Source: a virus
Taxonomy: Duplodnaviria; Heunggongvirae; Uroviricota; Caudoviricetes
DNA length: 64,000 nucleotides
IMG/VR virus record: IMGVR_UViG_2862035965_000001
Reading direction: 5' to 3' (one strand)
Shown here: one piece after another, positions 1 through 64,000 of the stretch
How the letters are laid out: each line of letters opens with the position of its first letter
Position numbering within the stretch: the first letter of the stretch is position 1
Made by a program: the position numbers and the translations under genes
Notes under the pieces: model-generated
Seen by the model: the letters and a program-made list of their open reading frames with translations, nothing else
Database searches by the model: none
What the model was told of the DNA's origin: nothing

Positions 1-430
1 CTGCGCCTGCAACAAGCGGTGCAGCAGCACAAATGGCATCACGGGTGGAATCAGAGTTGGTGGTGTCATCCGCGACATCCTGTGCAGATGCCACAGGAAC
101 AATAGACAGACCCAGACCAGCAACAGTCAGCGCGGTAATAGAACGCGCAGAATTCTTCTTCAAATTAAGAGACAAGGTGAAACGCCTTTCATCAACGGTA
201 ATAACATGCTGTGACTAGTTAAAAGATGAAAACTTAATTACTATTTCCCATAAAGTAATTAATGACTTTTAAACTACTTTTAAAGATATACGTTATAGAT
301 AAATATATGCAACTAAACTACTGTTTACTTATTAACTTCTTATATGTCCCCGGAAATCTAAAAACCCTTTAAGAAAATTTCTTAAAGGGTTTTCTTCATG
401 CTGTTGTATTAATCCAGCATTACACTGGCG

Positions 431-1558
431 TTAACCTGCGTTAACAAGCTCAGGGTCTTCTTCTACTTCGAGATCTGCATCAGTTTCAGTGTCGATCGCA
501 CTATCGTCGTCACCATCAACCTTGTCACTCTGTTCAGATGATCCAAGACCAGAAGAGCCAGTTGGCTTTTCTGCCACCGCATCACCGTCTGCGTTGTCAT
601 CGGCATCAATGTCACCACAGAAATCATCAGCGAGCACCGACAGCACAGCAAGGCCGGTAGCACCAGAGATCAACAACCCTGCATCAATATCCTTGGTCGC
701 GTTGTAGAGCCACTGATCAAACTGGGGGTTGAGGCTTGGGAGATTGAACTGTGCACGCACATCCTCAACAACACGTGGGATCGCCGGTGCCACAGCGTTA
801 GCAATAGCACCTGCAGCAGGAATCGCTGCCAACAGCAGCATCTTCGGGCTGAGCAGGCACTGTGCCAGCTCATCGGTGGCACCCTTAGCTGGCGCTGGGA
901 TAGTGACCTCAGAACCATCGGAGAACACAATGGTAATGGAGCCATCGTCGTTGGCAATCTGATCGACAATGGTCGCGTTAGCGCCGTTCTCACCATCCTT
1001 GCCATTTTCACCATCAGCACCATCCTGGCCGTCTGAACCATCGTTGCCGTCCTTACCGTTAGCAACAACAAGCACAGAGCCATCAGAGAACGTAATGACG
1101 ATATTGCCGTTGGCGTCAGTCGCAGTAGACAGCACAGTAGCGTCCTCGCCATCCTTGCCGTCTTCACCATCCACGCCGTCCTTAGCTGCAGGAATGGTGA
1201 CGACGGTGCCATCAGAGAAGGTGAGCTTGACATCACCATTGGACTCCGTAGCGACATCAACAATGGTCGCATCCTTGCCGATCACACCGTCCTTGCCATC
1301 GGTACCATCTACGCCGTCAACACCCGCCTTAAGAGTGACAAAGGTGCCATCGGTGAAATGAAAGGTAATGTCGCCAGTCACAGGATCAACAACGGTGCGA
1401 TCAAGGTTAACGACGTGAATTGGGGTACCAGCCTCCACTTCAGTGCCGGTGGTCTGCGCCATAGCTGGTGCGGCACCCACAGTGGCTGCACCAGAGACAC
1501 CAACAGCAACCGCGACGGCAAGAGAGGCAAAACGACGAGAATTAAGCTTCAAAGACAT
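431..1558 (-). CDS. secreted protein with collagen-like GxDG repeats (surface/fibre-like)
   Basis: 375-aa ORF with an ATG start and an AAGGAA ribosome-binding site. The N-terminus has a signal peptide, possibly Tat (SRRFASLAVA...AMAQ). There are repeated blocks [I/V]TFSDG[ST]VVT[IL]P separated by G-x-D-G runs (DGVDGEDGKDGED, GKDGNDGSDGQDGADGENGKDGENG). The C-terminus has a hydrophobic stretch. Confidence 0.6.
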   Translation of the reverse strand: MSLKLNSRRFASLAVAVAVGVSGAATVGAAPAMAQTTGTEVEAGTPIHVVNLDRTVVDPVTGDITFHFTDGTFVTLKAGVDGVDGTDGKDGVIGKDATIVDVATESNGDVKLTFSDGTVVTIPAAKDGVDGEDGKDGEDATVLSTATDANGNIVITFSDGSVLVVANGKDGNDGSDGQDGADGENGKDGENGANATIVDQIANDDGSITIVFSDGSEVTIPAPAKGATDELAQCLLSPKMLLLAAIPAAGAIANAVAPAIPRVVEDVRAQFNLPSLNPQFDQWLYNATKDIDAGLLISGATGLAVLSVLADDFCGDIDADDNADGDAVAEKPTGSSGLGSSEQSDKVDGDDDSAIDTETDADLEVEEDPELVNAG

Positions 1559-1617
1559 GTGAATATTCCTTATCTATATAAAGGTGAGAAAAAAACTCAA
1601 AACAGGGAGTGAAAAAA

Positions 1618-3546
1618 CTACTTACTAGAACTGATAACGGAACCGCCACCAAGACCCAGCAGGTTAAACAGCGGGAGAAGCAGATCAAGCAGCTTCGACA
1701 ACCAGTTCGTTGGGGTCGCCTGCGTGGTGATCTGTGAGCCATCCTCATAAGTAATGGTCACAGAGCCGTTGTCGTTGGTGACACGGGAAACCTCAACCAG
1801 ACCTTTACCGTCTGTGCCGTCTACGCCATCGGTACCATCGACTCCATCTGAGCCGTCCTTGCCGTCTGCCCCATCAACACCGTTGCGCACAGTGAACTCG
1901 GTGCCGTCAGAAAGAACATAGGTGATGTTGCCATCCTCATCAGTGGTCGCAGATTCCAGCGTCAGGCCGGTACCGTCAAGCCCATCGAGACCGTCTTTGC
2001 CGTCTTGACCAGCACCGAGAGTGAGTGTGGTGTCATCGGACAGAGTGATAGTTACAGTGCCATCAGCGTTCTGTACAGCGTCAACGACGACAACGCCGTC
2101 TCGACCTTCCGATCCATCTGATCCGTCCTTACCGTCATCGCCATCATCGACAGAAGGAAGATTGCCGTCCTCATCGGTAAGGTTCGGATCAAACAAGCCA
2201 CCACCGGAAAGCAGATCATCCGCGTGACGATGCTCGTAAGTCTCACCCTCAGTGAAATTATTGGTCACAGAAAAAGCCAATACAGGTTCACCTACGGACC
2301 CCTGTACCGTATGAGCAAAGGTCTTTCCGGGAGAAAATGGCTCCACCGCTTCAAGGCCACTCCAACTAAAGGAAATATCCGAGGGAATATCCTTAAATGT
2401 CACTGTTGCCGAGGTCTTGTCCGCTGAATAAACGACAGTTGGCTCCCATGCGGTTACATCAACATCAGGGAAGGCTGCGACAAATTCGTCATACTTGTAT
2501 GAATTACCATAGGTAAAACTAATACGAGATGGCGTTTCCTTTACGACTGGTTCCGCCGAGAAAACTTGGAAATCGTCAAAGCCTCGACCTGCACGTTCTC
2601 GCAAGGTTGCCCCCTCTGCTGCTGTAAAGGTAAGTACAACATCACGAGTGGCTGGCGCAGTATTAACAAGCGCTCCACGGAAACCCACACCGCTGACCTC
2701 ACTGCGAGTCATATTGGCATGACCGACGACGATACCAAGTGGCGCTGCATACCCCAATGCATTCATGTCAATGGACGGTGGCTCATTAATCTTCCAGTCC
2801 TGCATAGCGCTGAAATGTGATACAGACTGCGTTGCCTTAACCCACGTATGCTCAACCGTACTGACAATCCATGGATGACCGGTTACACCATAGTTAAATA
2901 CGACAGTCTCAACCTGACCCTCAGTCTTGCCGACAGTCCACTCATAAATCGACTGCTCCCCGGTCTGCTGGGCATCACTCACCCACCCATAAAGCTCCAT
3001 ATCAATGGACGCAGTACGAGAAGTAGTACCAGCAGCTGTACTAAAGTTCGTCAACGTACCGCGAGTACCACTGTCGCTCACCACAAGATCTGCGACGCGA
3101 ACACCTGCATCATTAGTTACCGAAACAGTGCGGTCGTTTTGATTGAAGAATCGGAAGCCCGCACCAGTGAGGTTGAAGACGTATTTATCATCAGTGGTTG
3201 CCGAATCTGGGATCGCAAACTCCATCTGCAGACGCAATTCACCGTTGGTGATGTCGCCTAGAAGCTCTTCGCGCTTGTCGTTGTCATTGATACCCAGCTC
3301 AACAGGGCTCGTAAATGACTGTCCGTTCAAGGTATAGGAAACACTCGTCACGATGCTGTCATCCAAGGTTGCAGCAGAAGCAGTCGCCACACCGAAGTGA
3401 CCAACAGCAGAATCAGGTGCAGCGACCGCAAGACCGCTAAATGCAACGGTCGCAGCCAATGCCAGCGCAATTGGTCGTGCCGTGCGGCCCTGCACACGTG
3501 CAGCCACACCTACCCCCACTGCTCGTGCAGTACTGTTCATAGACAC
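1618..3546 (-). CDS. large secreted protein with C-terminal collagen-like GxDG repeats
   Basis: 642-aa ORF with a GTG start at 3546 preceded by AAAGGTGG at ideal spacing; an in-frame ATG lies at 3540. It has an N-terminal signal peptide. The C-terminal third carries DGKDGSDGVDGTDGVDGTDG-type repeats interleaved with ITLSDDTTLTL / ITYVLSDGTEFTV beta-strand repeats, which makes it a paralog in architecture of the 431-1558 gene. It ends in a hydrophobic tail. Confidence 0.6.
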   Translation of the reverse strand: MSMNSTARAVGVGVAARVQGRTARPIALALAATVAFSGLAVAAPDSAVGHFGVATASAATLDDSIVTSVSYTLNGQSFTSPVELGINDNDKREELLGDITNGELRLQMEFAIPDSATTDDKYVFNLTGAGFRFFNQNDRTVSVTNDAGVRVADLVVSDSGTRGTLTNFSTAAGTTSRTASIDMELYGWVSDAQQTGEQSIYEWTVGKTEGQVETVVFNYGVTGHPWIVSTVEHTWVKATQSVSHFSAMQDWKINEPPSIDMNALGYAAPLGIVVGHANMTRSEVSGVGFRGALVNTAPATRDVVLTFTAAEGATLRERAGRGFDDFQVFSAEPVVKETPSRISFTYGNSYKYDEFVAAFPDVDVTAWEPTVVYSADKTSATVTFKDIPSDISFSWSGLEAVEPFSPGKTFAHTVQGSVGEPVLAFSVTNNFTEGETYEHRHADDLLSGGGLFDPNLTDEDGNLPSVDDGDDGKDGSDGSEGRDGVVVVDAVQNADGTVTITLSDDTTLTLGAGQDGKDGLDGLDGTGLTLESATTDEDGNITYVLSDGTEFTVRNGVDGADGKDGSDGVDGTDGVDGTDGKGLVEVSRVTNDNGSVTITYEDGSQITTQATPTNWLSKLLDLLLPLFNLLGLGGGSVISSSK

Positions 3547-3718
3547 TAAAAACCACCTTTAAATAGTTGAGTAGTTTACTAAAAAGAAACTTAGAATAAG
3601 TTTCACAATCAATAATCTAACACAAATATAGAAGCAGCGTAAAGACAATTTTTAATAGTTTATTATTAAATTTAAAAAGTATAATTACCCCAGGTGGTGT
3701 AATCAGGGCAAGCGCTAC

Positions 3719-3741
3719 AAGCACAGCAGAGCTGTGCTCGG
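3719..3741 (+). promoter_or_regulatory. degenerate copy of the conserved 23-nt promoter-like motif (AAGCACAGCAGAGCTGTGCTCGG)
   Basis: Matches the consensus at 18 of 23 positions and is followed by a GTGTGG box. It sits about 118 nt upstream of the 3859 ORF. Confidence 0.35.
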
Positions 3742-3858
3742 ACGAACACCGGGTGTGGTGTTTTCTTGGCACCCTTCACGGGCGAACTACTGTGCGCTTG
3801 AGGCCCACTGCCAGCCGATCACCACATCATTCCTCTATATATAAGGACTCAAACAACT

Positions 3859-4350
3859 ATGACTATTCACTCTGCATCCACTGTGCAGAAACTCGATCTC
3901 GCACAGATGCGCGAGATCGCTGCTGCACTCACCGACTGCGACCTCACCCGTGCCAATCACGCAGAGGTTGCCGAAGACTGGCTCTTTGTCCGCGACACCG
4001 GTGCCTGCGCCAACATCACTGTCAACCCCTACAGCGATCTGTTCTATGCACTCGATGTTGCGAACCCCGCGCTTCATGAGCTGTTTGCCGGCTACGCTGC
4101 ACGCCTTGATGAGCTCGACCTCGTGCCACAGCGATTCGAATCCCATCAAGATTTTCTTGATTATGTCTGTGCTGACAATCCGTTCAGCTCCGACAAGCCA
4201 GACGGCATTATCATTCTGCTCGCCGATCACGTGCTTAAAGCAGATCCTGCGACAGGCAAACCAGCACTTGAATCAGAAACATTCCCCACTGTCGCAAACT
4301 ATTGCGCCACTCACTCCATCGCACCCTCAGACATTCTCATCAAGGATTAA
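3859..4350 (+). CDS. hypothetical acidic protein
   Basis: 163-aa ORF, first gene after an AT-rich promoter region. The segment PDGIIILLADHVLKADPATG weakly resembles the LPxG...HPxYG repeat family found further downstream. Confidence 0.55.
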   Translation: MTIHSASTVQKLDLAQMREIAAALTDCDLTRANHAEVAEDWLFVRDTGACANITVNPYSDLFYALDVANPALHELFAGYAARLDELDLVPQRFESHQDFLDYVCADNPFSSDKPDGIIILLADHVLKADPATGKPALESETFPTVANYCATHSIAPSDILIKD

Positions 4351-4356
4351 GTCACC

Positions 4357-4548
4357 ATGACGAAACACAGCCCTACTCATACAACCCCCACAGAGCACTC
4401 AGATCTCACCGATCAGCGCATTTTTCCGCTTGGTGCTACAGCACTAGAAGAATTCGACATGCTGCTTGATCAGCCAGTGGACACAGAAGAACTACAAGCT
4501 TTTCTCCACGCCCCCACCATCTTCGGTACTGAGATTGTGCTCAATTAA
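4357..4548 (+). CDS. hypothetical small protein
   Basis: 63-aa ORF tightly packed 7 nt after the previous gene. Confidence 0.45.
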   Translation: MTKHSPTHTTPTEHSDLTDQRIFPLGATALEEFDMLLDQPVDTEELQAFLHAPTIFGTEIVLN

Positions 4549-4587
4549 CTACTGCCACCTCACACGCAAACAAGAAAGGGCCACCCC

Positions 4588-4818
4588 ATGACCACTGTTC
4601 GAGTATCAACCCACACCGTGCACGAACACCGCTTCACTGTGCCAGTGAACTACGCCACCGGCGCCACCATTTCAGAAATCTATGTCGCCTGCGCCATGGC
4701 TGAAGACACCGCCAAAAGTCTTGGTCTTGACACCGCGACAGATGATTGGGCACATGTCACTGTCACTGATGATGCTGTTGTGTTCACCGTAGTCGAGAAT
4801 GTTATCGGGAATACGTAG
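4588..4818 (+). CDS. hypothetical small protein
   Basis: 76-aa ORF with an AAGAAAGG ribosome-binding site upstream. Confidence 0.45.
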   Translation: MTTVRVSTHTVHEHRFTVPVNYATGATISEIYVACAMAEDTAKSLGLDTATDDWAHVTVTDDAVVFTVVENVIGNT

Positions 4819-4973
4819 AATTTTGTGCCCCTTAACGACTCACTGCGACCAAACCGACCTTAATTAAGACACCTCTACAACTGTTAGCGGGGTCTTCCCT
4901 TATCTATTACACCGTCTGTAGCTACCCTTATACCGAATACCGATGCACGCCAGCCTAAGAATCGAGATCAACC

Positions 4974-5786
4974 ATGACATTGCCGTTAGCATCAATTTTG
5001 CAGGCCACTGGGATCGACCCCAACGATGCTCTAGCAATCCGTCATGTTTTCATCCCCCTCCATGAGGACACCAACTCCACTGGAATTACCCCATCGTCCA
5101 CAGACGCAGAGATCCTTACCTACACTTCCCACCAGTCAAGTGATTCGCGTAGGTTCCCACTGCATCCACCGCGCTTCTGGCTGGTATTTATCCGCGAGGG
5201 CGGGCGGCAAGCTCGCCTATGGAGAGTCGTAGAAAACCATGGTGAAACAAGCAATGACGGTGTACGGAGAATATTCCAGCTCACCGAAACTGACCTCTTA
5301 AGTGATCTTGCCGGCAGACTCGTTATTGGTTGGGATTCAGCCCGCACCTGGTGGGTAAAAGGTACCACTGTAGCTCGCTACCCTGTAGAAACAATTGCTG
5401 ATGCCGAGCCCATCGCCTTTCCGGGCTTCGATCAACTTATTCTAAGTTACCCTCAACTTCAGGCAGTGATACGTGAGCCAACTTTCGCCTCCTGGCGCAC
5501 AGCACTGAGTTCCGTTAAAGGTATCTATCTAATTACCGACACCCGTACCGGTCGCCACTACGTTGGCAAAGCCGAAGGCTCAGAAAACATCTATCAGCGG
5601 TGGACTAGCTACGCCACCACCGGCCATGGCGGAAATGCAAAGCTCAGACAGCTTAAACCCGACTCATTTCAGTTTTCCTTGCTGCGCGTCTTTGATCCAG
5701 CAACACCAACAAGTGTCATCAACGCTGCCGAAAAGCATTTCAAGCGTGCCCTCGACACCATTAAACACGGTCTTAACGCTAATTAA
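4974..5786 (+). CDS. GIY-YIG nuclease domain protein
   Basis: 270 aa. The C-terminal segment KGIYLITDTRTGRHYVGKAEGSENIYQRWTSY matches the GIY...YIG...R...Y pattern. The N-terminal ~170 aa are unassigned. Confidence 0.6.
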   Translation: MTLPLASILQATGIDPNDALAIRHVFIPLHEDTNSTGITPSSTDAEILTYTSHQSSDSRRFPLHPPRFWLVFIREGGRQARLWRVVENHGETSNDGVRRIFQLTETDLLSDLAGRLVIGWDSARTWWVKGTTVARYPVETIADAEPIAFPGFDQLILSYPQLQAVIREPTFASWRTALSSVKGIYLITDTRTGRHYVGKAEGSENIYQRWTSYATTGHGGNAKLRQLKPDSFQFSLLRVFDPATPTSVINAAEKHFKRALDTIKHGLNAN

Positions 5787-5862
5787 GAACCAAGACAGAC
5801 CCCTTAAACCCTGCTGATTGTACGCATGAGCAGGGTTTTTCTACGCACGAAAGACATTCCAT

Positions 5863-6384
5863 ATGACTAAAAAACAGCCACTTATTCAACGTCGTGCTGT
5901 CGCGCAAGCTAAGTCCGACACACTGATCCCGGAGCACTATGGCGTGCTCTCACATATTCCTACCAGCATCATTGTGCTCGGTACAGCAGTGACGTTCACG
6001 CTGATCAGTGCCACCATGCTCGTGCGGTTTCTTACTACCCAAGAACCCATGATCCCCACCATCGCAACAATCTTTGTCTTCGCACTGTTATGTAATGTCA
6101 GCATCAGCGCCATTAAGTCCCTCTTTACTACCCACTACGAGATCACCATCAAGCCAGCAGTACTGATTGGTGTCCATATTCTAGGAATTCTATTCAGCCT
6201 AGGATTTTTCTACGTCTTCATGAACTTGTTGATCAACCGTGCACAGGACCCCAACAACACCGCGACATCTATGCCCGATGCGCTGCTTGTTATTGCCCTG
6301 GTCTTTGTTGCAGTGCTCTTCTACGAGGCCCTCGCGCAGATTATCCGCACCATCATCACACTTGTTCGAGAAAAGAAAGACTAA
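5863..6384 (+). CDS. integral membrane protein (about 4 TM)
   Basis: 173 aa with several long hydrophobic segments. Confidence 0.55.
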   Translation: MTKKQPLIQRRAVAQAKSDTLIPEHYGVLSHIPTSIIVLGTAVTFTLISATMLVRFLTTQEPMIPTIATIFVFALLCNVSISAIKSLFTTHYEITIKPAVLIGVHILGILFSLGFFYVFMNLLINRAQDPNNTATSMPDALLVIALVFVAVLFYEALAQIIRTIITLVREKKD

Positions 6385-6386
6385 TC

Positions 6387-6794
6387 ATGCTGCACAAACA
6401 CATCAAAACGCTTACTGCACTCACCGTCATTGCTGCCGTGAGCACTGTATATATCTTCACGCTTAACTACGGGGTCGTAAAAACACTTGCTGCATTTGCT
6501 TACGCTGCGCTGTTCTCTGTGGCTTTGTTTTCCGCCCAGCAACGTATCACTGAAGCTTTGAACACAGTGATAAAACCTGCTGCAGCCATTGTTTTCTACG
6601 CACTAATCGGTCTAGTGACACTGTGCACAACGCTCTACTTATTCGATGCGCTGCCATCCAATTTTGACCGTCCTACCACAACTTTTGACGGACTCATTGT
6701 GCTCGGCTTCGGCACCAGCCTCGTGTTCTGTCTCTACAGTGCATTATGTGCAAAGACAGCTGTTGAACAGGTTGTGGCTGATCGCAGCGTTTAA
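6387..6794 (+). CDS. integral membrane protein (about 4 TM)
   Basis: 135 aa, hydrophobic, start 3 nt after the previous stop, so probably translationally coupled. Confidence 0.55.
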   Translation: MLHKHIKTLTALTVIAAVSTVYIFTLNYGVVKTLAAFAYAALFSVALFSAQQRITEALNTVIKPAAAIVFYALIGLVTLCTTLYLFDALPSNFDRPTTTFDGLIVLGFGTSLVFCLYSALCAKTAVEQVVADRSV

Positions 6795-7176
6795 TGGTCA
6801 ACCACAACCACTCCGAATAGTGCAACTAATCAGATCTTGTACAACAAGCTCGCACCAACCTCTGCATGAATAACCCCATAGCACTGCGTACATGTCCAGG
6901 TGCGATGGCCTTCCACAAGACCTGATTCCCAACCCGGTAAAAACGCATGGGCTTTCGTTTTCCCTGATTCAGTGATCCATGTGTGCCCATTGGGGCACTG
7001 CTCCGGGTGCCGCTCAACCCACTGCGCGTCATTAGTTTTAGAAACCATGTGCTAATTATAGCGCGTGATAGTAAAACTGTTTTGGGCATTCCTCTGTTTT
7101 CTTACGCGCACCCTTGTACACTTGGTCCTCGGGGTCACCCGAACAATCTCTGTGACCCTAACTTAATACGCATAAC

Positions 7177-7229
7177 ACCACCCCTACACAGCTGTTTTAT
7201 CAGCACAGTGCAGGGGTGGTGTTTTTTAA
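7177..7229 (+). terminator. hairpin plus T-run terminator
   Basis: ACACCACCCCT...AGGGGTGGTGT stem followed by TTTTTT. Confidence 0.4.
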
Positions 7230-7284
7230 TCTCTTACAGAAAATTATTGCAGGACTTATTCTTTTCTGGATTAATAATAATTAT

Positions 7285-8169
7285 TCATTCTTCTTGCTGG
7301 AATTTTAACAGTTCATTCTTTGCAGGAAGCCGTACCTTCAACTCGTTAACAGTAGATAGCCCAAGAAAAGTGCGCACTGCATCATACTTGTAAACAGGTA
7401 ATGCATAGCGCATCACCAGCTCATCACCCATCTGCTGAAGATATGGCTCAACATCTGTACCCTCGATGCGGGCTTCCCATACATCCGCTGCTTCATTCAG
7501 CCACTCTTTGAATGCATGCTCAGAACCCCTCGGCCACGAACCATCCTGCGCATGTGCAATTACTTCCCCGCAAATACTCATTAATAAAGTGAGGTGGGTA
7601 TCTTTAGAGATCTTCAAACGAATCCGTTCGAGTTCATCATCACGTTGCTGGTTTTCATAATTATCATCTGAGTTAATTACGCCAGATTTCTCAAACTCTT
7701 CTACTATTCGAACCTTTTCAACACCAAACTTTGACTTGTAGACATCACGAGCATCTCCTAATGCCTCATCCAAGACTGGTTTAATCTCGCGCAGCTTACT
7801 TGATATTTTCAACTGACCTACTAAGTCAGATATATCTCGCTTCGACTTTGGCTTTACGACCCAATTGGAAAGCTCAGTAGTAATAAGAGATTCACGCAAA
7901 TCATCATGTGCAGATGGATACGCCTCCAACAACGTGCAAAGATCGACCCCGAGCTCTTTAGCGCCCTGGAACCCTGAGACCGACAATCGCTTAACATAAT
8001 CCAATGAGTTGACTCCACTTGGTAACGCACTCACAACACCAGAGACAGCGTTTGCGCGTGCATCCCGTTGAGCGAAATCCATCTGCTTTTTAGTTTGATA
8101 TGTCGCAAAAATAGTGACAAAAACCGCAACTATAGAGATGATAAACGCTACAACATCTAACTTATCCAT
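7285..8169 (-). CDS. membrane-anchored hypothetical protein
   Basis: 294-aa ORF with an ATG start. It has an N-terminal TM helix (VVAFIISIVAVFVTIFATY) and a charged, helical remainder. Confidence 0.55.
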   Translation of the reverse strand: MDKLDVVAFIISIVAVFVTIFATYQTKKQMDFAQRDARANAVSGVVSALPSGVNSLDYVKRLSVSGFQGAKELGVDLCTLLEAYPSAHDDLRESLITTELSNWVVKPKSKRDISDLVGQLKISSKLREIKPVLDEALGDARDVYKSKFGVEKVRIVEEFEKSGVINSDDNYENQQRDDELERIRLKISKDTHLTLLMSICGEVIAHAQDGSWPRGSEHAFKEWLNEAADVWEARIEGTDVEPYLQQMGDELVMRYALPVYKYDAVRTFLGLSTVNELKVRLPAKNELLKFQQEE

Positions 8170-8210
8170 TCAATCATCAACCCCTTATAAGGAAATCATT
8201 TATCCACACT

Positions 8211-8765
8211 TTAAACCGCGCAAATGATTTTACTGGTACCGCAGGCATCGCAGACCACGCCGCTAAAGGTGCAGTTTCGACGGCAACCGCTCCAATTTTC
8301 ACACCTAGTACAAGGGTCTTTGTCATAAAGCTCTCGTGCACGATCGAAGCAGTGGCTACAGACCCAAACACCCTTAGCAGCTGACCCATAATAAGGGTCG
8401 CCAATGTCATACCCGACCGGCACAACATGAAAATCCGCATTTTCTACTCGGTACAAGCCGGCAGAATTGTTCAGTAAAATGCGCTTATAGTACTGCTCAC
8501 GCACAAAATCCTTTCGCATCTTCAGCGCTTCATTTTTGGCATCTTCGACCAGCTTGGTCGCAGCTTTCTCGACGGTTGCTTGTGCTCTAAACAGCTCTAA
8601 ACGTTGCTTGTCAACCATGTACTTACGGCCGATTTTCTCCACCTCAAGCTGCACAGTCCCAATCTTAAACGGCAGCTTGCTACGGAAATACTCATAGCGG
8701 TCAATCGTTGTTAAGCGATCTTGTCGCAACTCAGCAAAGGCCGTTGCAAGTGGAACATGAGTCAT
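8211..8765 (-). CDS. hypothetical protein with Cys-rich (zinc-binding-like) C-terminus
   Basis: An ATG at 8765 avoids overlap with the upstream gene; the annotated ORF extends to a GTG at 8852. The C-terminus reads CSHC...CTRC...C...C..C..C. Confidence 0.5.
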   Translation of the reverse strand: MTHVPLATAFAELRQDRLTTIDRYEYFRSKLPFKIGTVQLEVEKIGRKYMVDKQRLELFRAQATVEKAATKLVEDAKNEALKMRKDFVREQYYKRILLNNSAGLYRVENADFHVVPVGYDIGDPYYGSAAKGVWVCSHCFDRARELYDKDPCTRCENWSGCRRNCTFSGVVCDACGTSKIICAV

Positions 8766-8782
8766 CGTGCTAACCGGACCAC

Positions 8783-9325
8783 TTAATCTTTCGTCTTCTT
8801 GCTGATTCGAAAACCCGTGTCCGGGCCAATGTTCTTCTCTGCCTCTCGACACATACTCTCAATAACATCACTGAAGGGTTTAAAAGAATTAAGCCCATCC
8901 CTCATCTCAAATAAAGCGGTATCCATCTGAATGACAGCACCAGCATCTCGATGATTCATGTGCGGTAAATGCTGCACACAAACAGCACCATCATCTAACA
9001 CGAGATGAGCATGTGCATATTTATTTCTTAAATCCACAAATTTCGAAATCTCATCAAAAAACCCAGAAAAACGCTCCACATGTGAATCGAGAATTTCACG
9101 CATATTCTCAATTGACTTCCGTTGCTGCTTCCCATCCCTTTGCTGACCCAATAGGCGATTTCGCTCTGTATGCGATGATGACCTCTCTACTGTGAGCGCA
9201 AGATCTTGCAATTTCCCCTCTATATAAAGACTGTAATTATGGCAAATAAAACCCACTAATTTCATATACTCATCACAAAGAACATTCGAGCTAACTACTT
9301 GTTTACCACTCACAGAAAACACCAC
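8783..9325 (-). CDS. hypothetical protein with HEPN-like Rx4H motif (Abi-like candidate)
   Basis: 180-aa ORF. The annotated start is a GTG and the first ATG is at 9265. The segment DLRNKYAHAHLV fits the R-x4-H HEPN signature seen in AbiD/F-type proteins. No further match was checked. Confidence 0.45.
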   Translation of the reverse strand: MVFSVSGKQVVSSNVLCDEYMKLVGFICHNYSLYIEGKLQDLALTVERSSSHTERNRLLGQQRDGKQQRKSIENMREILDSHVERFSGFFDEISKFVDLRNKYAHAHLVLDDGAVCVQHLPHMNHRDAGAVIQMDTALFEMRDGLNSFKPFSDVIESMCREAEKNIGPDTGFRISKKTKD

Positions 9326-9454
9326 TCAAAAAATAGACAATAGACACGCGAGTAAGAATCACATTTTCTATACCCATTCCAAACTATAGCTAATTATTCA
9401 ATTTAATATGCATAAACAAACTAAAACCCGGTGCTCGCTGCCGCTCGATCATCC

Positions 9455-9477
9455 AACGACAGCACAGCTGCGTTCGG
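9455..9477 (+). promoter_or_regulatory. conserved 23-nt promoter-like motif, copy 1 (AACGACAGCACAGCTGCGTTCGG)
   Basis: Exact consensus with an A-rich upstream region, 50 nt upstream of the ATG at 9528. Confidence 0.6.
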
Positions 9478-9527
9478 AGAGATCCTTGAAGCACAGTCAA
9501 TGACAGTTCAGAGTCAAGGAGCACAAA

Positions 9528-10100
9528 ATGCAGCAGCAACTCACGCAGCACACACTTCCACAGCGCACACAGCCATGGCCTGAAGGTTCTTTTCATGTAG
9601 CGCTCACCGGGCATCGCCCCAAGTCGCTGCCTGGTGGCTACGATGACAATCATCCGTTTTATCACGCGCTCTATCAGCGCTTATACGCCATCATGGAGCG
9701 CGGTCTAGCGCATCACAGCCACTTCGTGCTGCACTCTGGCATGGCGCTCGGTGCAGACACAGTGTGGGCGTATGTCATCACAGCTTTGCAGCGTGCCTAT
9801 CCAGGGAGGTTCTCTTTTGTTGCTGAAGTGCCGCTGTTGACGCAGCCCTCCAAGTGGCAGGCAAAGGATCAACAGCAATGGGCACAGCTGGTGCAGCAGG
9901 CAGATCACGTCAATCTCTACGGCGAGGTTTATCATCCGAGCGTGCTCATGAAGCGCAACACAGGAATGATCAAGGCGTGTGATTTGGTGATTGCTGTCAT
10001 CAACAAGGATTCACACACAGGTGGCACAGCGCACGCTGTGAAAGAAGCAGAAAGCATGTCTAAGCAGGTCTTTAAGATTCATCCAGAGGATCTGGTTTAA
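9528..10100 (+). CDS. YpsA/SLOG (DUF1273)-like protein
   Basis: 190 aa. LTGHRPKSL, HSGMALGADTVWA and the C-terminal GGTAHAVKEAE...FKIHPEDL align with Bacillus YpsA (TGYKPFELG, ISGQLGVELWAAEAA, GTAEKRREQ...FITMDDL). Confidence 0.6.
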   Translation: MQQQLTQHTLPQRTQPWPEGSFHVALTGHRPKSLPGGYDDNHPFYHALYQRLYAIMERGLAHHSHFVLHSGMALGADTVWAYVITALQRAYPGRFSFVAEVPLLTQPSKWQAKDQQQWAQLVQQADHVNLYGEVYHPSVLMKRNTGMIKACDLVIAVINKDSHTGGTAHAVKEAESMSKQVFKIHPEDLV

Positions 10101-10111
10101 AGCTCTACACA

Positions 10112-10144
10112 CCCCAAGGGACGTTCCCTTGGGGTTTCTTTTTG
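10112..10144 (+). terminator. intrinsic terminator (CCCCAAGGGACGTTCCCTTGGGG plus T-run)
   Basis: Perfect GC-rich hairpin followed by TTTCTTTTT. Confidence 0.6.
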
Positions 10145-10166
10145 CTCGCGCTGATTAAAAGATTCC

Positions 10167-10189
10167 AACGACAGCACAGCTGCGTTCGG
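10167..10189 (+). promoter_or_regulatory. conserved 23-nt promoter-like motif, copy 2
   Basis: AACGACAGCACAGCTGCGTTCGG, directly upstream of the 10194/10245 gene. Confidence 0.6.
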
Positions 10190-10193
10190 GGAC

Positions 10194-11462
10194 ATGCCTG
10201 ATCAACTACTGACGCCCACGTCCACCCAAGGAGACTCACACACTATGTTCCCCACCAAAGATATGCTCGCGCTGTTTCAGCCCACTGACCCCGTACCAGC
10301 AGATCTTGTGCAATTTGCCCCAGGAAAACTCATGCGTACCGATGGGTTGCCTGTTGATGACACCCTCAACGAGATTTCCCAGATGTTCTACTCCACTGAT
10401 CCTGCCAGCGTCTCCGATCAATTCATGCGCAAGCAATTTCACGGCCTGTTTCACCGCACCGCGTCGGTCTCAGACCTCACTGAAGATCTCTATGAGCGCT
10501 TCGCGCACAACCCGAACTCTATGGCGCATTGGTTGCCTAAAGTGGTCGCAGCAAACAGTGCTGCGACACCCGCAGCCTTTCTCATCCCGGAAACCACCAT
10601 TTGGCGCCTACCTATTGAGCTAGCCCAGTACATCCGCATCCAATATCAGGACACCACGCCAGCCAGCCGTGCCATGTTCAACGACATCATCAGCACTGTC
10701 TTTGAGCTCAAGTCTGATACCACCTACTTCATCAAGACTGGCACGTTTTCCTGCAAGTTTGAATTCGCTAATGCCCGGTGCTCTGAGCCAGAAGAAATGG
10801 GTGAATACTTCCAGGTCGTCAACAACATCGCCATGATGCTTGGTGCCGGCGAGAGTGTTGATCTTGTTGTCCGCGAGTACATCGAGGACACAGAAGATAA
10901 CCCGACCATCTATCACGGTATGCCGCTGCGTACTGAATACCGCGCCTTTATCGACCTTGATCACTGCGATCCGACTACCGGTGAGTCTGAGCCACGTTTA
11001 CTGGGTATTACCCCGTATTGGCACCCGTCAGTGATGGAGAAGGCTCTTGCCTTGGCCTCAAGTGATGTTGGTGCTGGATTCGGCCACATCAACGATGATT
11101 ACCACACCTACCGTGCTCATAAAGACAACCTCATGAACAAGTTTCATGTGCACCGCGATGATGTCATTGCACGTATTACTGCACTACTTCCGACGCTTCG
11201 TGCACAGGGTCTGCAGGGTCAGTGGTCGGTAGACATCATGAAAAACGGTGAGGATTTCTACCTCATTGATATGGCGTTGATGTGCGAGTCGGCGCTTTCT
11301 GAGCTGCTCACTGTTACTGACGAGTACGCCACCGTCGAACCGAGCGTCATTAATGACTTCGCCAACCAGCTGGTCATTGACTATGACGAGCACAACATCA
11401 GCTTTGATCGAGACTATCCAACGGGTGTGTACAGCACCCGAACAGCAAGTGCTCTCAGCTAA
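10194..11462 (+). CDS. ATP-grasp-like protein (paralog of 17478-18716)
   Basis: 422 aa; the true start is probably the ATG at 10245 (MFPTKD). TEYRAFIDLD and DIMKNGEDFYLIDMALMCE resemble the ATP-grasp EYRxF...hh[DE]hN motifs of RimK-like ligases. Confidence 0.55.
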   Translation: MPDQLLTPTSTQGDSHTMFPTKDMLALFQPTDPVPADLVQFAPGKLMRTDGLPVDDTLNEISQMFYSTDPASVSDQFMRKQFHGLFHRTASVSDLTEDLYERFAHNPNSMAHWLPKVVAANSAATPAAFLIPETTIWRLPIELAQYIRIQYQDTTPASRAMFNDIISTVFELKSDTTYFIKTGTFSCKFEFANARCSEPEEMGEYFQVVNNIAMMLGAGESVDLVVREYIEDTEDNPTIYHGMPLRTEYRAFIDLDHCDPTTGESEPRLLGITPYWHPSVMEKALALASSDVGAGFGHINDDYHTYRAHKDNLMNKFHVHRDDVIARITALLPTLRAQGLQGQWSVDIMKNGEDFYLIDMALMCESALSELLTVTDEYATVEPSVINDFANQLVIDYDEHNISFDRDYPTGVYSTRTASALS

Positions 11463-11479
11463 AACACGCATCACCGAAA

Positions 11480-11511
11480 CCCCAAGGAAATTCCCTTGGG
11501 GTTTCTTTTTT
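11480..11511 (+). terminator. intrinsic terminator (CCCCAAGGAAATTCCCTTGGGG plus T-run)
   Basis: Near-identical hairpin to the one at 10112. Confidence 0.6.
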
Positions 11512-11573
11512 GCTCTACCCGCTGTGCCTGTCGCACACCGGTGCCGGCAACAGGCACAAAAAACACAAAAAAC

Positions 11574-11596
11574 AACGACAGCAAAGCTGCGTTCGG
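11574..11596 (+). promoter_or_regulatory. conserved 23-nt promoter-like motif, copy 3 (AACGACAGCAAAGCTGCGTTCGG)
   Basis: One mismatch to the consensus, A-rich upstream, 54 nt before the 11650 ORF. Confidence 0.6.
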
Positions 11597-11649
11597 GAGA
11601 ACTCATGAACAAAGATCTGTCCATCTCAAGCTCTTAAAAGGAGATCATC

Positions 11650-11781
11650 ATGAACTGCCCAAATTGCTCTGAAGAAATGACTGTCGTTGATGTTGTTGGT
11701 CGTGGTGCTAGCCGAGGTCTGTTGCTTATTGACCCCACCACCCACATCTGCAGCGACTGCGGATACTCCGAAGTGTTCTAG
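11650..11781 (+). CDS. small zinc-ribbon protein (43 aa), not in the ORF track
   Basis: AAAAGGAG ribosome-binding site 7 nt before the ATG. The product is MNCPNCSEEMTVVDVVGRGASRGLLLIDPTTHICSDCGYSEVF, with CxxC...CxxC. Confidence 0.45.
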   Translation: MNCPNCSEEMTVVDVVGRGASRGLLLIDPTTHICSDCGYSEVF

Positions 11782-11886
11782 ATCAGCACACTTTTCCATA
11801 CCCTTTCACCACACTTTCGCTCCTGCACTGCTGCCCTACCAGCACCACCGTGCAGGGGTTAATTTTTCACAAGAAAAGAGACCACC

Positions 11887-12324
11887 ATGTTCAAAGCTTT
11901 CAAAAGTAACCCTATGACCATTAAAGAGCTTGTTGCTGATCTCATTAGTGGAGACGACGCAGCACTCAACGAGCTAGAACGACGCGTCACCGATGAATTA
12001 ACCCTCACCCGCGAACTCCCCAAAAACCAGTTCAAAGCCACTTTTGAACGCAACCTCGCCATGTCCGAACTGGTCCAGAATGTGCGCCGCATCAACAAGG
12101 CGCAGAGTAATCCAAACGGTGTACCCGCTCATGCCACTGTGATCCTGCTTAAGGAAGACGGCGGCTACGACACCGAAGAACAGTGGCGCATTCCAGAAAA
12201 GGCGATCACTCCGTTCGACATGCTACGTTCGCCAGATTTCGATGAAAACAGACTGAAGAACCGACTCGTCCTGGTCGAATCTCAATACCCCTGGGGCTTC
12301 CCAGGACTCATTAAAGCGAACTGA
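11887..12324 (+). CDS. hypothetical protein, member A of a triplicated paralog family (EEQWRIP...YPWG)
   Basis: 145 aa. C-terminal segment TEEQWRIPEKAITPFDMLRSPDFDEN...QYPWGFP. Confidence 0.55.
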   Translation: MFKAFKSNPMTIKELVADLISGDDAALNELERRVTDELTLTRELPKNQFKATFERNLAMSELVQNVRRINKAQSNPNGVPAHATVILLKEDGGYDTEEQWRIPEKAITPFDMLRSPDFDENRLKNRLVLVESQYPWGFPGLIKAN

Positions 12325-12344
12325 TCAGAAAGTAGAGCACCATC

Positions 12345-12758
12345 ATGTCCAATGAGGAATTCATCAAGAAACTCGCCAACCGAGACGCAGAGGCGCTTAA
12401 TGAATTAGATACTGTCGCGGCAACAATCCAATACGCAGCAGTAACTAATGATGAAAGTTCGACGTACTCTGCTGCAGTACTTCTCAGTAATACTGTCACA
12501 GAGCTCAGGCGCATCGAAGAGGCTCGACTCAGCGACACCCTCATGCCAGAGCGCGCTACAGTGCAGTTTTTCAATGAAGCGGGCTTAAGTTGCGGCCAGG
12601 AACAGTGGCGTATCCCTGACACCGCCATTGATGCCGAGGGTATGAAAGACTCTCCCGACTACCGCGAAATCAACACTGGCGTCGGCACTGGCAGCTGCAT
12701 CATTGTCGTTCCTGAACAAGCACCGTGGTTTAAACCAGCCATCATCAAACAGGCTTAA
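12345..12758 (+). CDS. hypothetical protein, member B of the paralog family
   Basis: 137 aa. QEQWRIPDTAIDAEGMKDSPDY...APWFKP. Confidence 0.55.
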   Translation: MSNEEFIKKLANRDAEALNELDTVAATIQYAAVTNDESSTYSAAVLLSNTVTELRRIEEARLSDTLMPERATVQFFNEAGLSCGQEQWRIPDTAIDAEGMKDSPDYREINTGVGTGSCIIVVPEQAPWFKPAIIKQA

Positions 12759-12797
12759 AACTACATTCGCACTCACCCAAGAAAAGAGCACATAACC

Positions 12798-13397
12798 ATG
12801 TACAACACTGCTAAGACCCTTGTGGCTCAAATCACCGCTTTCGATGAGACAGCGATCGCAGCACTCGACCAAGCTGCACAAGATGAGTTCCGCAAGGCCA
12901 ACTACCCCGAACTCAAAGCTAACCAAGAAGCTGCCTATGTTCTAGCGAAAGCAGCTGCCGATATTCAACGCATTGCAACAGCTCGTGCCACCGACAATGT
13001 ACCTGCAACGGCACGAGTCGTACGCATTAAGGATTCTGGCAAATACTACACCGAGGAGCAGTGGCGCATTCCAGACAACGCCTACTACCCTCGCAGTATG
13101 GCTAAATCTCCTGATGCGCGCCTTGAGGACGGTGGCATCTATATTGTGCCCGCACAGTATCCATGGGGTTACGAGGAAATCATCAACCTGCCTGCGCGCT
13201 CCACCTCTACTCCTGCTGTTGACCCGCGCACTGAAGCTGCACCCGCTGCGGTATCTGATGACGAGATTAAGAGCCTGCTTGAGTACTTAGGTGCCAACGC
13301 TTTTGTAAGTCGTCATGACGGTGAGCATGAGAAAGCTTATATCTTCGATCAGCACATTAACACCGTCAACAAGCTAGCAGCACTACGTGCACGCTAG
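12798..13397 (+). CDS. hypothetical protein, member C of the paralog family
   Basis: 199 aa. TEEQWRIPDNAYYPRSMAKSPDA...QYPWGYEE, followed by a C-terminal extension. Confidence 0.55.
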   Translation: MYNTAKTLVAQITAFDETAIAALDQAAQDEFRKANYPELKANQEAAYVLAKAAADIQRIATARATDNVPATARVVRIKDSGKYYTEEQWRIPDNAYYPRSMAKSPDARLEDGGIYIVPAQYPWGYEEIINLPARSTSTPAVDPRTEAAPAAVSDDEIKSLLEYLGANAFVSRHDGEHEKAYIFDQHINTVNKLAALRAR

Positions 13398-13449
13398 AAA
13401 TCACACCACGCAAACCCCTACATAGACTGATGTCCAGTCTGTGTAGGGG

Positions 13450-13875
13450 TTATTTTTTCAACTGAATCATCGGTATCTTGCCATTGGTAGCAATGGCTGC
13501 CACTACACCCAAGGTTGCAACCGCAACAGTCCCGATGAGCTCTGCTTTGTTTTTCACTAACTTCTCCAACAAACCCTTGTTGTCTTTATCGTGCTCACGA
13601 GCGTTCTCATCTAACCCTGCCATATTCTCCCGAGCCTCCTTCCTAGTTTCTTCAGATTGATTCGGATCGAGCGCAATTTTTGCCCACATCTCTCGACTGG
13701 CCTGAATATCCGCCAAATAAGCATCAGAGATATGCTCGTTACTCTTGATGACCTGCTCATTAGTTTCGTCCATGGACGCTGTAGCCTGCGCTGATAAATC
13801 AGCCAGATTCGCTGCGACCTGCGCTGCTGCGGTGTTCTCATTTGGTGTGCCGGAATTCTTCGGCGAAATGCTCAT
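13450..13875 (-). CDS. hypothetical protein with C-terminal TM helix
   Basis: The ATG at 13875 is preceded by AGGGAG; the annotated ORF starts at a GTG at 13878. The N-terminus is helical and acidic. The C-terminus reads LIGTVAVATLGVVAAIATNG. Confidence 0.5.
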   Translation of the reverse strand: MSISPKNSGTPNENTAAAQVAANLADLSAQATASMDETNEQVIKSNEHISDAYLADIQASREMWAKIALDPNQSEETRKEARENMAGLDENAREHDKDNKGLLEKLVKNKAELIGTVAVATLGVVAAIATNGKIPMIQLKK

Positions 13876-14075
13876 CACATACTCCCTAGCCTCGTAACTG
13901 TATTACCTCAAGTGTATCCGGTGGGCACGACACAGTAGTAAAAATTTAGACCACCCTTGCGAATAAAACCAACAAATATTGTGCACTATATTCCCAATAA
14001 TTTATTCAAGCTATTCACCCAAAAGTTTCTGTATCGAAATACACATATTTTAATGACTTTAGCTATACTTCTATC

Positions 14076-14100
14076 TTGTGACTTAAATGAAAGTCACAAA
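14076..14100. promoter_or_regulatory. inverted-repeat operator-like site (TTGTGACTT-n7-AAGTCACAA)
   Basis: Perfect 9-bp inverted repeat inside the AT-rich divergent region between the 13875 (-) and 14184 (+) genes. Confidence 0.3.
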
Positions 14101-14183
14101 CTTTGTTGGGGTTTCTTTAAAGTAAAATACAGAAGTTTCTCCGGCAAAAACCTCGCCACTTTCTACAGAAAGGCGTCTTCCTC

Positions 14184-14717
14184 ATGAAGGCTTCTCAGAC
14201 CCTCACCCGCAACACTCGTGCACGCAAGCTCGGTATGGGTATTCTCGCAGCAACTATTATGGCTACCGGTGCACTTGCCGGCACTGCTCCACAGGCGGCA
14301 GCAGCAGTAGACACCACTGCCCCATACGTGTCCTATGTCGTTGACGTTCCTGGCAAGGTTGGTGAACCAATCAAGCCTCAGTACCTCACCATCTCCGATC
14401 AGTCCGCATACACTGTGACCTTCAAGTACATGCCATCCTGGTTAAAGTACGACGCAAACAAGAAGATGCTGTACGGTACCCCAACCGAGGTTGATGTCTG
14501 GACTCCTGAGGTACATGTCGTTGATGCCTACGGCAACAAGACTGTTCGCTACTTCACTGTTGTAGCAGTCCCAGCAAGCACTGCTCCAACCACCACCACA
14601 CCATCTACTCCAAAGCCATCTACTCCACAGGTGACTACCCCAACTACTCCGAAGTCTCCTACCCTGCCGAAGTCCACCTTCGACTGGACCTTGTGGGGCT
14701 CCATCTTTGGTTTCTAG
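14184..14717 (+). CDS. secreted protein with Pro/Thr-rich linker
   Basis: 177 aa with a signal peptide (MGILAATIMATGALAGTAPQAAAA), a PT-rich segment (TTTPSTPKPSTPQVTTPTTPKSPTLP) and a hydrophobic C-terminal end. Confidence 0.55.
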   Translation: MKASQTLTRNTRARKLGMGILAATIMATGALAGTAPQAAAAVDTTAPYVSYVVDVPGKVGEPIKPQYLTISDQSAYTVTFKYMPSWLKYDANKKMLYGTPTEVDVWTPEVHVVDAYGNKTVRYFTVVAVPASTAPTTTTPSTPKPSTPQVTTPTTPKSPTLPKSTFDWTLWGSIFGF

Positions 14718-14754
14718 TTCTCACTAGCACCTCGAAAAAGCACCACCTTTTAAA

Positions 14755-14809
14755 CAACCCTTGTACTGCACCTTTATGCACTACAGGGGTTGTTTTTTAT
14801 GTGCGCACA
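14755..14809 (+). terminator. imperfect hairpin plus T-run
   Basis: AACCCTTGTACTGCA...TGCACTACAGGGGTT followed by GTTTTTT. Confidence 0.45.
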
Positions 14810-14827
14810 CAAATTCTTTAGAAAGAC

Positions 14828-14850
14828 AACGACAGCACAGCTGCGTTCGG
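14828..14850 (+). promoter_or_regulatory. conserved 23-nt promoter-like motif, copy 4
   Basis: Exact consensus, followed at +6 by GTGTGA, 72 nt upstream of the ATG at 14922. Confidence 0.6.
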
Positions 14851-14921
14851 ATACAGGTGTGACAAACTCTTGCCACACCTCGCACCCCAACCGTGCACAA
14901 TCCCAGAAAGAGGTCATACCC

Positions 14922-15560
14922 ATGTCCCAGAAAATCAACTTTGGTATCGGCGAAGAATGCTCCACATGGACACACCACTCTGATGATCAAGCACGTAACG
15001 GCATCGTCAACAAACTGCCACTCACCCAACCCATGATTGATGCACTTACCCCTGAGGTGCTTACTGATGCGCGCACCCGCATTCTTTCCCGCCTTGCCTC
15101 TAGTCGCTACCAATACAGTGCTGCCAACGAGTACACCCAGCCCGATCTACTCCTGGGTCGCTCGGGTCAATTCGACAATCAAGTCATCACCGCGCTAGTC
15201 AAAGACAAAGACGGCAAACAGAGGCACTGCTACGCCAAAGGCTTCGATATTGCCTATGCCATTGTTATGTTCACCAACTACGAGATCCAACTCCCCTACG
15301 CCGATGTCCACAACATTGATCCAGCACTAATCCGCGAACCCCACTGGGACGGCGAAGAGATGCCTGAGATGCTCACCATAGATGACCTCGTAGACACTGA
15401 AAAGAAATCTATCGCCGGCATCCTCACTGTTGAACACTATGTGGCCTACAACGATGAGGGCAACATACGACAAGACCCCACACTTGATGAGGATCTTTTC
15501 TCTGTTCTCTATAGCTCACTGATCGCGGCTGAAAAGATGCGCGAAAAAATCGAAGGATAA
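14922..15560 (+). CDS. hypothetical protein
   Basis: ATG start with an AGAAAGAGG ribosome-binding site. The longer annotated ORF from 14790 would run through the promoter motif. Confidence 0.55.
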   Translation: MSQKINFGIGEECSTWTHHSDDQARNGIVNKLPLTQPMIDALTPEVLTDARTRILSRLASSRYQYSAANEYTQPDLLLGRSGQFDNQVITALVKDKDGKQRHCYAKGFDIAYAIVMFTNYEIQLPYADVHNIDPALIREPHWDGEEMPEMLTIDDLVDTEKKSIAGILTVEHYVAYNDEGNIRQDPTLDEDLFSVLYSSLIAAEKMREKIEG

Positions 15561-15565
15561 CAACG

Positions 15566-16051
15566 ATGAAAAAGACTATTGTTTCTGCCCTTGCTGTACT
15601 TGTGGCACTCACTGCAACCGCGTGCGGACCTATGCCTGACACTACCGCTGATTCCGATACTGCTGCTCATGCGCCAGCCACCAACACTGTGGCACAAGCC
15701 ATTGAAGACAGCAGCAACGGCGCCGATACCGATGCACCTCCGAAACGCCATGTTCAAGACATTGAGACCTTCACGCCGCAACAGTTTGGCACCGCGTTTG
15801 ATAAATACTCTTCTCAAGATCCACTTCAGCTAAGGTATGTCCTGCTCCCTGATGGGCAATATGTACTCTGCATCCGCGACTGGGATAAAAAGGGCTACGC
15901 CGGAGGGCTTGCCATGTCCTGCGATTGGGACAACAAAGTCCCTGCAGACGGCATTATCCCCATGCCGACAAATAATGCAGGCACCCCAGACTCCGCAAAA
16001 ACTACAAATGCCACCGAAGCAACAGAGCCGACTGACGCGCCTGCGCAATAA
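15566..16051 (+). CDS. putative lipoprotein
   Basis: 161 aa. The N-terminus MKKTIVSALAVLVALTATAC(G) has a lipobox-like TATAC and a low-complexity D/T/A-rich linker. Confidence 0.55.
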   Translation: MKKTIVSALAVLVALTATACGPMPDTTADSDTAAHAPATNTVAQAIEDSSNGADTDAPPKRHVQDIETFTPQQFGTAFDKYSSQDPLQLRYVLLPDGQYVLCIRDWDKKGYAGGLAMSCDWDNKVPADGIIPMPTNNAGTPDSAKTTNATEATEPTDAPAQ

Positions 16052-16076
16052 ATCCGCACAGCAAAACCACCACATA

Positions 16077-16106
16077 ACCCCTTAAGTACCCGCTTAAGGG
16101 GTTTTT
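16077..16106 (+). terminator. intrinsic terminator (CCCCTTAAGTACCCGCTTAAGGGG plus TTTTT)
   Basis: Perfect hairpin followed by a T-run. Confidence 0.55.
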
Positions 16107-16163
16107 CCCCTGTATCTCCCTGCACCGCAACTCGTACACGACCGTTAAGAAAGGTTTTCCGCC

Positions 16164-16634
16164 ATGAACGCTCAGCAGCAACTGACCTCGACCACCGACT
16201 ACGCGACACAACTCGCTGGCACCTTTGTACAGAAACTCCACAGCGAAGCAGACCTAACGCAGACCTTCTTTAAAACAACGTCTGACGATTGGGTGCGCAC
16301 CTCTTATCCGGGCCTCAAAGACCTCGATGTGCTCAAGCGCTACACCAATGAAGAAATGGCCGACATAGCAACAACTGTGCTCTATGCGCCTGATGATCTC
16401 TCAAACAAACACAATATCTTCAAAACCTACGCAGTGCACGAATCTGTACTTGACGAGCTTGCCATCGGATCTATTATCTGCGACGACAGCAACTACCCTG
16501 TGCCGCTGATGAAATTGCCCCACGCGGATAACCCTTTTTACGCCAAGTGGTCCATGTTCGGGATTAATGGCGACTTCGACAGTGAAGATATTCTCGGCGT
16601 CAGGATCAAAACCAGAATTCTTCACAGCGCCTAG
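16164..16634 (+). CDS. hypothetical protein
   Basis: 156 aa with an AAGAAAGG ribosome-binding site. Confidence 0.55.
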   Translation: MNAQQQLTSTTDYATQLAGTFVQKLHSEADLTQTFFKTTSDDWVRTSYPGLKDLDVLKRYTNEEMADIATTVLYAPDDLSNKHNIFKTYAVHESVLDELAIGSIICDDSNYPVPLMKLPHADNPFYAKWSMFGINGDFDSEDILGVRIKTRILHSA

Positions 16635-16653
16635 ATTCCACACCACTATCCAA

Positions 16654-16700
16654 GCCCTCAGACAAAACGCACCAGGTTTTGTCTGAGGGCTTTCTTTTTT
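16654..16700 (+). terminator. intrinsic terminator (GCCCTCAGACAAAAC...GTTTTGTCTGAGGGC plus T-run)
   Basis: 15-bp perfect stem followed by TTTCTTTTTT. Confidence 0.6.
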
Positions 16701-16743
16701 CTGGCCCCGCTTTTCTCGTGCACACACCTTAAAAGCACAAGAC

Positions 16744-16766
16744 AACGACAGCACAGCTGCGTTCGG
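16744..16766 (+). promoter_or_regulatory. conserved 23-nt promoter-like motif, copy 5
   Basis: Exact consensus, followed at +6 by ATGTGA, 78 nt upstream of the ATG at 16844. Confidence 0.6.
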
Positions 16767-16843
16767 GAGCATATGTGAATCCTCGCTGTGCCTGCACTCG
16801 CAGGCATACAGCTTACTCAACAACACAGAAAGTACCCCTCACC

Positions 16844-17101
16844 ATGCTTAACGCACTTAACGCTGTCCTTGATGTTGTCGAATCTGCCCAAGGGCTTGTC
16901 TTTGTCGGCATCACTGCTTGCCTGCTCACTCTTGCTGTTATCTACATCAAGAACTATCCCCACGCGCCACAGCCTGCTACCTACCACCAAGACCACCCTG
17001 ACCAACCAACTGTGCCAGAGCCGCTGCACGTTCTTAAAACCGCCCAAAAAACTAACTCTAATCTCCACAGTGATCTCTACGCTGAAGAAAAGAGCGCATG
17101 A
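16844..17101 (+). CDS. small membrane protein
   Basis: 85 aa from the internal ATG after an AGAAAG ribosome-binding site. One TM helix (LVFVGITACLLTLAVIYI). Confidence 0.45.
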   Translation: MLNALNAVLDVVESAQGLVFVGITACLLTLAVIYIKNYPHAPQPATYHQDHPDQPTVPEPLHVLKTAQKTNSNLHSDLYAEEKSA

Positions 17102-17475
17102 TCATGCCGTCCATGTACGAACAGCACGTTCTGAACTACCTCAACGACCCTAAATCCACTGAAATTGTCCTGAACTCTTCGATGCATTCCCTTGAGCTTC
17201 TTCAACAAGAATCTTTGAACATTTATAGCGGTGACCACTGGCTTTTTAGTAGTAAAAACTCACGTTACCCAAAACTTCATGAACTTCGCCGGGATGCTTA
17301 TCGTGCTGGTGTGGAGGATGGCCTGCGACAGTCACAGCGCATCTTAGAAGACTTTCAATCCACTATTCACAAGATTGTTCAAAAGCGCGAGCAGCCAAGC
17401 TATAAGGATCTGCAGGCAGAACTTGCTGCAGCCCGCCAAGAACTCGCTCAACTCAAAGACCAGAAAGAGAGCTAA
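17098..17475 (+). CDS. hypothetical protein
   Basis: 125 aa, with a 4-nt overlap with the previous gene, which suggests coupling. Confidence 0.5.
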   Translation: MIMPSMYEQHVLNYLNDPKSTEIVLNSSMHSLELLQQESLNIYSGDHWLFSSKNSRYPKLHELRRDAYRAGVEDGLRQSQRILEDFQSTIHKIVQKREQPSYKDLQAELAAARQELAQLKDQKES

Positions 17476-17477
17476 CC

Positions 17478-18716
17478 ATGACCATATCCACTCAGCCTCG
17501 CACCATCGTCTCTGTCACTGTGCGTGCGCTGCACCATTGCGCAGTCACCGACATGTACGTTTTCGCACAGATCATGGGTGACCCTGATCTTAAAACCTCA
17601 TTAGAACTCGCAGAGCACGCTGCCGATCTGCTCTATGACAACCGCACCGGTCTACAACCAGACTATGAAAACACTGTTGAAGATCTCTTTAAATTGCACG
17701 CTGCTGTTGTAGCCGTTGGTGCGGAGAACGTTGTTATCAACAAGAACAACTCGCAGGTTCTTGCACTCAGTCCCAAGGCAACCGGCCCAGATAACATCGT
17801 TGACCTGCACGCATTGCTGTCGCTTCCTGATGTGCATGTGTTTCATGTCGGCGGTGTGTCAACCAACCGCAACGGAGTGCTGTTTCCGCGTGATACTACG
17901 CACTGCTATCCCACCAACAGCGCTATTCGTGCTGGTCTTCGTCGCGCATTCCGCCAACTCACCGTGAAAGAGGATGATGCACACACCGCAGAAGCTCACG
18001 TTATCCGACTCCTCAAAACAATGACGAATCAGCCAGGTGACCCGTTCCTGCTCAAAGTCCTTGAGGACAAACACCCGCTGCTAGAAGTTACCCTCAATGA
18101 TGACGGTTCCCAGCTGCTGTGTACCAACGACTACTTTGAGTTTTTCGATGATTGGCTTATGTCAACACTGAGTCACCGCAGCACTGTCACCATTCTTGTG
18201 CAAGAAAAGATCACCATGCACAGCGAATACCGCTGCTTCACCAAAAACGGGAAAGTTATTACTTCTGCTGCCAATATTGATCACCACACCCCACTTAATG
18301 TCAATCTCGACACTGCTCCGGGTTGCCCTGATCTCCGCATCCAAGCCCGTCGCACTAGCGGCGGTGAGATTCTGCCCATTACCGCAGACGCCATGAGAGT
18401 CGTGCTCGCGCTGCATGATTTCGCCAACACAGTTGCACGAGCTGTCTATGACAACCCTAGTAAAGACTCCCCATTCGACCCCCCGTTGGATGATTATCTG
18501 TGTCTCGATGTTGCCTGGGATGCTGATAACAACCTCCCAGTTGTCGTCGAAGTCAATCCTGTGGCGATGTCTGGGCTCTTTGCTACTGATGTCTACCGCA
18601 CCGGCTATCTCGTTGATTTCATTAGGCACTACACCTCCAATCCAGATAATCGCCTGACCAGTGTGTTTGCACAGGGTGGGTTCTCGCGTGCTGTCAGCAA
18701 CAGCTCGCAGTTGTAG
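17478..18716 (+). CDS. ATP-grasp domain protein
   Basis: 412 aa. SEYRCFTKNGKVITSAAN and LCLDVAWDADNNLPVVVEVNPVAMSGLF are typical ATP-grasp C-domain motifs. Paralog of the 10194-11462 gene. Confidence 0.6.
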   Translation: MTISTQPRTIVSVTVRALHHCAVTDMYVFAQIMGDPDLKTSLELAEHAADLLYDNRTGLQPDYENTVEDLFKLHAAVVAVGAENVVINKNNSQVLALSPKATGPDNIVDLHALLSLPDVHVFHVGGVSTNRNGVLFPRDTTHCYPTNSAIRAGLRRAFRQLTVKEDDAHTAEAHVIRLLKTMTNQPGDPFLLKVLEDKHPLLEVTLNDDGSQLLCTNDYFEFFDDWLMSTLSHRSTVTILVQEKITMHSEYRCFTKNGKVITSAANIDHHTPLNVNLDTAPGCPDLRIQARRTSGGEILPITADAMRVVLALHDFANTVARAVYDNPSKDSPFDPPLDDYLCLDVAWDADNNLPVVVEVNPVAMSGLFATDVYRTGYLVDFIRHYTSNPDNRLTSVFAQGGFSRAVSNSSQL

Positions 18717-18780
18717 GACTGGTGGGTGGTCTCGACACTGTGCCCTAGGTGCTGCTGCGTACCAACGCAGCGCCCACAAA

Positions 18781-18803
18781 AATGCAGCACAGCTGCATTC
18801 GGG
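18781..18803 (+). promoter_or_regulatory. degenerate copy of the promoter-like motif (AATGCAGCACAGCTGCATTCGG)
   Basis: About 19 of 23 positions match the consensus. It is followed by two hairpins and no intact ORF until 19096, so it may be a decayed unit. Confidence 0.35.
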
Positions 18804-19095
18804 TGAACCCGTGACAATCGCACGGGGCTTGTTTACCTGGCACTCAAGCCCCGTGCACCGCATCAACAACCAACCTAAAAGAAAGGTTTTCCCACCCGTA
18901 TCTGAACACTCCGAAAACTACATCCACCGTACCTACGGTGTACCCACCTTCGTTTTCTGATAATTAAACCCCACCGCGCGCTGTATCTGCTGTATCCGAC
19001 ACCCCTTGAAGCCCTGCTTGAAGGGGTGTTTTGCACACCTACCAACATCTCCCCCTACCCGCACCCGTACACCTCTAAAAAAAGAGAGCTTTATC

Positions 19096-19563
19096 ATGTT
19101 CGAATCCCCTACACCTATCACTGTTCACGTCGAACCAAAGACACTCAGCGCTGTTACTGACCTTACGGTCGATGCACGAGAACTCGCAGAGCTACTGCTC
19201 AGCACCACTGACTACCGTGTGTTCTACATGCCACGTCTCGCCGGCGTGACCCCTATCGTGTCCTACCTCTATGTCTCCGATGGGGAAAACTTCCTCATCG
19301 TTGGTCGCTCTACCTATGTGCCCTGGGAATACTACGTCCACTACCCCATCAAGCCATCACGTGAATTTGGCTCCGCTATTGCAGTGCCACTCGATGAATC
19401 TGATGCACCAGAAGATGCCACAGCTGTTGTTGCTCTTACCAAGCAATACATGCAACCAATCATCACCCCAGGTGCGAGTTATATGCGGGGCTTTTACAAT
19501 CATGTCACCTTCGACAACCACCTCAATGCCCATCGACCACTGACCCAGATCATCTCAGACTAA
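19096..19563 (+). CDS. hypothetical protein
   Basis: ATG after an AAGAGAG ribosome-binding site, 155 aa. Confidence 0.5.
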   Translation: MFESPTPITVHVEPKTLSAVTDLTVDARELAELLLSTTDYRVFYMPRLAGVTPIVSYLYVSDGENFLIVGRSTYVPWEYYVHYPIKPSREFGSAIAVPLDESDAPEDATAVVALTKQYMQPIITPGASYMRGFYNHVTFDNHLNAHRPLTQIISD

Positions 19564-19682
19564 CAGCTATATTCACCTAGCTACTCCATCTGCACGACCT
19601 GTGCGCCTATACATCAGTACATCAGTGCAGATGGTGAGATCTGATCCATGATCCCCACACTTTAAGAAAGAAGCCGTTCATC

Positions 19683-20075
19683 ATGTCTAATTCTGAATCT
19701 GCCTCCCTACCCGAGCCACTTCCAGAGGGTTTAGCGCTGTACGACCACCCTGAGCACGGTCTTGTAGTGACGTCCTCCAACGAAAACACCCCACATGTCA
19801 CCAGCGTGCTCACCACCTCAGAGTCATTTGACATAACCCCTGAAAAATTGACCGAATGGCAAGACGTCCGAGTCCACAACGCCACCAACGTTGATTTGCC
19901 GGCAGAATTTCGACTCGTTCAGCATCCTGCGTGGGGTCGCATGATCGTCAGCACCGCAAATCATCAATACGCCGAAAACATTTACCCAGCCATCTTTGTC
20001 GATCCGCGTGACACCTGGAAAATTGTTGATGCGCACATCATCACTGTGCATAAATCCTCATTGACCTTCATCTAG
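19683..20075 (+). CDS. small protein with 2 copies of the LPxG-x-LAxHPxYGR repeat domain
   Basis: LPEGLALYDHPEHGLVVTSSNEN and LPAEFRLVQHPAWGRMIVSTANH. Confidence 0.55.
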   Translation: MSNSESASLPEPLPEGLALYDHPEHGLVVTSSNENTPHVTSVLTTSESFDITPEKLTEWQDVRVHNATNVDLPAEFRLVQHPAWGRMIVSTANHQYAENIYPAIFVDPRDTWKIVDAHIITVHKSSLTFI

Positions 20076-20096
20076 CCTTCTGAAAGAGCACTCGCT

Positions 20097-20372
20097 ATGA
20101 CTACACCATCGCCATATTCGCTCTATGACCTGCTGAAAGATTTCATCAACGCTCCGCAGGATTTCACCTGGATGCTCGCGCAACACAATAATGAGCAATA
20201 TTTGATCCACAGCATCAACCAAGAAAATCAGATCTGCCTGCTAATTGCTCACGATGGATCTGGGTTGTCTACTGCAAGCACCACTGAAGTATTCCCGTAT
20301 CTCCGCAAAGATTCACCGATCGGTCTCGCACCACAACCAATTAAGAAAACCCTCGTGCTGCCACGGGCTTAA
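20097..20372 (+). CDS. hypothetical small protein
   Basis: 91-aa ORF. Confidence 0.45.
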   Translation: MTTPSPYSLYDLLKDFINAPQDFTWMLAQHNNEQYLIHSINQENQICLLIAHDGSGLSTASTTEVFPYLRKDSPIGLAPQPIKKTLVLPRA

Positions 20373-20426
20373 ACACTCACTTTTCTGTGCCCTTTTCTGT
20401 GCCCCACCCCAAAAAAAGACAAGCGA

Positions 20427-20449
20427 TACAGCAGCACAGCTGCTGTCGG
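20427..20449 (+). promoter_or_regulatory. variant copy of the promoter-like motif (ACAGCAGCACAGCTGCTGTCGG)
   Basis: More palindromic variant, followed at +6 by GTGTGA, upstream of the 20576 gene. Confidence 0.4.
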
Positions 20450-20575
20450 GGTGATGTGTGAGCTCGCCACATCACCCCGCTGGGCTCGTTAAAACCCGCT
20501 CGAAAATTCCTCTTAACCTGCATAAACTAGAAAACATAAGGTTCGTCAACACCCACTAAGAAAGAACACTCTGCG

Positions 20576-21001
20576 ATGTCTGTTCAACCCACTGCTGTAC
20601 GTACCGTTACCTCTGCCCCAACTACTGACCTGACCGCCACCAAAGCCACCCATCAACTCCCCGCAACCATGATGCTGTGTGCTTATACACCAAATCCACA
20701 CCGCGCAGCATTAACTGTCGTTGCGTCCCGCGCAGCTGATCGCTTCGGGCGCCACACCATCTTATGCTTAAGTAACAACACTGCATATGCGCTTGCGGTT
20801 CCTGCTGACACACTCACTGTTGAACCCAACAGCACACTGCCGACGCAGCTCACTCTCGCTGAACACACCACCTTTGGTGCTGTAGTCGCAGTGCGCACAC
20901 CAAACACTCGTACCGGACAGCACCTCTATATCCGATCTAGTGTTACTGCTGAATCTGCTGTTCATACCGGCACCGCAACACCTGCTGAGCTGGTCCTTTA
21001 A
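20576..21001 (+). CDS. hypothetical protein
   Basis: 141 aa, Thr/Ala-rich. Confidence 0.45.
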   Translation: MSVQPTAVRTVTSAPTTDLTATKATHQLPATMMLCAYTPNPHRAALTVVASRAADRFGRHTILCLSNNTAYALAVPADTLTVEPNSTLPTQLTLAEHTTFGAVVAVRTPNTRTGQHLYIRSSVTAESAVHTGTATPAELVL

Positions 21002-21041
21002 CGCTTCACCCACTACTTTTCGCTTCGTTTCACCCACACCA

Positions 21042-21087
21042 GCACATCACCCTCTCGCATCACGCCAAGAGGGTGATGTGCTTTTTT
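21042..21087 (+). terminator. intrinsic terminator (GCACATCACCCTC...GAGGGTGATGTGC plus TTTTTT)
   Basis: 13-bp perfect stem followed by a T-run. Confidence 0.55.
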
Positions 21088-21125
21088 CATACTTTTTTTC
21101 TTATTACTACAGAAAGAACACCACC

Positions 21126-21740
21126 ATGTCTGCTTTTGACGAACTTCGCACCAACTACCGCCACAAGTTCACTGATACCTGGCCTGCCGCCACCGTGGTC
21201 CGTACCGGTTACTCCGCCAACCCAGCGTTTATCATCATCTCCGCTGATGCCATGACGCAGGACACCCATGCCGATTCCAATCTCATCACCGTCAAAGAGC
21301 ACCTTAACGGCCTGCTACCGTACAGCGTGCAGCGCAAGGATCGCGCCTTTGTCTCTGAGATCTACACCCCTATTGACCTGCTCGAAGGTGATCCAGAACT
21401 AGCTCAAGAAATACTCGATGTGCTCGACACCTTGAACAACAACGCTGTCTTTGACGATACGCACTACAGCGAGCTTGAACTAGAGCGCCTCAATGAATAT
21501 GTCATCGACACCTTGGCCTATGACATGAAGTCCGACATGATGCGCACTCTACTTAAGGCCCAGCCAGGGGCTGATCTTGAGTCAATGGAAGAACTCGACA
21601 TTGCAGCTATCCAAGATTGGATTGATTGCAATTCCTCTACTGTGCTTGAGCACAATGACGGCAGCGTCGATGACGTGCCTTTTGATTCCCTCGCATTAGC
21701 CAGGCTCTACCTACAACAGCGCACCGGCCACTCTGTCTAA
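21126..21740 (+). CDS. hypothetical strongly acidic protein
   Basis: 204 aa from the internal ATG. Very D/E-rich, so a DNA-mimic-like composition. Confidence 0.5.
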   Translation: MSAFDELRTNYRHKFTDTWPAATVVRTGYSANPAFIIISADAMTQDTHADSNLITVKEHLNGLLPYSVQRKDRAFVSEIYTPIDLLEGDPELAQEILDVLDTLNNNAVFDDTHYSELELERLNEYVIDTLAYDMKSDMMRTLLKAQPGADLESMEELDIAAIQDWIDCNSSTVLEHNDGSVDDVPFDSLALARLYLQQRTGHSV

Positions 21741-21797
21741 GCACGCTGTGTAAAAACACCACCCACGCACACGCGCACACTTCTAAGGAATATACCC

Positions 21798-22220
21798 ATG
21801 TCCACCGGCAACAATAGAATCTTTCTCGGCCAGCTGTTCCATGATGGCTCCTGCATTTTTGACGAGCTTTATCCCCATGAATCCGCACGTCGCGACGGCA
21901 TCATCGTTGAGCTTATACGCCTTCAAGATGATGAGCTAGAGCGCACTCATGGCAGCTCCATTGAGCCTATTACCCGCGAAGAAATCAACGATCATCTACA
22001 AAAATTCGGTGGCGCTAATGCAGATCAGGCGCTACAAGACATCTATTACTGGTTTAGTGAAACAGTCCCCGACATTGACATGCATCTCAGCGACTTTGCT
22101 GTACCCGAGTGGGCTGTTGCTGGTGCTAAGGCTGTTACTAGATCAACACTCGGTGATCTACACCTAGAGTCCGACGCATCAAAGTATTCAGGTCACGGTT
22201 ATTTTCCTCGACCACGCTAG
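21798..22220 (+). CDS. hypothetical acidic protein
   Basis: 140 aa. Confidence 0.5.
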   Translation: MSTGNNRIFLGQLFHDGSCIFDELYPHESARRDGIIVELIRLQDDELERTHGSSIEPITREEINDHLQKFGGANADQALQDIYYWFSETVPDIDMHLSDFAVPEWAVAGAKAVTRSTLGDLHLESDASKYSGHGYFPRPR

Positions 22221-22237
22221 AAAAAGGATAGACACCC

Positions 22238-22954
22238 TTGACGTCACCAACTAATTCCACACATACCTATGACTTTGGTATCGCTAAAGAAGATCCATCA
22301 CTAGAACGCTCCTGGGAGTTCTTCAAGGAAGAGACCCGCGATCATGAGCTCACCATTCTCCATGATGATGGCGTCTACCGTCATCTTCGTGTAGCACAGC
22401 CCGGTACCGCTATTTTCAGCTGGGACATCATTACGTGGCCTGGGCATCTCGCTATAGCCGGCGATATTGGTGACGGATTCACCTTCGCACGCCTGCACGA
22501 TATGTTCGACTTCTTTACCCCCTATGCATCAGATGCGGAGGCCATGCCGCAGATTAATCCTGACTACTGGCGCGAAAAACTCGGTCACGCTCAGCGCGGT
22601 GTGGAGAAGAAATACTCCCCGCATAGTTTTATGCACCAAATCCGTCAGAGTGCTGAAGAATACACGCAAGATTATGAAGATCTCCACAATCACCCGCATC
22701 CTACCTTCAGCGTTGAAGAATTTTGCAGCAGTGCTGTGTATTACGCCGAGGACGAACACTCTGCTCGCGACTGGGCAAGCAGAGAGAGCTCTATCGAGGT
22801 GCTTGGTCAAGACCTCTACTGGGAGGGTGACTTCTCTGTCTTTGATCATCATTTCATCACTGCGTGCTTTGCCATTTCCGATGCGATTCGCCGCTACCGC
22901 AACGCTAAAGAGTCTGATGCTGTTATTGCCGAAAATAATAACGCAGCACAGTAA
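22238..22954 (+). CDS. hypothetical protein
   Basis: 238 aa, acidic, Trp/His-rich. Confidence 0.55.
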   Translation: MTSPTNSTHTYDFGIAKEDPSLERSWEFFKEETRDHELTILHDDGVYRHLRVAQPGTAIFSWDIITWPGHLAIAGDIGDGFTFARLHDMFDFFTPYASDAEAMPQINPDYWREKLGHAQRGVEKKYSPHSFMHQIRQSAEEYTQDYEDLHNHPHPTFSVEEFCSSAVYYAEDEHSARDWASRESSIEVLGQDLYWEGDFSVFDHHFITACFAISDAIRRYRNAKESDAVIAENNNAAQ

Positions 22955-22994
22955 AAACTCTCTGTAACTACCCCGAAAGGACGACTCAACAACT

Positions 22995-23783
22995 ATGTCT
23001 ACAACCACATCCCCTGGATACACCGTGCGCCCCATCAGCGCCGTTCCCATGTTGATTATCGCTGATGTTTCCCACACGCTTAGCCGTTTGACCCACTTGT
23101 CAACGGCCAAACCCGTAAACGCTGTTCGACTCGATGCTGTGGTCGATCTATTGCTGCAGCTCGCTAACCGACCTAAAGAGTCATACCGAGAGTTCGGCGG
23201 AATCATCATGCATCCCGAGTTAGCAGCACGCCCCATCAACTTAAAAGATGTCATGCATGTAACCCGCACCTTCGGTAACAAAGCCCACGGACGCAAAAAA
23301 GTCCCTGTTGATGCCTTTATCGACGTGATCATCATGCTTACCGATCAGCCCACACCAGGATCTCAATTCCGTACTGTGTCAGAACCAGAGCGGTCTCTAC
23401 CACTGCCAGCAGGCATGATCATTATCGAGCAGGATCATGATGATCACATGCACACCCTGATTGGATTTATGCGTGAATCTGCTCAAGGTAATTATGTCGC
23501 ATTCTGGGCTTATGTCTCAGAACCTGATCTTTGGGCTGGGCAACAAGGCGGCAACGCCAATCTGTGCATTACTACCTATGATCCGGCTAACATCCGCGTC
23601 GCACGTGATCAAAGCGCTGCCGGTCTGCCTGAAGAACTAGCACTCGCAAGCCACCCACGTTTTGGCACTGTGCTCGTTACGCGTGCCACCAATGACATTG
23701 GCGACCACCTTGTTCTCACCACCTTCGAGGGTGGTGCTGCCCAGACCTATGCCAAGCCTGATCAGTTCCTGTTCTTGAGCTAA
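22995..23783 (+). CDS. protein with LPxG...HPxYGR-type repeat domains
   Basis: 262 aa. LPEELALASHPRFGTVLVTRATND and a weaker LPLPAGMIIIEQDHDDH. Confidence 0.55.
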   Translation: MSTTTSPGYTVRPISAVPMLIIADVSHTLSRLTHLSTAKPVNAVRLDAVVDLLLQLANRPKESYREFGGIIMHPELAARPINLKDVMHVTRTFGNKAHGRKKVPVDAFIDVIIMLTDQPTPGSQFRTVSEPERSLPLPAGMIIIEQDHDDHMHTLIGFMRESAQGNYVAFWAYVSEPDLWAGQQGGNANLCITTYDPANIRVARDQSAAGLPEELALASHPRFGTVLVTRATNDIGDHLVLTTFEGGAAQTYAKPDQFLFLS

Positions 23784-23828
23784 GTCTGAGGCTGCAGGCA
23801 CAAGCACAAGTGCAGACACGGGCAAGAC

Positions 23829-23851
23829 AACCACAGCAAAGCTGTGTTCGG
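23829..23851 (+). promoter_or_regulatory. conserved promoter-like motif, copy 8 (AACCACAGCAAAGCTGTGTTCGG)
   Basis: Variant of the consensus, followed at +6 by ATGTGA. Confidence 0.5.
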
Positions 23852-23996
23852 CGGGGTATGTGAACGCTTAAAACCACACAAACGGGGTGCTGAGAAATTC
23901 AGCACCCCGTTTGTTGATGAGTAAAAAAATCCCCAGCATATTCAGTGGGTATGCCACTAAAAGTACCCCACAACAACACAAGAAAGCCTCCAACTC

Positions 23997-24626
23997 ATGT
24001 CTGAACGCACCTATACCCCCATCGACATTAACGGCTCCCCGATCGACACTCTGAACACCGCTATTAACAATCTTGTTGCACTCATACCCACCGGCGACTC
24101 CGCACTTATTTTTGAAGACGCTGTGGAACAGCTTCGCTTCATGGCAGATGATGTTGCCCGCCGTGGAAACCCTGAATACCAATATCAGCGTGCACTAGAG
24201 GTCGGCCAGCACCTTGGCCTCCCCAAGCGCTTCGCACTCGCCACCTGGGTCAATGATGAGGGCGACGTAGAACTTGGTGTCATCTGCAACACGTTCAACC
24301 GTGATGAAGACACTGGATCACGACTATTCCTGCATATCTCAGTAAGCCCCGCCTACGAATCCCCGCACAACACCTACGGCGTGAACTATGGCGATGTTGC
24401 TATCGACGAAGCAGGTTTTACCTTTATCACCGACATCAATGACGAGAACGCCCGTATCCCAGAAGGCTTAAGCATTGGTGTTGTCGATGGGGAAAAAGTT
24501 GTATACACCAATCAGCTCGACTCTCGCAGCAACGCCCTGACCTTCAAACCAGACCTAAACAAGTACCCGCTGGTAGATCCCTACACCATCGACAAAGTAT
24601 CCATGTACTACATCGCAGAAGCGTAG
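23997..24626 (+). CDS. hypothetical protein with weak copies of the repeat domain
   Basis: 209 aa. LPKRFALATWVNDEGDVELGVI and IPEGLSIGVVDGEKVV. Confidence 0.55.
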   Translation: MSERTYTPIDINGSPIDTLNTAINNLVALIPTGDSALIFEDAVEQLRFMADDVARRGNPEYQYQRALEVGQHLGLPKRFALATWVNDEGDVELGVICNTFNRDEDTGSRLFLHISVSPAYESPHNTYGVNYGDVAIDEAGFTFITDINDENARIPEGLSIGVVDGEKVVYTNQLDSRSNALTFKPDLNKYPLVDPYTIDKVSMYYIAEA

Positions 24627-24748
24627 ATGCTCGCAGCTAATAGTGACGTAGCTGAAAATCCACATCATCATCAACAAGCCCTGTGCACATCACGTGCGCG
24701 GGGCTTGTTCTTATTCTCCCCACAACTAAAGAAAGCAGAACAATAACA

Positions 24749-25909
24749 ATGTACGATCGCACACCTATTCCTCGCACCGCCACTGTGCTTGAGGCACTGA
24801 CCATCACCCGCGCCAACCTCACAGCATTTGGCAAAGACACCCATCAGTCTTTTAACCCAGTCTTCACCAGCGCTCTTGCGGAACTCGATAGCATCATCAT
24901 CGAGGTGGAAAACAACAACCTTGAAGCCAACGTTGTCAAAGATGCGCAGCGTCTCGCAGAGAGCATTGGTCTACCGCACGGCGTTCTGGTCGCAACATTG
25001 ACTGGTGACGACACCTGTTTTGTCTACCCTGCACGCTGGGCGCACCTTGATGGCCGCGCTATGTGGCACGTTATTTCTCACGAAGCAGACAGCCCACACG
25101 GTATCGAGGTCTTTGTCACCACCAATGACAGCTTCACTTTTATCACCGAGCGTCACCGTGCATTAAGTTATGACGGTCAGCTGCCGTGGTGGATCACCCT
25201 GTATAACCATGACGGCGTTCCATCTTTGCGCTCTACTCAAGTCAGCCATGACGATGGCACCTACCTCGTTCTTAGCCCAGTGGAGACGACCTACGGTAAT
25301 CTCGGAGAATTTGAGATTGACGAGCTTGTACCAGAGGAAACAGTAGATACAGCACCACCAAAACAGCGCTCACACGAAGGATCAGCTTACGATCCAACAG
25401 AAGATGTCGCCTTCCAGACTGTGCAGATCGCACAGAAGTTGCAGCTCCCCGATGGGCTCTATCTCGCAGATAACCCAACATATGGTCGCGTTATTGTGGC
25501 ACAGCCACCGCAGCATAACCCAAACAACATGATCGCCTTTGGACTGTACCAACAGCCTGATAAAACTGGTGATGGTTCTTCCTGGGAAGAACTCGAACCC
25601 TACGGCGCCGATTCTCAGTACCAAGATCCAGACTGCTTCACTTATGTCAACGACGACCGACGCCTTAACTCTGTACGACCAGAAACCTGTGACCCTCAGA
25701 CAGGACTTCCACTAGGTATGCGCGTTGCGCTCTGGACCAACAAGCCGGGCAAACCAGGCCCACGCGTCATTGTCGCACCACACAATAACAATGAGGACGG
25801 CACTGAGCTGATTTTTGTCCGTGAAATTAACTCAGAATGTGGCGCCTACATCGTTATTGTCGCTGCTGAAGAGATCACGGAGCTGCACGAGGTAAACGAT
25901 CAACCATGA
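24749..25909 (+). CDS. protein with 3 copies of the LPxG...HPxYGR-type repeat domain
   Basis: ATG at 24749 after an AAAGAAAG ribosome-binding site. Copies: LPHGVLVATLTGDDTCFVYPARWAHL, LPDGLYLADNPTYGRVIVAQPPQH and LPLGMRVALWTNKPGKPGPRVIVAPHNN. Confidence 0.6.
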   Translation: MYDRTPIPRTATVLEALTITRANLTAFGKDTHQSFNPVFTSALAELDSIIIEVENNNLEANVVKDAQRLAESIGLPHGVLVATLTGDDTCFVYPARWAHLDGRAMWHVISHEADSPHGIEVFVTTNDSFTFITERHRALSYDGQLPWWITLYNHDGVPSLRSTQVSHDDGTYLVLSPVETTYGNLGEFEIDELVPEETVDTAPPKQRSHEGSAYDPTEDVAFQTVQIAQKLQLPDGLYLADNPTYGRVIVAQPPQHNPNNMIAFGLYQQPDKTGDGSSWEELEPYGADSQYQDPDCFTYVNDDRRLNSVRPETCDPQTGLPLGMRVALWTNKPGKPGPRVIVAPHNNNEDGTELIFVREINSECGAYIVIVAAEEITELHEVNDQP

Positions 25910-26337
25910 CAAACGCAACTCGTGACGCAAGCTTAGCTGCAGCAGCCAAACTTGGGTTACCACCTGATCTTTTCATTGCCCAGCACACCACACACGGTGT
26001 GTGCATTGTCTCCAAACATACTGTGGCCATCCACAAAGACGGATATTCCTGCCACCTTGGTCTCCACTTAGATGCAGCGGGTGTCGTTAATCTCTGGCAC
26101 CCCAGCATCAACGACCTCACACCAGTTGTTGCCGCAGAGCTGCCCGATTGGATCATGCTCAAGCGACATAATCGCTACGGCATTGTTGCTGCATCCGTTA
26201 ACACTGATTTTCACCCACCATTAGAAGACACCACTGAGCACGACTGTCATATCGCATTCGTTGTCAACGGTCTGTACAAACCCACAAGACGCCCCTATGT
26301 CATGACCTTTGAACCCAAAGAGCTCCACGACATCTAA
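25906..26337 (+). CDS. small protein with 2 copies of the repeat domain (paralog of 27297-27791)
   Basis: LPPDLFIAQHTTHGVCIVSKH and LPDWIMLKRHNRYGIVAASVNTD. Overlaps the previous gene by 4 nt. Confidence 0.55.
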   Translation: MTNATRDASLAAAAKLGLPPDLFIAQHTTHGVCIVSKHTVAIHKDGYSCHLGLHLDAAGVVNLWHPSINDLTPVVAAELPDWIMLKRHNRYGIVAASVNTDFHPPLEDTTEHDCHIAFVVNGLYKPTRRPYVMTFEPKELHDI

Positions 26338-26356
26338 ACCAGAAAGGAAATTCGCC

Positions 26357-27268
26357 ATGTCTCACGACAACGCTGTCACGCAGCAACCTGTCAACCATAT
26401 TCATATTCCAGCGCACACCACTGCGCATTCAGATCGCTTCGAGCATCCAGACAACGGCTATGGCTACACCGTTCGCCAGGACACTGATGTGGAGAACCCG
26501 ATGACGTACCATGACGCGAAAGATGCAGCGATCTGGGCTTTTGGACAACCGCGACGCGGGAGCACCATCCCTGATAAGCCAGAAGGCAATGACATCCTCG
26601 ACATCTTTGCCAAATTCATCCACGGCGATTACGACAATGACTCAGACATTTTCGACATGTCCGAAGGTGATGCTGCGGTATCACTCATGCGCACCAAAGA
26701 ATATGTCGCTAAACACCATCCAGAACTTATTTTCGACATCTCTGCGAAAACCATTGTCGGTTATTCTCAGAGCGATTGGCTCGATGTGGTCTGTGCTACT
26801 ACTGCTGCCACCCGCGACGAGCTTATCCCTGCTGACAGTATTATTGACATCTACCGCCAGCGGGCTTTTGGTGATGTGTGGACAGTAATCCCTGATTCGC
26901 AGCCGGGTCTCGCAGGTATTTATGCCGATGATCCAGCTGACGCCCTTGCATACTATCAAGAGAATTTCGAAGATGAGCCCATCTGGGATCTCTTGAGCAA
27001 ACACGACGCCGAAAAAGAGGCTGCTGCGCTGGCAGCTGCCTCTGCTGCAGAAAACCACGCACTAGCACGAGGTACTACCCCAGTCATTATCCGTGCACAT
27101 GACATCATCACTAATGCACGTCACCTCATGTCCGATAGTGCTGACGACAATCCCGAATACGATCGTGCCTTGGTCGAACTTAGTGCTCATCTCTTAGGTC
27201 TTGATCTAGATGACCGCGTTGCTGCAGAGATGACCATTTTAGGTCGCCCTGTATCTGAAGAAGGATAA
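26357..27268 (+). CDS. hypothetical acidic protein
   Basis: ATG at 26357 after a GAAAGGAAA ribosome-binding site. The annotated ORF uses a TTG at 26309 that overlaps the previous gene. Confidence 0.55.
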   Translation: MSHDNAVTQQPVNHIHIPAHTTAHSDRFEHPDNGYGYTVRQDTDVENPMTYHDAKDAAIWAFGQPRRGSTIPDKPEGNDILDIFAKFIHGDYDNDSDIFDMSEGDAAVSLMRTKEYVAKHHPELIFDISAKTIVGYSQSDWLDVVCATTAATRDELIPADSIIDIYRQRAFGDVWTVIPDSQPGLAGIYADDPADALAYYQENFEDEPIWDLLSKHDAEKEAAALAAASAAENHALARGTTPVIIRAHDIITNARHLMSDSADDNPEYDRALVELSAHLLGLDLDDRVAAEMTILGRPVSEEG

Positions 27269-27296
27269 CCACCGCACAAGAAAGAAGCACCCCCTC

Positions 27297-27791
27297 ATGG
27301 CTCGAACCACACCTCCACCGGCTGATGTTCTCAGCATCATTAACCGCAGGCGTAGCCATGCTGCGCAGATTCGCCCCAGTCGTGAAGCCGGCCTACAGCT
27401 CGGTCTGCCTCGCGGCATGTGGATCGCCGTGCACGAACTATACGGCAGGTGTATGGTCGCACCATCACCTAATCCAGCGCGCAACAACTGCTACGAGGCT
27501 CTGTACCTTGACCGAGACAACCACATTGTCGTTGTTGGAGATTTCCAGCTCGATGAGCTTGCACCTGTTGTTGCTACAGAACTCCCCTCGTGGGCTATGA
27601 CAATCACACACGACACTTACGGCCTCTGTGTCGTATCGAGTAAGCCCAATATCATGCCGGCAGGCTTCCCCCTTGGCAACCTCTACAACAACATGCACAT
27701 GGCGCTGGTCTTTAACGGGCTGTCTGACATGCCGATGCAGACCACGTTAAGCCCCGAACACATCGCAACACTACAAGAAAGAACCACTTAA
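27297..27791 (+). CDS. small protein with 2 copies of the repeat domain
   Basis: LPRGMWIAVHELYGRCMVAPSPNP and LPSWAMTITHDTYGLCVVSSKPN. The C-terminus is colinear with the 25906-26337 protein. Confidence 0.55.
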   Translation: MARTTPPPADVLSIINRRRSHAAQIRPSREAGLQLGLPRGMWIAVHELYGRCMVAPSPNPARNNCYEALYLDRDNHIVVVGDFQLDELAPVVATELPSWAMTITHDTYGLCVVSSKPNIMPAGFPLGNLYNNMHMALVFNGLSDMPMQTTLSPEHIATLQERTT

Positions 27792-27793
27792 TC

Positions 27794-28339
27794 ATGACTA
27801 TCCCACAAGAGGTACTAGACAGCCCGGAATACCGTGTGATCAGCGCCTTCTACGACGGTCAGTCTGCTGCACGTACGGGGCTACCCTATATCAAACACAT
27901 TGATGAGGGCTTGGCTGTGCTCGATCGTATTCATGCATCACTGTCAACGCGTAAAGCCTATTGTCTGCATCCTATTTTCCAAGGGACACACAGCTTTAAA
28001 GATCTAGAAGGTAAAAAGAACGCAACACCTATCATTGTCGGCGTTAATATTTCTCTCGCCGATCTTGATCCTTTGGCTGTTATTTATGCCACGGAGTACC
28101 GCCACACTGCGAACAACCACCTGGTCAAGCACCATACTGGACCAGATCAGAAGATCGCATTGTCACCGCTGCACGGTGTCAACGACATGCTCATTGCCGA
28201 CAAGATTCAAAACTATGCTGACTTCATGAAGTATCACTATGGCGCCCATACCAACAGCGACAATCTTCATGCCTATTTCCTTAACTGGCATCGTCACCTC
28301 GGCGTTGACTTTCATGATTTTGCTGACCTGTGGAGTTAA
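27794..28339 (+). CDS. hypothetical His-rich protein
   Basis: 181 aa with many His residues, possibly metal-dependent. No confident family. Confidence 0.5.
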   Translation: MTIPQEVLDSPEYRVISAFYDGQSAARTGLPYIKHIDEGLAVLDRIHASLSTRKAYCLHPIFQGTHSFKDLEGKKNATPIIVGVNISLADLDPLAVIYATEYRHTANNHLVKHHTGPDQKIALSPLHGVNDMLIADKIQNYADFMKYHYGAHTNSDNLHAYFLNWHRHLGVDFHDFADLWS

Positions 28340-28372
28340 CCAGCCTGGATTAAGTAGTATTCAATGTCGCAG

Positions 28373-28409
28373 CCCCGTAACTTAAGTCAATTAGTTATGG
28401 GGTTTTGTT
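28373..28409 (+). terminator. hairpin plus T-run (CCCCGTAACTTAAGTCAATTAGTTATGGGG)
   Basis: The stem is shared with the element at 29654. Confidence 0.5.
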
Positions 28410-28466
28410 ATTATTAAATTTAGTAATTAAATTTCTACGTCATCCCCGATAAGAATAGGACACATC

Positions 28467-29624
28467 ATGCGTCAACCCGCCATCAACGAGCTGATGCAAG
28501 CTCCCCACCCCTACACCGTCCATGAGCTGCTGAGAGCACCACACAACTTCACCATCAACGAACTACAGTTCACCCAAGCACTCGCTCGCGGACAACATGT
28601 CATCATCATCTCCCTCTGGGCCGACCGATGCTTTCTTTTTGAACCCACCCTTCGTCAAATCCTTAACGAGAGCACCCGTGAGATCGTTCCACAGCTGCAC
28701 CTGCCGAAGATGACCATCGACTTTGACGTGGAAGCTGCAGGACATCGTATCGAGAACCAGCGCACTGTTGTACAAAACAAGGGTAAGCGTATTTTGCCAC
28801 CGGGCTACGACATCGCTTTTCACGGTGACTACGGTTATGTCCTCACGCTGCCTCATTTCGCGGGTCGCTTAAGTGCAGAGTCCCCATCAAGCACCCACTT
28901 CATCTACTACGAATCAGCGGGTGGTCCGTACCACATGGAATTCGGCATCGCTCGACCCGGCACACTTAAATGGGACAGAGTGGACACCTCCACTAATGAT
29001 GCGCTGCTTTATGCGTTCAACAGCAAGCTCGGTGGAATCAGGCTCGCATACGATACCCACGGACCACTTATCGTTTCCCCTGGCGCAGACGCTGATGGAT
29101 GTCACGCTATCTATCGGCCCGTCCGCGACAACCACAACAATGTTTATGACACCTCATGGATTAACTGGCAGGCTACTCTCCTCATTGACCAATTCTCATT
29201 CGCGCCAATCCACTCACTCGGTGACCCCGACCTTGAGTCACGAGAGCCAATCAACCCTGATCACGTACTACCAGAGGGTATGTTGCTGGCGATTGACGAG
29301 GAGGTTGGTCCTGTTGTCGTATCACCGCACGCCAATGAGCGTCAGTGCCACAACATCTTCCACGATGCCCTCTTCAATACCTCTGTCTCGGATCGACCAC
29401 TAACCCACCTTGCTCAGATCAGTTACCTCGAACTCGCGGACCTCCCCGACAACCTCAGGCTTGCTGACCACCCCGACTACGGTCGAGTCGTCGTTGGTGA
29501 ATCTGATCTCCCATGGAATGACGAGGGTGAATGCGACATTTTCCGCCTGTGCAGCATTGATGAATCCCCTGCCGGTGCTATCCACGATCGCATTCAAGAA
29601 TCTGAGCTGTCGTTCATCAGCTAA
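28467..29624 (+). CDS. protein with 4 copies of the LPxG...HPxYGR-type repeat domain
   Basis: 385 aa. LPPGYDIAFHGDYGYVL, IRLAYDTHGPLIVSP, LPEGMLLAIDEEVGPVVVSPHANE and LPDNLRLADHPDYGRVVVGESD. Confidence 0.6.
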   Translation: MRQPAINELMQAPHPYTVHELLRAPHNFTINELQFTQALARGQHVIIISLWADRCFLFEPTLRQILNESTREIVPQLHLPKMTIDFDVEAAGHRIENQRTVVQNKGKRILPPGYDIAFHGDYGYVLTLPHFAGRLSAESPSSTHFIYYESAGGPYHMEFGIARPGTLKWDRVDTSTNDALLYAFNSKLGGIRLAYDTHGPLIVSPGADADGCHAIYRPVRDNHNNVYDTSWINWQATLLIDQFSFAPIHSLGDPDLESREPINPDHVLPEGMLLAIDEEVGPVVVSPHANERQCHNIFHDALFNTSVSDRPLTHLAQISYLELADLPDNLRLADHPDYGRVVVGESDLPWNDEGECDIFRLCSIDESPAGAIHDRIQESELSFIS

Positions 29625-29653
29625 TTAGCCCGAATTAAGCAGTAGCCAACTCC

Positions 29654-29692
29654 ACAGCCCCGTAACTTAAGTCACTTAGCTACGGGGCTGTG
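29654..29692 (+). terminator. conserved hairpin (CACAGCCCCGTAACTTAAGTCACTTAGCTACGGGGCTGTG), no U-tail
   Basis: Homologous to the 28373 hairpin. It lacks a T-run, so it may be an RNA structure or processing element rather than a simple terminator. Confidence 0.4.
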
Positions 29693-29722
29693 CTAATACT
29701 ATCAACACAGAAAGGAACTCCC

Positions 29723-30025
29723 ATGTCTGATACCCAGAAAACAGAGTTCGACATTGACTGGCAGGCTGAATGCATCCGGCTTGACCGAGAGAACCAAGAA
29801 TTCATGCGAGCCATCTATGAGAAGCAGCAGCGCGACAAGCTGGAACAAACCACTGAATTCCGCATCGTCAACGAGTCAAATGGCACTGTCCACCGCGACA
29901 ACATCACCGACTACAACGAAGCACGCACTATTGCACAGCTCTACGACAACGCTGTCATTCAAACCCGACCAGCGTACCCATGGAAAACACTCACACCATC
30001 TACCAGCACAGATTCAGGAAACTAA
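29723..30025 (+). CDS. hypothetical small protein
   Basis: ATG at 29723 after an AGAAAGGAA ribosome-binding site. Confidence 0.5.
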   Translation: MSDTQKTEFDIDWQAECIRLDRENQEFMRAIYEKQQRDKLEQTTEFRIVNESNGTVHRDNITDYNEARTIAQLYDNAVIQTRPAYPWKTLTPSTSTDSGN

Positions 30026-30027
30026 TC

Positions 30028-30693
30028 ATGACTAACGCACGTACTATCCCAGAAGACCAACGACTACCTGAAGGCATGTGGTTGGGCTGTGAATTCCGAA
30101 CCGACGAGATCATGGTGATGTCGCCACATAAATCAACAATGTCTGGTTGGGACACCTTCTCCAACAGCGATGATGCAGAGCTCCCCTCATATGGCACCAT
30201 TGAACCTGGTGATGTCGAAGAAATCCCTTATGAAGGTACTCGCAGTTTGCCAGCTCATCTTCGACTCGCTGACCACCCTGACTATGGTCGAGTCATTGTC
30301 TCTCGATGCACCAGCGACGAAAACTCTGACTTCTTTGAGATTTTTCGACCATCTACACGCTATCCATCCGGTGCCGGTCAAAGCTTCGTCCACATAAACA
30401 CCCTACATTTCTCTGACAACACACTCGCTGATATGGACAGAAACGCACGCCAAGGCTGTGTCGGCATGTGGGCCAACGTTGTCACAGATCCAAACGATCC
30501 CATCAACAGCACTGTGCAAGCTGTTATTTTGAACCCCGGTCAAGACCCCGATTACCCAGATGAGTACCGGGTCAGCAACGCAGCCATTGGCTTTGAAAAC
30601 ACCTCACCCGAGCTGGTGACACCACTGTTTAATATGCCCCGCGCCTATGACCGCAACGGCAATCCGCCAGGTCACCCCAACTTTAAGGAGTAA
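30028..30693 (+). CDS. protein with 2 copies of the repeat domain
   Basis: LPEGMWLGCEFRTDEIMVMSPHKS and LPAHLRLADHPDYGRVIVSRCTSD. The start is 3 nt after the previous stop. Confidence 0.55.
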   Translation: MTNARTIPEDQRLPEGMWLGCEFRTDEIMVMSPHKSTMSGWDTFSNSDDAELPSYGTIEPGDVEEIPYEGTRSLPAHLRLADHPDYGRVIVSRCTSDENSDFFEIFRPSTRYPSGAGQSFVHINTLHFSDNTLADMDRNARQGCVGMWANVVTDPNDPINSTVQAVILNPGQDPDYPDEYRVSNAAIGFENTSPELVTPLFNMPRAYDRNGNPPGHPNFKE

Positions 30694-30700
30694 CCCACCC

Positions 30701-30925
30701 ATGTCTACACCTAAAAAGGCACAAGAACTCAGCGGCGTCAATATTGGCGATGTTGTTAGTTTCTCTCACGAGGGCGCCGATATTCGCGGCATCCTGCGAC
30801 AAATTCATCATGACGGTAACAGCACGTACTTGAGCCTCATCGACATCGAATATGACGCTAAGAACAATTATGACTTCCCCGAATACGACTGCGACCCCAA
30901 CGACATCATCAACCTAGAAAGATAA
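30701..30925 (+). CDS. hypothetical small protein (paralog pair with 30932)
   Basis: ATG at 30701. MSTPKKAQELSGVNIGD... Confidence 0.45.
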   Translation: MSTPKKAQELSGVNIGDVVSFSHEGADIRGILRQIHHDGNSTYLSLIDIEYDAKNNYDFPEYDCDPNDIINLER

Positions 30926-30931
30926 ACACCC

Positions 30932-31174
30932 ATGTCTGCACTCAAGAAAGCAGCAGAACTTAATGCGACCAATATTGGACAAGGAATTCGATTCATCAAC
31001 AGTCGTGGAATCATCCCCTATGAGGTCAATATGGAACTGCGACAGATCAACCACAACGGCGCCGAGACTGTGCTCGATGGGTACATCATCGACGGTGACA
31101 ACCTTGTCACCGGTACTGAACTTGAACAATTTCTTATTTCCCCCAGTGCCCAGGTCATCATCTACGACATCTAA
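30932..31174 (+). CDS. hypothetical small protein (paralog of 30701)
   Basis: MSALKKAAELNATNIGQG..., colinear with the previous protein. Confidence 0.45.
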   Translation: MSALKKAAELNATNIGQGIRFINSRGIIPYEVNMELRQINHNGAETVLDGYIIDGDNLVTGTELEQFLISPSAQVIIYDI

Positions 31175-31318
31175 TTCTTAACCTGTAACGCCCTTCGCGC
31201 TGGGATAACAGGACATGTCATACCTGTCCCGGCGTGCTTTAAAAATATCTCAGCACATATATACTATATGTGCACCATATATACAGTTTTTAATCAAGAA
31301 AGCAGGTAGCACTCCCCC

Positions 31319-32695
31319 ATGGGACTAGTCCTTATTATTGGCGGCGTGATCGTCGTCGGTATTATTCTCGCCATCGTCGCAGGCATTATTTCACTGTTTT
31401 CCCGTACCTGGATCAAGGTCGCAGCAGCCGATGAAGCACTCATTGTCTCTGCGAAGGGGAAGGGTGAGTCGCAGGTCATTGTCCACGGCAAAGCCGTGGT
31501 GATGCCGATTACCCAGACTCACCAGAAGATTTCTCTTCGTTCCCGACAAGTGAACATGCAGGTCACCGCGCAAAGCGATGACAATGTAACCCTTAATGTT
31601 GAAGCGGTTGCACTGGTGAAGATTGGCTCTGAGCACGAATTTATCCGCCGTGCAGCACAGCGTTTCGCATCCAGCGACAAGGAAATCGCACAGTTTACTC
31701 AGGACCAGCTCGAAGGTGTCCTGCGCGGTGTCGTCGCACAGCAGACGGTGACCTCACTCATGCGTGAACGCAAGAAGTTCTCCGAGCAGATCGCAGAGAC
31801 TGTCATTCCAGAACTAGAAAAACAGGGTCTGAACCTTGACTCTTTCCAGATTCGTGGCATTACTGATTCTGTAGGCTACATCAATTCTCTTGGAGCACCA
31901 GAAATTCAGGCCAAGCGCCAAGCTGCAGAAATCGCTGAGTCTGAGGCAGCACGCGCCATTGCAAAATCTCGTATTGCTAACCAAGAAGCAGATCTTATCG
32001 AGCAAACACAACTTGATGAGAACAAGGCTGCATCTGATGCCCGCATCGGTGAGGCACGTGCCCAGGCTATGCAGGCAGAACGCCTTGCTGATGAAAAAGC
32101 CCGCCAGGAAGTTCTCGCACAGCAGGCAGAAAATAAACAGATTGAGCTGGAAGCACAGGTCAACAAGGTCGCCGATGCAGAACGATACCGCCGCAAGCAG
32201 CAGGTAGAGGCTGATACCTTCGAGCAGACTCGTCGTGCCCAGGCGAAGGCAGAAATTGCCGAAGCTGAAGCACAAGCTCTTAAAACCCACGCTGAAGCAG
32301 AGGCCGAGGCTGTGCGTCTTAAAGGTCAAGCAGAAGCTGAGGCAATTAAGGCCAAGGCAGAAGCCTACCGCGAGAACCAGGAGGCACTACTGGCACAGCA
32401 GGCCATGGAAATTCTGCCAGATCTCATGGCACAGTTTGCCCACGGCTACGCCAACATTGGTTCCATGACCGTGCTTGCTGGCGGTGGCGCCACCTCTGGT
32501 GATGCTGCAGCTATTGGTGGCAATCTCGCCGGCGAACAGGCTGTTGCATTACAAGGTGTTTTCGCCACCGTGAAGCAGACCACCGGCATTGATCTTGCTG
32601 AACTGATTCAAGGTCGTGCACTCGGTCAGGCGCAAGGTGAAGCACAAGGCAACGCTATTGCAGCAGCCCTTGAGCAGGCACCTCGCAATGAGTAG
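31319..32695 (+). CDS. flotillin-like SPFH (band-7) domain protein
   Basis: 458 aa with an N-terminal TM helix, an SPFH-domain core and a long E/A/Q-rich coiled-coil repeat region (AEAEAQALKTHAEAEAEAVRLKGQAEAEAIKAKAEA), typical of FloT/YuaG-type flotillins. Confidence 0.8.
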   Translation: MGLVLIIGGVIVVGIILAIVAGIISLFSRTWIKVAAADEALIVSAKGKGESQVIVHGKAVVMPITQTHQKISLRSRQVNMQVTAQSDDNVTLNVEAVALVKIGSEHEFIRRAAQRFASSDKEIAQFTQDQLEGVLRGVVAQQTVTSLMRERKKFSEQIAETVIPELEKQGLNLDSFQIRGITDSVGYINSLGAPEIQAKRQAAEIAESEAARAIAKSRIANQEADLIEQTQLDENKAASDARIGEARAQAMQAERLADEKARQEVLAQQAENKQIELEAQVNKVADAERYRRKQQVEADTFEQTRRAQAKAEIAEAEAQALKTHAEAEAEAVRLKGQAEAEAIKAKAEAYRENQEALLAQQAMEILPDLMAQFAHGYANIGSMTVLAGGGATSGDAAAIGGNLAGEQAVALQGVFATVKQTTGIDLAELIQGRALGQAQGEAQGNAIAAALEQAPRNE

Positions 32696-32715
32696 TAATT
32701 AACACATCCCACTTA

Positions 32716-32760
32716 AACCCCCTATAAGCAGCTGACACTAGTTGTTTATAGGGGGTTTTT
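32716..32760 (+). terminator. intrinsic terminator (AACCCCCTATAA...TTATAGGGGGTT plus TTTTT)
   Basis: Hairpin plus T-run after the flotillin gene. Confidence 0.55.
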
Positions 32761-32785
32761 CATCTGCACAGATACAGTTAGTCGC

Positions 32786-33244
32786 ATGTACGCGCATTAC
32801 ATTTTAGACACCATGCTTAATCGCTCTATCAAGCAGATTGAGCAACGCCTGGATCGACAAGACACCACCATCAGCGACGCCATCGCCGATAGCGTGCACG
32901 ACGAGCTGCATGAATACGCAACGGCTAATGCACCCTGTGACAGCAACAAACAAGCACTCCTTGGTCATGTCGAGCTTGATATAGCGGATCTACAGATCAT
33001 TATTGACAGCATTCACCCTGCACAGGGCGCAGATATGGTGGTGTGCGGCACAGTCTCAGCATCGACAACGACACTGTTTTATACCGTTGATGAGGTCTTT
33101 ACCCAAGGCTGGCGCAGTCACTTTGGGTCAGTGCTTGTCGAAGGCAGCTTCGCATTGTTGATCGACCCAGACAGCTGTGACGTGCACAATCTTGATCTTG
33201 TCGGTCAACAGCACGTGCACTGGGTGCCAGCTCGACAGCCGTAA
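32786..33244 (+). CDS. hypothetical protein
   Basis: 152-aa ORF with an ATG start. Confidence 0.5.
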   Translation: MYAHYILDTMLNRSIKQIEQRLDRQDTTISDAIADSVHDELHEYATANAPCDSNKQALLGHVELDIADLQIIIDSIHPAQGADMVVCGTVSASTTTLFYTVDEVFTQGWRSHFGSVLVEGSFALLIDPDSCDVHNLDLVGQQHVHWVPARQP

Positions 33245-33402
33245 AGAAGCCGTAGGTCTTTTTCGCTCGGAGTGTAAACACTATCCCGAGCGAACATGGG
33301 CGGAAGCCCATGTCGGGGTGTTGTGCGAATCGCTGTGTGAGGACTACCGCAGCGTGAAAAAACAACTACCAAACAACACTTATAAAGAAAGACCTTTTGC
33401 TC

Positions 33403-33972
33403 ATGACCTCTACATCTGTCCCTACCACCGCTTTTAACGACCACCTTGTCCCCTTAGCCGAGCTTGATGAGCAAGCTCTGCGCGACAGCGTTGGTTCCTG
33501 GGCACATTATACGCACCCGCTTGACCAGCGCGAAGAACCCGAACTCGTTCTTATTCGCCGCGTCAACAGCTCAGAACGCGTCTGGGTCTTAAGTTTCACT
33601 GACCTACGTGCCGATGCAGGTCTCGTGCCTCGTACCGCGCCTAATGCTGATCCAGCAAATATTCGCAACACCATTTTCGCCGTGGCCGTTCGTGATCTTG
33701 TCCTTGATCGCTCACTTCCACGGTTGCTCAATCCTACTGGCGAACCCCCAGCTGGCGAATGGGAAGAAGGCTTTGTCTACGTCGATTATGACCAGAGCGA
33801 CACCGTAGATGGCTACCTCATTGGGCACAGCGAACCTGTCTCCATCGAAAGCCAAACCACCGGCGAAATGCACTACTTCACTAAAGTTCCAGGTGGTGTG
33901 GCTGTTGCCAACAATCCCGATGGCACCGAACAAGGTGTTGCACACCGCTGGGTCAGCCACTGGGAATCTTAA
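33403..33972 (+). CDS. hypothetical protein
   Basis: ATG at 33403 after an AAAGAAAG ribosome-binding site. Confidence 0.5.
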   Translation: MTSTSVPTTAFNDHLVPLAELDEQALRDSVGSWAHYTHPLDQREEPELVLIRRVNSSERVWVLSFTDLRADAGLVPRTAPNADPANIRNTIFAVAVRDLVLDRSLPRLLNPTGEPPAGEWEEGFVYVDYDQSDTVDGYLIGHSEPVSIESQTTGEMHYFTKVPGGVAVANNPDGTEQGVAHRWVSHWES

Positions 33973-33995
33973 GACACAAGAAAGTAGCACTAGCT

Positions 33996-34298
33996 ATGCC
34001 TAATCACCCACCAATTTCCACCTTCGATGACCGTCGCTCTGCTGTGCGCGAAGCTATTACTGATTATCTTGCCAATGCATATGCAGATGGGTTAGGCGGT
34101 TACAGCATCAGCGACACCCACCTCGACAACCTTGCTGAGAAATTCACCCGCACACATGATGAAGCACAGTACGATGCCGGCTTTGATCCTAATGATCTTG
34201 AACCAGAGACTTTTGTTCGTGACATTGAGATGAGCTGGGATGAGCGCGCTATTAATCGTGCACTGATTCCCCTCACCCGAGAACACCCACAATGGTGA
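33996..34298 (+). CDS. hypothetical protein (paralog of 34450-35142 N-terminus)
   Basis: RRSAVREAITDYLANAY compared with SRKAAIRDAILAYVNNI in the downstream gene. Confidence 0.5.
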   Translation: MPNHPPISTFDDRRSAVREAITDYLANAYADGLGGYSISDTHLDNLAEKFTRTHDEAQYDAGFDPNDLEPETFVRDIEMSWDERAINRALIPLTREHPQW

Positions 34299-34449
34299 TT
34301 TTGCAGTCAACATCGTTGTGCACCAGGGTGATAGTGACACTGACAAACTTGTACCCGGCACAGTGCCACTGTATCGAGAGGGCGGTCTGGTCAGCGAAGA
34401 CATAGAAATCATCTACCAATAACACACGACTGTGAAGAAAGAAGCTGCA

Positions 34450-35142
34450 ATGTCCACCACATCCACCTATGAGAGCCGCAAGGCAGCTATTCGCGACGCT
34501 ATTCTCGCCTATGTCAACAACATCAAGACTGCTGCACCCTACAGCCTTCATGCCCATGATCTCGAACAGCTTGCTGTAGATCTCACCTACAGCATCGAGG
34601 TTGGTCTCGGTGAGATTGATATTGATCCTGATGCTGTCGAAGCATCTGAGCTCGCCCAAGACATTGAGCTTGACTGGATTAAACGAGAAATCAACAAAAA
34701 GCTTGTGCTTCCCACCCGAAAGCACAGCTTTGACTTCATGCTCAGCGACGGAACAAAAGTCTCGGTCGCAGCCTTTGTCAAAGGTTTCAACATCACCGAC
34801 ACACTTGGTCAGACTACTGATGTGCAGACCCTTGACACCATCAACTCAGAGCGCGTCGCTCATGGCATCGAACTTGGTGCTGTACGTCTCTATGGTCATA
34901 TTGGCGCCGATTCTTTAGATGATCTTGAGCTGCGTTATGTCCCTATTACCCAGCTAAAGAAAACACCACTGAGCTGGAACTCTGTCGGCACTGATATGGA
35001 AAAAGTGATCAACAACGGCGATGTTGCTATCACTGTTGAAGTCAACCGCCCACGTCATGAAGAAGAAACCGGCACGGTACCAATCTATGCCGAAGACGGC
35101 GAGACCGCCGTCGATGAGGTAGAAATCTTCTACCAAGAGTAG
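34450..35142 (+). CDS. hypothetical protein (paralog of 33996-34298 with C-terminal extension)
   Basis: ATG at 34450 after a GAAGAAAGAAG ribosome-binding site. Confidence 0.5.
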   Translation: MSTTSTYESRKAAIRDAILAYVNNIKTAAPYSLHAHDLEQLAVDLTYSIEVGLGEIDIDPDAVEASELAQDIELDWIKREINKKLVLPTRKHSFDFMLSDGTKVSVAAFVKGFNITDTLGQTTDVQTLDTINSERVAHGIELGAVRLYGHIGADSLDDLELRYVPITQLKKTPLSWNSVGTDMEKVINNGDVAITVEVNRPRHEEETGTVPIYAEDGETAVDEVEIFYQE

Positions 35143-35157
35143 ACCAACCCACATAAG

Positions 35158-35204
35158 AAACCCCGTAGCAGTGCTCAGGCGCTGTTACGGGGTTTCTTTT
35201 TTTA
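35158..35204 (+). terminator. intrinsic terminator (AAACCCCGTAGCAG...CTGTTACGGGGTTT plus T-run)
   Basis: Hairpin followed by TTTCTTTTTTT. Confidence 0.6.
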
Positions 35205-35419
35205 ATCCACATCGTCTAATTCAACAAAAAGCATAAGAAGCCCAGCGAACAATGTCTTTTCTTTAGGTTCATTGGGCAGTGCAGCGGGGGCTGCACTCGG
35301 GGTCAGGTGTGAATGCATGGGTCGGCCACAGTGCCATGACCTGCAGCTTCGTGCGCAACCATGTGCGCGAAGAAAACACACTACATAAAAAAACTCACGC
35401 TCATTAAAGGACTAGACCC

Positions 35420-36328
35420 ATGTTCACTCGTACTCTTTTCACCACCTTCATTGCCACTGTTATCGCTATGGTCAGCTTTAGCGCTCACGCATCCGCCATC
35501 TCTGTTGATCACACTCACACCGCAACAAAGCTGTCCAATACCGTATTTGTCGATGCTAATGATCGTTCTTATTGCTCAGGAACCCTTATCTCGAAGCAGC
35601 ATGTACTTACTGCACGCCACTGTTTTGCTGATGATCCGGCCACCGCTGTGACCATCGGGGACGTCATTGACCAGGCTAATTCCCGTGCTGTTATTCACAC
35701 TGTTGTGCATCCAGACGCCGATATTGCGGTACTTACTCTTGATGCACCTGTTCTTGACGCTGCGCCAGCCGCCATTAATCTTGGCTACCAGGGTCACGGC
35801 ACTGCCCTCCATGGTTCCGGCTTTGCCGGCAACTATGGCGAGGGCTCTATCGCACAAGATTTTGCTGGTGATAAGTTCGACAACCGCTTCTATGACGCCT
35901 ACGGCAACACCCTCGTTATCGCAGCACAGCGCGAAATCGTTCACGGTGATTCTGGCTCTGGTCTTAAAGATGACAACGGCGCTGTCGTGGGTGTTCTTGA
36001 CTACCGTTTCCCCGGAATTTTCGGTGAAACAGGGGGTGCCACCATGCACGATTACGGCCAGTGGGTCGTAGACAACACAGGTGGTCAGGCACAAGTCGTA
36101 GACAATCCACAGGGTGCACCAGCAGATGCAGAACCTATGACCGATCGGTACAACGATCTACCAGCACTGATTGCTGAAGGCTTCCAGACACAGACCCAGG
36201 TAGCCACCGAGCAGGTTGAAGCAGCTCACGCTGAGTTCACCGCACAGGTCGATCAGGTTATTGCTGATGCACAGACTCAATTCCAGACCCAGCTCGATGC
36301 AGGACTCGCTGCAGCTCTCAGCTCATAA
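35420..36328 (+). CDS. secreted trypsin-like (S1 family) serine protease
   Basis: Signal peptide, then LTARHCF (His), DIAVLTLD (Asp) and GDSGSG (Ser). Confidence 0.7.
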   Translation: MFTRTLFTTFIATVIAMVSFSAHASAISVDHTHTATKLSNTVFVDANDRSYCSGTLISKQHVLTARHCFADDPATAVTIGDVIDQANSRAVIHTVVHPDADIAVLTLDAPVLDAAPAAINLGYQGHGTALHGSGFAGNYGEGSIAQDFAGDKFDNRFYDAYGNTLVIAAQREIVHGDSGSGLKDDNGAVVGVLDYRFPGIFGETGGATMHDYGQWVVDNTGGQAQVVDNPQGAPADAEPMTDRYNDLPALIAEGFQTQTQVATEQVEAAHAEFTAQVDQVIADAQTQFQTQLDAGLAAALSS

Positions 36329-36454
36329 TGCCACCTAACCAACTCATCTGATTCACCCAACCCCTACCCCTCTGAACAGCTCTTATAGCTGTGCAGTGGG
36401 GTTTTATTCACGCTCGATCACAATTTTCCTAAAGGATTCACAGGTATAACCACC

Positions 36455-37474
36455 ATGAACGCATCCCGATTTATCTCTCGCTCAGCACTGATGTCACTTC
36501 TCGCACTTGTATCTGCATGTGGCTTCATTGCGCAGGCCAGCCCTGCTCACGCAGTATCTAACACTACATTCCTCAAAACCACAGCCTCATACTGCAGCGC
36601 AACACTGATTTCCGAGCAGCACGTCCTTACTGCCCGCCACTGCCTTAATAGTGGCCCAGCTACATCCGTGTCTTTTGGCGACCAGATTGATCACAACCGA
36701 CGACACGCCGTTGTCCACACTGTTGTTCACCCCGATGCCGATCTTGCTGTACTCACCCTTGATGGGCCAGTCACCTATGTCCAGCCGGCAGCGATCAACA
36801 CCGCCAAACAATTTGTTGGCGCTCCGGTAAACGTCACCGGTTTTGCTGGAAACTACAAGCAAGGTCAATGGGCTCACCAGGCGCACGGCGCCGTGACTGA
36901 TCATCAGTGGGATTCCCGCTATGGTTTTTCCATGAATTCGTTGTTTAATGATCGAGTCATTCCCGGTGACTCCGGCTCAGGCATCAAAGACGCCAACGGC
37001 AACATTGTTGGTGTGAGCGATTACACTCACAAGGGATTCGAATTCCGAAGCGGTGGTGTCACCATGCACACCTATGGTCAGTGGGTTGTCGATGCGACCG
37101 GTGGGTCAGCCCAGGTCGTACACAACAACTATGGTCTCGGTGTAGATCTGAGTAATATCACCACCAGCTCCGGGTCAAGCATGTCACCCGCCGCACCTAT
37201 TGATACCAGTGACGTTGTTACCACCATTGATGTTGTTGATACAGCATCAACCAATACGGACGCACCTGGTTTCACCGCATTCGACAACGACACTGCTGTG
37301 CCTATGGCACCAACCCCGACCCCAACTCTGGTTGTCCCTAGTTCTAGCGAGATCTCCACTGCCGTGTCAGAAATATCTGCATTAGTACAGCAGGCTCACA
37401 CCGATGCAGCTCAGGCTGTTCATGAAGCGGAAGCTGAATTCCACAACCAGCTTGCTGCGGTCTTCGCTCAGTAG
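36455..37474 (+). CDS. secreted trypsin-like (S1 family) serine protease, tandem paralog
   Basis: Signal peptide, then LTARHCL, DLAVLTLD and GDSGSG. It has a C-terminal Ser/Thr/Pro-rich extension. Confidence 0.7.
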   Translation: MNASRFISRSALMSLLALVSACGFIAQASPAHAVSNTTFLKTTASYCSATLISEQHVLTARHCLNSGPATSVSFGDQIDHNRRHAVVHTVVHPDADLAVLTLDGPVTYVQPAAINTAKQFVGAPVNVTGFAGNYKQGQWAHQAHGAVTDHQWDSRYGFSMNSLFNDRVIPGDSGSGIKDANGNIVGVSDYTHKGFEFRSGGVTMHTYGQWVVDATGGSAQVVHNNYGLGVDLSNITTSSGSSMSPAAPIDTSDVVTTIDVVDTASTNTDAPGFTAFDNDTAVPMAPTPTPTLVVPSSSEISTAVSEISALVQQAHTDAAQAVHEAEAEFHNQLAAVFAQ

Positions 37475-37881
37475 TTTAAGATCGCCGGTGCCCTTTATCA
37501 CGCGCCGGCGCGCGCCGGCTAAAAATGCCCTGTTTTACTCCCTCCGCCTGCATTTTCATCACTAGCAGGCAGGTCTCGCTGCGTGCACGCACTCTCAAGA
37601 AAACTAGCCTTGAGCTGCACTAATGGTGGTTTCTCACCACGGCCAACGTAGTGACCTGCGATACATTTACTTTCGTCACAGTGATGTTATGCGACCACCT
37701 AATAGGTCCCTCAAATTTACGGACCCCTTAGAGAGCGCCCTCTATTTTGCCAAAAAAGCACAACACCTACCACCACTCCCCGTGCACGGGTTGGGGTGAT
37801 GACGCTCCTTCATATGTGTTGTGTGGTTTATGCAAGTTATCTACACAACTACTGTGTCATCTCGTCCACTGTACCTACTCT

Positions 37882-37916
37882 TGCAGCAGTACATATGTAC
37901 TGCTGCAATTTTTTTT
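37882..37916 (+). terminator. 26-bp perfect palindrome TGCAGCAGTACATATGTACTGCTGCA plus T8
   Basis: Perfect dyad immediately followed by ATTTTTTTT. It could be a terminator or a protein-binding site. Confidence 0.45.
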
Positions 37917-38389
37917 AACACGCTCGCTGGCGCCGACCGAGCCACTCATACAACCGCAACACCCAAGTGCCGGATTAGGGTAGACCCTGACACGACACTG
38001 CCCACAGCACTGTTTAGACTGTCGGACTAAGTGGCCTGCCGGCTTTTCCCAACAGTGTCGGGTCAAGCCTAAGACTTATTCCGACAGTTTATTCGATAAT
38101 TATGCACATACTCCGCAATAATGTACTCGGTGTACTTTTACACCCAGTGCATGTTGCCATGACTTTGCTCAAAGTAGAAATCACCACAACATACCTTCAC
38201 AATACATCCGTCTTGTTTTGCAAACGAACCCATTATAGTTTTAGCAACAAAACCCGCGTATGCATATATTAATGTTCACAACTAATGTTTTAAACAAGTA
38301 CATAGTTCTGTGTTTTCTACTCCCCCACTACTGCAATAATGGAACGTAGTTTTTAACACAACACACAAAACTATTAAAGGTAATGGCAT

Positions 38390-39001
38390 ATGTTTGGCAC
38401 TAGTTTTAACGAACAAATAACTAACCCAAGAAGTCAACGAGTTTCTTATTTGCGTGTTTCTAGCACTGATCAGAATCTGGCGCGACAACGTGAAGCTGTT
38501 AACCATTCGGGTCATATTGATCGTGAGTTCACTGATGAACTTTCCGGTGGCGCCAAATCACACAGGCCCGGTTTAGAAGACTGCATTAATTATCTTCGCG
38601 AAGATGATGTTCTTGTGGTCGCATCTATTGACAGACTTGCACGCTCTCTTGTTGATTTACGTGTCATCATTGATCGCATCACAGACAAAGGCGCGTCGGT
38701 CATTTTTCTCAAAGAGAATTTGAATTTCGCCGCAGGCCGCGATGATCCCCGAGCAAACCTCATGCTCGGTATTTTGGGCAGCTTCGCAGAATTTGAACGC
38801 TCCATTATTCGCGAGCGCCAAGCCGAAGGTATTGCACTGGCGAAAAAGGCGGGCAAATACTCAGGTCGCCCAAAAGCCCTCAATATGGAACAAATACAAG
38901 AGGCGAAAGATATGATTTCTCAAGGTGAAACAAAATCCTCTGTTGCCAAGCATTTTGGTATCAACCGATCAACCTTATACGACTATCTCAAAAAATCCTG
39001 A
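38390..39001 (+). CDS. serine recombinase (resolvase/invertase family)
   Basis: 203 aa. N-terminal YLRVSSTDQNLARQRE, with the catalytic Ser in context. It has a C-terminal HTH (SSVAKHFGINRSTLYDYLKK). The small size fits a resolvase or invertase rather than a large serine integrase. Confidence 0.85.
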   Translation: MFGTSFNEQITNPRSQRVSYLRVSSTDQNLARQREAVNHSGHIDREFTDELSGGAKSHRPGLEDCINYLREDDVLVVASIDRLARSLVDLRVIIDRITDKGASVIFLKENLNFAAGRDDPRANLMLGILGSFAEFERSIIRERQAEGIALAKKAGKYSGRPKALNMEQIQEAKDMISQGETKSSVAKHFGINRSTLYDYLKKS

Positions 39002-39083
39002 ATAGTAACTTCAAGAAAGTAGCTTAAACTTTATGCATCGTGGCCGCACGTCTACCGCTCAGTGAACCTACCGCTTCACCGAT

Positions 39084-39572
39084 GTGAAGCCAGGTGCTGC
39101 TGACATTATTTTGTCCTCGACCAATAAGTGGGTCGGCGTTGCCCATAAACAAGCACCTGCATCAGAGATCCCCTATGGCACGCTTGACTCTATCGCTATG
39201 TCCAAGCCTTTCGCCTGGACGCAAAAAATCAAGATGTGCTCATGCAGCAAGTGGCATCTCGCCATTAAATGCACAGCCGAGGATCTACGCCTCCACCAAC
39301 AACCTGTGAACGGACGTTTTGGTGTTCGCGACGTGATCTTTGCTGACCTTAATACCCCACTGTTTCCTAACAGCCATGATCTTATTGCCAATCTTGACGA
39401 CCGAGAAGAACTTGGCGAGGACGCACGGTTAAGTTTTAACAAACGCGAAGATGCAGCCGCATTTATGGCTGCCAATAAAGCAAAACGCCTCAACTTTGAT
39501 AAGCGTGGCCGTAGAGCCAGTCACATCAAACCGCACGAACGCAAAGCATTCAAGAAGCACCGCAGAAAATAA
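39084..39572 (+). CDS. hypothetical protein with basic C-terminal tail
   Basis: GTG start without a clear ribosome-binding site; an alternative ATG lies at 39198. The C-terminus reads KRGRRASHIKPHERKAFKKHRRK. Confidence 0.4.
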   Translation: MKPGAADIILSSTNKWVGVAHKQAPASEIPYGTLDSIAMSKPFAWTQKIKMCSCSKWHLAIKCTAEDLRLHQQPVNGRFGVRDVIFADLNTPLFPNSHDLIANLDDREELGEDARLSFNKREDAAAFMAANKAKRLNFDKRGRRASHIKPHERKAFKKHRRK

Positions 39573-39593
39573 CGACAGCGAAGCTGCGTTCGG
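39571..39593 (+). promoter_or_regulatory. conserved 23-nt promoter-like motif, copy 9 (AACGACAGCGAAGCTGCGTTCGG)
   Basis: 68 nt upstream of the ATG at 39661. Confidence 0.6.
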
Positions 39594-39660
39594 TTATGTT
39601 CTCGAACTGCTGTAGTGCACGCACTACAGCCAACTACCACCGTAGAAGCGAGAACATATT

Positions 39661-40143
39661 ATGTCTGCCGTTGATCTTTACCAAGCACGCATTCCTTTTC
39701 AACGCGATGGCGTGCGCTGTGATCATACGATGATCACTCGCATTCAAGCCGGCCTGCATCTTGGTGGCTGCCGCGCAGCAGGACTTCTGCCTGTACCAGC
39801 ACATATCGACCATATCGTCCGCCTAACAACCACTGATTTCTATGATCTTGACTCTGCACCGCAACTGCTCAGCAACACTGTGCTTGATGTGTTGGACACC
39901 ACCACCCAAGACTTGAGCGCGTTGTGGCCTGTTGCAGAGCACATTGCCACAACCGTTCCTGAATCAGAGGACGTGCTTATCCACTGCCAGATGGGTATCA
40001 ACCGATCAGCGGCGCTGATGGCACGGGTGTTGATGCTGCGTAACAGTTGCACAGCCGATGAAGCGGTAGCGTTGCTGCGTGCTCGACGCTCACCATTTGT
40101 GCTGTTCAATGAGCATTTCGTGGAACAGCTACAAAAGCTGTAG
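39661..40143 (+). CDS. dual-specificity / Cys-based protein phosphatase (CX5R)
   Basis: VLIHCQMGINRSAALMARV matches the HCxxGxxRS P-loop of DUSP/PTP enzymes. Confidence 0.7.
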   Translation: MSAVDLYQARIPFQRDGVRCDHTMITRIQAGLHLGGCRAAGLLPVPAHIDHIVRLTTTDFYDLDSAPQLLSNTVLDVLDTTTQDLSALWPVAEHIATTVPESEDVLIHCQMGINRSAALMARVLMLRNSCTADEAVALLRARRSPFVLFNEHFVEQLQKL

Positions 40144-40160
40144 ACATTCTAAAACCATTG

Positions 40161-40199
40161 CCCCAAGAAGAGATGCTTCTCTTCTTGGGGTTCTTTTTT
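40161..40199 (+). terminator. intrinsic terminator (CCCCAAGAAGAGATGCTTCTCTTCTTGGGG plus T-run)
   Basis: Perfect hairpin followed by TTCTTTTTT. Confidence 0.65.
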
Positions 40200-40355
40200 C
40201 TTGCACGAGGTGTAGTTACGGTTCTGTGATGCTGGGTATCTAGGAGGGCTTTTTCCAACATTAATTAGATAGATTAATTTTTAATTAATTCAACTAATAT
40301 CATATTGAATAACTATGCAATTCTGGCATACTCATTAGTTAGACATTAAATAATA

Positions 40356-41174
40356 ATGTCCAACCTCAACCTAAGGACCTGTAGTATGTCGTCGTCACAC
40401 AACATTCGCAAAATATTCAGCGCACTGGCCGTCTCATTCTCGGTTTCACTTATCGCTATTGCTGTAACCCCTGCCTCAGCACAAGAACCCGTGATAACCC
40501 AACACATACTGGAAACAAGCGTAGATCTAAATTCTGAAAATCTAGTTGATACTAGCGACTTTTCGAGTGCTCAAATTTTGCAAGCACAAAAATTGATCAA
40601 CGTAATGAAAAAGTCAGAAAACATCTACGAGTATTTCGGCACTCTTTCCGACGTTGAGCAACGATCAATTATTGCAGCAATTGAGCAAAACCCCTATCTC
40701 ATTGAGGATGAATTGCCCCGTATGAGAACACAAAACGAATTGACCGATGAAAATGAAAAGAAGTCTCCTAGCGAACAATACAAACTGTATATGACCATTC
40801 TTGAAATGCTGTCATGCATCAATCTCGTTGATGTCCCCTCATGTGCACTCGCCAATCAAGCCGCAAATATAGCTGAATCTGAAGCCAGAATCCGATACCC
40901 CGATTCAACAACAAATGGCAAAGGTGATGCCTTCCGTCACTGCACATGGAGCGCACTCATGACAATCCGAATAGGTGAAGACGGTGCCGAAAAAATAGGT
41001 AACGCTCATGAAACAGTAAGAAGAGGGGAACCAGAGGAAAGGGAGATGGATCTCATCAACAACGCATTAGGTCGAGATGTTGGTGGGAGGTTCACCATCA
41101 ATAAAGACGAAGATGGTGCGCTTAACACATGCGCGTCCATGGCTAACATCGGGCTACTCCACACTTTAATATAA
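40356..41174 (+). CDS. secreted protein with conserved Cys/His motif (GDAFRHCTWSALMT...AHE)
   Basis: 272 aa with a signal peptide (ALAVSFSVSLIAIAVTPASAQE). Preceded by a very AT-rich promoter region. Confidence 0.55.
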   Translation: MSNLNLRTCSMSSSHNIRKIFSALAVSFSVSLIAIAVTPASAQEPVITQHILETSVDLNSENLVDTSDFSSAQILQAQKLINVMKKSENIYEYFGTLSDVEQRSIIAAIEQNPYLIEDELPRMRTQNELTDENEKKSPSEQYKLYMTILEMLSCINLVDVPSCALANQAANIAESEARIRYPDSTTNGKGDAFRHCTWSALMTIRIGEDGAEKIGNAHETVRRGEPEEREMDLINNALGRDVGGRFTINKDEDGALNTCASMANIGLLHTLI

Positions 41175-41188
41175 CAAGAGGTCACCTT

Positions 41189-41644
41189 ATGAAAACGAAG
41201 AGTCTCAACGTCGCAGCAATAATCTCAGCACTATTACTGACAGGCTGCTCCAATCACAGCTCACCACTTTATGACTACTTAAATACTTCGACGTCAACCA
41301 CCGTCGAACAGGTACGTCTCAGTGATCTTTACGACGAACAATGGACCGAATTCGCCCTTGTCTGCCCCTACACCGCAAAAGAAGAGATCAAAAATGAACT
41401 CGGTATCTCAATACGCACTTATCTAACCAACTCCACTGATGACAGTAGTAACGATATTGTGTTGAGAGCTGAGGACGGATCGTATGAGTGGATCTATTTC
41501 AACAGATTCGACACCATGAGCCTCTGCCCGGGGAAACCACCAGAGTTGAAATACCGATCCATTGATTCGATTCTTGAGTTTGAGTACGACCACGACTACG
41601 GTAACTGGGATTTAACCGGCATCACTGAACCTACAGTGCAATAG
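41189..41644 (+). CDS. lipoprotein (paralog of 45060-45521)
   Basis: 151 aa with the lipobox LLTGC. Shares LSDLY..QW.EFAL.CP and a C-terminal block with the 45060 protein. Confidence 0.55.
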   Translation: MKTKSLNVAAIISALLLTGCSNHSSPLYDYLNTSTSTTVEQVRLSDLYDEQWTEFALVCPYTAKEEIKNELGISIRTYLTNSTDDSSNDIVLRAEDGSYEWIYFNRFDTMSLCPGKPPELKYRSIDSILEFEYDHDYGNWDLTGITEPTVQ

Positions 41645-41671
41645 TCACATCAACATTATTTATCACGTAAA

Positions 41672-41721
41672 TACCCTTTAAAAATCTTTTACAAGATTTT
41701 TAAAGGGTATTTCTTTTATTA
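41672..41721 (+). terminator. intrinsic terminator (TACCCTTTAAAAATCTT-TTAC-AAGATTTTTAAAGGGTA plus T-run)
   Basis: 17-bp perfect stem. Homologous to the 43621 terminator. Confidence 0.6.
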
Positions 41722-41814
41722 CTTTTATATAGATTTTTAACTATCTATTACTGCACCATGTCAAACACGCGTAAAAGACTTCTTTAACCCACTCTAATAA
41801 AAAAACTTAAAAAC

Positions 41815-41837
41815 AACGACAGCGAAGCTGCGTTCGG
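41815..41837 (+). promoter_or_regulatory. conserved 23-nt promoter-like motif, copy 10
   Basis: AACGACAGCGAAGCTGCGTTCGG after an A-rich run, 57 nt upstream of the ATG at 41894. Confidence 0.6.
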
Positions 41838-41893
41838 GTGAATCGGCGATAGTCACACACCACTCTTCTTGAGAGAATCCCGAGGTCACCCCT

Positions 41894-42625
41894 ATGTCAC
41901 CGAACTTCCAAGCTCGCGGCACCTTCACTGCACCCACTGTTGCTTTGTCTATGCGCCAGGTCGCACACATCCGTGAAGAGATCAACAAGTCGCCACTCGC
42001 CGCTTCCGTTTTCATCGCACCCACCACCAAACAAATGGTTGTCCGCGATCTGGAATCACTGTTCCAGCAGCTCTACCACACAGATCTACCTGAACCATCC
42101 ATCAAAGACAGTGGTCTTATCAGTGCTGTCGGCTCTGGTGCCGGCAATACCAATAATCCAGCGCTCGCCCTAGAATCCCAGATGGCCTACCACCAGGTGC
42201 TCGCCATGCACCACACCGATGTTGCTACCTGGCACAAGGTGGTGACCAAAAACATCACCGAATCCGCTGCCGCACAAGATGCAGCCTTTGAGCACAGTGC
42301 AAAATACGATGCTGTCCATGATGCTGCGCATCTTATGGGCATCACTATTGATGATGGCAATGTCGGTAGCATCGCTATTGCATTTGATGCTGCGCGTGCA
42401 GATGGCAAGCATGATTGGTGCGTTGCCGGCATGAACCGCTACATGGAGGTCACTGAGGCGTTGGATAATGCGCGAGCTGTCACTAAAAATACTGCTGCAC
42501 TCAATAAAACTGCTCTACCAGACGTGCAGCCGGCGCCCGTTCTGCATTCAGCACAGTTCATGAACAAGTCCGCACACAATCATGGGGTTAATACTGCTGA
42601 AAAAGATCAACCAACCCTGTTTTAA
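41894..42625 (+). CDS. hypothetical protein
   Basis: 243-aa ORF. Confidence 0.5.
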   Translation: MSPNFQARGTFTAPTVALSMRQVAHIREEINKSPLAASVFIAPTTKQMVVRDLESLFQQLYHTDLPEPSIKDSGLISAVGSGAGNTNNPALALESQMAYHQVLAMHHTDVATWHKVVTKNITESAAAQDAAFEHSAKYDAVHDAAHLMGITIDDGNVGSIAIAFDAARADGKHDWCVAGMNRYMEVTEALDNARAVTKNTAALNKTALPDVQPAPVLHSAQFMNKSAHNHGVNTAEKDQPTLF

Positions 42626-42797
42626 AAGACTGTCCATTTAACAACCACATCGTTACCCCCCCGAACAGTCTTTTAAAGGCTATTCAGGGGTAATTTTTTC
42701 GCCACACCCGCAATATCTACCATAAATGGTGATCTATTATACATAATGGAATTACCAAAGCTTCGCATCACTTTTCCACAGCCTGAAAGAACATACT

Positions 42798-43538
42798 ATG
42801 TCCGCAGCTTTACCTCACACCGCAGCAGATCCCGTACACACCACCCCAGCGAAACCGCTGCTCGATCATGTCTTAGATTCACTGGGACGCAGCATCATCA
42901 GTGGTGAAATGGAAGCCGGTAGCACATTCAAACTGCAAGACATCGGTGAAAAATTCGGTATCTCCCGCACCGTCGCCAGAGAAGCTATGCGTGCCTTAGA
43001 GCAACTTGGGTTGGTGGCCTCATCGAGACGAATTGGTATTACAGTGCTCTCTCACGAGCACTGGGCTGTCTTTGACAAAGCCATTATTCGCTGGCGCCTC
43101 GAAGATGAGCGTCAACGTGAACAGCAACTGCAGTCACTCACCGAACTTCGTATTGCCATTGAACCAATTGCTGCACGCAGTGTTGCTCTTCATGCATCAA
43201 GCGCAGAGATTGCTATCATCAGTGATCTTGCTGCACGAATGCGTAACCTCGGTGAAGCTGGCCGTGGCGCATCACAAGAATTCCTAGACGCAGATGTGAA
43301 ATTTCATGAGCTTATTTTGCAGTATTGCCATAATGAGATGTTCGCTGCCATGGCACCGCCCATAAAGGCTGTACTAGTCGGACGCACCAAACTTGGCCTT
43401 CAACCCGATCGACCTGCCGAAGAGGTCTTGGACAATCATGATGCTCTCGCACACGCACTAAGTGTTCGTAATGCAGACCTCGCCGAAAAAGCATCCAGGA
43501 ACATTCTGAGTGAGGTGCGCGACGCACTGAGCTCGTAA
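42798..43538 (+). CDS. GntR/FadR-family transcriptional regulator
   Basis: N-terminal winged HTH (KLQDIGEKFGISRTVAREAMRALEQLGLV) and a C-terminal all-helical FCD-like domain. Confidence 0.75.
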   Translation: MSAALPHTAADPVHTTPAKPLLDHVLDSLGRSIISGEMEAGSTFKLQDIGEKFGISRTVAREAMRALEQLGLVASSRRIGITVLSHEHWAVFDKAIIRWRLEDERQREQQLQSLTELRIAIEPIAARSVALHASSAEIAIISDLAARMRNLGEAGRGASQEFLDADVKFHELILQYCHNEMFAAMAPPIKAVLVGRTKLGLQPDRPAEEVLDNHDALAHALSVRNADLAEKASRNILSEVRDALSS

Positions 43539-43620
43539 CTGCCTCTTACTCGCTCAATAACTAACACATAATTGCCACTAAACGAGCCACTACACAATTA
43601 CACCGCTCATCGTTACTTAA

Positions 43621-43669
43621 TTACCCTTTAATAGTCTTTTACAAGGCTGTTAAAGGGTAATTTTTTATT
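43621..43669 (+). terminator. intrinsic terminator (TTACCCTTTAATAGTCTTTTACAAGGCTGTTAAAGGGTAA plus T-run)
   Basis: Homologous to the terminator at 41672. Confidence 0.6.
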
Positions 43670-43764
43670 CGTTTGTTTTGGGCCCATTAAGTGTCAATTA
43701 CATGTCGAGTAAGTGACACTTACAGCGCAATTGAATAGTCACTTAAACGCACGCTAAAAAAACC

Positions 43765-43787
43765 AATGACAGCGAAGCTGCATTCGG
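43765..43787 (+). promoter_or_regulatory. conserved promoter-like motif, copy 11 (AATGACAGCGAAGCTGCATTCGG)
   Basis: Two mismatches to the consensus, A-rich upstream, 66 nt upstream of the ATG at 43853. Confidence 0.55.
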
Positions 43788-43852
43788 ATACACACCTGAA
43801 GAACACTCTTCACCACTAGCATTCCACCAACGCCTCAGAAAGGGCTATCTCC

Positions 43853-44041
43853 ATGTCTGTTGATGATCTTTACGCTGTTGTTCTTGATACCCGCACCGGT
43901 GAACCTGTTCCCTGCGTGTTCTGCAACTCTGCCCCACAGATTGTGATCTACGACGGTTGCTGCTCTCTGACCTGCACCCAGGCTCTCGATGATCTAGTTG
44001 AGGCTGAATACTACGGTGCAGATCTCACTGCAGCCGCTTAA
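43853..44041 (+). CDS. small Cys-rich protein
   Basis: 62 aa with CVFCNS...CCSLTC. Confidence 0.45.
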   Translation: MSVDDLYAVVLDTRTGEPVPCVFCNSAPQIVIYDGCCSLTCTQALDDLVEAEYYGADLTAAA

Positions 44042-44066
44042 AAACAACTACATACAACGACAACAA

Positions 44067-44118
44067 CCCCGCTTCAGAATATTGCAACAAAGCAATAACT
44101 GAAGCGGGGTTTTATTTT
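44067..44118 (+). terminator. intrinsic terminator (CCCCGCTTCAG...CTGAAGCGGGG plus TTTTATTTT)
   Basis: 11-bp perfect stem followed by a T-run. Confidence 0.65.
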
Positions 44119-44418
44119 CTCTATCCACAAGAGCAGAAACCCACGATGGGTATTCGCAGATAAAGGCACAAGACCGATGCTGGACTTTCGGAGCTTGGCT
44201 CCCGCCATTCCCCAGCATCACGTGCTTGTTCGTTCGATTATATAACACACATCATATGTTTAGCAATTTGTTTATCTAGATTACATAGTAACTAAATAAT
44301 TCAGTATAGCCTTCATGTATTGCTTTTAATATGATTAATCTAGTTTATTAATGTATTTAAAACTCTGTTTTTTAACTACCTCCCGCGAATATAAATCTAA
44401 ACAAAAGAGGAGCACCAC

Positions 44419-45069
44419 ATGTCAGCGCTCTCCCCGCGCACACGCACCTGGAAAATCAGTACCGTCGCGCTACTCTCTAGCATCATTGGATTGAGTTGCA
44501 TCAATCATGCCGTGAGCTTCACTGCCGCACAGGAAATAGCATCCGATACACCCGTAGCAACAAATACATCAGACACCGTTGATAGCTCACCCATAAAGAA
44601 ATACGCCACCAAGCACATCAAAGATCATTTCCAGGATGAGATTTATGCAATTGAAAATGGTAGCGAACTACCTTTAGCCATTGAAAGCGACTCTGCAGCG
44701 CCAAAAACCACTAATTCGCACGTTGACAAACAGACGGATTCGTCAGAGCTTACAAATCTGCAACACAGTTTTCATCACGAGAAACCGAGCAACAGGCTCA
44801 TTCGTAGCGTGAGCTACGATTCGCCATCGGATACTTGGGTCATCATACCGACTGAAGATGTGTTATCCCACGGTGTCGATACCACCCGCATCAGCCAAAT
44901 TCTCTATGAAGCTCACGCCCTGGGGCTCCATGACGAGCAAGCCCTCACCCGGCAGTTGACCTGCTATGCGTTGGGTTCACAGCCCACTGACACCGAGTGG
45001 AGCCTCAAGGGTTACCGCAACAGCCTCACAAAAAACGCCATCGAACACTATAGCGAAAGTTGCAACTAA
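44419..45069 (+). CDS. secreted protein (second cassette)
   Basis: 216 aa with a signal peptide. The AT-rich upstream region has a GAGGAG ribosome-binding site. Confidence 0.5.
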   Translation: MSALSPRTRTWKISTVALLSSIIGLSCINHAVSFTAAQEIASDTPVATNTSDTVDSSPIKKYATKHIKDHFQDEIYAIENGSELPLAIESDSAAPKTTNSHVDKQTDSSELTNLQHSFHHEKPSNRLIRSVSYDSPSDTWVIIPTEDVLSHGVDTTRISQILYEAHALGLHDEQALTRQLTCYALGSQPTDTEWSLKGYRNSLTKNAIEHYSESCN

Positions 45070-45521
45070 TGATGAGAACGACAGCCTATAAAAAACGAGC
45101 CCTGGCTTTGGTGCTATTCGGTACCGTGTCACTGTCCATAACAGCATGTAGCAACGACGCTGCACTTGCCGATTATCTCGATGCACAGCGCCCAACAGTT
45201 GATTCACCAGCAGATTCGGGATCATTAAGCGTCCCGCTTAGCGACATCTACAGCGTGCAATGGTCTGAGTTTGCTATTGCTTGTCCGGGTGCGATCCCTG
45301 GTTTTGCTGCACATATTCACACCCCGACCAGCGCGCTTGTGCTCAAAGCTCGCAACAATGAGGATGCAACGAGAGCCATTGAATTCGATCGAACTAGCAC
45401 GCTGGATCTCTGTGCTATCACCGATAGCGCTGTTGATCTTAAATTTCGGCCACTAGATACTGCGCTAAACTTCCACTACAACACCGATTCTGCAGTGTGG
45501 GAGCTTACGCCGTTTGATTAA
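45060..45521 (+). CDS. lipoprotein (paralog of 41189-41644)
   Basis: Lipobox SITAC. Overlaps the previous gene by 10 nt. Confidence 0.5.
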   Translation: MQLMMRTTAYKKRALALVLFGTVSLSITACSNDAALADYLDAQRPTVDSPADSGSLSVPLSDIYSVQWSEFAIACPGAIPGFAAHIHTPTSALVLKARNNEDATRAIEFDRTSTLDLCAITDSAVDLKFRPLDTALNFHYNTDSAVWELTPFD

Positions 45522-45545
45522 AAAGCCCACACACAGACACGGATA

Positions 45546-45594
45546 ATATCCCCCGTAGTAGCTGAAACAAGCTGCTGCGGGGGATATTTTTTTA
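45546..45594 (+). terminator. intrinsic terminator (ATATCCCCCGTAGTAGC...GCTGCTGCGGGGGATAT plus T7)
   Basis: Long GC-rich stem followed by TTTTTTT. It is bidirectional for the convergent minus-strand gene. Confidence 0.6.
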
Positions 45595-45607
45595 ACGTCG
45601 TTGCTGG

Positions 45608-46765
45608 CTACGACGCAGTAACGCCTGCCGGCAACAAGCCCCATGAATCGACATGATTACTGGGTGAAAAGTACCACTGCGTTGCGCAACGATGACAGTT
45701 AATGATCATGCGTTCATCGTCATGCTCCTCAACATAGCCATATCCACATGGACAGACATAGGTTGCGGCGTAATCATCATCGAACATAGATCTAGCTGCT
45801 CGCACCGTTCGTACAGGTGAGGTGTCTTTATGCGACAGGTAATAATCTCGCACAGCCTCGTATGCTGAGTCATAGATACCAGGGCTCGCACCCACATGAC
45901 GGAAAATCTCTAAGAAATCTTCTGGATGAGCAGCCATTCCATGATCGCTGTCACTCACGCCGGCACAGTAATCAGCTGAAATATCGCCTACCACCGTGTC
46001 ATCACTAGCCCGCACAACCATCCACTCATGAAACGGCTTCGGCGCTGTATCTGCCTCTGGTTCGATCCATTTCTCTGCGATAAGCTCACCTGCTGCAGCA
46101 CGATGAAGGCCGGTTCGCAGAAACTCATAACCCGCTGGCCTGTAATGATGCGCTTTCGGGCGCAAACTATCGTCCATTCGAGCAACCATCATGCGCACAT
46201 AACGGTGCTCTAGCACGTCGATGCCGACATACACATTCGGACCGCTGTGATCATCATGATCAACAAGCGGTATGCCGAGAGCTGCAGCAACCCAGATAAT
46301 CTGACCATTACTGACATAATCAAGATGTGGGGCGAGGAAATTCTCAGCGGTATGCTTGAGCGAATAGCTATGAACACCAGAGTCTGGGTCATTGAGCTCA
46401 GACACGGTATCAAACATGCGCAGAAATTCAGCGACCATCGCAAGCTCAACATAGTCTGTTTTACCGTTGAAACGCCATGTCTCGGCATAGTCATTTTGAC
46501 GCACACCATTACCGCTGTGCAACGGTGCAACGCTGTGCTTATTTTCGATACCGATCAGCTCATGATTTTTCAGCGTTGCAATCAAATGTCGCGCACTCAT
46601 GCGTGACCCCAAGATGCCTTGGGCCATCGGTGACATCATTTGTCGCAATGCTGCTGTGTAGGTGCAACCGGTAAATGCCGACCATGCTTTCGCATCTTGT
46701 TGCTGCGAGCGACTTGGGCGCCGCGTGATCGCAGTATGCTGCATGGAATTTTCAACCGCGGACAT
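45608..46765 (-). CDS. hypothetical protein with C-terminal zinc-ribbon-like motif
   Basis: 385 aa with an ATG start. The C-terminus reads CPCGYGY...INCHRC. Lies downstream of the Fic gene on the same strand. Confidence 0.55.
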   Translation of the reverse strand: MSAVENSMQHTAITRRPSRSQQQDAKAWSAFTGCTYTAALRQMMSPMAQGILGSRMSARHLIATLKNHELIGIENKHSVAPLHSGNGVRQNDYAETWRFNGKTDYVELAMVAEFLRMFDTVSELNDPDSGVHSYSLKHTAENFLAPHLDYVSNGQIIWVAAALGIPLVDHDDHSGPNVYVGIDVLEHRYVRMMVARMDDSLRPKAHHYRPAGYEFLRTGLHRAAAGELIAEKWIEPEADTAPKPFHEWMVVRASDDTVVGDISADYCAGVSDSDHGMAAHPEDFLEIFRHVGASPGIYDSAYEAVRDYYLSHKDTSPVRTVRAARSMFDDDYAATYVCPCGYGYVEEHDDERMIINCHRCATQWYFSPSNHVDSWGLLPAGVTAS

Positions 46766-46989
46766 ATCAATCTCACTTTTCTGGGCTTGGATAACCCACG
46801 CCTACCAGCCCTGAAAGAGACGAAATATCACAGCGGGAAAGGATTTTTAGATTCTGAATTCCGCATGAATCGGTTGTCCTTCGATGCCGTTATCGCGTGG
46901 GGATATACGACTCGGAGAATGGAGGATCAGGCCACCACTGTCCTTTATTATAGCACGCATACCGCGTTAATCTATAGATATTGATTAAT

Positions 46990-47892
46990 CTATTCTCCAC
47001 CCAACGCAGCCCGGAAATATGCTGTGAACATCTCCAGCATCATGATGACAAAGGGTGTTCCATCGCTGTAATTAAGCGGATTCTGCGTCACGGAAAAGGC
47101 TTTATAATACGTGCGCTCATTGCTGAATATGGCTTGGGACACCATCATGGCGCCAGCAGCAGAGAGACTTCTGCGCATTTGCACACTAAGCAGATAGCGA
47201 CCGAGCCGACCATTTCCATCATAAAAAGGATGAATCGCCTCGAATAAATAGTGACTCATCACCGCTGTGGCTATATCTTCTGCGCTACGACGGAGCTCTA
47301 ATTCGATAAAAGCATCCACACCAGTGATGATCTCTGACTCTGAGGAGAAGCCTGCATGGGCAACGTGGCCGGCACCTGTCACAACATGAACGGGGTGAGA
47401 TCTGAACAATTCCCCATCAAGTACAGCATCAGAATCCACTAATTCGCCCTGTGATTGACTGCCGGCAGTAGCGAAAAAGTCGTTATAAAGACCGCGCATC
47501 TGCTGCACGGAACCAGGAAATAATGCAGCAGCGCCGGCTGATGTCACCTCAAGTAAGCGCACATAGTAGCGATACATAGCCAACTCCGACAGCGCGGATG
47601 GGATGGCGACACCCTCAACACTGTTACTCGCAACGACTTCTGAGCCGGCGAGATCATGCAATTTCTGGGCTTTAAACTGCTGCGCCAGCTGTGTGTCGAG
47701 CTGCTGCAGCTCTGAAACTAGTACCTCGACCTCTGCATCAACGACACAAAACAGCGGAAAACCACGCACCAGCACGCCGGTATGAACTGAGTTCTCGTTA
47801 GTGAGCCGCTCACAATAAGTAGTTTCTAAGAGTTCCCGAGCCTGTGTGTGATGGGCTGCATGGAAAACTTTGCTTAACGGTCGATACTGCAT
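46990..47892 (-). CDS. Fic/Doc-family protein (AMPylase-type Fic domain)
   Basis: IHPFYDGNGRLGRYLLSVQMRR matches the canonical Fic motif HPFx[DE]GNGR. Confidence 0.8.
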   Translation of the reverse strand: MQYRPLSKVFHAAHHTQARELLETTYCERLTNENSVHTGVLVRGFPLFCVVDAEVEVLVSELQQLDTQLAQQFKAQKLHDLAGSEVVASNSVEGVAIPSALSELAMYRYYVRLLEVTSAGAAALFPGSVQQMRGLYNDFFATAGSQSQGELVDSDAVLDGELFRSHPVHVVTGAGHVAHAGFSSESEIITGVDAFIELELRRSAEDIATAVMSHYLFEAIHPFYDGNGRLGRYLLSVQMRRSLSAAGAMMVSQAIFSNERTYYKAFSVTQNPLNYSDGTPFVIMMLEMFTAYFRAALGGE

Positions 47893-47949
47893 AGTCCCTA
47901 TTGTCCCCTATTGGTCAATAACAAGGCGATTAGCTGGCAATTAAAAAGC

Positions 47950-49200
47950 ACCATAATCGACTACGGCAGGACTATTAAGTGTCAATTGAATAGTTCCGTA
48001 ACTGTCTTTTTAATAATCTCCAAGAATAAGCGCCTACAAAGACACAATTGTCTCGACAGTTAATCGTGCCGAAATGGGTTGTTAAAAGACAACGTACTAA
48101 ATGACCGCAACATAACTATTAAGTGTCAATTACAAAGGGCCATAGTAAACAGTTAATTGCGGTCCCCAACAAGTACTGAAATAAGTCGATTATATGTCAA
48201 TTGAATTGTTACTTAATAACACTCGCTACACACAGTAATCAGCAGGACTACTAAGTATCCATTATGTGTCAATTATCTGGAACCTTTAATGGCTTTGAAA
48301 AGGCACTATCCTATTGGCTCTTAGCGGTCGATTACATAGCAATTATATCAAGACTTTAAAGTAACTCATTCTACCGCACACTAAAAGGTCGATTAACTAA
48401 CAATTCAATTGATCGTTAAAAAGCCTTTATCTTTCGGATTGCGAGTAAATACTTAATCGACCTTTAATAGTGAGCTAATTGGCTTTTAAAGGCCAACACA
48501 TTGGATCATTTTTAAAAGGCTTTTAAGTGTCGATTAAATTGTCTTGTTACTGGCTTTCACAAGGCTCTTAAGAAACACTCCCCTATTGTCTTTTAATCGT
48601 CACTTAATCGACCTGTAAAAGTTAGTTAATTGACTCTTGAGTAACGACTATTTAATTGACCTTTAAGTAACGATTATGAGGTAATTATATTGATCGAATA
48701 GAGACACATAACTGACTACTCTTTATCTGACCATTACGAGGCTTTAAAAGAGCACTTAAGTGTCGATTAAGTGTCTACTCAATAACTGTCCATTATGAGG
48801 CTTTAAAAAGACAATTGAATCAACCGTTAATCGTCACTTAAATAACAATTAGCAATAGGCACTTTTAGAGCACCGTAAAAGCCATTTAATTGTCACGCAA
48901 TGAGCCCTTAAGTAACAATTAAATAAGTGGCTTTAAAAATACTGCTACGGCACGATTGAAAGACAATTAACGGTCAATTAAGTATCAATTAATTAATAGT
49001 GATTTAGAATACTCTTAGAGCACAATTTAATTGACAGCTAATAGACCTTTAAGTAACAATTACTTTATCTGCACTTTAAAGGCACGCTAAAAGCCTTTTA
49101 ATCGACATTTAATTGTCATAACGCTTCGGCACACCCAGGGAATACACTTAACGGTCGATTAAATGGATACTAAGTGACAATTAACCAGAGTCGCGTGGCA
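47950..49200. repeat. AT-rich non-coding array of short interspersed repeats (iteron or centromere-like)
   Basis: About 1.25 kb with no credible ORF. The motifs TTAAGTGTCAATT / AATTGACACTT (at least 10 copies), GTCGATTA / TAATCGAC (at least 10), GGCTTT(T)AAAAG (at least 8) and TAAGTAACAATTA (at least 4) occur in both orientations with irregular spacing. Confidence 0.6.
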
Positions 49201-49912
49201 GAGTTGCGACGAACAGTAGCGAATTATCACTACCCCCGTACCGCTGATATTTAACATTAAAACAACATTTACCCCATTTGTTTTGTTTAGTTTTAACGGA
49301 CTACTACCCCCGCCATTGTGGGACTGTGCAGCGGTATTTTCTACACTTATCAGACGTGAAGCAGGGCCCTGCAGCAGCCTGCAACGAGCATCCATTTCAA
49401 GCCGACAACGAGCTTGTAGAAACGCAGCTACAGCGGACACCAACGAGCCAGCAACGCATGATCTAGCGGCCTGAAACAGGCGCCCTGAGGCCCGCCACAA
49501 TGCCGCAACGATAGCCCGGAAAACTCCCCAACGGACTGTTGAGGGGATTAGCTTGAGACACCTAAAAGTGCCCCAGCGAACCTGCTATATCGGTTGGGGA
49601 ACCTACCGCAGCAGCCTCTCTCAAACACTTGAGAAAAACTCTGTAGCAAGCCTGCTTCACGCTCCGCAACAAGACCTCACAAGACTGCAACGGCTGCTAG
49701 AAAAAGCTCCCATAATTCCTCACAGCACCGTTTAAAACCCGCCACAGAGTTGCAGCAAACCCCTCAACAACACTGCTGCACACCGTCGCATCTCACAGCC
49801 CGCATCGACCCCAGAACCCTTTAAAAAGCTTCTATTCCGGGGTCTGTTAACAAGTCTCCACAGGGGCTGACAAAGCACTTATCAAGCCGCAACGTCTGCT
49901 TAATCTCCATCA

Positions 49913-49971
49913 CCGGTGTATTCCAGTGGGACCCTCGTTCTCGTGCCTCGAACCCCACTGAAATACACCGG
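49913..49971. repeat. 17-bp inverted repeat (CCGGTGTATTCCAGTGG ... CCACTGAAATACACCGG)
   Basis: Near-perfect arms with 1 mismatch, separated by 25 nt. Confidence 0.45.
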
Positions 49972-50016
49972 CGTCACCCTCGCTTCGCTCGTATACACAG
50001 CAGACCTCTCCTACCT

Positions 50017-50105
50017 GGGGAAATGCATAACTAAATACACGTGTATACGGCTAAAATCGGCAAAAAGCGCCCCCGAATACACGTGTATACGAACTCAATT
50101 TCCCC
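50017..50105. promoter_or_regulatory. symmetric double-operator element
   Basis: GGGGAAAT-n10-ATACACGTGTATACG-n27-ATACACGTGTATACG-n5-ATTTCCCC. Each 15-mer contains the 10-bp palindrome TACACGTGTA. Confidence 0.45.
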
Positions 50106-50159
50106 AGCTTAACAAGCATATTCACCCCTTTTCTGGTCGCTAAAGCTCCCGCCATAGGG

Positions 50160-51200
50160 GAAAAAGAATGAAAAGGGCATAAGGGGGTGTGACGCATTGA
50201 GCCTTTCGCTGCGCTCAATTCTCAATCCGATCGGCATAGCCGATACACCTGGTTTGCTGACGCAAACCCCCGTCCTTCGGACGGCCCTTATCACCCAGCT
50301 CACAAGTCAAAGAGGGGTCAGTTGCTTCGCTGCCTTTCCTCCCCTCTTCGCCTCCCGCTGTGTGCCCCTTCGGGGTGCCCCTTACAACCACCGATGTGGC
50401 TGGCGCCACGATCTTTTCGGTGGTTGTTATCCAAGCCCTTGTGCCACCAACCTGACTGCAGCTGTCGCTGCGTCATGTCTTCGGTTCGCTACGCTCACTG
50501 GTGTCACGGGCTTTCAAGACAGGCGTGCTGCGCGGCCCTCATAATCGGCTGTAGCGATTCTTCGTTGCCTGCTGCGCCCGCGACGCGCCCAAAAGCATTC
50601 ATCGCTGCACGGCTGCTGCTCCGTTCTCCGAACTCCCGCATCAGCTCGCGCAGTCCGTTGAGGGCGCGCTAAAAGATGAAAAGATCCTGCAACAAAAAGC
50701 GGTTGCAAAAAGATGAAGAGAAGCCTGCTACGAAACCTCTCGTTTCTGCGCAAACAATACGACTAACGCACGCTGAAAAACTCTCACAGCAACCACTGCG
50801 GTTTCTGCACTAAACCTCGTTATCAACGCAATAAAAAGATCCCCAAAATGCTAAAAACATAAGTTAAGTGATCACCCCTTTTAACACCGTATGGGGTAAT
50901 TAGGGTTCATTAATTACCCCCCACTTAATTTATGAAATTTCCATTTCTATCGGTACACGGTGTGTGGTGTGGGTACGTGGAAGAAGTCCGACTCAAGTCA
51001 AGCGCTTGCAACCTACGGTTGCCTCTCGCGCTTGTGCACGTGTGATGAGTGAGTCGCCTCTGTGGGCCGTGGTGTCCAAAAGCGATTCTCGGTTTCACCG
51101 ATCATCGCGCCAGGCGGCGCCTGGCCGGTTGAACAAGGGAATGGTGGGTGCGTCACCTTGCCGCCCGCTGGTGGGGGTTGTGAAAGAGAAACCACCCTGC
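50160..51200 (+). other. GC-rich non-coding segment rich in GC stems with UUCG tetraloops (candidate structured RNA; strand not established)
   Basis: CCGTCCTTCGGACGG, CCCCTTCGGGG, AACCACCGA...TCGGTGGTT and GTCTTCGG occur within 250 nt. The only ORFs are short, overlap in several frames and lack ribosome-binding sites. Confidence 0.3.
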
Positions 51201-51293
51201 TCCACATACACGCAAAAATTAACTTCTTTATTTAGTGAATAAACAACTAGTATTTTTAATGACTTACAAATATCAAGAAAGAATCTGTTCCTT

Positions 51294-52595
51294 ATGTCCA
51301 CATTGTCTAAGCCACGCAAGATCGCCACCAGCGTTGCTGTCGCGGCACTTACCCTCGCGTTGTGTAGTTCTGCCGCCGGCATTGTCCATGCAGCGCAACA
51401 AACTATCAGCGGTCCAAAATCCTCATGCGCTTTTAATCAACAACGTTGGGATGACAGCAAGCTCAAACTTGACGAAGCTATTAGTACAGCCAAAAACTCA
51501 CTCACACAGACTGGCGAGCTGCACCTCAACCAAACTGATCTACTTTCCGGCTACCTTTTTCAACAGCCCCACAGCAGTAACTACCTCGCACTCAACAATG
51601 CGTACGCCGATGCGGTGGCAACCAAAGACAGCTTTGTACGCCCGGAGTGTGATGGTTCCAAAGAATCCAAAATCGCCAGCGAACACGCCTTGTCTGAGAT
51701 CGTAAATGCTGCGAACACTCTTGCCCGTGCACAAAAATCACTTCAGGTAAATTCTGATACTTATGAGCAGCAACGCCGTTGTGACGCGCTTCGTCTAGCA
51801 AGCCGTGATGAGTCAGATGTCCTCATGCGTCTTGATCGCACCATGTTCCAGCTTCGTGGCACACTGACGGAAATTGATCAGATCACTACAGATATTCAAG
51901 ATATTCGGGCACAGACCGCCATCTTTGAACGTGATCTTGCCCGCGAGCAAAAAGAAGCAGATGCCGCAGCACGTGCACGTGATGCCAGCACCGTAGCCAC
52001 GCCAACCACAACCGCAGAGGATCGTGCCACCAGCATTCTTAAAAAGCCTCATACCAATCGCGGTGGTGACAGCTACACCCGGTCGTCAACGGCCAGCGCA
52101 CAAAGCACCGAATCGGATTCTGCAACCAACACCTCGTACCTGTCGCGCCGACTCGACAGTTTGGAGCGCAGTGCCCAGCATATTGATCTCGACACACCGT
52201 GCGACAACCTTGATGATCTTCGTGAACTCACCAGCAATGACACTCGTGATCGCACAGGTGCGGTGATTTCAATTGCGGACCAACTTAAAAACATCACAAA
52301 CGAAATTAACGAATTGCGAGAATCTACGATTGCAACCCGCGACAGTGCCCAGCACGCTCAAGATCAGGTCACCGCACAGCGCGAGGAGCTACAACGTGAA
52401 AAGGAAGCGCAGTTAGAAGATCAACGCCTAGCTCAAGAAGCTGAAGAAGAAGCTCGCAACGCGGTCATTCAGGAACGTGAAGCAGCCGAGGCAGCGCTAC
52501 GCGAGACACAAGAGCTTCTCAGTCGCCTGGATAATACCGACAACGCAGTCAATGATGACACAAGCGCAATTGCTGACAGTCTTCTCAATAACTAA
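51294..52595 (+). CDS. secreted/lipo-anchored coiled-coil protein
   Basis: 433 aa. Signal peptide with a possible lipobox (LTLALCSS). Almost entirely heptad-like, charged helical sequence. Confidence 0.55.
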   Translation: MSTLSKPRKIATSVAVAALTLALCSSAAGIVHAAQQTISGPKSSCAFNQQRWDDSKLKLDEAISTAKNSLTQTGELHLNQTDLLSGYLFQQPHSSNYLALNNAYADAVATKDSFVRPECDGSKESKIASEHALSEIVNAANTLARAQKSLQVNSDTYEQQRRCDALRLASRDESDVLMRLDRTMFQLRGTLTEIDQITTDIQDIRAQTAIFERDLAREQKEADAAARARDASTVATPTTTAEDRATSILKKPHTNRGGDSYTRSSTASAQSTESDSATNTSYLSRRLDSLERSAQHIDLDTPCDNLDDLRELTSNDTRDRTGAVISIADQLKNITNEINELRESTIATRDSAQHAQDQVTAQREELQREKEAQLEDQRLAQEAEEEARNAVIQEREAAEAALRETQELLSRLDNTDNAVNDDTSAIADSLLNN

Positions 52596-52713
52596 CAATC
52601 CTTATCACCGTCCACTGGGTGCACTCTAAAGTACCTGGTGGACGGTATGTTTTGCCCCAATACCCAAGTAAAATATATCTAGTACTATTTTACGATTGAA
52701 AGCAGATTCTACT

Positions 52714-54576
52714 ATGACCGTCGCCTCACCTACAGCGCTTGCCCTTAGTGACATGTCCTATATAGACATCATCAAAAGAAAACGCGGGTGGACTACTGAG
52801 TTTTTCCACAGCGCCATCAACACCGGGGAGATCACCCCACCGCTGCCTGACAGCGACCGTGCCACAGCAGTAATTCATGACCACATCACCAACACACGTG
52901 AAATCACCATCATCACTGACTTTGATATGGACGGTATTTCAGCCGGCGTCATCGCCTACGCAGGTCTTGCCGAACTTGGTGCGCAAGTCAATATGGTGGT
53001 GCCCGATTATCGCGGTGAACGCAATGTCACAGCCGACGATATTGACCATGCACTTGAGCTCTACCCTGCAACATCACTCATCATCACCTGCGATGTCGGA
53101 ATCGGCTCCCATGAAGGTATTGCTCGCGCACAGGAAAGCGGTGTCGCGATACTAGTCACAGATCACCACATGGAGGTCGAACCCTGCCAGGCCACTGTGG
53201 TACTTAACCCCAACCGAATTGGATCTGACTATCCAAATAAAGATATTTGTGGTGCGCAGGTCATCTTCGCCACATTGGGTGACTATGCGCGTCGTTATAG
53301 AGCCGACAAGATTATCGACATTAATTTACTCGCTGTCTTTGCCGGCATTGGTGCACTCGCCGATGTCATGCCCTTAACTCGTGATACTCGACCAACAGTG
53401 AAGCAGGCTATTGCGTTGCTTCGGCTTGCCATTCCACAGATAAGCAAAAATCGCTTCGGTGGCTGGGATATGTATGCTGCACGTTCTGTTGATCCTGATA
53501 CCTCCACGCTCATGCATATCGTCAACGCCAGCGCTCATGATCACCGATTCATGGCTGCGTTCCAAGGCATCTCAATTCTGCTCGGCGAACTGATTGCACA
53601 GAAAAAGTTGATCAGCATCGACAATATCTCTGAGTCTTTTATTGGCTTCACGCTCGGACCGATGTTTAATGCCACCCGCCGTGTCGGTGGTGACATGCAC
53701 GATTCATTTCTCGTGTTTGCACCCCATGCAGCACTTGCATCACAACCGTCGATGAATCCAAATCGTCGTGCTGCAATCAATCGCATCATTGATAACAACG
53801 AACGTCGCAAAGAGCTCTCCAAGTCCTCTTATGCTGCCGTACACAACACAGATCAACCCTACGCACCCTTTGTATGGCTCTCTGACGCACCAAGCGGCAT
53901 TCTCGGCCTTACTGCCTCACAGCTCACTCGTGAGTCTGGTGTGCCGGCCATTGTTATTAACCCAGACACCTTGTCTGGCTCGGCACGTTCACCTGAATGG
54001 GTACCGATCATCACCCAAGTAAACACCCTCGGCGCACAAGGTCACGGTGGCATTCATGCTGCAGGCCATGAACATGCCTGTGGTATGCGCTTTGATAGCC
54101 ATGATGATATTGCGGTCTTTGTCGCAGCCCTCGACCTACTCGATAAGAGCACGCCACGGGAAGCGCAGCTGGCAGATCTTCATCTAGTTGATATTGACCA
54201 TGCGCGTCCGGTTCTCGATAACCCTGCATTAGCTCACGCACTCAGCACAGTCGATGCCGCTGTAGATTCAGCACAGCTACTTGTACTTATTGATCAGCTT
54301 GATCAACTGCAGCCTTTTGGTCACGGTTTTGTCTACCCGCACATCGACGTGACCTTCAGGCCGGCAGAAGCCGAATTTAAAGTCATGGGTCAACATCACC
54401 AACATCTGAAGGTGATCACTCACTCAGGGCTCACTCTGTTGTGGTGGAATAAAGCCCAACAGCTCGATGAACTCGCACAATCCGAATTGGTCACTATGTC
54501 CGTGGAACTCGATGTCAATATGTTCCGTGGTTTTATCACACCACAAGGCATTGTCTCAGCGTGCACAGTCATCTAA
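52714..54576 (+). CDS. RecJ-like DHH-family phosphoesterase (ssDNA exonuclease-like)
   Basis: ITDFDMDGISAG (motif I), IITCDVGIG and VTDHHM (DHH motif). ATG at 52714; the annotated ORF uses a TTG at 52696. Confidence 0.7.
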   Translation: MTVASPTALALSDMSYIDIIKRKRGWTTEFFHSAINTGEITPPLPDSDRATAVIHDHITNTREITIITDFDMDGISAGVIAYAGLAELGAQVNMVVPDYRGERNVTADDIDHALELYPATSLIITCDVGIGSHEGIARAQESGVAILVTDHHMEVEPCQATVVLNPNRIGSDYPNKDICGAQVIFATLGDYARRYRADKIIDINLLAVFAGIGALADVMPLTRDTRPTVKQAIALLRLAIPQISKNRFGGWDMYAARSVDPDTSTLMHIVNASAHDHRFMAAFQGISILLGELIAQKKLISIDNISESFIGFTLGPMFNATRRVGGDMHDSFLVFAPHAALASQPSMNPNRRAAINRIIDNNERRKELSKSSYAAVHNTDQPYAPFVWLSDAPSGILGLTASQLTRESGVPAIVINPDTLSGSARSPEWVPIITQVNTLGAQGHGGIHAAGHEHACGMRFDSHDDIAVFVAALDLLDKSTPREAQLADLHLVDIDHARPVLDNPALAHALSTVDAAVDSAQLLVLIDQLDQLQPFGHGFVYPHIDVTFRPAEAEFKVMGQHHQHLKVITHSGLTLLWWNKAQQLDELAQSELVTMSVELDVNMFRGFITPQGIVSACTVI

Positions 54577-54596
54577 CTTGACTACAAAAGCGTCAA

Positions 54597-54645
54597 AACA
54601 ACCCCCAACAGCCTCTGCAAGAGCTGTTGGGGGTTGTTGTTATAT
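54597..54645 (+). terminator. hairpin AACAACCCCCAACAGC...GCTGTTGGGGGTTGTT
   Basis: 16-bp stem with a weak T-tract. Bidirectional for the convergent 54674 (-) gene. Confidence 0.5.
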
Positions 54646-54673
54646 TTGTGACCGTCGAGGTCTTAAAAAGTCT

Positions 54674-55456
54674 CTACACAGGCGCAGATGATGCACGTGG
54701 ACGAGCTGCCATAGAAAACGGCTGTCCTGATTTCATACCAGGGATACGACCCTCATCGACAGTGACCACCACATCACTAAACACCGTCATGGCTGCAGTC
54801 ACAGCATCACCGGTGAGCTCTTTCCCAAACACGGTGCCTTTAAGCAGCCAACCATGATGCGCAGTGGAATCCTCTCCTGCACGTGCCTGATGGCGTACAT
54901 GTCGATCCTCGCGGAGTGCGTGGCGACCATAACCATCTTCAAAGCGACACCCTGCGGCCCACATGGCAAAGTGCTCACGGCCTTTAATGGTGTCAGCTTC
55001 GCCTGTAAGACCATCGCCCCATGGCGTGCCCATAATTACCACGCTGTCGCCCCTAAGACCGGACACCGCATTAAGAGCCAATAGTTGATCCATCGTCTGC
55101 TGACGCAGCTCTCGTTGCCACAGATCATCGTGCACAGTATCAATGGCGTTCCCATAGTCAGCGAGAAGATTAAGGCTAAGCTTCACGGGCTCAGCAAGCC
55201 CTTTAACCGGCACAGTGACTGTTCCAGTGGACGCAAACCCAGCTTTAGTGCGGTTGTGGCTGTACGTACTGCCCTCAGGCGCACAAATGATCAATGAATC
55301 CGTGTGGATCTCCACAGCGGTGCTATGGCGACGCTTGACCATAGTGGTGTGTTCTAGATAATCATCGCCAGCTGGTACTTCACACAGATCCCACGGACCG
55401 ATGCTGATGCCTCGTTGAAATTCGTCAGCGATTCGTTGCGCGGTAGTCACAGTCAT
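54674..55456 (-). CDS. hypothetical protein
   Basis: 260-aa ORF with an ATG start and no recognised motif. Confidence 0.5.
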   Translation of the reverse strand: MTVTTAQRIADEFQRGISIGPWDLCEVPAGDDYLEHTTMVKRRHSTAVEIHTDSLIICAPEGSTYSHNRTKAGFASTGTVTVPVKGLAEPVKLSLNLLADYGNAIDTVHDDLWQRELRQQTMDQLLALNAVSGLRGDSVVIMGTPWGDGLTGEADTIKGREHFAMWAAGCRFEDGYGRHALREDRHVRHQARAGEDSTAHHGWLLKGTVFGKELTGDAVTAAMTVFSDVVVTVDEGRIPGMKSGQPFSMAARPRASSAPV

Positions 55457-55989
55457 AGTTAATTAAAAGTCCCTTTACTTACATTACTTAGTTATTCATT
55501 AATTACTTTAACAAACTTAAAGCCAGATAACGCCAGCAAGAAAGGTAGTTTCGCTACGTTCCAGAGAAAGGCAAAAAAGTAGAGCCACTGGGTCACTACT
55601 CCCAATGGCTCTACACTCTTCTCGCTCCGTTAAAGATTCCTGCTGTTCACCACCCCTGCCGGACTATCTGCACACCAGGCAAGTAAAGGAAAACTGATCG
55701 CGGTCCTGGACAGGGCAGCAGTAAATGTTTAACTCACTTTTCAGTATAGACAAACTTTAAAGACAATGCAACTAGTTTCTAAATCTATTTCAAAGTCAAT
55801 TACTTACTCACTAAGGAGAATCAACCATGTCCGGTCGCACCAATCCCCGAAACCAATTTTATGGGTCATATATCTTACGCAAACTTTTCAAGTCGTGCAG
55901 AACCTCAAAATTCCCATAAGTTTTTAATTATCAACACAGTAACTACCTGGCTATCGAAATAGAACGGAAGTGCGCATAACAGGAACATA

Positions 55990-56600
55990 TATGAATTTAA
56001 TTATGAACGTAACGTTACAAACAGAAAGTATCGTTACACCTCAAAAACACACTATGACCTGCTGTAACGGTGAATCTGTAGCGCTACGGTGTAACGATAC
56101 GAAAAAGCTAAAGTTACACCCAAAAGCACCCTTTAACCTGCAACTATAGTCACAAAATTGTGGTTTGTAACGTTGTAACGATACTTTTGGAACTTTAATA
56201 TAGACAGAAGAGAAAGAGTAAGAACTCATAAACGTGAAATAGGACACATAAGTACTTAAAAGCACATATGAGCATCATGCTATGTCGTTTTACTACTTTT
56301 CACCATATGAACGTGCACATGAGCACTACCGCTCTGCACGGTGGTGATGATAGGTAAAAGCCATAACGGATTATTGCGATCCCTCGCGCGTATGTAAAAC
56401 ACGTCAAGTATCGTTACAACGTTACACTTTTGCATTCATGCAGGTCATAGTGTGTTTTTCATGTAACGTTGATGTAACGCTTATATTATTTTAATAATTA
56501 ACTTTAATATAATAAAAGGGTCTTTGACGTGCATCTTTGGTGCTGTAACGCTGTGTAGCGGAGTGTAACGATACGTAACGTTACGCTCGAATTAAATTCA
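55990..56600. repeat. iteron array (TGTAACGATAC / GTAACG repeats), origin-like, immediately upstream of the primase-helicase gene
   Basis: At least 12 GTAACG / CGTTAC cores. The longer form TGTAACGATAC occurs at about 56025 (reverse), 56090, 56172, 56410 (reverse) and 56567. AT-rich blocks are interspersed. Confidence 0.55.
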
Positions 56601-57078
56601 CGTTTGTGCAGTTTTTCAGCCGTCATCTCACCGTGTGAGACTACTGTCTCACAAATAGGCACCACTGCGGCACCCTCTAGATTGAATAAACCTATCAGTC
56701 TGCGTGCGTCTGCGGCCCCTAAAGCGCGCTCCTCACCCCTTTGCGTGCACGGCTATGGTTCGTACCGCTATCCATGCGTAACAACAGCTCTCCCCACCCA
56801 CTGCCTCTTACGCGCGCATACAACTGTGCGCTAAGTGCGCCTTAATAAACCGTTGAGTTTCTTTATTACTAAGCTTGTTTAAATTGAAAGTTCGCTATAT
56901 TCTGATTAAATAAAGTAAGTAATTTAGTAATTCGGCTCCACGGCCACCCGCACCGTTGTTCACCCACAGTGCACAAGAAAAAGCAACTCACTTCGTGCTT
57001 TTTTCACCGACCCCGGCTGTGTGGATGCCACCCACTTACACCGCACAATCGAAGACAAAAGTAAAGGATGTTCACCTT

Positions 57079-58845
57079 ATGTCTGACACCACAGACAACA
57101 ACGACCCAGCTACCTCACTTACAGTCGATAAAGTCGCGCCCGATACTTCTTCCTCTAGCAGCACCGCTGTGCAACCTAAGAAGAAATTCACCATCATTAA
57201 GCAAGTGAACATGATTGCGCGTACCGCTATTGATGACTGCATTAATCGACTAGGCCCAGATGTTGTCACCATGTCCAGCGAAGACATTGCTGACCGGGTG
57301 GTCAACTCCATTAACGTTGCTATTGCCAAGGAAAACGCACGCGCACAAGACGCCAAGGCTGCAGTGCGCTACACACCTATCTTTAAACTCGATTTCTCCC
57401 ACGTCGCCGTGCTCATGCGCAGACTGCATGTGATTATCAATATCGCACCATCCCATAACTCTGACCCCGACAGCGATATGTTGGCTATTTACGACCCCAA
57501 CCCCGCGAGTGAGCATTATGGGATCTATCGCACCTCAGAGGCTGAAATACGCCGCGTAGCGCGTGAATACTGCCCTGACCTCACCTCAGCGCAGTTTAGG
57601 GAATTGCTCATGGCTCTCTCCGATGCAGCGCCACGTAAAGTGCGCCACAAACAACGTGATTTGATTCCTGTGAAAAACGGCATCTTCAACTACTCAACCA
57701 AGCAACTAGAACCTTTTTCTCAAGAGTTTGTCTTTCTTGCTAAATCTGCCGTGAACTACAACCCAGCAGCAACCAACCCTGTCATTGTCCATCCCCAGGA
57801 CGGCTCTGTCTGGGATGTTGAATCATGGATGAACGATCTCTCTGATGATGAAGAGGTTGTCAACCTACTCTGGGAGATTATCGGCGCTATCGTGCGACCC
57901 TATGTGTCCTGGAATAAATCTGCCTGGTTCTATTCTGAGGCAGGAAACAACGGTAAAGGCACCTTGGTTGAGCTCATGCGCAACATTTTGGGTGCAGAAG
58001 CCTATACCAGCATTCAGCTCTCGGACTTCTCCAAAGAGTTCCATCTTGAATCATTGACGCGTGCGCAAGCAATTCTTGTTGATGAGAACGATGTCGGCGC
58101 ATTCTTGGAAAAGTCTGCGAACCTTAAAGCCATTGTCACCAATGACGTCATCTCCATTAACCGCAAGCACAAGACCATGCTCAGCTATCAGTTTTACGGC
58201 TTTATGGTGCAGTGTATTAACGGTTTCCCCAAGGTCAAAGACCAGTCTGAGTCATTTTTCAGGCGCCAACTCTTTGTCCCTTTTGAGAAAAGCTTCACCG
58301 GTGCCGAGCGCAAGTACATCAAAGACGACTACATGTCGCGTACAGATGTACTCGAATATGTTCTCCACCGCGTGCTGCATATGGACTACGACAATCTCTC
58401 CACCCCTGCAGCAGCTCTGGCTGTGCTCGATGAATACAAAGAATTTGTCGATCCTGTACGTGCATTCTGGAATGAATTCAATGATCAATTTGTCTGGGAT
58501 CTGCTGCCACTGCAATTTCTCTACGAGTTTTATCGCAAGTGGTTTGACCGCGACAGTCCATCCGGGTCTGTACTCGGTAAACGCAGCTTCATTCAGAAAA
58601 TCACGACCATCGCTGTTGATAGCGGTGAGTGGGAGTATCCACTCACCGCACAGCGTCCCGGTGGCGATATGGCTGTTCCTGAGCCATTAGTCATTGATTA
58701 CGACCTCACCGAGTGGCAAAACGCCCTGGTCGATAAACGACACCCAAACAAGGGCATTCCACTGCCACTCAAGGCTAATTATCGAGGGTTGCTGCGCAAA
58801 CAACCAGCTGCTCCCGCCGCCTCTCCTGCACCAACCACCCCTTAA
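57079..58845 (+). CDS. DNA primase/helicase, P4/D5 family (SF3 helicase C-terminal domain)
   Basis: Walker A in context (FYSEAGNNGKGTLVELMRN), Walker B (AILVDEND) and motif C (VTNDVISINRK), matching the phage/plasmid-primase P4-family C-terminal pattern. ATG at 57079. Confidence 0.7.
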   Translation: MSDTTDNNDPATSLTVDKVAPDTSSSSSTAVQPKKKFTIIKQVNMIARTAIDDCINRLGPDVVTMSSEDIADRVVNSINVAIAKENARAQDAKAAVRYTPIFKLDFSHVAVLMRRLHVIINIAPSHNSDPDSDMLAIYDPNPASEHYGIYRTSEAEIRRVAREYCPDLTSAQFRELLMALSDAAPRKVRHKQRDLIPVKNGIFNYSTKQLEPFSQEFVFLAKSAVNYNPAATNPVIVHPQDGSVWDVESWMNDLSDDEEVVNLLWEIIGAIVRPYVSWNKSAWFYSEAGNNGKGTLVELMRNILGAEAYTSIQLSDFSKEFHLESLTRAQAILVDENDVGAFLEKSANLKAIVTNDVISINRKHKTMLSYQFYGFMVQCINGFPKVKDQSESFFRRQLFVPFEKSFTGAERKYIKDDYMSRTDVLEYVLHRVLHMDYDNLSTPAAALAVLDEYKEFVDPVRAFWNEFNDQFVWDLLPLQFLYEFYRKWFDRDSPSGSVLGKRSFIQKITTIAVDSGEWEYPLTAQRPGGDMAVPEPLVIDYDLTEWQNALVDKRHPNKGIPLPLKANYRGLLRKQPAAPAASPAPTTP

Positions 58846-58867
58846 CAACCACAAGAAAGCAACCATT

Positions 58868-61800
58868 ATGTCCGCACCAACCATCTACCCCGGCACCAAA
58901 GCATCTATTGACACCATCACCATGGGTGATGCCCGAATCGTCTATTTCGATATTGAGTCACTCCACAATATTTTCACTGTAGCAACCTATGACTCCCTGA
59001 CTCACCACGTCGATTTCTTTTATCTACTCGATCACGACACCAGCCCGCAGGTCACAGTACTGCCACACTCAATGGATTATTTCGACCAGACCCGCAGCGA
59101 TGCTGTCATGACCGCCATTGTTAATCAAAACCCAGCGTTCGCAGAAATTAAAGGTTCACCCATCACCACTGCTGATGTGAGCTTGCACAATCTGGGTGAC
59201 ACCAACGCCAATCGACGCTGGCAGTCTAATGTCCTGCTGGCACGACTACTCGGTGGAATTAACGAACGCGGTCACATCTCCACCAATCATTACGGTAATG
59301 ATCTTGCTCGACAGTTTGCTGAAGCAACCCTGGTCACCCGTGATTTCGATGCCGATTATGACCCCACAACAGCGCACCCTTTTATCGCCGGTTTCAACTC
59401 GATCAACTATGACACCTCCCTGATCAGCCTGTACTTCGCGCTGTTGACCTCGAATATCGGAAGCACACAGACGTATTTCCCGGTGATCACCGCACAGGAG
59501 CTTCGTGCGCATAACGACAAACTCTTTAGCCCTGAGTTCATCAAAAACATGCCGAAGTATCTCTGGGATCGCAACAACGGCGCTGGCTATGAATCCGCCT
59601 CGTATTATCGCAACACCATGCTCAAATCGGGTCGCCACATTGATATTCAACGACTCAATGAAAAGCAGCTCTTTGTCGGACTCAAGCGCCTGCTTGGTCT
59701 ACTCGGCCACCAAATTCTTGAATCGGATCGTCTCTCTGGCGATGATGCCCATGTAGACACTAACGAAGACGTACTCGATCTCATTGCCTACAACGTCTCA
59801 GATGTGGTGGGCACCAGACTGCTTGCTGAAGACCCGGTGTATTCCGGCTCATTCGACCTACGGGCAGGACTTCTCAGCACCTACCCTGAGACTATCTTTG
59901 ATCATGATGGAACCTTCCGTCAGCCATCCACGCAGATGCATAAAGATCGCCTGACGATTAATACCTCATCTGCACAGTTCGCAGCACGTATTTTGGCGCC
60001 TTATCGTCCACTGCGTGATGTCCCAGATGCTATTGGTGACATGCCAGTGGTGTCCTACCTCTATCCTGACGCAGCTGTAGCTCAAGCAACAGGTCAAAAG
60101 CAGGTCAACGTGCTAGACGAATCGAAGAAGTTCTTCTATGACAACATCACTGACCCAGCAGCGCGTGCCGCCTTTGATGAAGTGTTTGCTTTTTACGCAG
60201 ACATTGAGGGGCGCAACTTCAACAGTAACAATGAGGCTATTGATACTCAGATCAACCAGCTACGAGCGTATCTCAACCGGGTTGTCCCATTCGACGCAGC
60301 AGGGCACGCGCTCTATGATGTGCGCACCCGTTTTGAGCAGATCTTCCCCAAGAATCTCAGTTACATCAATGATGCAGCTGATATGACCCCCCGTGCGGTA
60401 TCGAACTTTGATGATCTGGTCGCACTCTTCGATGATATTCGCGGTGTGCTTGATCGAGGCTTAGAGATCTCATCCCCGAATCATCATGAGATGGTCGATA
60501 CTATGCGCAAGCAGCTGCACTATGTGCAGGCGTTTTATCGTGCCTGGGGACCTATCCAGCGCCGCTTTAATGATGCAGGCCCAGCGGTGACTCAGCCACA
60601 GCTCACAGTGATCTACCCACCGCTAACCCCTGCATCCGCAGAAAAATTCGACAAGATCACCTCAGTCGCTGCTGTGCAGAAACGCCCGACCACCCTGCCC
60701 TATTTCCGTGCCGATGGAACCCCTACTCGTGGCTTTGCCAACTTCTCCACTGGTGGTATTCACGGCGCAGAATACAACGGAGATCGCTTTGATCATGATG
60801 TCAACACCTACGCATCATCATCGACTGAGTTTTTCGCTGTTCTTGACGCGTCTCTGAGTGCGCTTCATGCAGCCCACCAAGCAGATCCTGACTCAGCTGA
60901 TTATCAGATCGCACAGGATGCTCTTTCCTGGGCAAAGCAGGTCCTTGATAATCAAACCCATTACGATAAGTCGCCACAGCTGCATAACCCAGCAACAGGT
61001 GTCACCTACGACAAGGAGATTGTCGCCTTAGCTGCCTGGTGGATTCGTAATAAGCCTGTTGATGTTGTCTTACCATCAGGTGAGACCACCACTGTAAAGC
61101 ACGCTGATGTCCTGGCGTCTACTTCCCGCAAGAGCACCCCATATTGGCGCGCCGAACCCAAGGGATCGAAAGAGCCAATCCTGTTCCCAGTAGCAAAATC
61201 TGGCGGTTCCTCGCTTGAAAAGAAGTACAACTACACCTCTGCAGGTACAACAATTCACGAGGACTTCACCAGTTACTATCCTCTACTACTGACCAATATG
61301 GCTGCATTTACTAATGCTGACCTAGGTATTGATGAGAAAACCGGGCGCCCTCGTGACCGCTACAGTGACATTTTCGAACAAAAAGAGATCTATGGTGCAC
61401 AGCGCAAAGACCCTTCTATTGATGAAAAAACAAAACAACGTCTAGGAATTTTGCGAGAAGGCACCAAGCTGATTCTTAACTCTGCTACCGGTGCCGCTGA
61501 TGCCGGTCACGACACTCCGATCCTCATGAACAACCGCGTTATTGCCATGCGCATTATTGGGCAATTATTTTCTTGGAGAATTGGGCAAGCTCAATCATTG
61601 GCTGGTGCAACGATTATCTCCACCAACACTGATGGTCTCTATTCTGTGCTGGATATGGAGACCAACCAGCGTGTTCTTGATGAGCACGCTACAGCTATCG
61701 GCGTGCAGATTGAACCAGAAGAGCTCGATATTGTCTCCAAGGACTCCAACTCACGTGCCGAATTCCTCAGCAACGGATATATCAATGCTGCAGGTGATCT

Positions 61801-62659
61801 GGCGTGTTGGGATGGTCCCAACTCTAGGAACTCGCTTGATCACCCAGCCTTTGTTGACCATGTATTAGTGAAATACTTCCAACTCATCGTCAACAACACT
61901 GTCCCAGAGATTCCAGAAACCCCTGAACTTGAGGGCGTACCACTGGCCCTTGATCAACCCATGAACCGCCATGAAGTCTCGAAAATCGTCGCCACCATGC
62001 ATGAAGAATTCGAGCCGAAGAAGCTGCTGTCGTTTTACCAAAACATCTTGGCTTCTTCTCGCGGTTCTAATACGTTCCTATTCTCTGTCCCCTATATTCC
62101 CGCAGCAGAAGGAGAAGAAACCCACCCTGCAACAGATACCACCACCATTGCGACACCAACCTTAAGTTTTGATGCTTATGGCAATAAAGCCGAGGTCATG
62201 CCGACCCAATCCACCCTGAATAAACGCGTACCCTCGTTGCTGCAGTATTACACGCGAACGTTCCATGTGCGCAAAAATACTGAGCAGGCTGTCTTTGATG
62301 TTATTGGCGCCAACCCAGTACTCATTGCCGCAGCAAAGGCAACGGCAATTACCGCAGCCTCTGCTGATTCACGCAAAAAGAAGGGTGTCGCACCCACCAA
62401 CGCTGACCCAGTGGCCATGCATATGCTGGAGGTCGCCGGTGTTGATACGCAATCGTTGCGCCATGAAAAGGATCTCAAGGTCACCAAGCACACCGGCCAA
62501 GACCCAAGCCTGCCTGTGGTGGTCTTTAACCAAACCATCTGGCACAACCCCAACGACGATGTAATCAACGCACTGCTCGGCGCTATTGACCAGGATGCCT
62601 ATATTGATATGGCGATCTCGTCCTACAACAATTCCTGGCGCAACATCATCCCAGCCTAA
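58868..62659 (+). CDS. family B DNA polymerase (1263 aa)
   Basis: Exo I (IVYFDIES), Exo III-like (YNVSDV), motif A (DFTSYYPLLL, compare DxxSLYPS), motif B (KLILNSATGA, compare Kx3NSxYG) and motif C (ISTNTDGLYS, compare YGDTDS). ATG at 58868 after an AAGAAAGC ribosome-binding site. Confidence 0.8.
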   Translation: MSAPTIYPGTKASIDTITMGDARIVYFDIESLHNIFTVATYDSLTHHVDFFYLLDHDTSPQVTVLPHSMDYFDQTRSDAVMTAIVNQNPAFAEIKGSPITTADVSLHNLGDTNANRRWQSNVLLARLLGGINERGHISTNHYGNDLARQFAEATLVTRDFDADYDPTTAHPFIAGFNSINYDTSLISLYFALLTSNIGSTQTYFPVITAQELRAHNDKLFSPEFIKNMPKYLWDRNNGAGYESASYYRNTMLKSGRHIDIQRLNEKQLFVGLKRLLGLLGHQILESDRLSGDDAHVDTNEDVLDLIAYNVSDVVGTRLLAEDPVYSGSFDLRAGLLSTYPETIFDHDGTFRQPSTQMHKDRLTINTSSAQFAARILAPYRPLRDVPDAIGDMPVVSYLYPDAAVAQATGQKQVNVLDESKKFFYDNITDPAARAAFDEVFAFYADIEGRNFNSNNEAIDTQINQLRAYLNRVVPFDAAGHALYDVRTRFEQIFPKNLSYINDAADMTPRAVSNFDDLVALFDDIRGVLDRGLEISSPNHHEMVDTMRKQLHYVQAFYRAWGPIQRRFNDAGPAVTQPQLTVIYPPLTPASAEKFDKITSVAAVQKRPTTLPYFRADGTPTRGFANFSTGGIHGAEYNGDRFDHDVNTYASSSTEFFAVLDASLSALHAAHQADPDSADYQIAQDALSWAKQVLDNQTHYDKSPQLHNPATGVTYDKEIVALAAWWIRNKPVDVVLPSGETTTVKHADVLASTSRKSTPYWRAEPKGSKEPILFPVAKSGGSSLEKKYNYTSAGTTIHEDFTSYYPLLLTNMAAFTNADLGIDEKTGRPRDRYSDIFEQKEIYGAQRKDPSIDEKTKQRLGILREGTKLILNSATGAADAGHDTPILMNNRVIAMRIIGQLFSWRIGQAQSLAGATIISTNTDGLYSVLDMETNQRVLDEHATAIGVQIEPEELDIVSKDSNSRAEFLSNGYINAAGDLACWDGPNSRNSLDHPAFVDHVLVKYFQLIVNNTVPEIPETPELEGVPLALDQPMNRHEVSKIVATMHEEFEPKKLLSFYQNILASSRGSNTFLFSVPYIPAAEGEETHPATDTTTIATPTLSFDAYGNKAEVMPTQSTLNKRVPSLLQYYTRTFHVRKNTEQAVFDVIGANPVLIAAAKATAITAASADSRKKKGVAPTNADPVAMHMLEVAGVDTQSLRHEKDLKVTKHTGQDPSLPVVVFNQTIWHNPNDDVINALLGAIDQDAYIDMAISSYNNSWRNIIPA

Positions 62660-62754
62660 TACCACCGCTGGGGTAACCCCTTGATGACTTAAAAAGCCTG
62701 GTAAAGCTGTTAAAATTCAGTAATACCAACACTTAATCATCAAGGGGTTTAACT

Positions 62755-63192
62755 ATGTCCACCACCACGCACCGTGCACCTAGCAGACCTTTAGAAAAGG
62801 TCATTGAGCAGGCTCTACAGGATGCTTGTGCCGCACATAACATCATGTACTTAAAGTTCACCTCAGGTGTCACCGGCGTGCCTGATCGCATCCTGCAGGG
62901 TGTTAACGCAGCGGGTCAACCGCTCACTGTCTATGTGGAGCTTAAGCGTCCAGGAACACACCCGCGTACTCGCCAAAAGGAGGTCATGAACAGACTCATG
63001 AGTCGCGGTGCATTAGTGTTTGTCGTCGATGCGAGAGACATCGACGTAACTCATTTCCGACACAGCTATCACACTGTGGAATCACTCTTAGAACTCACGT
63101 TTCTCAGCACTGAGATACCCGTTCCAGAGCGCTTTGAATTATTTAATGCAAACACAAAGGCGAATACCTATAGCGCTGTACCAGCGCTATAA
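62755..63192 (+). CDS. VRR-NUC / PD-(D/E)xK-like nuclease
   Basis: GVPDRIL...TVYVELKRPG...QKEVMNRLMSRGALVFVV fits the D...E.K core of VRR-NUC nucleases. Confidence 0.5.
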   Translation: MSTTTHRAPSRPLEKVIEQALQDACAAHNIMYLKFTSGVTGVPDRILQGVNAAGQPLTVYVELKRPGTHPRTRQKEVMNRLMSRGALVFVVDARDIDVTHFRHSYHTVESLLELTFLSTEIPVPERFELFNANTKANTYSAVPAL

Positions 63193-63430
63193 AGAGGCAA
63201 TTTTTTTATCAAGATCTTTACAATAATAACCACCCATGAGCAGGCTCAATGACTTCTCATGGGTGGTTATTTCATGCAAGGGCGTTGCGTGAAACACGCA
63301 ACCGGGAGGGAGGGTGAAGTCTGGGATTCCTTGCGGGCATATGTCCACGGGGCTTGCTATGCTTCAAACGATTTCATTCAAGAAACTTAATTTATTAACA
63401 ACTCATACAAGAAAAGGAGAGCTGGTCATC

Positions 63431-63850
63431 ATGATCACTCGTCACGATGTTCCTTACATCATCGCACCACCGATTTATGCACTGGTGGCGAGCTTGGTGA
63501 CCACGCCACCATGGTTTTATAGAACCACGTACACCATTGAGGATCTTGATTTTAAGATCAGCTGGGTCTACACCATCACCATCTACATCAGCCTCATGAT
63601 CCTTATTATCGGGTTCTACCAGGCTAATATGCGCAAGGCGTGCCCCTATGAGGAAGATCCTTTGGTCGATATTTGGCACAAGGTGTGGAGCACTGCGCTC
63701 TTTGCCTTACCTGTCGTTTTATCCATCGCAGTGTACTCACTCATCACCCAACGCGGGTTTGACTGGTATGTCATGATTTTCATCCTCCCTGTGGGTTTGA
63801 TGATTGCTTATGGATTCTTCAAGCCTTGTGATTGTGACAAGCACCGTTAA
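63431..63850 (+). CDS. small integral membrane protein (4 TM)
   Basis: ATG at 63431 directly after an AAAAGGAGAG ribosome-binding site. Four hydrophobic helices. Ends CDCDKHR. Confidence 0.5.
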   Translation: MITRHDVPYIIAPPIYALVASLVTTPPWFYRTTYTIEDLDFKISWVYTITIYISLMILIIGFYQANMRKACPYEEDPLVDIWHKVWSTALFALPVVLSIAVYSLITQRGFDWYVMIFILPVGLMIAYGFFKPCDCDKHR

Positions 63851-64000
63851 GGTATACTTGTGCAAGACTTTCCACACCGGCAGCCCAATAAGGGCTGCGC
63901 CTAACTTAACAACGACACATCGACAACCCCTCCCCGGTCACACGCCCAGGAGGGGTTCTTTTTCACCCTTTTTAAAATATACTTATATGTATTATTTCTC

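Follow-up and report, generated by a model that had tools for sequence, protein, structure and literature searches.

Which signal is carried by a short motif that recurs along one strand of a prophage, gene after gene, and what reads it? The element is a CGP3-like Corynebacterium prophage, and the window (the whole stretch of DNA that was analysed, with a length of 64 kb) contains 15 copies of the motif. All of them are on the plus strand and all are intergenic although approximately 77% of the window is coding (Table 1). The original prediction had listed about 13 copies, at 3719, 9455, 10167, 11574, 14828, 16744, 18781, 20427, 23829, ~35280, 39571, 41815, and 43765; each of these sites is present, but the total rises to 15 through two additional copies, which have the architecture of the others and unrelated stem sequences. 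The 23-mer AACGACAGCRMAGCTGCGTTCGG gives nine matches at ≤3 mismatches, on the plus strand only, against 0.01 matches expected from dinucleotide shuffles. The looser core CAGCNNNGCTGNNTTCGG recovers 12 plus-strand copies at the coordinates predicted, and three minus-strand rows of this search are the palindromic core of plus-strand copies in reverse reading. A covariance model, run on both strands of the window and seven related loci, yields 26 matches at E < 0.05, every one of them in gene sense, and on eight more loci every extra match at this threshold is also on the plus strand. The claim of a plus-strand-only motif thus holds, and the proposed check for copies on the minus strand or in coding regions finds 15 of 15 on the plus strand and 15 of 15 between genes.

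Table 1. Copies of the motif in the window, with the form of the hairpin and tail and the adjoining features
Position	Strand	Form	Upstream	Downstream and relatives
3720..3753	+	Divergent, AGCACAGC-AGA-GCTGTGCT CGG N8 CGGG; perfect 8-bp stem; sole copy lacking the GA box	Divergent intergenic region	107 nt 5′ of ORF at 3859
9455..9489	+	Consensus, AACG[A]CAGC-ACA-GCTGCGTT CGG N8 TTGA		40 nt 5′ of YpsA/SLOG gene (9528-10100)
10167..10201	+	Consensus	Terminator 10111-10135, 31 nt away	45 nt 5′ of 405-aa gene (10245-11462)
11574..11608	+	Consensus, AAA loop	Terminator 11476-11505, 68 nt away	~43 nt 5′ of 43-aa Zn-ribbon gene (11650-11781)
14828..14862	+	Consensus	Directly after terminator (hairpin and T-run, around 14763-14800)	3-gene unit (14922-16634)
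16744..16778	+	Consensus	Terminator 16652-16692, 51 nt away	3-gene unit (16844-18716), last gene ATP-grasp
18781..18814	+	Bulge-less with compensatory changes, AATGCAGC-ACA-GCTGCATT; GTGA within terminator-like hairpin 18808-18826		
20428..20461	+	Outer stem fully compensated, ACAGCAGC-ACA-GCTGCTGT		
23829..23863	+	Bulge shifted, AAC[C]ACAGC-AAA-GCTGTGTT		~13 genes (23997-33244) before next copy
33294..33328	+	Additional, unrelated stem, ACATGGGC-GGAA-GCCCATGT CGG N8 GCGA		76 nt 5′ of gene at 33403; kept in C. glutamicum CGP3 (CGG at L017:17997)
35278..35312	+	Divergent, AGTGCAGC-GGGG-GCTGCACT CGG N8 GTGA	Terminator 35155-35198, 79 nt away	Two trypsin-like protease genes
39571..39605	+	Consensus, GAA loop	Overlaps stop codon of upstream ORF	57 nt 5′ of dual-specificity phosphatase gene (39661-40143)
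41815..41849	+	Consensus, GAA loop	Terminator 41669-41712, 102 nt away	46 nt 5′ of gene at 41894
43765..43799	+	Compensatory pair, AATG[A]CAGC-GAA-GCTGCATT	Terminator 43619-43662, 102 nt away	55 nt 5′ of gene at 43853
63284..63317	+	Additional, unrelated stem, GTTGCGTG-AAA-CACGCAAC CGG N8 GTGA	Hairpin and T-rich run 63226-63272; within replication-gene region	Kept in relative L014

The motif is a hairpin and not, as first described, a linear sequence short of a full palindrome: its outer stem covaries freely. Its stem of 8 bp, bulged by 1 nt in some copies, closes a purine-rich loop of 3–4 nt (GAA, GGAA, and GGGA among others), and 3′ of the stem follow CGG, eight nucleotides, and nTGA. This tail confers the directionality. 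Its best-conserved part is a GA at a fixed 11–12 nt past CGG, approximately 14 nt from the stem, which is present in 14 of 15 copies; the longer second box RTGTGA, previously assigned to about half of the copies, occurs in 5 of 15, and GTGA in 7 of 15. The purine-rich loop and the A-tract are both located on the coding strand. The 17 distinct stems are each exactly 8 bp long and contain 135 Watson–Crick pairs out of 136, with two to four pair types at every pair position; when the arms are shuffled (10,000 trials), 60 pairs form on average and never more than 99. Stem sequences differ among copies and among distant relatives while the pairing is retained: selection acts on structure, not on sequence. 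G·T pairs are absent from the motif stems (0 of 136) in contrast to the terminators of the window (13 of 194, 6.7%; P ~8e-5), which points to a structure formed at the level of DNA. Where a copy is otherwise intact, its rare non-Watson–Crick pair reads A·C on the plus strand—four independent cases—and, hence, G·T on the template strand, although this hint at the template strand, with four events versus one, is not significant.

The motif goes with the gene downstream of it. Between orthologous loci, conservation starts right 5′ of the hairpin and reaches into the gene; the preceding gene and its terminator are exchanged, and the motif lies where mosaic segments of the relatives adjoin. It is also found in CGP3 of C. 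glutamicum ATCC 13032, and the architecture is kept with different sequences in three distant relatives (L016, L022, and L024), the first of which has the terminator, motif, and start codon laid out as in the window. A strong intrinsic terminator lies 27–102 nt upstream of seven copies (10167, 11574, 14828, 16744, 35278, 41815, and 43765) and a terminator-like hairpin upstream of an eighth (63284); the upstream terminator that had been described as usual is, therefore, real but does not precede every copy. Conversely, genes at, for example, 24749, 28467, and 31319 have a terminator upstream but no motif copy. In nine copies, placed before SD-ATG, the start codon follows the conserved G at 40–76 nt, compared with the 50–80 nt proposed earlier for the motif, and in the other six at 107–283 nt. 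Monocistronic units, likewise proposed, follow some copies only, since those at 14828 and 16744 head three genes each and approximately 13 genes follow that at 23829. Tandem copies precede genes for SSB, a highly expressed protein—three in L042 and two in L024. The notion of a directional gene-start signal that marks one co-regulated gene set is supported by this evidence, which is circumstantial.

The motif does not resemble promoters of the host sigma type, in line with the original prediction: in a consensus scan, sigma-70-like matches at the copies are at or below chance, and no −35/−10 geometry is seen. A sigma-70 or ECF promoter is rejected because the AAC...CGTT spacing is 12–13 nt, compared with 16–17 nt in ECF promoters and 16–18 nt between −35 and −10 for sigma-70 and ECF promoters together, and because both elements vary yet stay complementary. 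An intrinsic terminator is rejected as well, since the stem runs into CGG and mixed sequence instead of a U-run and the true terminators are separate and upstream. In a published map of transcription start sites of the uninduced C. glutamicum lysogen, no start site lies beside the three CGP3 copies checked, which is compatible with a promoter dependent on a phage factor but does not prove it. Pfam searches of the approximately 70 ORFs of the window revealed no sigma factor, RNA polymerase, specificity factor, or obvious activator, and neither an N4-like virion RNA polymerase gene nor a T7-like single-subunit polymerase was found in the 64 kb by Pfam, PHROG, and PDB searches. A giant two-barrel RNA polymerase, NCgl1702, has been described in C. 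glutamicum as uncharacterised (PMC2919709). It has a size of 2169 aa and is encoded outside the window. Presumably it belongs to CGP3 as cg1995, judging from operon coordinates in the literature, which fit indirectly. A reader encoded by the element, as was suggested, is thus realistic as an NCgl1702-type polymerase but has no candidate sigma factor, polymerase, or activator inside the window. That the copies are hairpin promoters for an RNA polymerase that the phage encodes, with NCgl1702 as the candidate, has about an even chance of being right.

In the mechanism proposed, the copies would act as structure-dependent promoters that delimit gene cassettes of the prophage's accessory region on their 5′ side. 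Each would combine a short lead rich in A, an inverted repeat that may extrude as a DNA hairpin with an 8-bp stem and a loop of 3–4 nt, and, on the 3′ side, a 12-nt spacer—beginning with CGG in this lineage—before the conserved TGA(A/C), at whose invariant G or A RNA synthesis would start. A phage-encoded transcription machine would read the shape of the hairpin and a few fixed bases instead of the stem sequence and then transcribe rightwards into the downstream gene. The likeliest reader would be the giant single-chain two-barrel RNA polymerase of the prophage family (NCgl1702 in C. glutamicum), possibly assisted by the phage SSB.

Three other explanations were weighed against hairpin promoters. 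In the first, the hairpin enters the transcript, either through read-through or because an upstream promoter has escaped notice, and an antiterminator, a processing nuclease, or a factor for stability or translation would bind it in the leader of the mRNA. A location in the 5′ leader, at a constant distance from a GUGA-like box that is single-stranded, would be appropriate for an RNA-binding protein, purine-rich loops of three or four nucleotides (GAA, GGAA, GGGA) are frequent in RNA, and some copies have no upstream terminator, such as 39571 with its overlap of a stop codon. However, the G·U pairs that the terminators of the same DNA contain are missing from the motif, and the A·C mismatches of the sense strand would not be tolerable in an RNA stem. 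The terminators close upstream, moreover, leave little space for a promoter ahead of the hairpin, the upstream sequence differs between orthologues, and Rfam 15 gives no match at gathering thresholds across the whole window. An RNA-level element is, hence, unlikely. A site read as conventional duplex has the lowest standing of the three and is very improbable: it would be the operator or activator site of a dimeric phage regulator—silencing the cassettes in the lysogen in the manner of stoperators, or activating them—or a promoter that host RNA polymerase reads with a sigma factor of the phage. The near-identical 23-bp sequence of nine copies with its palindromic core CAGCnnnGCTG agrees with such a site, as do the GntR/FCD regulator encoded in the window (42798-43538) and the single-orientation, intergenic arrangement, which Brown et al. 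reportedly noted in 1997 for the stoperators of mycobacteriophage L5. A sequence-reading dimer, however, is unable to explain stems that differ wholly from copy to copy and from relative to relative but retain pairing and a length of 8 bp; the phage-sigma variant is countered by the short AAC...CGTT spacing and by the lack of a sigma factor gene in the window.

The DNA-type covariation would also suit a DNA signal outside transcription, namely priming sites for the D5-type primase-helicase or recombination signals for cassette shuffling, which would be intergenic only since coding sequence cannot accommodate hairpins. The copies are spaced by approximately 1–3 kb through much of the region and lie at mosaic junctions, and the element encodes its own D5-type primase-helicase, family B polymerase, and RecJ, with SSB in relatives. 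Nevertheless, such a signal is quite unlikely: the motif keeps company with the gene 3′ of it and not with the one 5′, with 40–76 nt to the next start in 9 of 15 copies; it occurs in tandem ahead of one highly expressed gene, SSB; and its orientation is unchanged on either side of a putative origin-like repeat array (47.9–49.2 kb), at which the GC skew does not switch. Neither a Y1/HUH transposase nor an integron integrase is encoded in the window.

The L5 stoperators, REP/RAYT elements, and integron attC sites share with the motif the many intergenic copies, stoperators and attC also the single orientation; the hairpins of attC and REP are bulged and conserved in structure above sequence. The stoperators, however, are 13-bp asymmetric duplex sites, attC sites have at least 57 nt, are owned by the upstream cassette, and depend on IntI, and REPs occupy 3′ ends in both orientations, accompanied by RAYT. 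An attC or REP-RAYT identity is, therefore, rejected on the grounds of downstream linkage, single orientation, and the absence of IntI and Y1 transposase from the window as judged by Pfam. T7-like promoters resemble the motif in being approximately 23 bp long, almost invariant, on one strand, before gene blocks, and suggestive of a dedicated polymerase, but their sequence is read in the duplex and shows no hairpin covariation, and the window carries no single-subunit RNA polymerase gene. In T4-type phages, PeSLs combine terminator and promoter motifs that are repeated between small accessory ORFs of hypervariable regions, divide them into independent units, and lie at the junctions where modules are shuffled (PMC2839356, PMC4122927). 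The motif is likewise found at mosaic junctions and has the layout of terminator followed by promoter in 7 of 15 copies, with a terminator-like hairpin at an eighth. The promoter of PeSLs, in contrast, is an ordinary sigma-70 early promoter and their stem-loop is the terminator, whereas here the conserved part is the covarying hairpin, with no −35/−10. The polymerase nvRNAP of phage AR9 reads the template strand in single-stranded form (PMC5449584). Polymerases of the AR9/phiKZ type and the candidate are of the two-barrel class and without sigma; the AR9 promoter, AACA-N6-TW, is short, linear, uracil-requiring, and free of a hairpin, unlike the motif.

To our knowledge, structure-dependent hairpin promoters are so far known only from phage N4. 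The early promoters of its virion RNA polymerase require a hairpin in which pairing is all that is asked of the variable bases, and SSB is involved (PMC4496689). In N4 (Schitoviridae) as in the prophage, an inverted repeat upstream of the start (putative in the prophage) features a short stem, a small loop—3 nt in N4, 3–4 nt here—and an adjacent A-rich tract, some stem bases are conserved and the others are free if paired, and a phage polymerase rather than host sigma is implied. The geometry differs: the stem has 5–7 bp in N4 and always 8 bp here, the purine loop is 5′-GRA-3′ on the template strand in N4 but on the coding strand here, and transcription in N4 starts 5 nt past the stem, behind an A4 ruler, whereas the conserved GA of the motif is approximately 14 nt away. 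N4 carries three such promoters at one genome end, compared with 15 or more over approximately 60 kb here, and the N4 reader is a T7-like single-subunit enzyme instead of a two-barrel one. It is possible, though the balance is tilted somewhat against it, that the hairpins are promoters of an NCgl1702-type single-chain two-barrel RNA polymerase and form, in CGP3-like actinobacterial prophages, a second class of hairpin promoters that evolved independently, used genome-wide and with the help of SSB. The polymerase would then be unrelated to that of N4, and the phage SSB, itself driven by tandem copies, would help to expose the hairpin.

The motif is a hairpin rather than a linear box. Its consensus, AACG[A]CAGC / GCTGCGTT, folds into a stem of 8 bp, with one A bulged out, and a loop of 3 nt. 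In variant copies, both stem arms are altered in concert, and the same architecture is found in the related locus L016 (~33% protein identity) with five different stems, an AGGG loop, and then CGG-N8-GTGA. The related loci L022 and L024 feature further stems and other first tail bases and retain the 12-nt spacer and TGA(A/C). Across 17 distinct stems, all with a length of 8, 135 of 136 pairs are Watson–Crick, with several pair types at every position; shuffled arms pair at 60 positions on average and at 99 at most. The DNA folding energies of both strands range from -5.7 to -10.3 kcal/mol.

The 23-mer AACGACAGCRMAGCTGCGTTCGG has nine matches at <=3 mismatches, on the + strand only, against 0.01 expected from shuffles. 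The original prediction had listed about 13 promoter-like copies: with a looser core, 12 of the copies at its coordinates are found, all on the + strand, its divergent copies at 3719 and ~35280 are real, and a hairpin-aware scan adds two copies with unrelated stems (33294–33328 and 63284–63317), which enlarges the set from ~13 to 15. All 15 copies lie on the + strand and are intergenic, in a window that is ~77% coding. A covariance model, derived from eight copies and applied to both strands, agrees with the proposed directionality: 26 of 26 matches at E<0.05 in the window and seven related loci are on the gene-sense strand, and every additional match at this threshold in eight more loci is likewise on the + strand. 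In GTDB representative genomes and IMG/VR, exact matches to the motif are chance singletons only, Rfam holds no match, the sRNA catalogue coordinates contain nothing pertinent, and the motif sequence is absent from the literature searched, which comprises open-access paper texts; the motif is probably undescribed so far.

The composition of the stems bears on the level at which the hairpin would act. None of the 136 stem pairs is G·T, compared with 13 of 194 pairs in the twelve intrinsic terminators of the same window, a class of element that acts as RNA. At the terminator rate, zero G·T in 136 pairs has a P of ~8e-5, which is optimistic because the copies are related. In the few otherwise intact copies with a non-Watson–Crick pair, four independent events, the coding strand has A·C, which corresponds to a G·T wobble on the template strand; the sole coding-strand G·T belongs to a decayed CGP3 copy that also carries a C·C mismatch. 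Because the stems lack G·T and the A·C exceptions equal template-strand G·T, the pairing pattern favours a DNA hairpin, possibly of the template strand, over a sense-RNA hairpin, and the reading as a sense-RNA leader element is weakened. The four events against one give only a hint of a template-strand preference.

A strong terminator lies 27–102 nt upstream of seven copies, a terminator-like hairpin precedes copy 63284, and the same order, terminator then motif, is present in L016. The distance from the conserved G to the SD-ATG is 40–76 nt in nine copies. In orthologue comparisons with two or three relatives, similarity begins 10–20 nt 5′ of the hairpin and runs through leader and gene, whereas the gene and terminator upstream have diverged or been exchanged; the motif thus goes with the gene downstream. 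It coincides with mosaic junctions. In L042 (560–960), a JGI metagenome contig from this family, three tandem copies are flanked by a terminator and an SSB gene, and in L024 (7050–7430) two copies precede another SSB gene. SSB is the host factor that activates the hairpin promoters of phage N4.

Several further features were observed around individual copies. Copy 18781 has its GTGA box within a terminator-like hairpin (18808–18826) that is followed by GCTTGTTT, and the long leader of copy 23829 contains a 16-bp hairpin (23878–23914); both may be attenuators or leader structures. In the CGP3 locus of C. glutamicum ATCC 13032 (L017, 11000–11075; BX927147 ~1801945–1802020), the cg1914 motif copy is preceded by ~8 tandem copies of CACCTGTTG in place of the terminator. 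A YpsA/SLOG gene and its 405–428-aa partner, each with its own hairpin motif, form an isolated two-gene module in the related loci L020 (9160–11290) and L025 (9215–11225), among chromosomal genes and transposases and outside a prophage context. One L020 copy is decaying, with an A·C mismatch and the tail CAG. An IS605-type OrfB/TnpB (Cas12f-like) gene is inserted in L024 (4053–5204), a few kb from motif copies and, as far as can be told, with no relation to the hairpins.

Sequence evidence identifies the window as a CGP3-like Corynebacterium prophage: one of its proteins shares 88% identity with a protein of the cg1902–cg1929 region of C. glutamicum ATCC 13032, the motif occurs at least five times in that region, which lies inside prophage CGP3, and the related locus L014 carries an Lsr2-type gene resembling cgpS. 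Megablast against phage and plasmid collections gave no close match to the window, and orphan genes are numerous. The family B DNA polymerase is divergent, and its homologues sit on 120–260-kb contigs of Gordonia, Rhodococcus, Arthrobacter, Plantibacter, and Cryobacterium, which points to a family of very large prophages or plasmids that is widespread in Actinobacteria. Between the Fic-domain gene and the replication genes, a 1.3-kb low-GC stretch (47900–49200) with few and very short (<=78-aa) ORF calls bears ~25 copies, in both orientations, of a ~15-bp unit, TTAAnnGTC(G/A)ATTAA; it resembles an array of the iteron, origin, partition, or regulator-binding kind. Over its whole length, the + (coding) strand is rich in C and A, with a GC skew of -0.04 to -0.25 that does not switch at the repeat array or the replication genes.

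Features of the window and motif variants, with their positions
Feature	Location	Strand	Details
Two collagen-repeat/DUF4988 tail-fibre-like proteins	431–3546	-	
SPFH/flotillin protein	31319–32695		
Two paralogous trypsin-like proteases	35420–37474		
Serine resolvase	38390–39001		
Dual-specificity phosphatase	39661–40143		
GntR/FCD regulator	42798–43538		
Fic/DOC protein	46990–47892	-	
Family B DNA polymerase	58868–62659		1263 aa; w/o Pfam hits; ExoI-III, DxxSYYP, KLxLNSxxG, TDG
RecJ-like nuclease	window		
D5-type primase-helicase	window		
Paired-arm variant AATG..CATT	copies 18781, 43765	+	
Paired-arm variant ACAG..CTGT	copy 20428	+	
Paired-arm variant AGCA..TGCT	copy 3720	+	
Bulge in shifted position	copy 23829	+	
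Stems wholly different	copies 33294, 63284	+	
A·C event	L015/L017 orthologue of 18781	coding	
A·C event	L020 9919	coding	
A·C event	L024 7050	coding	
A·C event	L022 4417	coding	

A host sigma-70 or ECF promoter was rejected: in consensus scans, sigma-70-like sites occur at or below chance, and no consistent -35/-10 register is apparent by eye. Likewise, TGAAC as an ECF -35 has no consistent partner element by eye. The reading as a duplex operator or sigma site is weakened by the stems, whose sequences differ between copies and relatives while pairing and length are kept, and that of a priming or recombination signal by the linkage to the downstream gene and the tandem copies before SSB genes. 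In the TSS map of C. glutamicum, the only + strand starts of the region are 1802782, 1808413, and 1811964, and a sigma-A -10 box accompanies all three (Pfeifer-Sancar et al. 2013; PMC3890552). This map of the uninduced lysogen has no TSS at the sites predicted 3′ of the motif (~1802059, ~1805035, and ~1805524), and cg1914, cg1918, and their neighbours are called monocistronic without a TSS (PMC3890552). The motif is thus inactive as a host promoter in the uninduced lysogen; such absence is expected for a promoter dependent on a phage factor, yet is no evidence of one. An antisense terminator (hairpin and T-run on the - strand) was rejected since the A-tract is missing in the relatives L016 and L024, and a start–stop mini-ORF (ATG/GTG-TGA) since no more than 5 of 15 copies contain it. 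Integron attC and REP readings were rejected because no IntI or Y1 transposase is encoded in the window and the motif is tied to the downstream gene in a single orientation; a CRISPR-like reading was rejected as well. The promoter interpretation of the original prediction is partly supported and can be narrowed to a DNA-level hairpin that marks a cassette boundary and has a candidate polymerase.

An element-encoded reader had also been suggested. No sigma factor, RNAP, or specificity factor is recognisable in the window by Pfam (~70 ORFs), PHROGs (10), and PDB sequence searches (5), and the 1263–1321-aa ORF adjoining the primase was rejected as an RNAP given its family B polymerase motifs and ExoI-III in an alignment with 31 homologues. 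A candidate reader is NCgl1702, which we take to be cg1995, next to cglIM and inside CGP3. The published operon cg1992–cg1995 spans ~8.7 kb and leaves room for a 6.5-kb gene. NCgl1702/Cgl1702 of C. glutamicum has 2169 aa, features the two-barrel catalytic core of multisubunit RNAPs, is thought to originate from a phage or mobile element, and has no assigned function (PMC2919709; PMC5449584; PMC7824862). For YonO, no promoter is described in the literature searched.

To our knowledge, N4-like phages are the only ones with described DNA-hairpin promoters. If true, the present reading would add another example, from an unrelated prophage in a Gram-positive model species, and structure-based promoter recognition would recur. 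We know of neither function nor promoter for NCgl1702-like RNAPs since they were noticed in 2003–2010; given a promoter candidate whose start region is defined, they would become directly testable in vitro and in C. glutamicum. CGP3 is inducible and deletable in this host and important in an industrial strain, and we know of no account of its lytic transcription programme. A 35-nt orthogonal promoter and the polymerase dedicated to it could serve as a tool for gene expression in Actinobacteria. Because the motif also marks cassette junctions, it may explain the shuffling of accessory regions in these very large prophages.

By analogy with the N4 virion-RNAP promoters, the inverted repeat would extrude, or be captured, as a hairpin. 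A phage polymerase would recognise the hairpin by its shape, together with the pairs that close the loop and the 3′ tail, and RNA would start at the invariant GA, 13–15 nt from the stem. The upstream terminators may insulate each cassette, as they do in the promoter-early stem-loop cassettes (PeSLs) of T4-type phages. The motif differs from the N4 promoters in loop strand, spacer length, copy number, and probable polymerase class, and is therefore kept out of the N4 family.

Follow-up and report, generated by a model that had tools for sequence, protein, structure and literature searches.

The DNA analysed here (the window, 64 kb in length) corresponds to positions 1,925,367-1,989,366, approximately, of AP017369.1 (GCA_002355155.1), a 3.54-Mb chromosome that we take to be that of Corynebacterium suranareeae. 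The window codes for a Fic protein and for several phage-like proteins: collagen-like tail-fibre proteins, a RecJ-like exonuclease, a D5-type primase-helicase and a polymerase-like protein of 1321 aa. The order and sizes of its genes agree with those of cg1896/97, cg1955, recJ, cg1957 and priP in the CGP3 prophage. The recJ gene, presumably cg1956, lies between the counterparts of cg1955 and cg1957, and the GntR gene of the window would be, on our assumption, cg1935 (gntR2). CGP3 itself has cg1955 at 1,832,237-1,833,538 (433 aa), a cg1957 product of 260 aa, and priP, cg1896 and cg1897 are listed for it as well (Table S1, PMC7002338). Judged by this gene content, the window represents a giant prophage similar to CGP3 that resides in a Corynebacterium chromosome.

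Directly past the start codon of the Fic gene, which is read from the minus strand, begins a block (47,893-49,210) with 35% G+C, as compared to about 50% both in the flanks and as the average of the window. The original prediction of an AT-rich, gene-free repeat block at this place was borne out: an ORF scan of 47,893-49,210 detected no ORF longer than 50 aa, which also disposes of a coding region, and the repeats are far more numerous than in shuffled sequences. The features of the region are as follows.

43,570-43,760, no strand: third and small cluster, with units of the same type; 8 half-sites were counted where 1.1 are expected, a number reached in 0 of 1000 shuffles
46,990-47,892, minus strand: gene for a Fic-domain protein (PF02661, E = 6e-10); left border of the array
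47,930-49,184, no strand: alpS-type repeat array of 54 units (TTAA-NN-GWC-NN-TTAA), called from enrichment over shuffles and from phasing
47,930-48,012, no strand: leftmost three units of the array, at 38-120 bp upstream of where the Fic gene starts
48,382-49,184, no strand: dense core of the array, 45 units in runs of 2-6, with 70% of the DNA covered by units
48,723-48,852, no strand: longest phased stretch, a 5-unit run and a 6-unit run with a mutual offset of 15 bp
48,886-48,894, plus strand: exact TTAATTGTC, the 9-mer from the synthetic alpS DNA used for the in vitro shift with AlpA
48,962-48,970, minus strand: exact TTAATTGTC, same 9-mer
49,109-49,117, plus strand: exact TTAATTGTC, same 9-mer
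49,176-49,184, minus strand: exact TTAATTGTC, same 9-mer
49,211-51,293, plus strand: 2.1 kb without convincing ORFs, from the right end of the array to the cg1955-like gene; 49-52% G+C

The repeats had been described as four interleaved families with irregular spacing. An iteratively refined matrix converged instead on a single quasi-palindrome, the 15-bp unit TTAA-NN-GWC-NN-TTAA, which consists of two inverted TTAAnnG half-sites and shares its outer TTAA with the neighbouring unit, so that successive units stand in an 11-bp register. The four words on which the families had been based are overlapping views of this one unit. As for their copy numbers, given as 4-10 or more, GTCGATTA does occur ten times exactly, but each of the other three words has only one or two exact copies, and 5-20 copies of the four words are reached only when 1-2 mismatches are allowed. 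Nor is the spacing irregular. Distances from TTAA to TTAA cluster at 11, 22 and 33 bp; units follow one another at 11 bp within runs of 2-6, and the runs are offset from each other by 11k+4 bp (26, 37, 48, 59 or 70 bp).

Units were called by comparing 15-mers with TTAANNGNCNNTTAA and allowing at most 2 mismatches over the 10 fixed positions, and the null model consisted of 1000 dinucleotide-preserving shuffles of the array region itself. By this measure 54 units were observed, as compared to 2.0 +/- 1.5 in the shuffles (maximum 7), and 27 pairs of neighbours lie exactly 11 bp apart where 0.05 are expected. The half-site TTAAnnG occurs 59 times on both strands of the 1,318 bp (6.3 +/- 2.7 expected; none of the 1000 shuffles was as high), TTAA 46 times (17.6 expected), TTAA-N7-TTAA 12 times (0.2 expected) and GTCRATTA 16 times (0.1 expected). 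The density of units climbs rightward along the array, and its longest phased stretch belongs to a higher-order repeat of about 59 bp (two repeat families are spaced by 59). With at most one mismatch, the whole 64-kb window holds 26 matches to the unit against 0.54 expected: 21 are in the array and three at 43,628-43,746, and the other two are single matches at 269 and 55,463. The 9-mer TTAATTGTC has four copies in the window, all of them inside the array (0.53 expected). Two AT-rich control regions of the window (55,457-56,955 and 37,475-38,389) showed no enrichment of the repeat.

The three near-perfect units at 43,628-43,746 belong to the small third cluster, which lies upstream of a Cys-rich 62-aa ORF (43,853-44,041) and just beyond the end of the gene for a GntR/FCD regulator. 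A related copy had been noted near 43,690-43,730, and it is present, exact, at 43,687-43,722 within this cluster. At the other side, position 47,892, originally described as the end of the Fic operon, is the start of the Fic gene, and, from position alone, the promoter of that operon must sit in the left edge of the array, at 47,930-48,012; a regulatory link would follow from this arrangement. To the right of the array, the region described as GC-rich has the 49-52% G+C that is average for the window. Plus-strand replication genes are indeed found on this side, with recJ starting at 52,696, but the first plus-strand gene, at 51,294, codes for a secreted protein to which no function is assigned.

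The intervening 2.1 kb contain a C-rich, G-poor stretch, paired palindromes and hairpins, and are 84% identical in CGP3. As a separate observation, a non-coding module made up of the C-rich tract, the paired palindromes and a structured, RNA-like element of about 125 nt, which would start near 50,173 of the window (about 1,831,117 in ATCC 13032), is shared with distant actinobacterial phages. There was no Rfam match in the whole window at the gathering threshold and none in 47.8-51.4 kb at E up to 1, and ARAGORN found no tRNA. Searches of phage and plasmid collections with the array and its flanks, by megablast and blastn, also gave no match.

A homologous array is found in CGP3. Two Logan contigs, L004 and L005, code for a RecJ 91% identical to that of the window, and they contain exact matches to three primers for the cg1955 promoter of strain ATCC 13032, matches that the window does not have; the two contigs are therefore CGP3 itself. 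The CGP3 array lies at about 1,828,886-1,830,175, and the CGP3 contig ends within its left part; the alpAC promoter of ATCC 13032 is at about 1,781.6 kb. That the array is present in a finished chromosome and again in independent short-read assemblies of another strain rules out an assembly artefact, which had been named as a possible refutation. The two arrays are 86% identical, and the surrounding 3.8 kb are 84% identical. Identity to L004, however, is unevenly distributed along the array: 90.4% at the fixed positions of the units, 86.4% at their N positions and 73.6% in the DNA between units (fixed positions versus inter-unit DNA, Fisher p = 4e-10), and L004 retains 52 units. Since the unit positions are more conserved than the DNA between them, the units are the selected feature, under purifying selection.

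Three metagenomic contigs of distant relatives (L007-L009), with a RecJ 45% identical to that of the window, have a gene-free region of 2.7 kb at the same place upstream of recJ. It opens with a small cluster of a related half-site, TAAnnGWC, seven in 500 bp (six in its core, 5,980-6,480, against 0.37 in shuffles). A C-rich tract comes next, then palindromes of the GTATAC type and then a structured element that is conserved, which is the order seen in the window. Only in the two CGP3-type prophages did we see the dense 11-bp array. A 198-kb Gordonia contig from a metagenome-assembled genome has both modules, and alpS-like words lie upstream of its adaptor gene. A scan of genome contigs with the RecJ alignment, and with RecJ alone, yielded no confirmed relative, and a scan of viral contigs only distant RecJ relatives with 24-26% identity. 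When viral contigs were scanned for two phased units, 25 loci were obtained, about the number expected by chance, and none has a comparable array. The scans also turned up, in L020, an unrelated 11-bp tandem repeat, TCTTAAGAGTC, beside an ORF that resembles a terminase small subunit as judged by eye. Contigs L049 and L006 have no obvious repeat in common and were not shown to be one phage.

The half-site of the unit is a published one. The CGP3 protein AlpA binds, as assessed by EMSA, the promoter of its own alpAC operon, which has 24 repeats with the consensus TTAAnnG, termed alpS (Donovan et al., 2015; PMC4446434). When TTAATTGTC was repeated seven times in a synthetic DNA, AlpA shifted this DNA far more effectively than a scrambled version, and AlpA loaded on alpS stabilised filaments of AlpC (Forde et al., 2017; PMC5539076). 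Homologues of alpA (187 aa) and alpC (469 aa) are present in the genome that carries the window, at L010:16231-18246; this places them 4.7-6.7 kb beyond the left edge of the window, with about 52 kb separating them from the array. The alpAC promoter of this genome shows a seven-fold enrichment of TTAAnnG (16 against 2.4), close to the nine-fold enrichment in the array (59 against 6.3). Its 0.3 kb contain 19 units, with a spacing of 11 bp in 14 pairs; the array has 54 units over 1.25 kb and 27 such pairs. A comparison that makes no use of the motif gave the same picture: 60-64 8-mers are common to array windows and the alpAC promoter, as compared to at most 22 for other AT-rich windows, and the sharing of 8-mers and 9-mers with this promoter is three-fold above that of AT-rich controls. 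Contrary to the original prediction, in which the binding protein was not known, the unit thus probably has a known binder, as it is the published alpS motif of AlpA (PMC4446434; PMC5539076).

The N-terminal 90 residues of AlpA are identical in the three variants found, and the same DNA specificity is therefore expected of all three. Relatives of AlpA are few: two clusters were obtained at 90% identity or more, and an exhaustive search with E up to 1e-3 gave 15 representatives. The family alignment falls into three parts, of which the N-terminal domain and the C-terminal tail (pattern DMxDhF..AR) are conserved and are joined by a disordered linker, and the adaptor of the Gordonia element is 39% identical to AlpA over the N-terminal 70 residues. 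A first structural model of AlpA, built from two sequences, was uninformative (pLDDT 53). For the family model, the best structural match was ParR of pB171, a ribbon-helix-helix adaptor, with a weak resemblance; AlpA and ParR have no similarity at the level of sequence, and Foldseek found no match for the better AlpA model in the PDB. The modelling suggests that the N-terminal domain of AlpA may be a ribbon-helix-helix dimer like that of ParR. The AlpC homologue matched ALP_N with E = 7e-4, below the Pfam cut-off, and has 927 relatives, several of which are named ParM or StbA; on this evidence AlpC is a member of a large actinobacterial ParM/StbA family.

Taken together, the sequence evidence makes it reasonably probable that the array is a second alpS cluster, roughly three times the size of that at the alpAC promoter, and a type II-like centromere of the AlpA/AlpC system in a CGP3-like prophage. 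The centromere proposed in the original prediction is thus the best supported reading as far as a protein-binding, centromere-like array is concerned, but it would be of the ParM/ParR (type II) kind and not of the parS/ParB kind. A parS/ParB system was considered and rejected: the window has no match to TGTTTCACGTGAAACA at up to three mismatches, and the Pfam scan of 40 of its proteins detected no ParA, ParB or Rep domain, as had been noted for the neighbourhood from the start. What is new is most likely the locus, within a system already known, rather than the kind of element.

We infer that AlpA occupies the array and that the array acts as a centromere, possibly as follows. After induction, AlpA, an early protein, would bind each 15-bp palindrome as a dimer; in AlpA, the putative ribbon-helix-helix domain at the N-terminus is followed by the disordered linker and the conserved C-terminal tail. 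The 11-bp register is near one helical turn and would align consecutive dimers along almost the same side of the DNA, where they could polymerise cooperatively into short nucleoprotein filaments of 2-6 units; the 11k+4 offsets would turn successive runs around the helix. The tails of the loaded AlpA would capture and stabilise the actin-like filaments of AlpC, and these filaments may move or position the excised prophage DNA and in this way favour its replication. The array, beside the module of recJ, primase and polymerase, would be the main platform for loading AlpA, because it has about 54 units as compared to 19 at the alpAC promoter. AlpA may also regulate the Fic operon, given the position of the leftmost units, 38-120 bp upstream of the Fic gene.

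Several points weigh against AlpA as the protein that uses the array. The alpS motif has been stated to be most concentrated at the operon alpAC (Donovan et al., PMC4446434), yet the array, in the same prophage, is equally dense and three times longer. The specificity of AlpA is modest, as residual binding to scrambled DNA was seen, and the synthetic alpS DNA that was used had a period of 15 bp and not of 11 bp (oligonucleotide table, PMC5539076). Moreover, the array is 52 kb from the operon that it would serve, unlike a classical parC, and its AT-rich DNA might plausibly be bound by the Lsr2-like silencer CgpS as well.

Three other explanations were weighed against the AlpA/AlpC centromere. 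The array could be a replication origin of the prophage, with the 11-bp units as iterons for the D5-type primase-helicase or another initiator and the AT-rich DNA as the unwinding element. The array is AT-rich and gene-free and adjoins recJ, the D5-like primase-helicase gene and the gene for the 1321-aa polymerase-like protein, and in distant relatives a conserved non-coding module takes up the corresponding position upstream of recJ. CGP3 replication starts within the integrated prophage (PMC6173762), and the copy number of CGP3 is halved when AlpA or AlpC is lost (PMC4446434). Nonetheless, no gene for Rep or another initiator was recognised, no DnaA box with at most one mismatch was found between 45,748 and 52,802, and the GC skew is negative throughout the region and shows no inflection. 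The iteron origin that had been offered as the alternative to a centromere is thus without positive support, and an origin based on DnaA boxes was rejected on the same scan (45.7-52.8 kb). The same units are also found at two loci that one would not expect to be origins, the alpAC promoter and 43.6 kb; a protein with another role has already been documented to bind the motif, and the Gordonia relative with both modules has no second array of this kind near recJ. We regard an origin at the array as improbable.

A role of the array as a platform for the nucleation and spreading of CgpS, to which the repeats would be incidental, seems to us more doubtful again. It would agree with the 35% G+C of the array in a background of about 50%, with CgpS's preference for AT-rich DNA with A/T steps and its coverage of about 20% of CGP3, and with its binding to the alpAC promoter, which is of the same sequence make-up. 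CgpS favours long unbroken A/T stretches, however, and the longest A/T run in the array is 12 bp, with G/C interruptions every few bases. Silencer binding also leaves unexplained a palindromic unit in strict 11-bp phase and the greater conservation of units over inter-unit DNA (90% versus 74%), and the control regions are equally AT-rich and do not have the motif. As CgpS binds the alpAC promoter, it probably also contacts the array, which is compatible with binding by AlpA. Finally, there is a very slim chance that the array is a set of operators for another DNA-binding protein of the prophage, such as the GntR/FCD regulator or a product of the Fic operon, and serves transcription control or acts as a protein sink. 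The left edge of the array must hold the Fic-operon promoter and the GntR/FCD gene stops just before the mini-cluster at 43.6 kb, but 54 sites over 1.3 kb are far above what an operator needs, and the available evidence links TTAAnnG to AlpA and not to the GntR/FCD regulator or the Fic products. Promoter-like sites are not enriched (7 against 5.1 expected), a result that also led us to reject a cluster of promoters.

Returning to the AlpA/AlpC centromere, the motif, the binder and the system are already known, and no description of the array was found in the literature searched; within that literature, it is the locus, its size, the refined unit and its conservation that are new. CGP3 is the model system in which the actin-driven handling of phage DNA and the Lsr2-type silencing of prophages in actinobacteria are studied, and work on AlpA has so far assumed that alpS is the cluster of roughly 0.3 kb at the alpAC promoter. 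A larger cluster elsewhere would change where the segrosome is expected to form, how the titration and autoregulation of AlpA are modelled, and which fragment is chosen for reconstitution in vitro or for stable large replicons in Corynebacterium. It is conceivable, if rather unlikely, that the array is the principal centromere of CGP3-type prophages and forms, with the adjoining 2-kb module, a combined control centre for partition and replication at which the loading of AlpA displaces CgpS. If so, the functional alpS site, defined at the alpAC promoter, would have to be placed elsewhere.

Among known systems, the iteron origins (P1 oriR, lambda ori, P4 ori/crr) also consist of short repeats in AT-rich, non-coding DNA near replication genes. 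They differ from the array, which has no cognate Rep and no DnaA boxes, whose units recur at two other loci, and whose motif has a known binder that is not an initiator. The parS/ParB (type I) systems likewise use clustered protein-binding sites to mark a replicon for segregation, but the motif and the periodicity are different, and the window has neither a parS-like 16-bp palindrome nor a gene for ParA or ParB. The type II parC sites of the ParM/ParR systems (R1, pB171, pSK41) come closer, since they are tandem repeats of about one helical turn, as in the array. The adaptor of parC is a small ribbon-helix-helix protein that binds cooperatively and whose C-terminus engages an actin-like ATPase, and here the actin-like partner of the ParM family is the AlpC homologue, with biochemistry described in PMC4446434. 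The parC of R1 has ten 11-bp repeats, and the array has five times more units. Furthermore, the units of the array are palindromic and not direct repeats, its short runs are offset by 11k+4 bp, and it belongs to an integrated prophage and not to a plasmid. In type II systems the centromere lies at the par promoter, which it autoregulates; this holds for the smaller cluster at the alpAC promoter but not for the array, which is distant from the promoter of the partner operon and does not overlap it. By analogy, the array may work like a parC, although we do not file it as one, and the refined site, a 15-bp palindrome in 11-bp phase, would tie AlpA mechanistically to the ParR-type adaptors. The alpS of the CGP3 AlpA/AlpC system (AlpACS) has the same TTAAnnG half-site and the same 11-bp, TTAA-sharing phasing as the array. 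The prophage is of a like type, alpA and alpC are present, and the array holds exact copies of the TTAATTGTC that AlpA shifted. It differs from the published alpS in its position, beside the replication module and 52 kb from the alpAC promoter, and in being about three times larger.

The gene-poor stretch between the main repeat array and recJ holds three compact features:

49,913-49,971: hairpin with 18-bp arms, immediately upstream of the palindrome pair
50,034-50,049 and 50,076-50,091: two identical copies, 42 bp apart, of the 16-bp palindromic word AATACACGTGTATACG
50,173-50,300, plus strand: conserved element of about 125 nt, also found in L004 (a contig of CGP3 itself) from 2232, in L007 (a distant metagenomic relative) from 7876, and in contigs L041, L042, L044 and L045

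The conserved element contains, in this order, GGGCATAAGGGGGTGTGAC, the hairpin CGGCATAGCCG and ACACC, and it has hairpins with UUCG loops. Copies are present in CGP3 and in contigs of distant actinobacterial phages, and also in unrelated contexts from metagenomes; in the latter, a terminator-like hairpin comes after the element. Between lineages, its stems show compensatory changes. Rfam has no match for it. The element is a candidate for a new small RNA.

The region to the left of these features (49,300-49,900) has no ORF and a strong strand asymmetry (C 33%, G 21%, A 28%, T 17%), which would fit a putative Rho-loading (rut) tract. Its counterpart at the equivalent relative position in L007 (5,250-7,650) is far longer, with many CACACC and CACAGC words. 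The same contig has GTATAC-type palindromes (7,715-7,790) where the window has the AATACACGTGTATACG pair, and both sets of palindromes may be sites for some binding protein.

Units of the alpS type are also found outside the main array and the alpAC promoter. A third, small cluster lies between a regulator gene and an ORF:

42,798-43,538: GntR/FCD regulator gene, which by its position resembles cg1935/gntR2
43,570-43,760: small cluster of alpS-type units
43,853-44,041: Cys-rich 62-aa ORF

This arrangement suggests that at least one other promoter region also holds AlpA-type sites. At the left end of the window (1-430), downstream of the cg1896-like tail-fibre gene, TTAAnnG is weakly enriched (6 occurrences against 1.7 expected; 15/1000 shuffles), and this segment has 9-mers in common with the alpAC promoter. 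Elsewhere in the window (31,319-32,695; 35,420-37,474) are genes for a protein of the SPFH/flotillin type and for a tandem pair of trypsin-like proteases, an unusual cargo for a prophage.

Repeats that conform to TTAAnnGTC are also present in L020, an unrelated viral contig (IMGVR_UViG_3300006738_003713), as about 12 tandem 11-bp copies of TCTTAAGAGTC at 3,270-3,420. Directly upstream is a 161-aa ORF whose product, by eye, looks like a terminase small subunit; the repeats may form a pac-type or centromere-type site.

With regard to replication, the RecJ of the window found no confirmed relative in either scan of the genome-contig collection. The source genome itself was not recovered, even though the window is part of an NCBI chromosome; the region is possibly masked or absent there. 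The following gene also belongs here:

58,694-62,659: gene for a 1321-aa protein that has no Pfam domain and, in PHROG, matches DNA polymerase only weakly

In two distant relatives, L006 and L047 (the contig of the Gordonia MAG), the D5-like primase is followed by an equivalent protein (1290-1469 aa). The 1321-aa protein may be a divergent replicative polymerase. The Gordonia contig (QFNH01000001.1, 197.9 kb; handles L046 and L047) encodes, on a single contig, ParA, a ParB-like gene, an AlpA-like adaptor and an AlpC-like actin, with GACACTTAATCGTC and GTGACAGTTATAGTGTC among the words upstream of the adaptor gene. It also encodes the module of recJ, D5 primase and the 1290-aa protein. Thus, in other large elements of actinobacteria, the Alp module and the replication module travel as a pair.

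Follow-up and report, generated by a model that had tools for sequence, protein, structure and literature searches.

A conserved non-coding module of about 636 nucleotides in a CGP3-like corynebacterial prophage: a candidate large structured phage RNA

Results

The locus

The window (the whole 64-kb stretch of DNA analysed) is part of the Corynebacterium suranareeae chromosome (AP017369.1) and lies within a CGP3-like prophage. The dyad features studied here are housed in a gene-free gap of 3.4 kb (47893-51293), and the nearest real genes to them are those at 47892 (Fic) and 51294. The neighbours of the gap are counterparts of CGP3 cg1955 and cg1956 (recJ), with a priP-like primase downstream, and the locus, adjoined by a RecJ-like gene and a D5-type primase-helicase, is part of a replication module. 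CGP3 is known to replicate in situ, and its origin is unmapped (PMC6173762). ARAGORN detected zero tRNA or tmRNA genes across the 64-kb window, BLAST of positions 47800-51400 against plasmid and phage collections gave no match, and a scan of species-representative genomes seeded with the 433-aa neighbour protein yielded nothing that could be confirmed. The set of sequences compared consisted of seven fairly close and four distant ones. L011, a prophage that is less closely related but shares the RecJ and primase genes, showed no core similarity by nhmmer, and three exact core patterns gave no match among IMG/VR viral contigs.

Homology limits, conservation, fold and covariation delimit a conserved structured core at 49854-50489, a putative minus-strand RNA of ~636 nt that contains every dyad described in the first-pass annotation. 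In C. pacaense (L013) and in a metagenome locus (L020), homology begins and ends exactly at 49854 and 50489, and the flanks are unrelated. Identity of the core to L007 and L003 is 90-98%, as compared to 72-92% for flanking coding sequence and 61-68% for flanking non-coding DNA, and the core is the best-conserved stretch of the 7.7-kb region compared. In L038, the flanks are 99% identical to those of the window and the core only 87-91%; because the core has diverged more than its flanks, the module has evidently been swapped between prophages. In C. pacaense the genes that adjoin the module in the window are missing, and the gene context is an unrelated one. Judged from these alignments, the module is passed on and recombined as one piece between prophages. 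There is one copy per locus and one in the window. Core substitutions have no codon periodicity and are accompanied by three 1-nt indels, and the core module is non-coding. The 5' half of the C. pacaense core stands out as a GC-rich island (64% GC, with flanks at 36-50%), which is the opposite of what is expected of an unwinding element.

The C. glutamicum equivalent of the core falls at about 1,830,770-1,831,430 of BX927147 (strain ATCC 13032). One ORF within the core bears the name cg1954 in the C. glutamicum annotation. It has no start site and is listed with 'insufficient coverage' in published uninduced C. glutamicum transcriptomes, it is absent from the list of genes induced with the prophage, and it is probably a spurious gene call. 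A literature search for cg1954, cg1955, cgb_195x or an RNA at the locus yielded only a pair of short sRNAs located in the adjacent array. No convincing conserved minus-strand promoter or intrinsic terminator was found, nor any promoter upstream of the core common to CGP3-type and C. pacaense-type loci, and a consensus scan returned no promoter-like site overlapping 49900-50110. Rfam 15 gave no gathering-score match in the window, and relaxed searches (47800-51400 at E≤10, six related loci at E≤1) returned only chance-level matches to unrelated families; with the covariance models of GOLLD, ROOL, OLE, HEARO, raiA and other Rfam 15 families, the module did not qualify as a member of any.

The inverted repeat, the palindromes and the outer dyad

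The first-pass annotation had described an inverted repeat followed by two identical repeats, each with a palindrome, nested inside an outer dyad, and all of these are present where it placed them. What it had called a 17-bp inverted repeat is a long minus-strand hairpin, H22 (49911-49973; arms 49911-49937 and 49947-49973), of 24-25 bp with G-U pairs included; the plus-strand reading gives 18 bp with one mismatch. Most H22 pairs (21 of 25) never vary, and the remaining four vary on one side only. All but one of the changed cells are G-U or U-G wobbles on the minus strand, the same cells being A-C mismatches on the plus strand. The 5' arm, GTGACGCCGGT.TGT, is retained in the distant phage loci L018 and L019.

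The two repeats, which had been taken for a double operator, are identical 16-mers (AATACACGTGTATACG) at 50034-50049 (palindrome B) and 50076-50091 (palindrome A), each containing the palindrome ATACACGTGTAT. As DNA they are perfect palindromes, including an ACGT centre that is almost invariant, and their centre-to-centre spacing of 42 bp (four helical turns) is invariant in seven lineages; no further copy at up to 2 mismatches occurs in the 64-kb window. Modelled on the minus strand, each forms a short hairpin with an ACGU loop. In C. pacaense-type copies, palindrome B is TATCTACGTAGATA, with two compensatory pair changes, and palindrome A is a perfect 18-nt palindrome, CATATATACGTATATATG, with a compensatory change of C-G to U-A; the two copies in C. 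pacaense are thus unlike each other, yet each is still self-complementary. A U-G wobble is present in palindrome B of L003, L007 and L038, and the loop of palindrome A in L040 is ATGT. Mutual pairing of A with B, the first proposal of RNAalifold, was rejected as weaker than two local hairpins, with 14-15 of 16 positions pairing between the copies and only 13 of 16 in C. pacaense-type copies, each copy remaining a perfect palindrome.

The outer dyad, GGGGAAAT (50017-50024) and ATTTCCCC (50098-50105), brackets both 16-mers and is held in helix H18 (arms 50004-50024 and 50098-50117), which closes a minus-strand domain (50004-50117) enclosing the palindromes. This helix has 17 pairs, with 98.8% of cells paired; its 3' arm, CATTTCCCCAGGT, is also found in the distant locus L019, and its other arm is altered to GGGTGAACAC in L040. 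The first-pass annotation had named lack of conservation in relatives as a ground for giving up its reading of the dyads; they are kept in seven Corynebacterium lineages, where they lie in the most conserved segment.

Other helices and distant homologues

A three-way-junction domain (50165-50302, minus strand) comprises an invariant block, hairpin P2 (ATCGGCTATGCCGAT) and hairpin P3. In the minus-strand reading, the junction block GCGTCACACCCCCTTATGCCCTT (50170-50196) pairs with GGGTGATAAGGG...GGTGT, and there are zero variable columns at 50173-50272 in four lineages. The invariant 26-nt block is identical in the distant phage loci L018, L019/L021 and L022, it stands in differing reading frames in the distant homologues, and the viral contig L023 has a minimal 90-nt version of the junction. 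Large insertions set the distant copies apart. In L021 the junction adjoins a primase/helicase gene, and in L019 and L022 short dyad-repeat clusters can be seen by eye beside it. The module is hosted by Corynebacterium and by other phages with a GC content of 46-56%. Hairpin P2 covaries across groups (A-U, C-G, G-C; U-A, C-G). The P1 junction helix is conserved in sequence and without covariation, a pattern that could reflect recognition as double-stranded DNA. A relaxed gapped pattern (GGTGT...ACACCCCCTTATG) found 15 loci in IMG/VR which, except for L023, look unrelated; the L024 group among them has a ribosome-binding site and a GTG gene start.

Hairpins H3 and H4 (50382-50429, minus strand) covary when compared to C. 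pacaense: ACAACCACC/GGTGGTTGT becomes CCCGGAAGC/GCTTCCGGG, with six pairs changed on both sides, and the inner stem GTGGC/GCCAC becomes GCGGC/GCCGC. The 5'-terminal core hairpin, H1 (50449-50479, minus strand; 12 pairs, 100% paired), has one compensatory change (A-U, C-G, G-U).

Fold of the core and choice of strand

When compared to shuffled sequence, the core has fold z-scores of -8.3 on the minus strand and -9.5 on the plus strand. Standard pairs are formed in 98.5% of predicted pair cells, and 12 pairs have double changes. None of the shuffles (0 of 500) matched the observed pairing and covariation, and slid controls were 42-45% paired with 0-2 double-changed pairs. Compensatory changes are confined to local hairpins, and the long-range helices have little covariation; a candidate pairing links GCGUCAC (50189-50195) to GUGACGC (49971-49977). 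Variable pairs in the minus-strand structure comprise 24 of the G-U type versus 5 of the A-C type, as compared to 9 G-U versus 15 A-C in the plus strand's own best structure, and the consensus energy is -255 kcal/mol for the minus strand versus -211 kcal/mol for the plus strand. In these alignments, it is the minus strand of the window alone that accommodates the G-U wobble changes. G-T wobbles are tolerated in single-stranded DNA hairpins too, so this asymmetry cannot separate an RNA from single-stranded DNA. Compensatory changes together with G-U changes on one strand are nevertheless expected of a folded single strand and not of double-stranded protein sites. The dyads had been thought too ordered for random sequence and typical of a repressor or initiator control region. 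The former judgement holds, in that they are non-random and appear functional, but the latter is at odds with the compensatory changes in the arms, the wobbles on one strand and the absence of further sites.

Sequences surrounding the core

In CGP3-type copies only, the core is continued by a conserved extension (50490-50745, no strand assigned), which may serve as a promoter region or form a 5' domain. It is 90-94% identical among CGP3-type loci and absent from C. pacaense. A consensus scan alone marked two terminator-like minus-strand hairpins (50741-50718 and 50710-50685) and one promoter-like plus-strand site (50516-50545) in it.

On the other side of the core, a module at 49225-49320 (minus strand) has two CGGGGGTA boxes (49231 and 49305) around an AT-rich segment, and these are the only two copies in the 64-kb window. 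The pair recurs in L007 and in C. pacaense L013, where the boxes are 66-74 nt apart and ~500 nt beyond the core, with a short common stretch, TTGTTTTAAT-GTTAAAT, between them. Farther out lies an AT-rich array (47900-49200, no strand assigned, 34% GC) of ~20 dyad-like 13-bp sites, TTAANNNNCRATT, in both orientations, which holds 20 of the window's 21 matches; the distance from core to array is ~650 nt. Site arrays are present in L003, L007, L038 and L040, and the corresponding position in C. pacaense is occupied by a clean tandem array (70 nt, 6.3 repeats) with TCGTCACTTAATCGACC and ACGAGGCTTT in common. An ORF of 125 aa that follows the array in C. pacaense is apparently spurious and has no relationship to Fic. 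The composite order of core, spacer, CGGGGGTA boxes and repeat array is common to CGP3-type and C. pacaense loci. Immediately upstream of the primase gene is a separate iteron-like cluster, made up of five GTATCGTTACA copies (56028-56564).

The spacer (49321-49853, no strand assigned) evolves fast, with an identity to L007 of only 61-66%, and contains seven of the eight CAACG copies (49382, 49406, 49441, 49452, 49506, 49529 and 49688); the eighth (49890) is inside the conserved core. The first-pass annotation had counted at least 8 copies within 49380-49890 against roughly one expected, and we confirm the count, the expectation being ~1.0 from either local composition or the window-wide rate of 2.06 per kb. 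Taken as a 5-mer chosen beforehand, CAACG reached at least 7 copies in 0 of 2000 Markov simulations. Some 5-mer, however, reached at least 7 copies in 15% of simulations, so the significance of CAACG after the fact is weak. An extended motif, CAACGAGC, has 3 copies in 60 nt. C. glutamicum retains 7 of the 8 CAACG copies and L007 retains 0 of 8, and for the latter reason the cluster is probably without function; as delimited by alignment, it is outside the conserved element. A tie had also been drawn to the regulon promoter motif, CAACGACAGCACAGCTGCGTTCGG, which has 6-7 copies upstream of plus-strand genes. The two share only a 6-mer, of which the window has 49 occurrences, most of them within genes, and the link is thus probably coincidental.

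Discussion

We lean towards the view that the module is a new large structured phage RNA, non-coding and read from the minus strand, whose base-paired helices would include the dyads first noticed. The inverted repeat, the two palindromes and the outer dyad would all be helices of one ~636-nt module acting as a folded single strand. This strand would be transcribed from the window's minus strand, its 5' and 3' ends would pair to close a multi-domain RNA fold, and each palindrome would fold, within the helix of the outer dyad, into a short hairpin whose ACGU loop is self-complementary and the same in both. How such an RNA would act is speculative: a role in the lytic or replicative phase, either as a self-contained scaffold RNA, a role that has been proposed for ROOL and GOLLD, or as an origin-associated primer or R-loop RNA directed toward the AT-rich array, is conceivable and rather doubtful. 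Tentatively, and with the chances somewhat against it, we propose that the module founds a new class of large structured phage RNAs, and that it either assembles through its twin self-complementary ACGU loops into a higher-order RNA particle, in the manner of ROOL and GOLLD, or serves as a primer or R-loop RNA firing the CGP3 origin at the adjacent repeat array. The mark of the class would be a three-way junction with the invariant helix UAAGGGGGUGU/ACACCCCCUUA and GGGC/GCCC, found in Corynebacterium prophages and in unrelated actinobacterial-type phages.

A folded single strand need not be RNA. In the main rival reading, the module may instead be cis-acting DNA of the prophage replication origin, in which unwound, hairpin-rich single-stranded DNA is an entry or priming site and the array provides iterons and an unwinding region. 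The core heads a conserved composite of core, spacer, boxes and array in CGP3-type and C. pacaense loci, the locus is in a replication module, the L021 copy is beside a primase/helicase gene, and dyad-repeat clusters lie by eye beside the junction in L019 and L022. The P1 inverted repeat, conserved in sequence without covarying, suits recognition by a protein or as DNA, the tolerance of single-stranded DNA hairpins for G-T wobbles accommodates the strand asymmetry, and the in-situ replication of CGP3 starts at an origin that has yet to be mapped (PMC6173762). We nonetheless consider this reading unlikely. The core is GC-rich, near-invariant and fully paired over 636 nt, the C. pacaense module is beside different genes, and the iteron-like GTATCGTTACA cluster upstream of the primase is an equally good candidate. 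To our knowledge, 636 nt far exceeds any known single-stranded DNA initiation signal.

Protein operators are the least supported reading, and we regard it as improbable that the inverted repeat and palindromes are double-stranded sites for a dimeric repressor or initiator (for example the GntR regulator at 42798-43538, or the helix-turn-helix of the resolvase) in a lysogeny or copy-control switch. In favour of such a switch, the two palindromes are identical and perfect, keep a 42-bp spacing without variation, have a nearly invariant ACGT centre, are nested in an outer dyad and are retained in related elements, but their arms change by compensation, the C. pacaense copies diverge and stay self-complementary, and changes on one side suit wobble pairing on just one of the strands. 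Moreover, there is no further site in 64 kb and neither a regulator gene nor a promoter within ~1 kb, C. pacaense retains the module without the window's neighbouring genes, and the 636 nt of equally conserved paired sequence in which the sites are embedded would be left unexplained. It is highly improbable that the module is a decayed or unannotated coding gene or a small mobile element (a MITE or IS remnant) with the dyads as terminal or internal repeats. Short ORFs of 64-116 aa do overlap the core (one annotated as cg1954 in C. glutamicum), and the sharp homology limits and two gene contexts would suit a mobile element. However, third-position bias is absent in every overlapping ORF, 1-nt indels occur, and the invariant block is in different frames in distant homologues; the module is single-copy per locus and per window, shows by eye no terminal inverted repeats or target duplications at its limits, and is more conserved than the adjacent real genes.

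CGP3 is the model cryptic prophage of industrial C. glutamicum, and active research is directed at how CgpS silences it, how it is induced and how it replicates in situ, while its 3.4-kb gene-free region is without description in the searchable literature. An element of 636 nt that surpasses the surrounding genes in conservation and is exchanged as a module is a testable candidate for a new functional RNA or origin element. Large structured phage RNAs are few, and a member in a tractable host with an inducible prophage would, if the RNA reading is true, make function experimentally accessible.

Among known systems, phage operators (lambda OR/OL, iteron copy control) resemble the locus in having dyad repeats in helical phase, here at 42 bp, in non-coding prophage DNA. 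They differ in that the module has no adjacent regulator gene or promoter, its sites do not recur, and its arms covary like stems. Comparators from replication are ColE1 RNA II, the R-loop origins of phage T4, ssiA/ssiB of RSF1010 with iterons, and the minus origin of filamentous phages. With ColE1 RNA II, the T4 R-loop origins and the RSF1010 ssi sites the module has in common a strand-specific folded element upstream of AT-rich repeats, with replication genes nearby, and its putative RNA strand is G-rich. Sequence or structural homology to them is absent, however, and the module core is ~650 nt from the array and is also found beside unrelated genes. ROOL (RF03087) and GOLLD (RF01998) differ from the module in that it matches no Rfam model, and they are often near tRNA islands, whereas the module has no nearby tRNA genes. 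They are like it in being multi-helix, non-coding phage or prophage elements of ~600-800 nt in which a universally conserved part is combined with variable ones and to which no function has been assigned. ROOL and GOLLD assemble through kissing loops (PMC12286853), and the counterpart in the module would be its two modelled hairpins with identical self-complementary ACGU loops.

Results

The RecJ-like protein encoded at 52696-54576 falls in one cluster with cg1956 of C. glutamicum ATCC 13032, and the window matches the CGP3 prophage gene order (secreted protein, recJ, priP-type D5 primase-helicase). Neither the ORF scan nor public annotation yielded a credible gene between 47893 and 51293 (3.4 kb). 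C. glutamicum has an equivalent gap, whose sole annotated gene is a 71-aa ORF, cg1954. This ORF (BX927147) corresponds to 50215-50409 on the minus strand, inside the conserved structured core described below; it carries no coding signature and is probably a spurious gene call.

We compared the homologous gaps of C. glutamicum (L003) and four other CGP3-type assemblies (L007, L017, L038, and L040). In a 7.7-kb identity profile, L007 and L003 matched 49900-50700 at 90-98%, as compared to 72-92% for the Fic, secreted-protein, and recJ genes and 61-68% for the remaining non-coding DNA. The dyads noted in the first-pass annotation, which had proposed a repressor or initiator control region here, are conserved in related elements; the segment holding them lies in this highly conserved stretch and recurs in C. 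pacaense (L013). The core (49854-50489, ∼636 nt, read on the minus strand) was found in the latter by a DNA pattern scan and in contig L020 by a metagenome scan; in both, homology to the window has sharp limits at 49854 and 50488, with unrelated flanks. Outside the core, on either side, assembly L038 (Logan SRR9924474) has 99% identity to the window, but inside it only 87-91%, and there it resembles C. pacaense, which points to replacement of the module alone by recent recombination. Because of these sharp limits and this swap, we regard the core as an exchangeable module.

No ORF overlapping the core showed a third-position excess of substitutions, and the core alignment contains three 1-nt indels; judged from this alignment, the core is non-coding. 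On either strand the core gave a much more stable fold than its dinucleotide shuffles did (minus strand, z = -8.3; plus strand, z = -9.5). The minus-strand consensus structure, drawn from five to seven distinct sequences, comprises 203 pairs with 98.5% of cells paired, and 12 pairs have both sides changed; column shuffles equalled the observed pairing and covariation values in 0 of 500 trials, and pairing fell to 42-45% when the 3' partners were slid as a control. In the clearest covarying hairpin (50382-50429), C. pacaense has CCCGGAAGC/GCTTCCGGG where the window has ACAACCACC/GGTGGTTGT. Among variable pairs, the non-Watson-Crick types were 24 G-U versus 5 A-C in the minus-strand reading, as compared to 9 G-U versus 15 A-C in the structure that fits the plus strand best, and the plus-strand consensus energy was 45 kcal/mol worse; we thus assign the folded strand to the window minus strand.

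The symmetric elements of the first-pass annotation are indeed present, and they coincide with parts of this fold. The inverted repeat (arms 49911-49937 and 49947-49973) forms predicted hairpin H22, which is 24-25 bp long when read on the minus strand; 21 of 25 pairs are invariant, and the other four have changes confined to one side, the changed cells all being G-U wobbles except one. The outer dyad GGGGAAAT/ATTTCCCC (50017-50024 and 50098-50105) belongs to predicted helix H18. The two identical repeats, found as 16-mers at 50076-50091 (copy A) and 50034-50049 (copy B), are palindromes that change in sequence and keep self-complementarity in every lineage: copy A reads ATACACGTGTAT in the window, as against CATATATACGTATATATG in C. 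pacaense, whose copy B reads TATCTACGTAGATA. In three CGP3-type copies the palindromes include a U-G wobble. Since copy A pairs less well with copy B in C. pacaense, two local ACGU-loop hairpins are the better fit. No further palindrome copy occurs elsewhere in the window, even at 2 mismatches.

The metagenome scan also yielded distant phage contigs (L018, L019/L021, and L022) carrying endolysin, primase/helicase, and HNH genes. Two elements of the core recur in them, a 26-nt block of identical sequence, GCGTCACACCCCCTTATGCCCTT (50170-50196, minus strand), and the hairpin CGGCTATGCCG; L018 and L019 also have the H22 5' arm. In a viral contig, L023, a minimal version spans 90 nt and forms a three-way junction with the same closing helix. 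Across the core and the distant phage groups the P2 hairpin covaries, whereas the closing helix keeps its sequence. In the minus-strand reading, GCGUCAC (50189-50195, in the invariant junction block) is fully complementary to GUGACGC (49971-49977, the 5' base of H22); L018 and L019 retain both sequences and L022 retains them in part, which makes them candidates for a long-range or alternative pairing. The invariant strand CACCCCCUUAU may resemble the 16S rRNA 3' tail CACCUCCUUUC, and its partner may resemble a Shine-Dalgarno sequence. Rfam 15 gave no family match in the window or in six loci (L013 and L018-L022), and there were no tRNA genes near the core.

Beyond the core, in the sense of the folded strand, lie a divergent spacer of ∼500 nt with the CAACG cluster, two CGGGGGTA boxes, and a repeat array. 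The recurrence of CAACG was confirmed (8 copies between 49382 and 49890 versus ∼1 expected), but 15% of Markov simulations had a 5-mer with at least 7 copies, which leaves only a weak enrichment after multiple testing. The cluster sits in the fast-evolving non-coding part, with 7 of 8 copies kept in C. glutamicum and 0 of 8 in L007. Its suggested tie to a regulon promoter motif, probably our CAACGACAGCACAGCTGCGTTCGG, holds for the hexamer CAACGA, which occurs in both; nothing else is shared, and this hexamer is common. The conserved ∼24-nt CAACGACAGCACAGCTGCGTTCGG occurs at 9454, 10166, 11573, 14827, 16743, and 41814 (partial copies at 18785, 20432, and 39582), mostly close upstream of plus-strand gene starts; it can form a small hairpin (AACG-A-CAGC/GCUG-CGUU) and could be a phage promoter, processing signal, or translation signal.

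The CGGGGGTA boxes (49231-49238 and 49305-49312, minus strand), 74 nt apart and flanking an AT-rich stretch, are the only copies in the 64-kb window, and L007 and C. pacaense (L013: 5591 and 5657) likewise have a pair, spaced 66-74 nt, at ∼500 nt from the core. The array (47900-49200, 34% GC) holds 20 copies of the dyad-like 13-bp TTAANNNNCRATT in both orientations, with one copy in the other 62.6 kb. Other CGP3-type loci, including that of C. glutamicum, keep its array form, and the homologous C. pacaense counterpart is a clean 70-nt × 6.3 tandem array (L013: 5681-6119) with sub-motifs common to both. Adjoining the array, the Fic-domain protein at 46990-47892 (minus strand) matches the PADLOC model SoFic (E = 7e-18). 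SoFic is a Fic-type anti-phage defence protein, and this is probably a defence gene carried by the prophage; C. glutamicum ATCC 13032 has an IS element in its place.

Discussion

On balance, we lean towards reading the core as a large structured RNA, which the minus strand would encode and in which the inverted repeat and the supposed operators would be helices. Published uninduced transcriptomes list cg1954 as having "insufficient coverage", as expected for a silenced prophage, and we found no conserved promoter or terminator for the core. That the palindromes and dyads are instead operators is the least supported explanation and an improbable one. The palindrome centre is itself palindromic and the 42-bp palindrome spacing is invariant, as would suit some protein binding, but sequence changes with pairing kept are the behavior of stems and not of the operators of one repressor.

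The main rival, which we consider rather unlikely though less so than operators, makes the array and this folded strand parts of one replication origin, in which the strand would act as single-stranded DNA. Such an origin would suit the G-T wobble, the sequence conservation of the junction helix, and the adjoining repeats; it agrees less well with a core that is large, GC-rich, and portable. Replication of CGP3 takes place in situ, from an unmapped origin (PMC6173762). Possible roles for the TTAANNNNCRATT field are those of a centromere, of iterons, or of a CgpS-nucleation field; in ChAP-seq, CgpS signals are strongest at cg1950-cg1951, adjoining the array (PMC5137423), and two short sigma-A-dependent minus-strand sRNAs (cgb_19513 and cgb_19516) lie within the array of C. 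glutamicum (PMC4046766, supplement 4). The D5-type primase-helicase gene (56956-58845) is directly preceded by an intergenic 1.5 kb of 42-46% GC with five copies of GTATCGTTACA in both orientations (56028-56564), an iteron-like cluster that is another candidate for the origin.

If the core is a structured RNA, the known systems most like it in kind are ROOL and GOLLD, RNAs of phages and prophages (PMC12286853). When tested for membership, it fell in neither family, and we propose it as a candidate new family, like in kind to these known phage RNAs.
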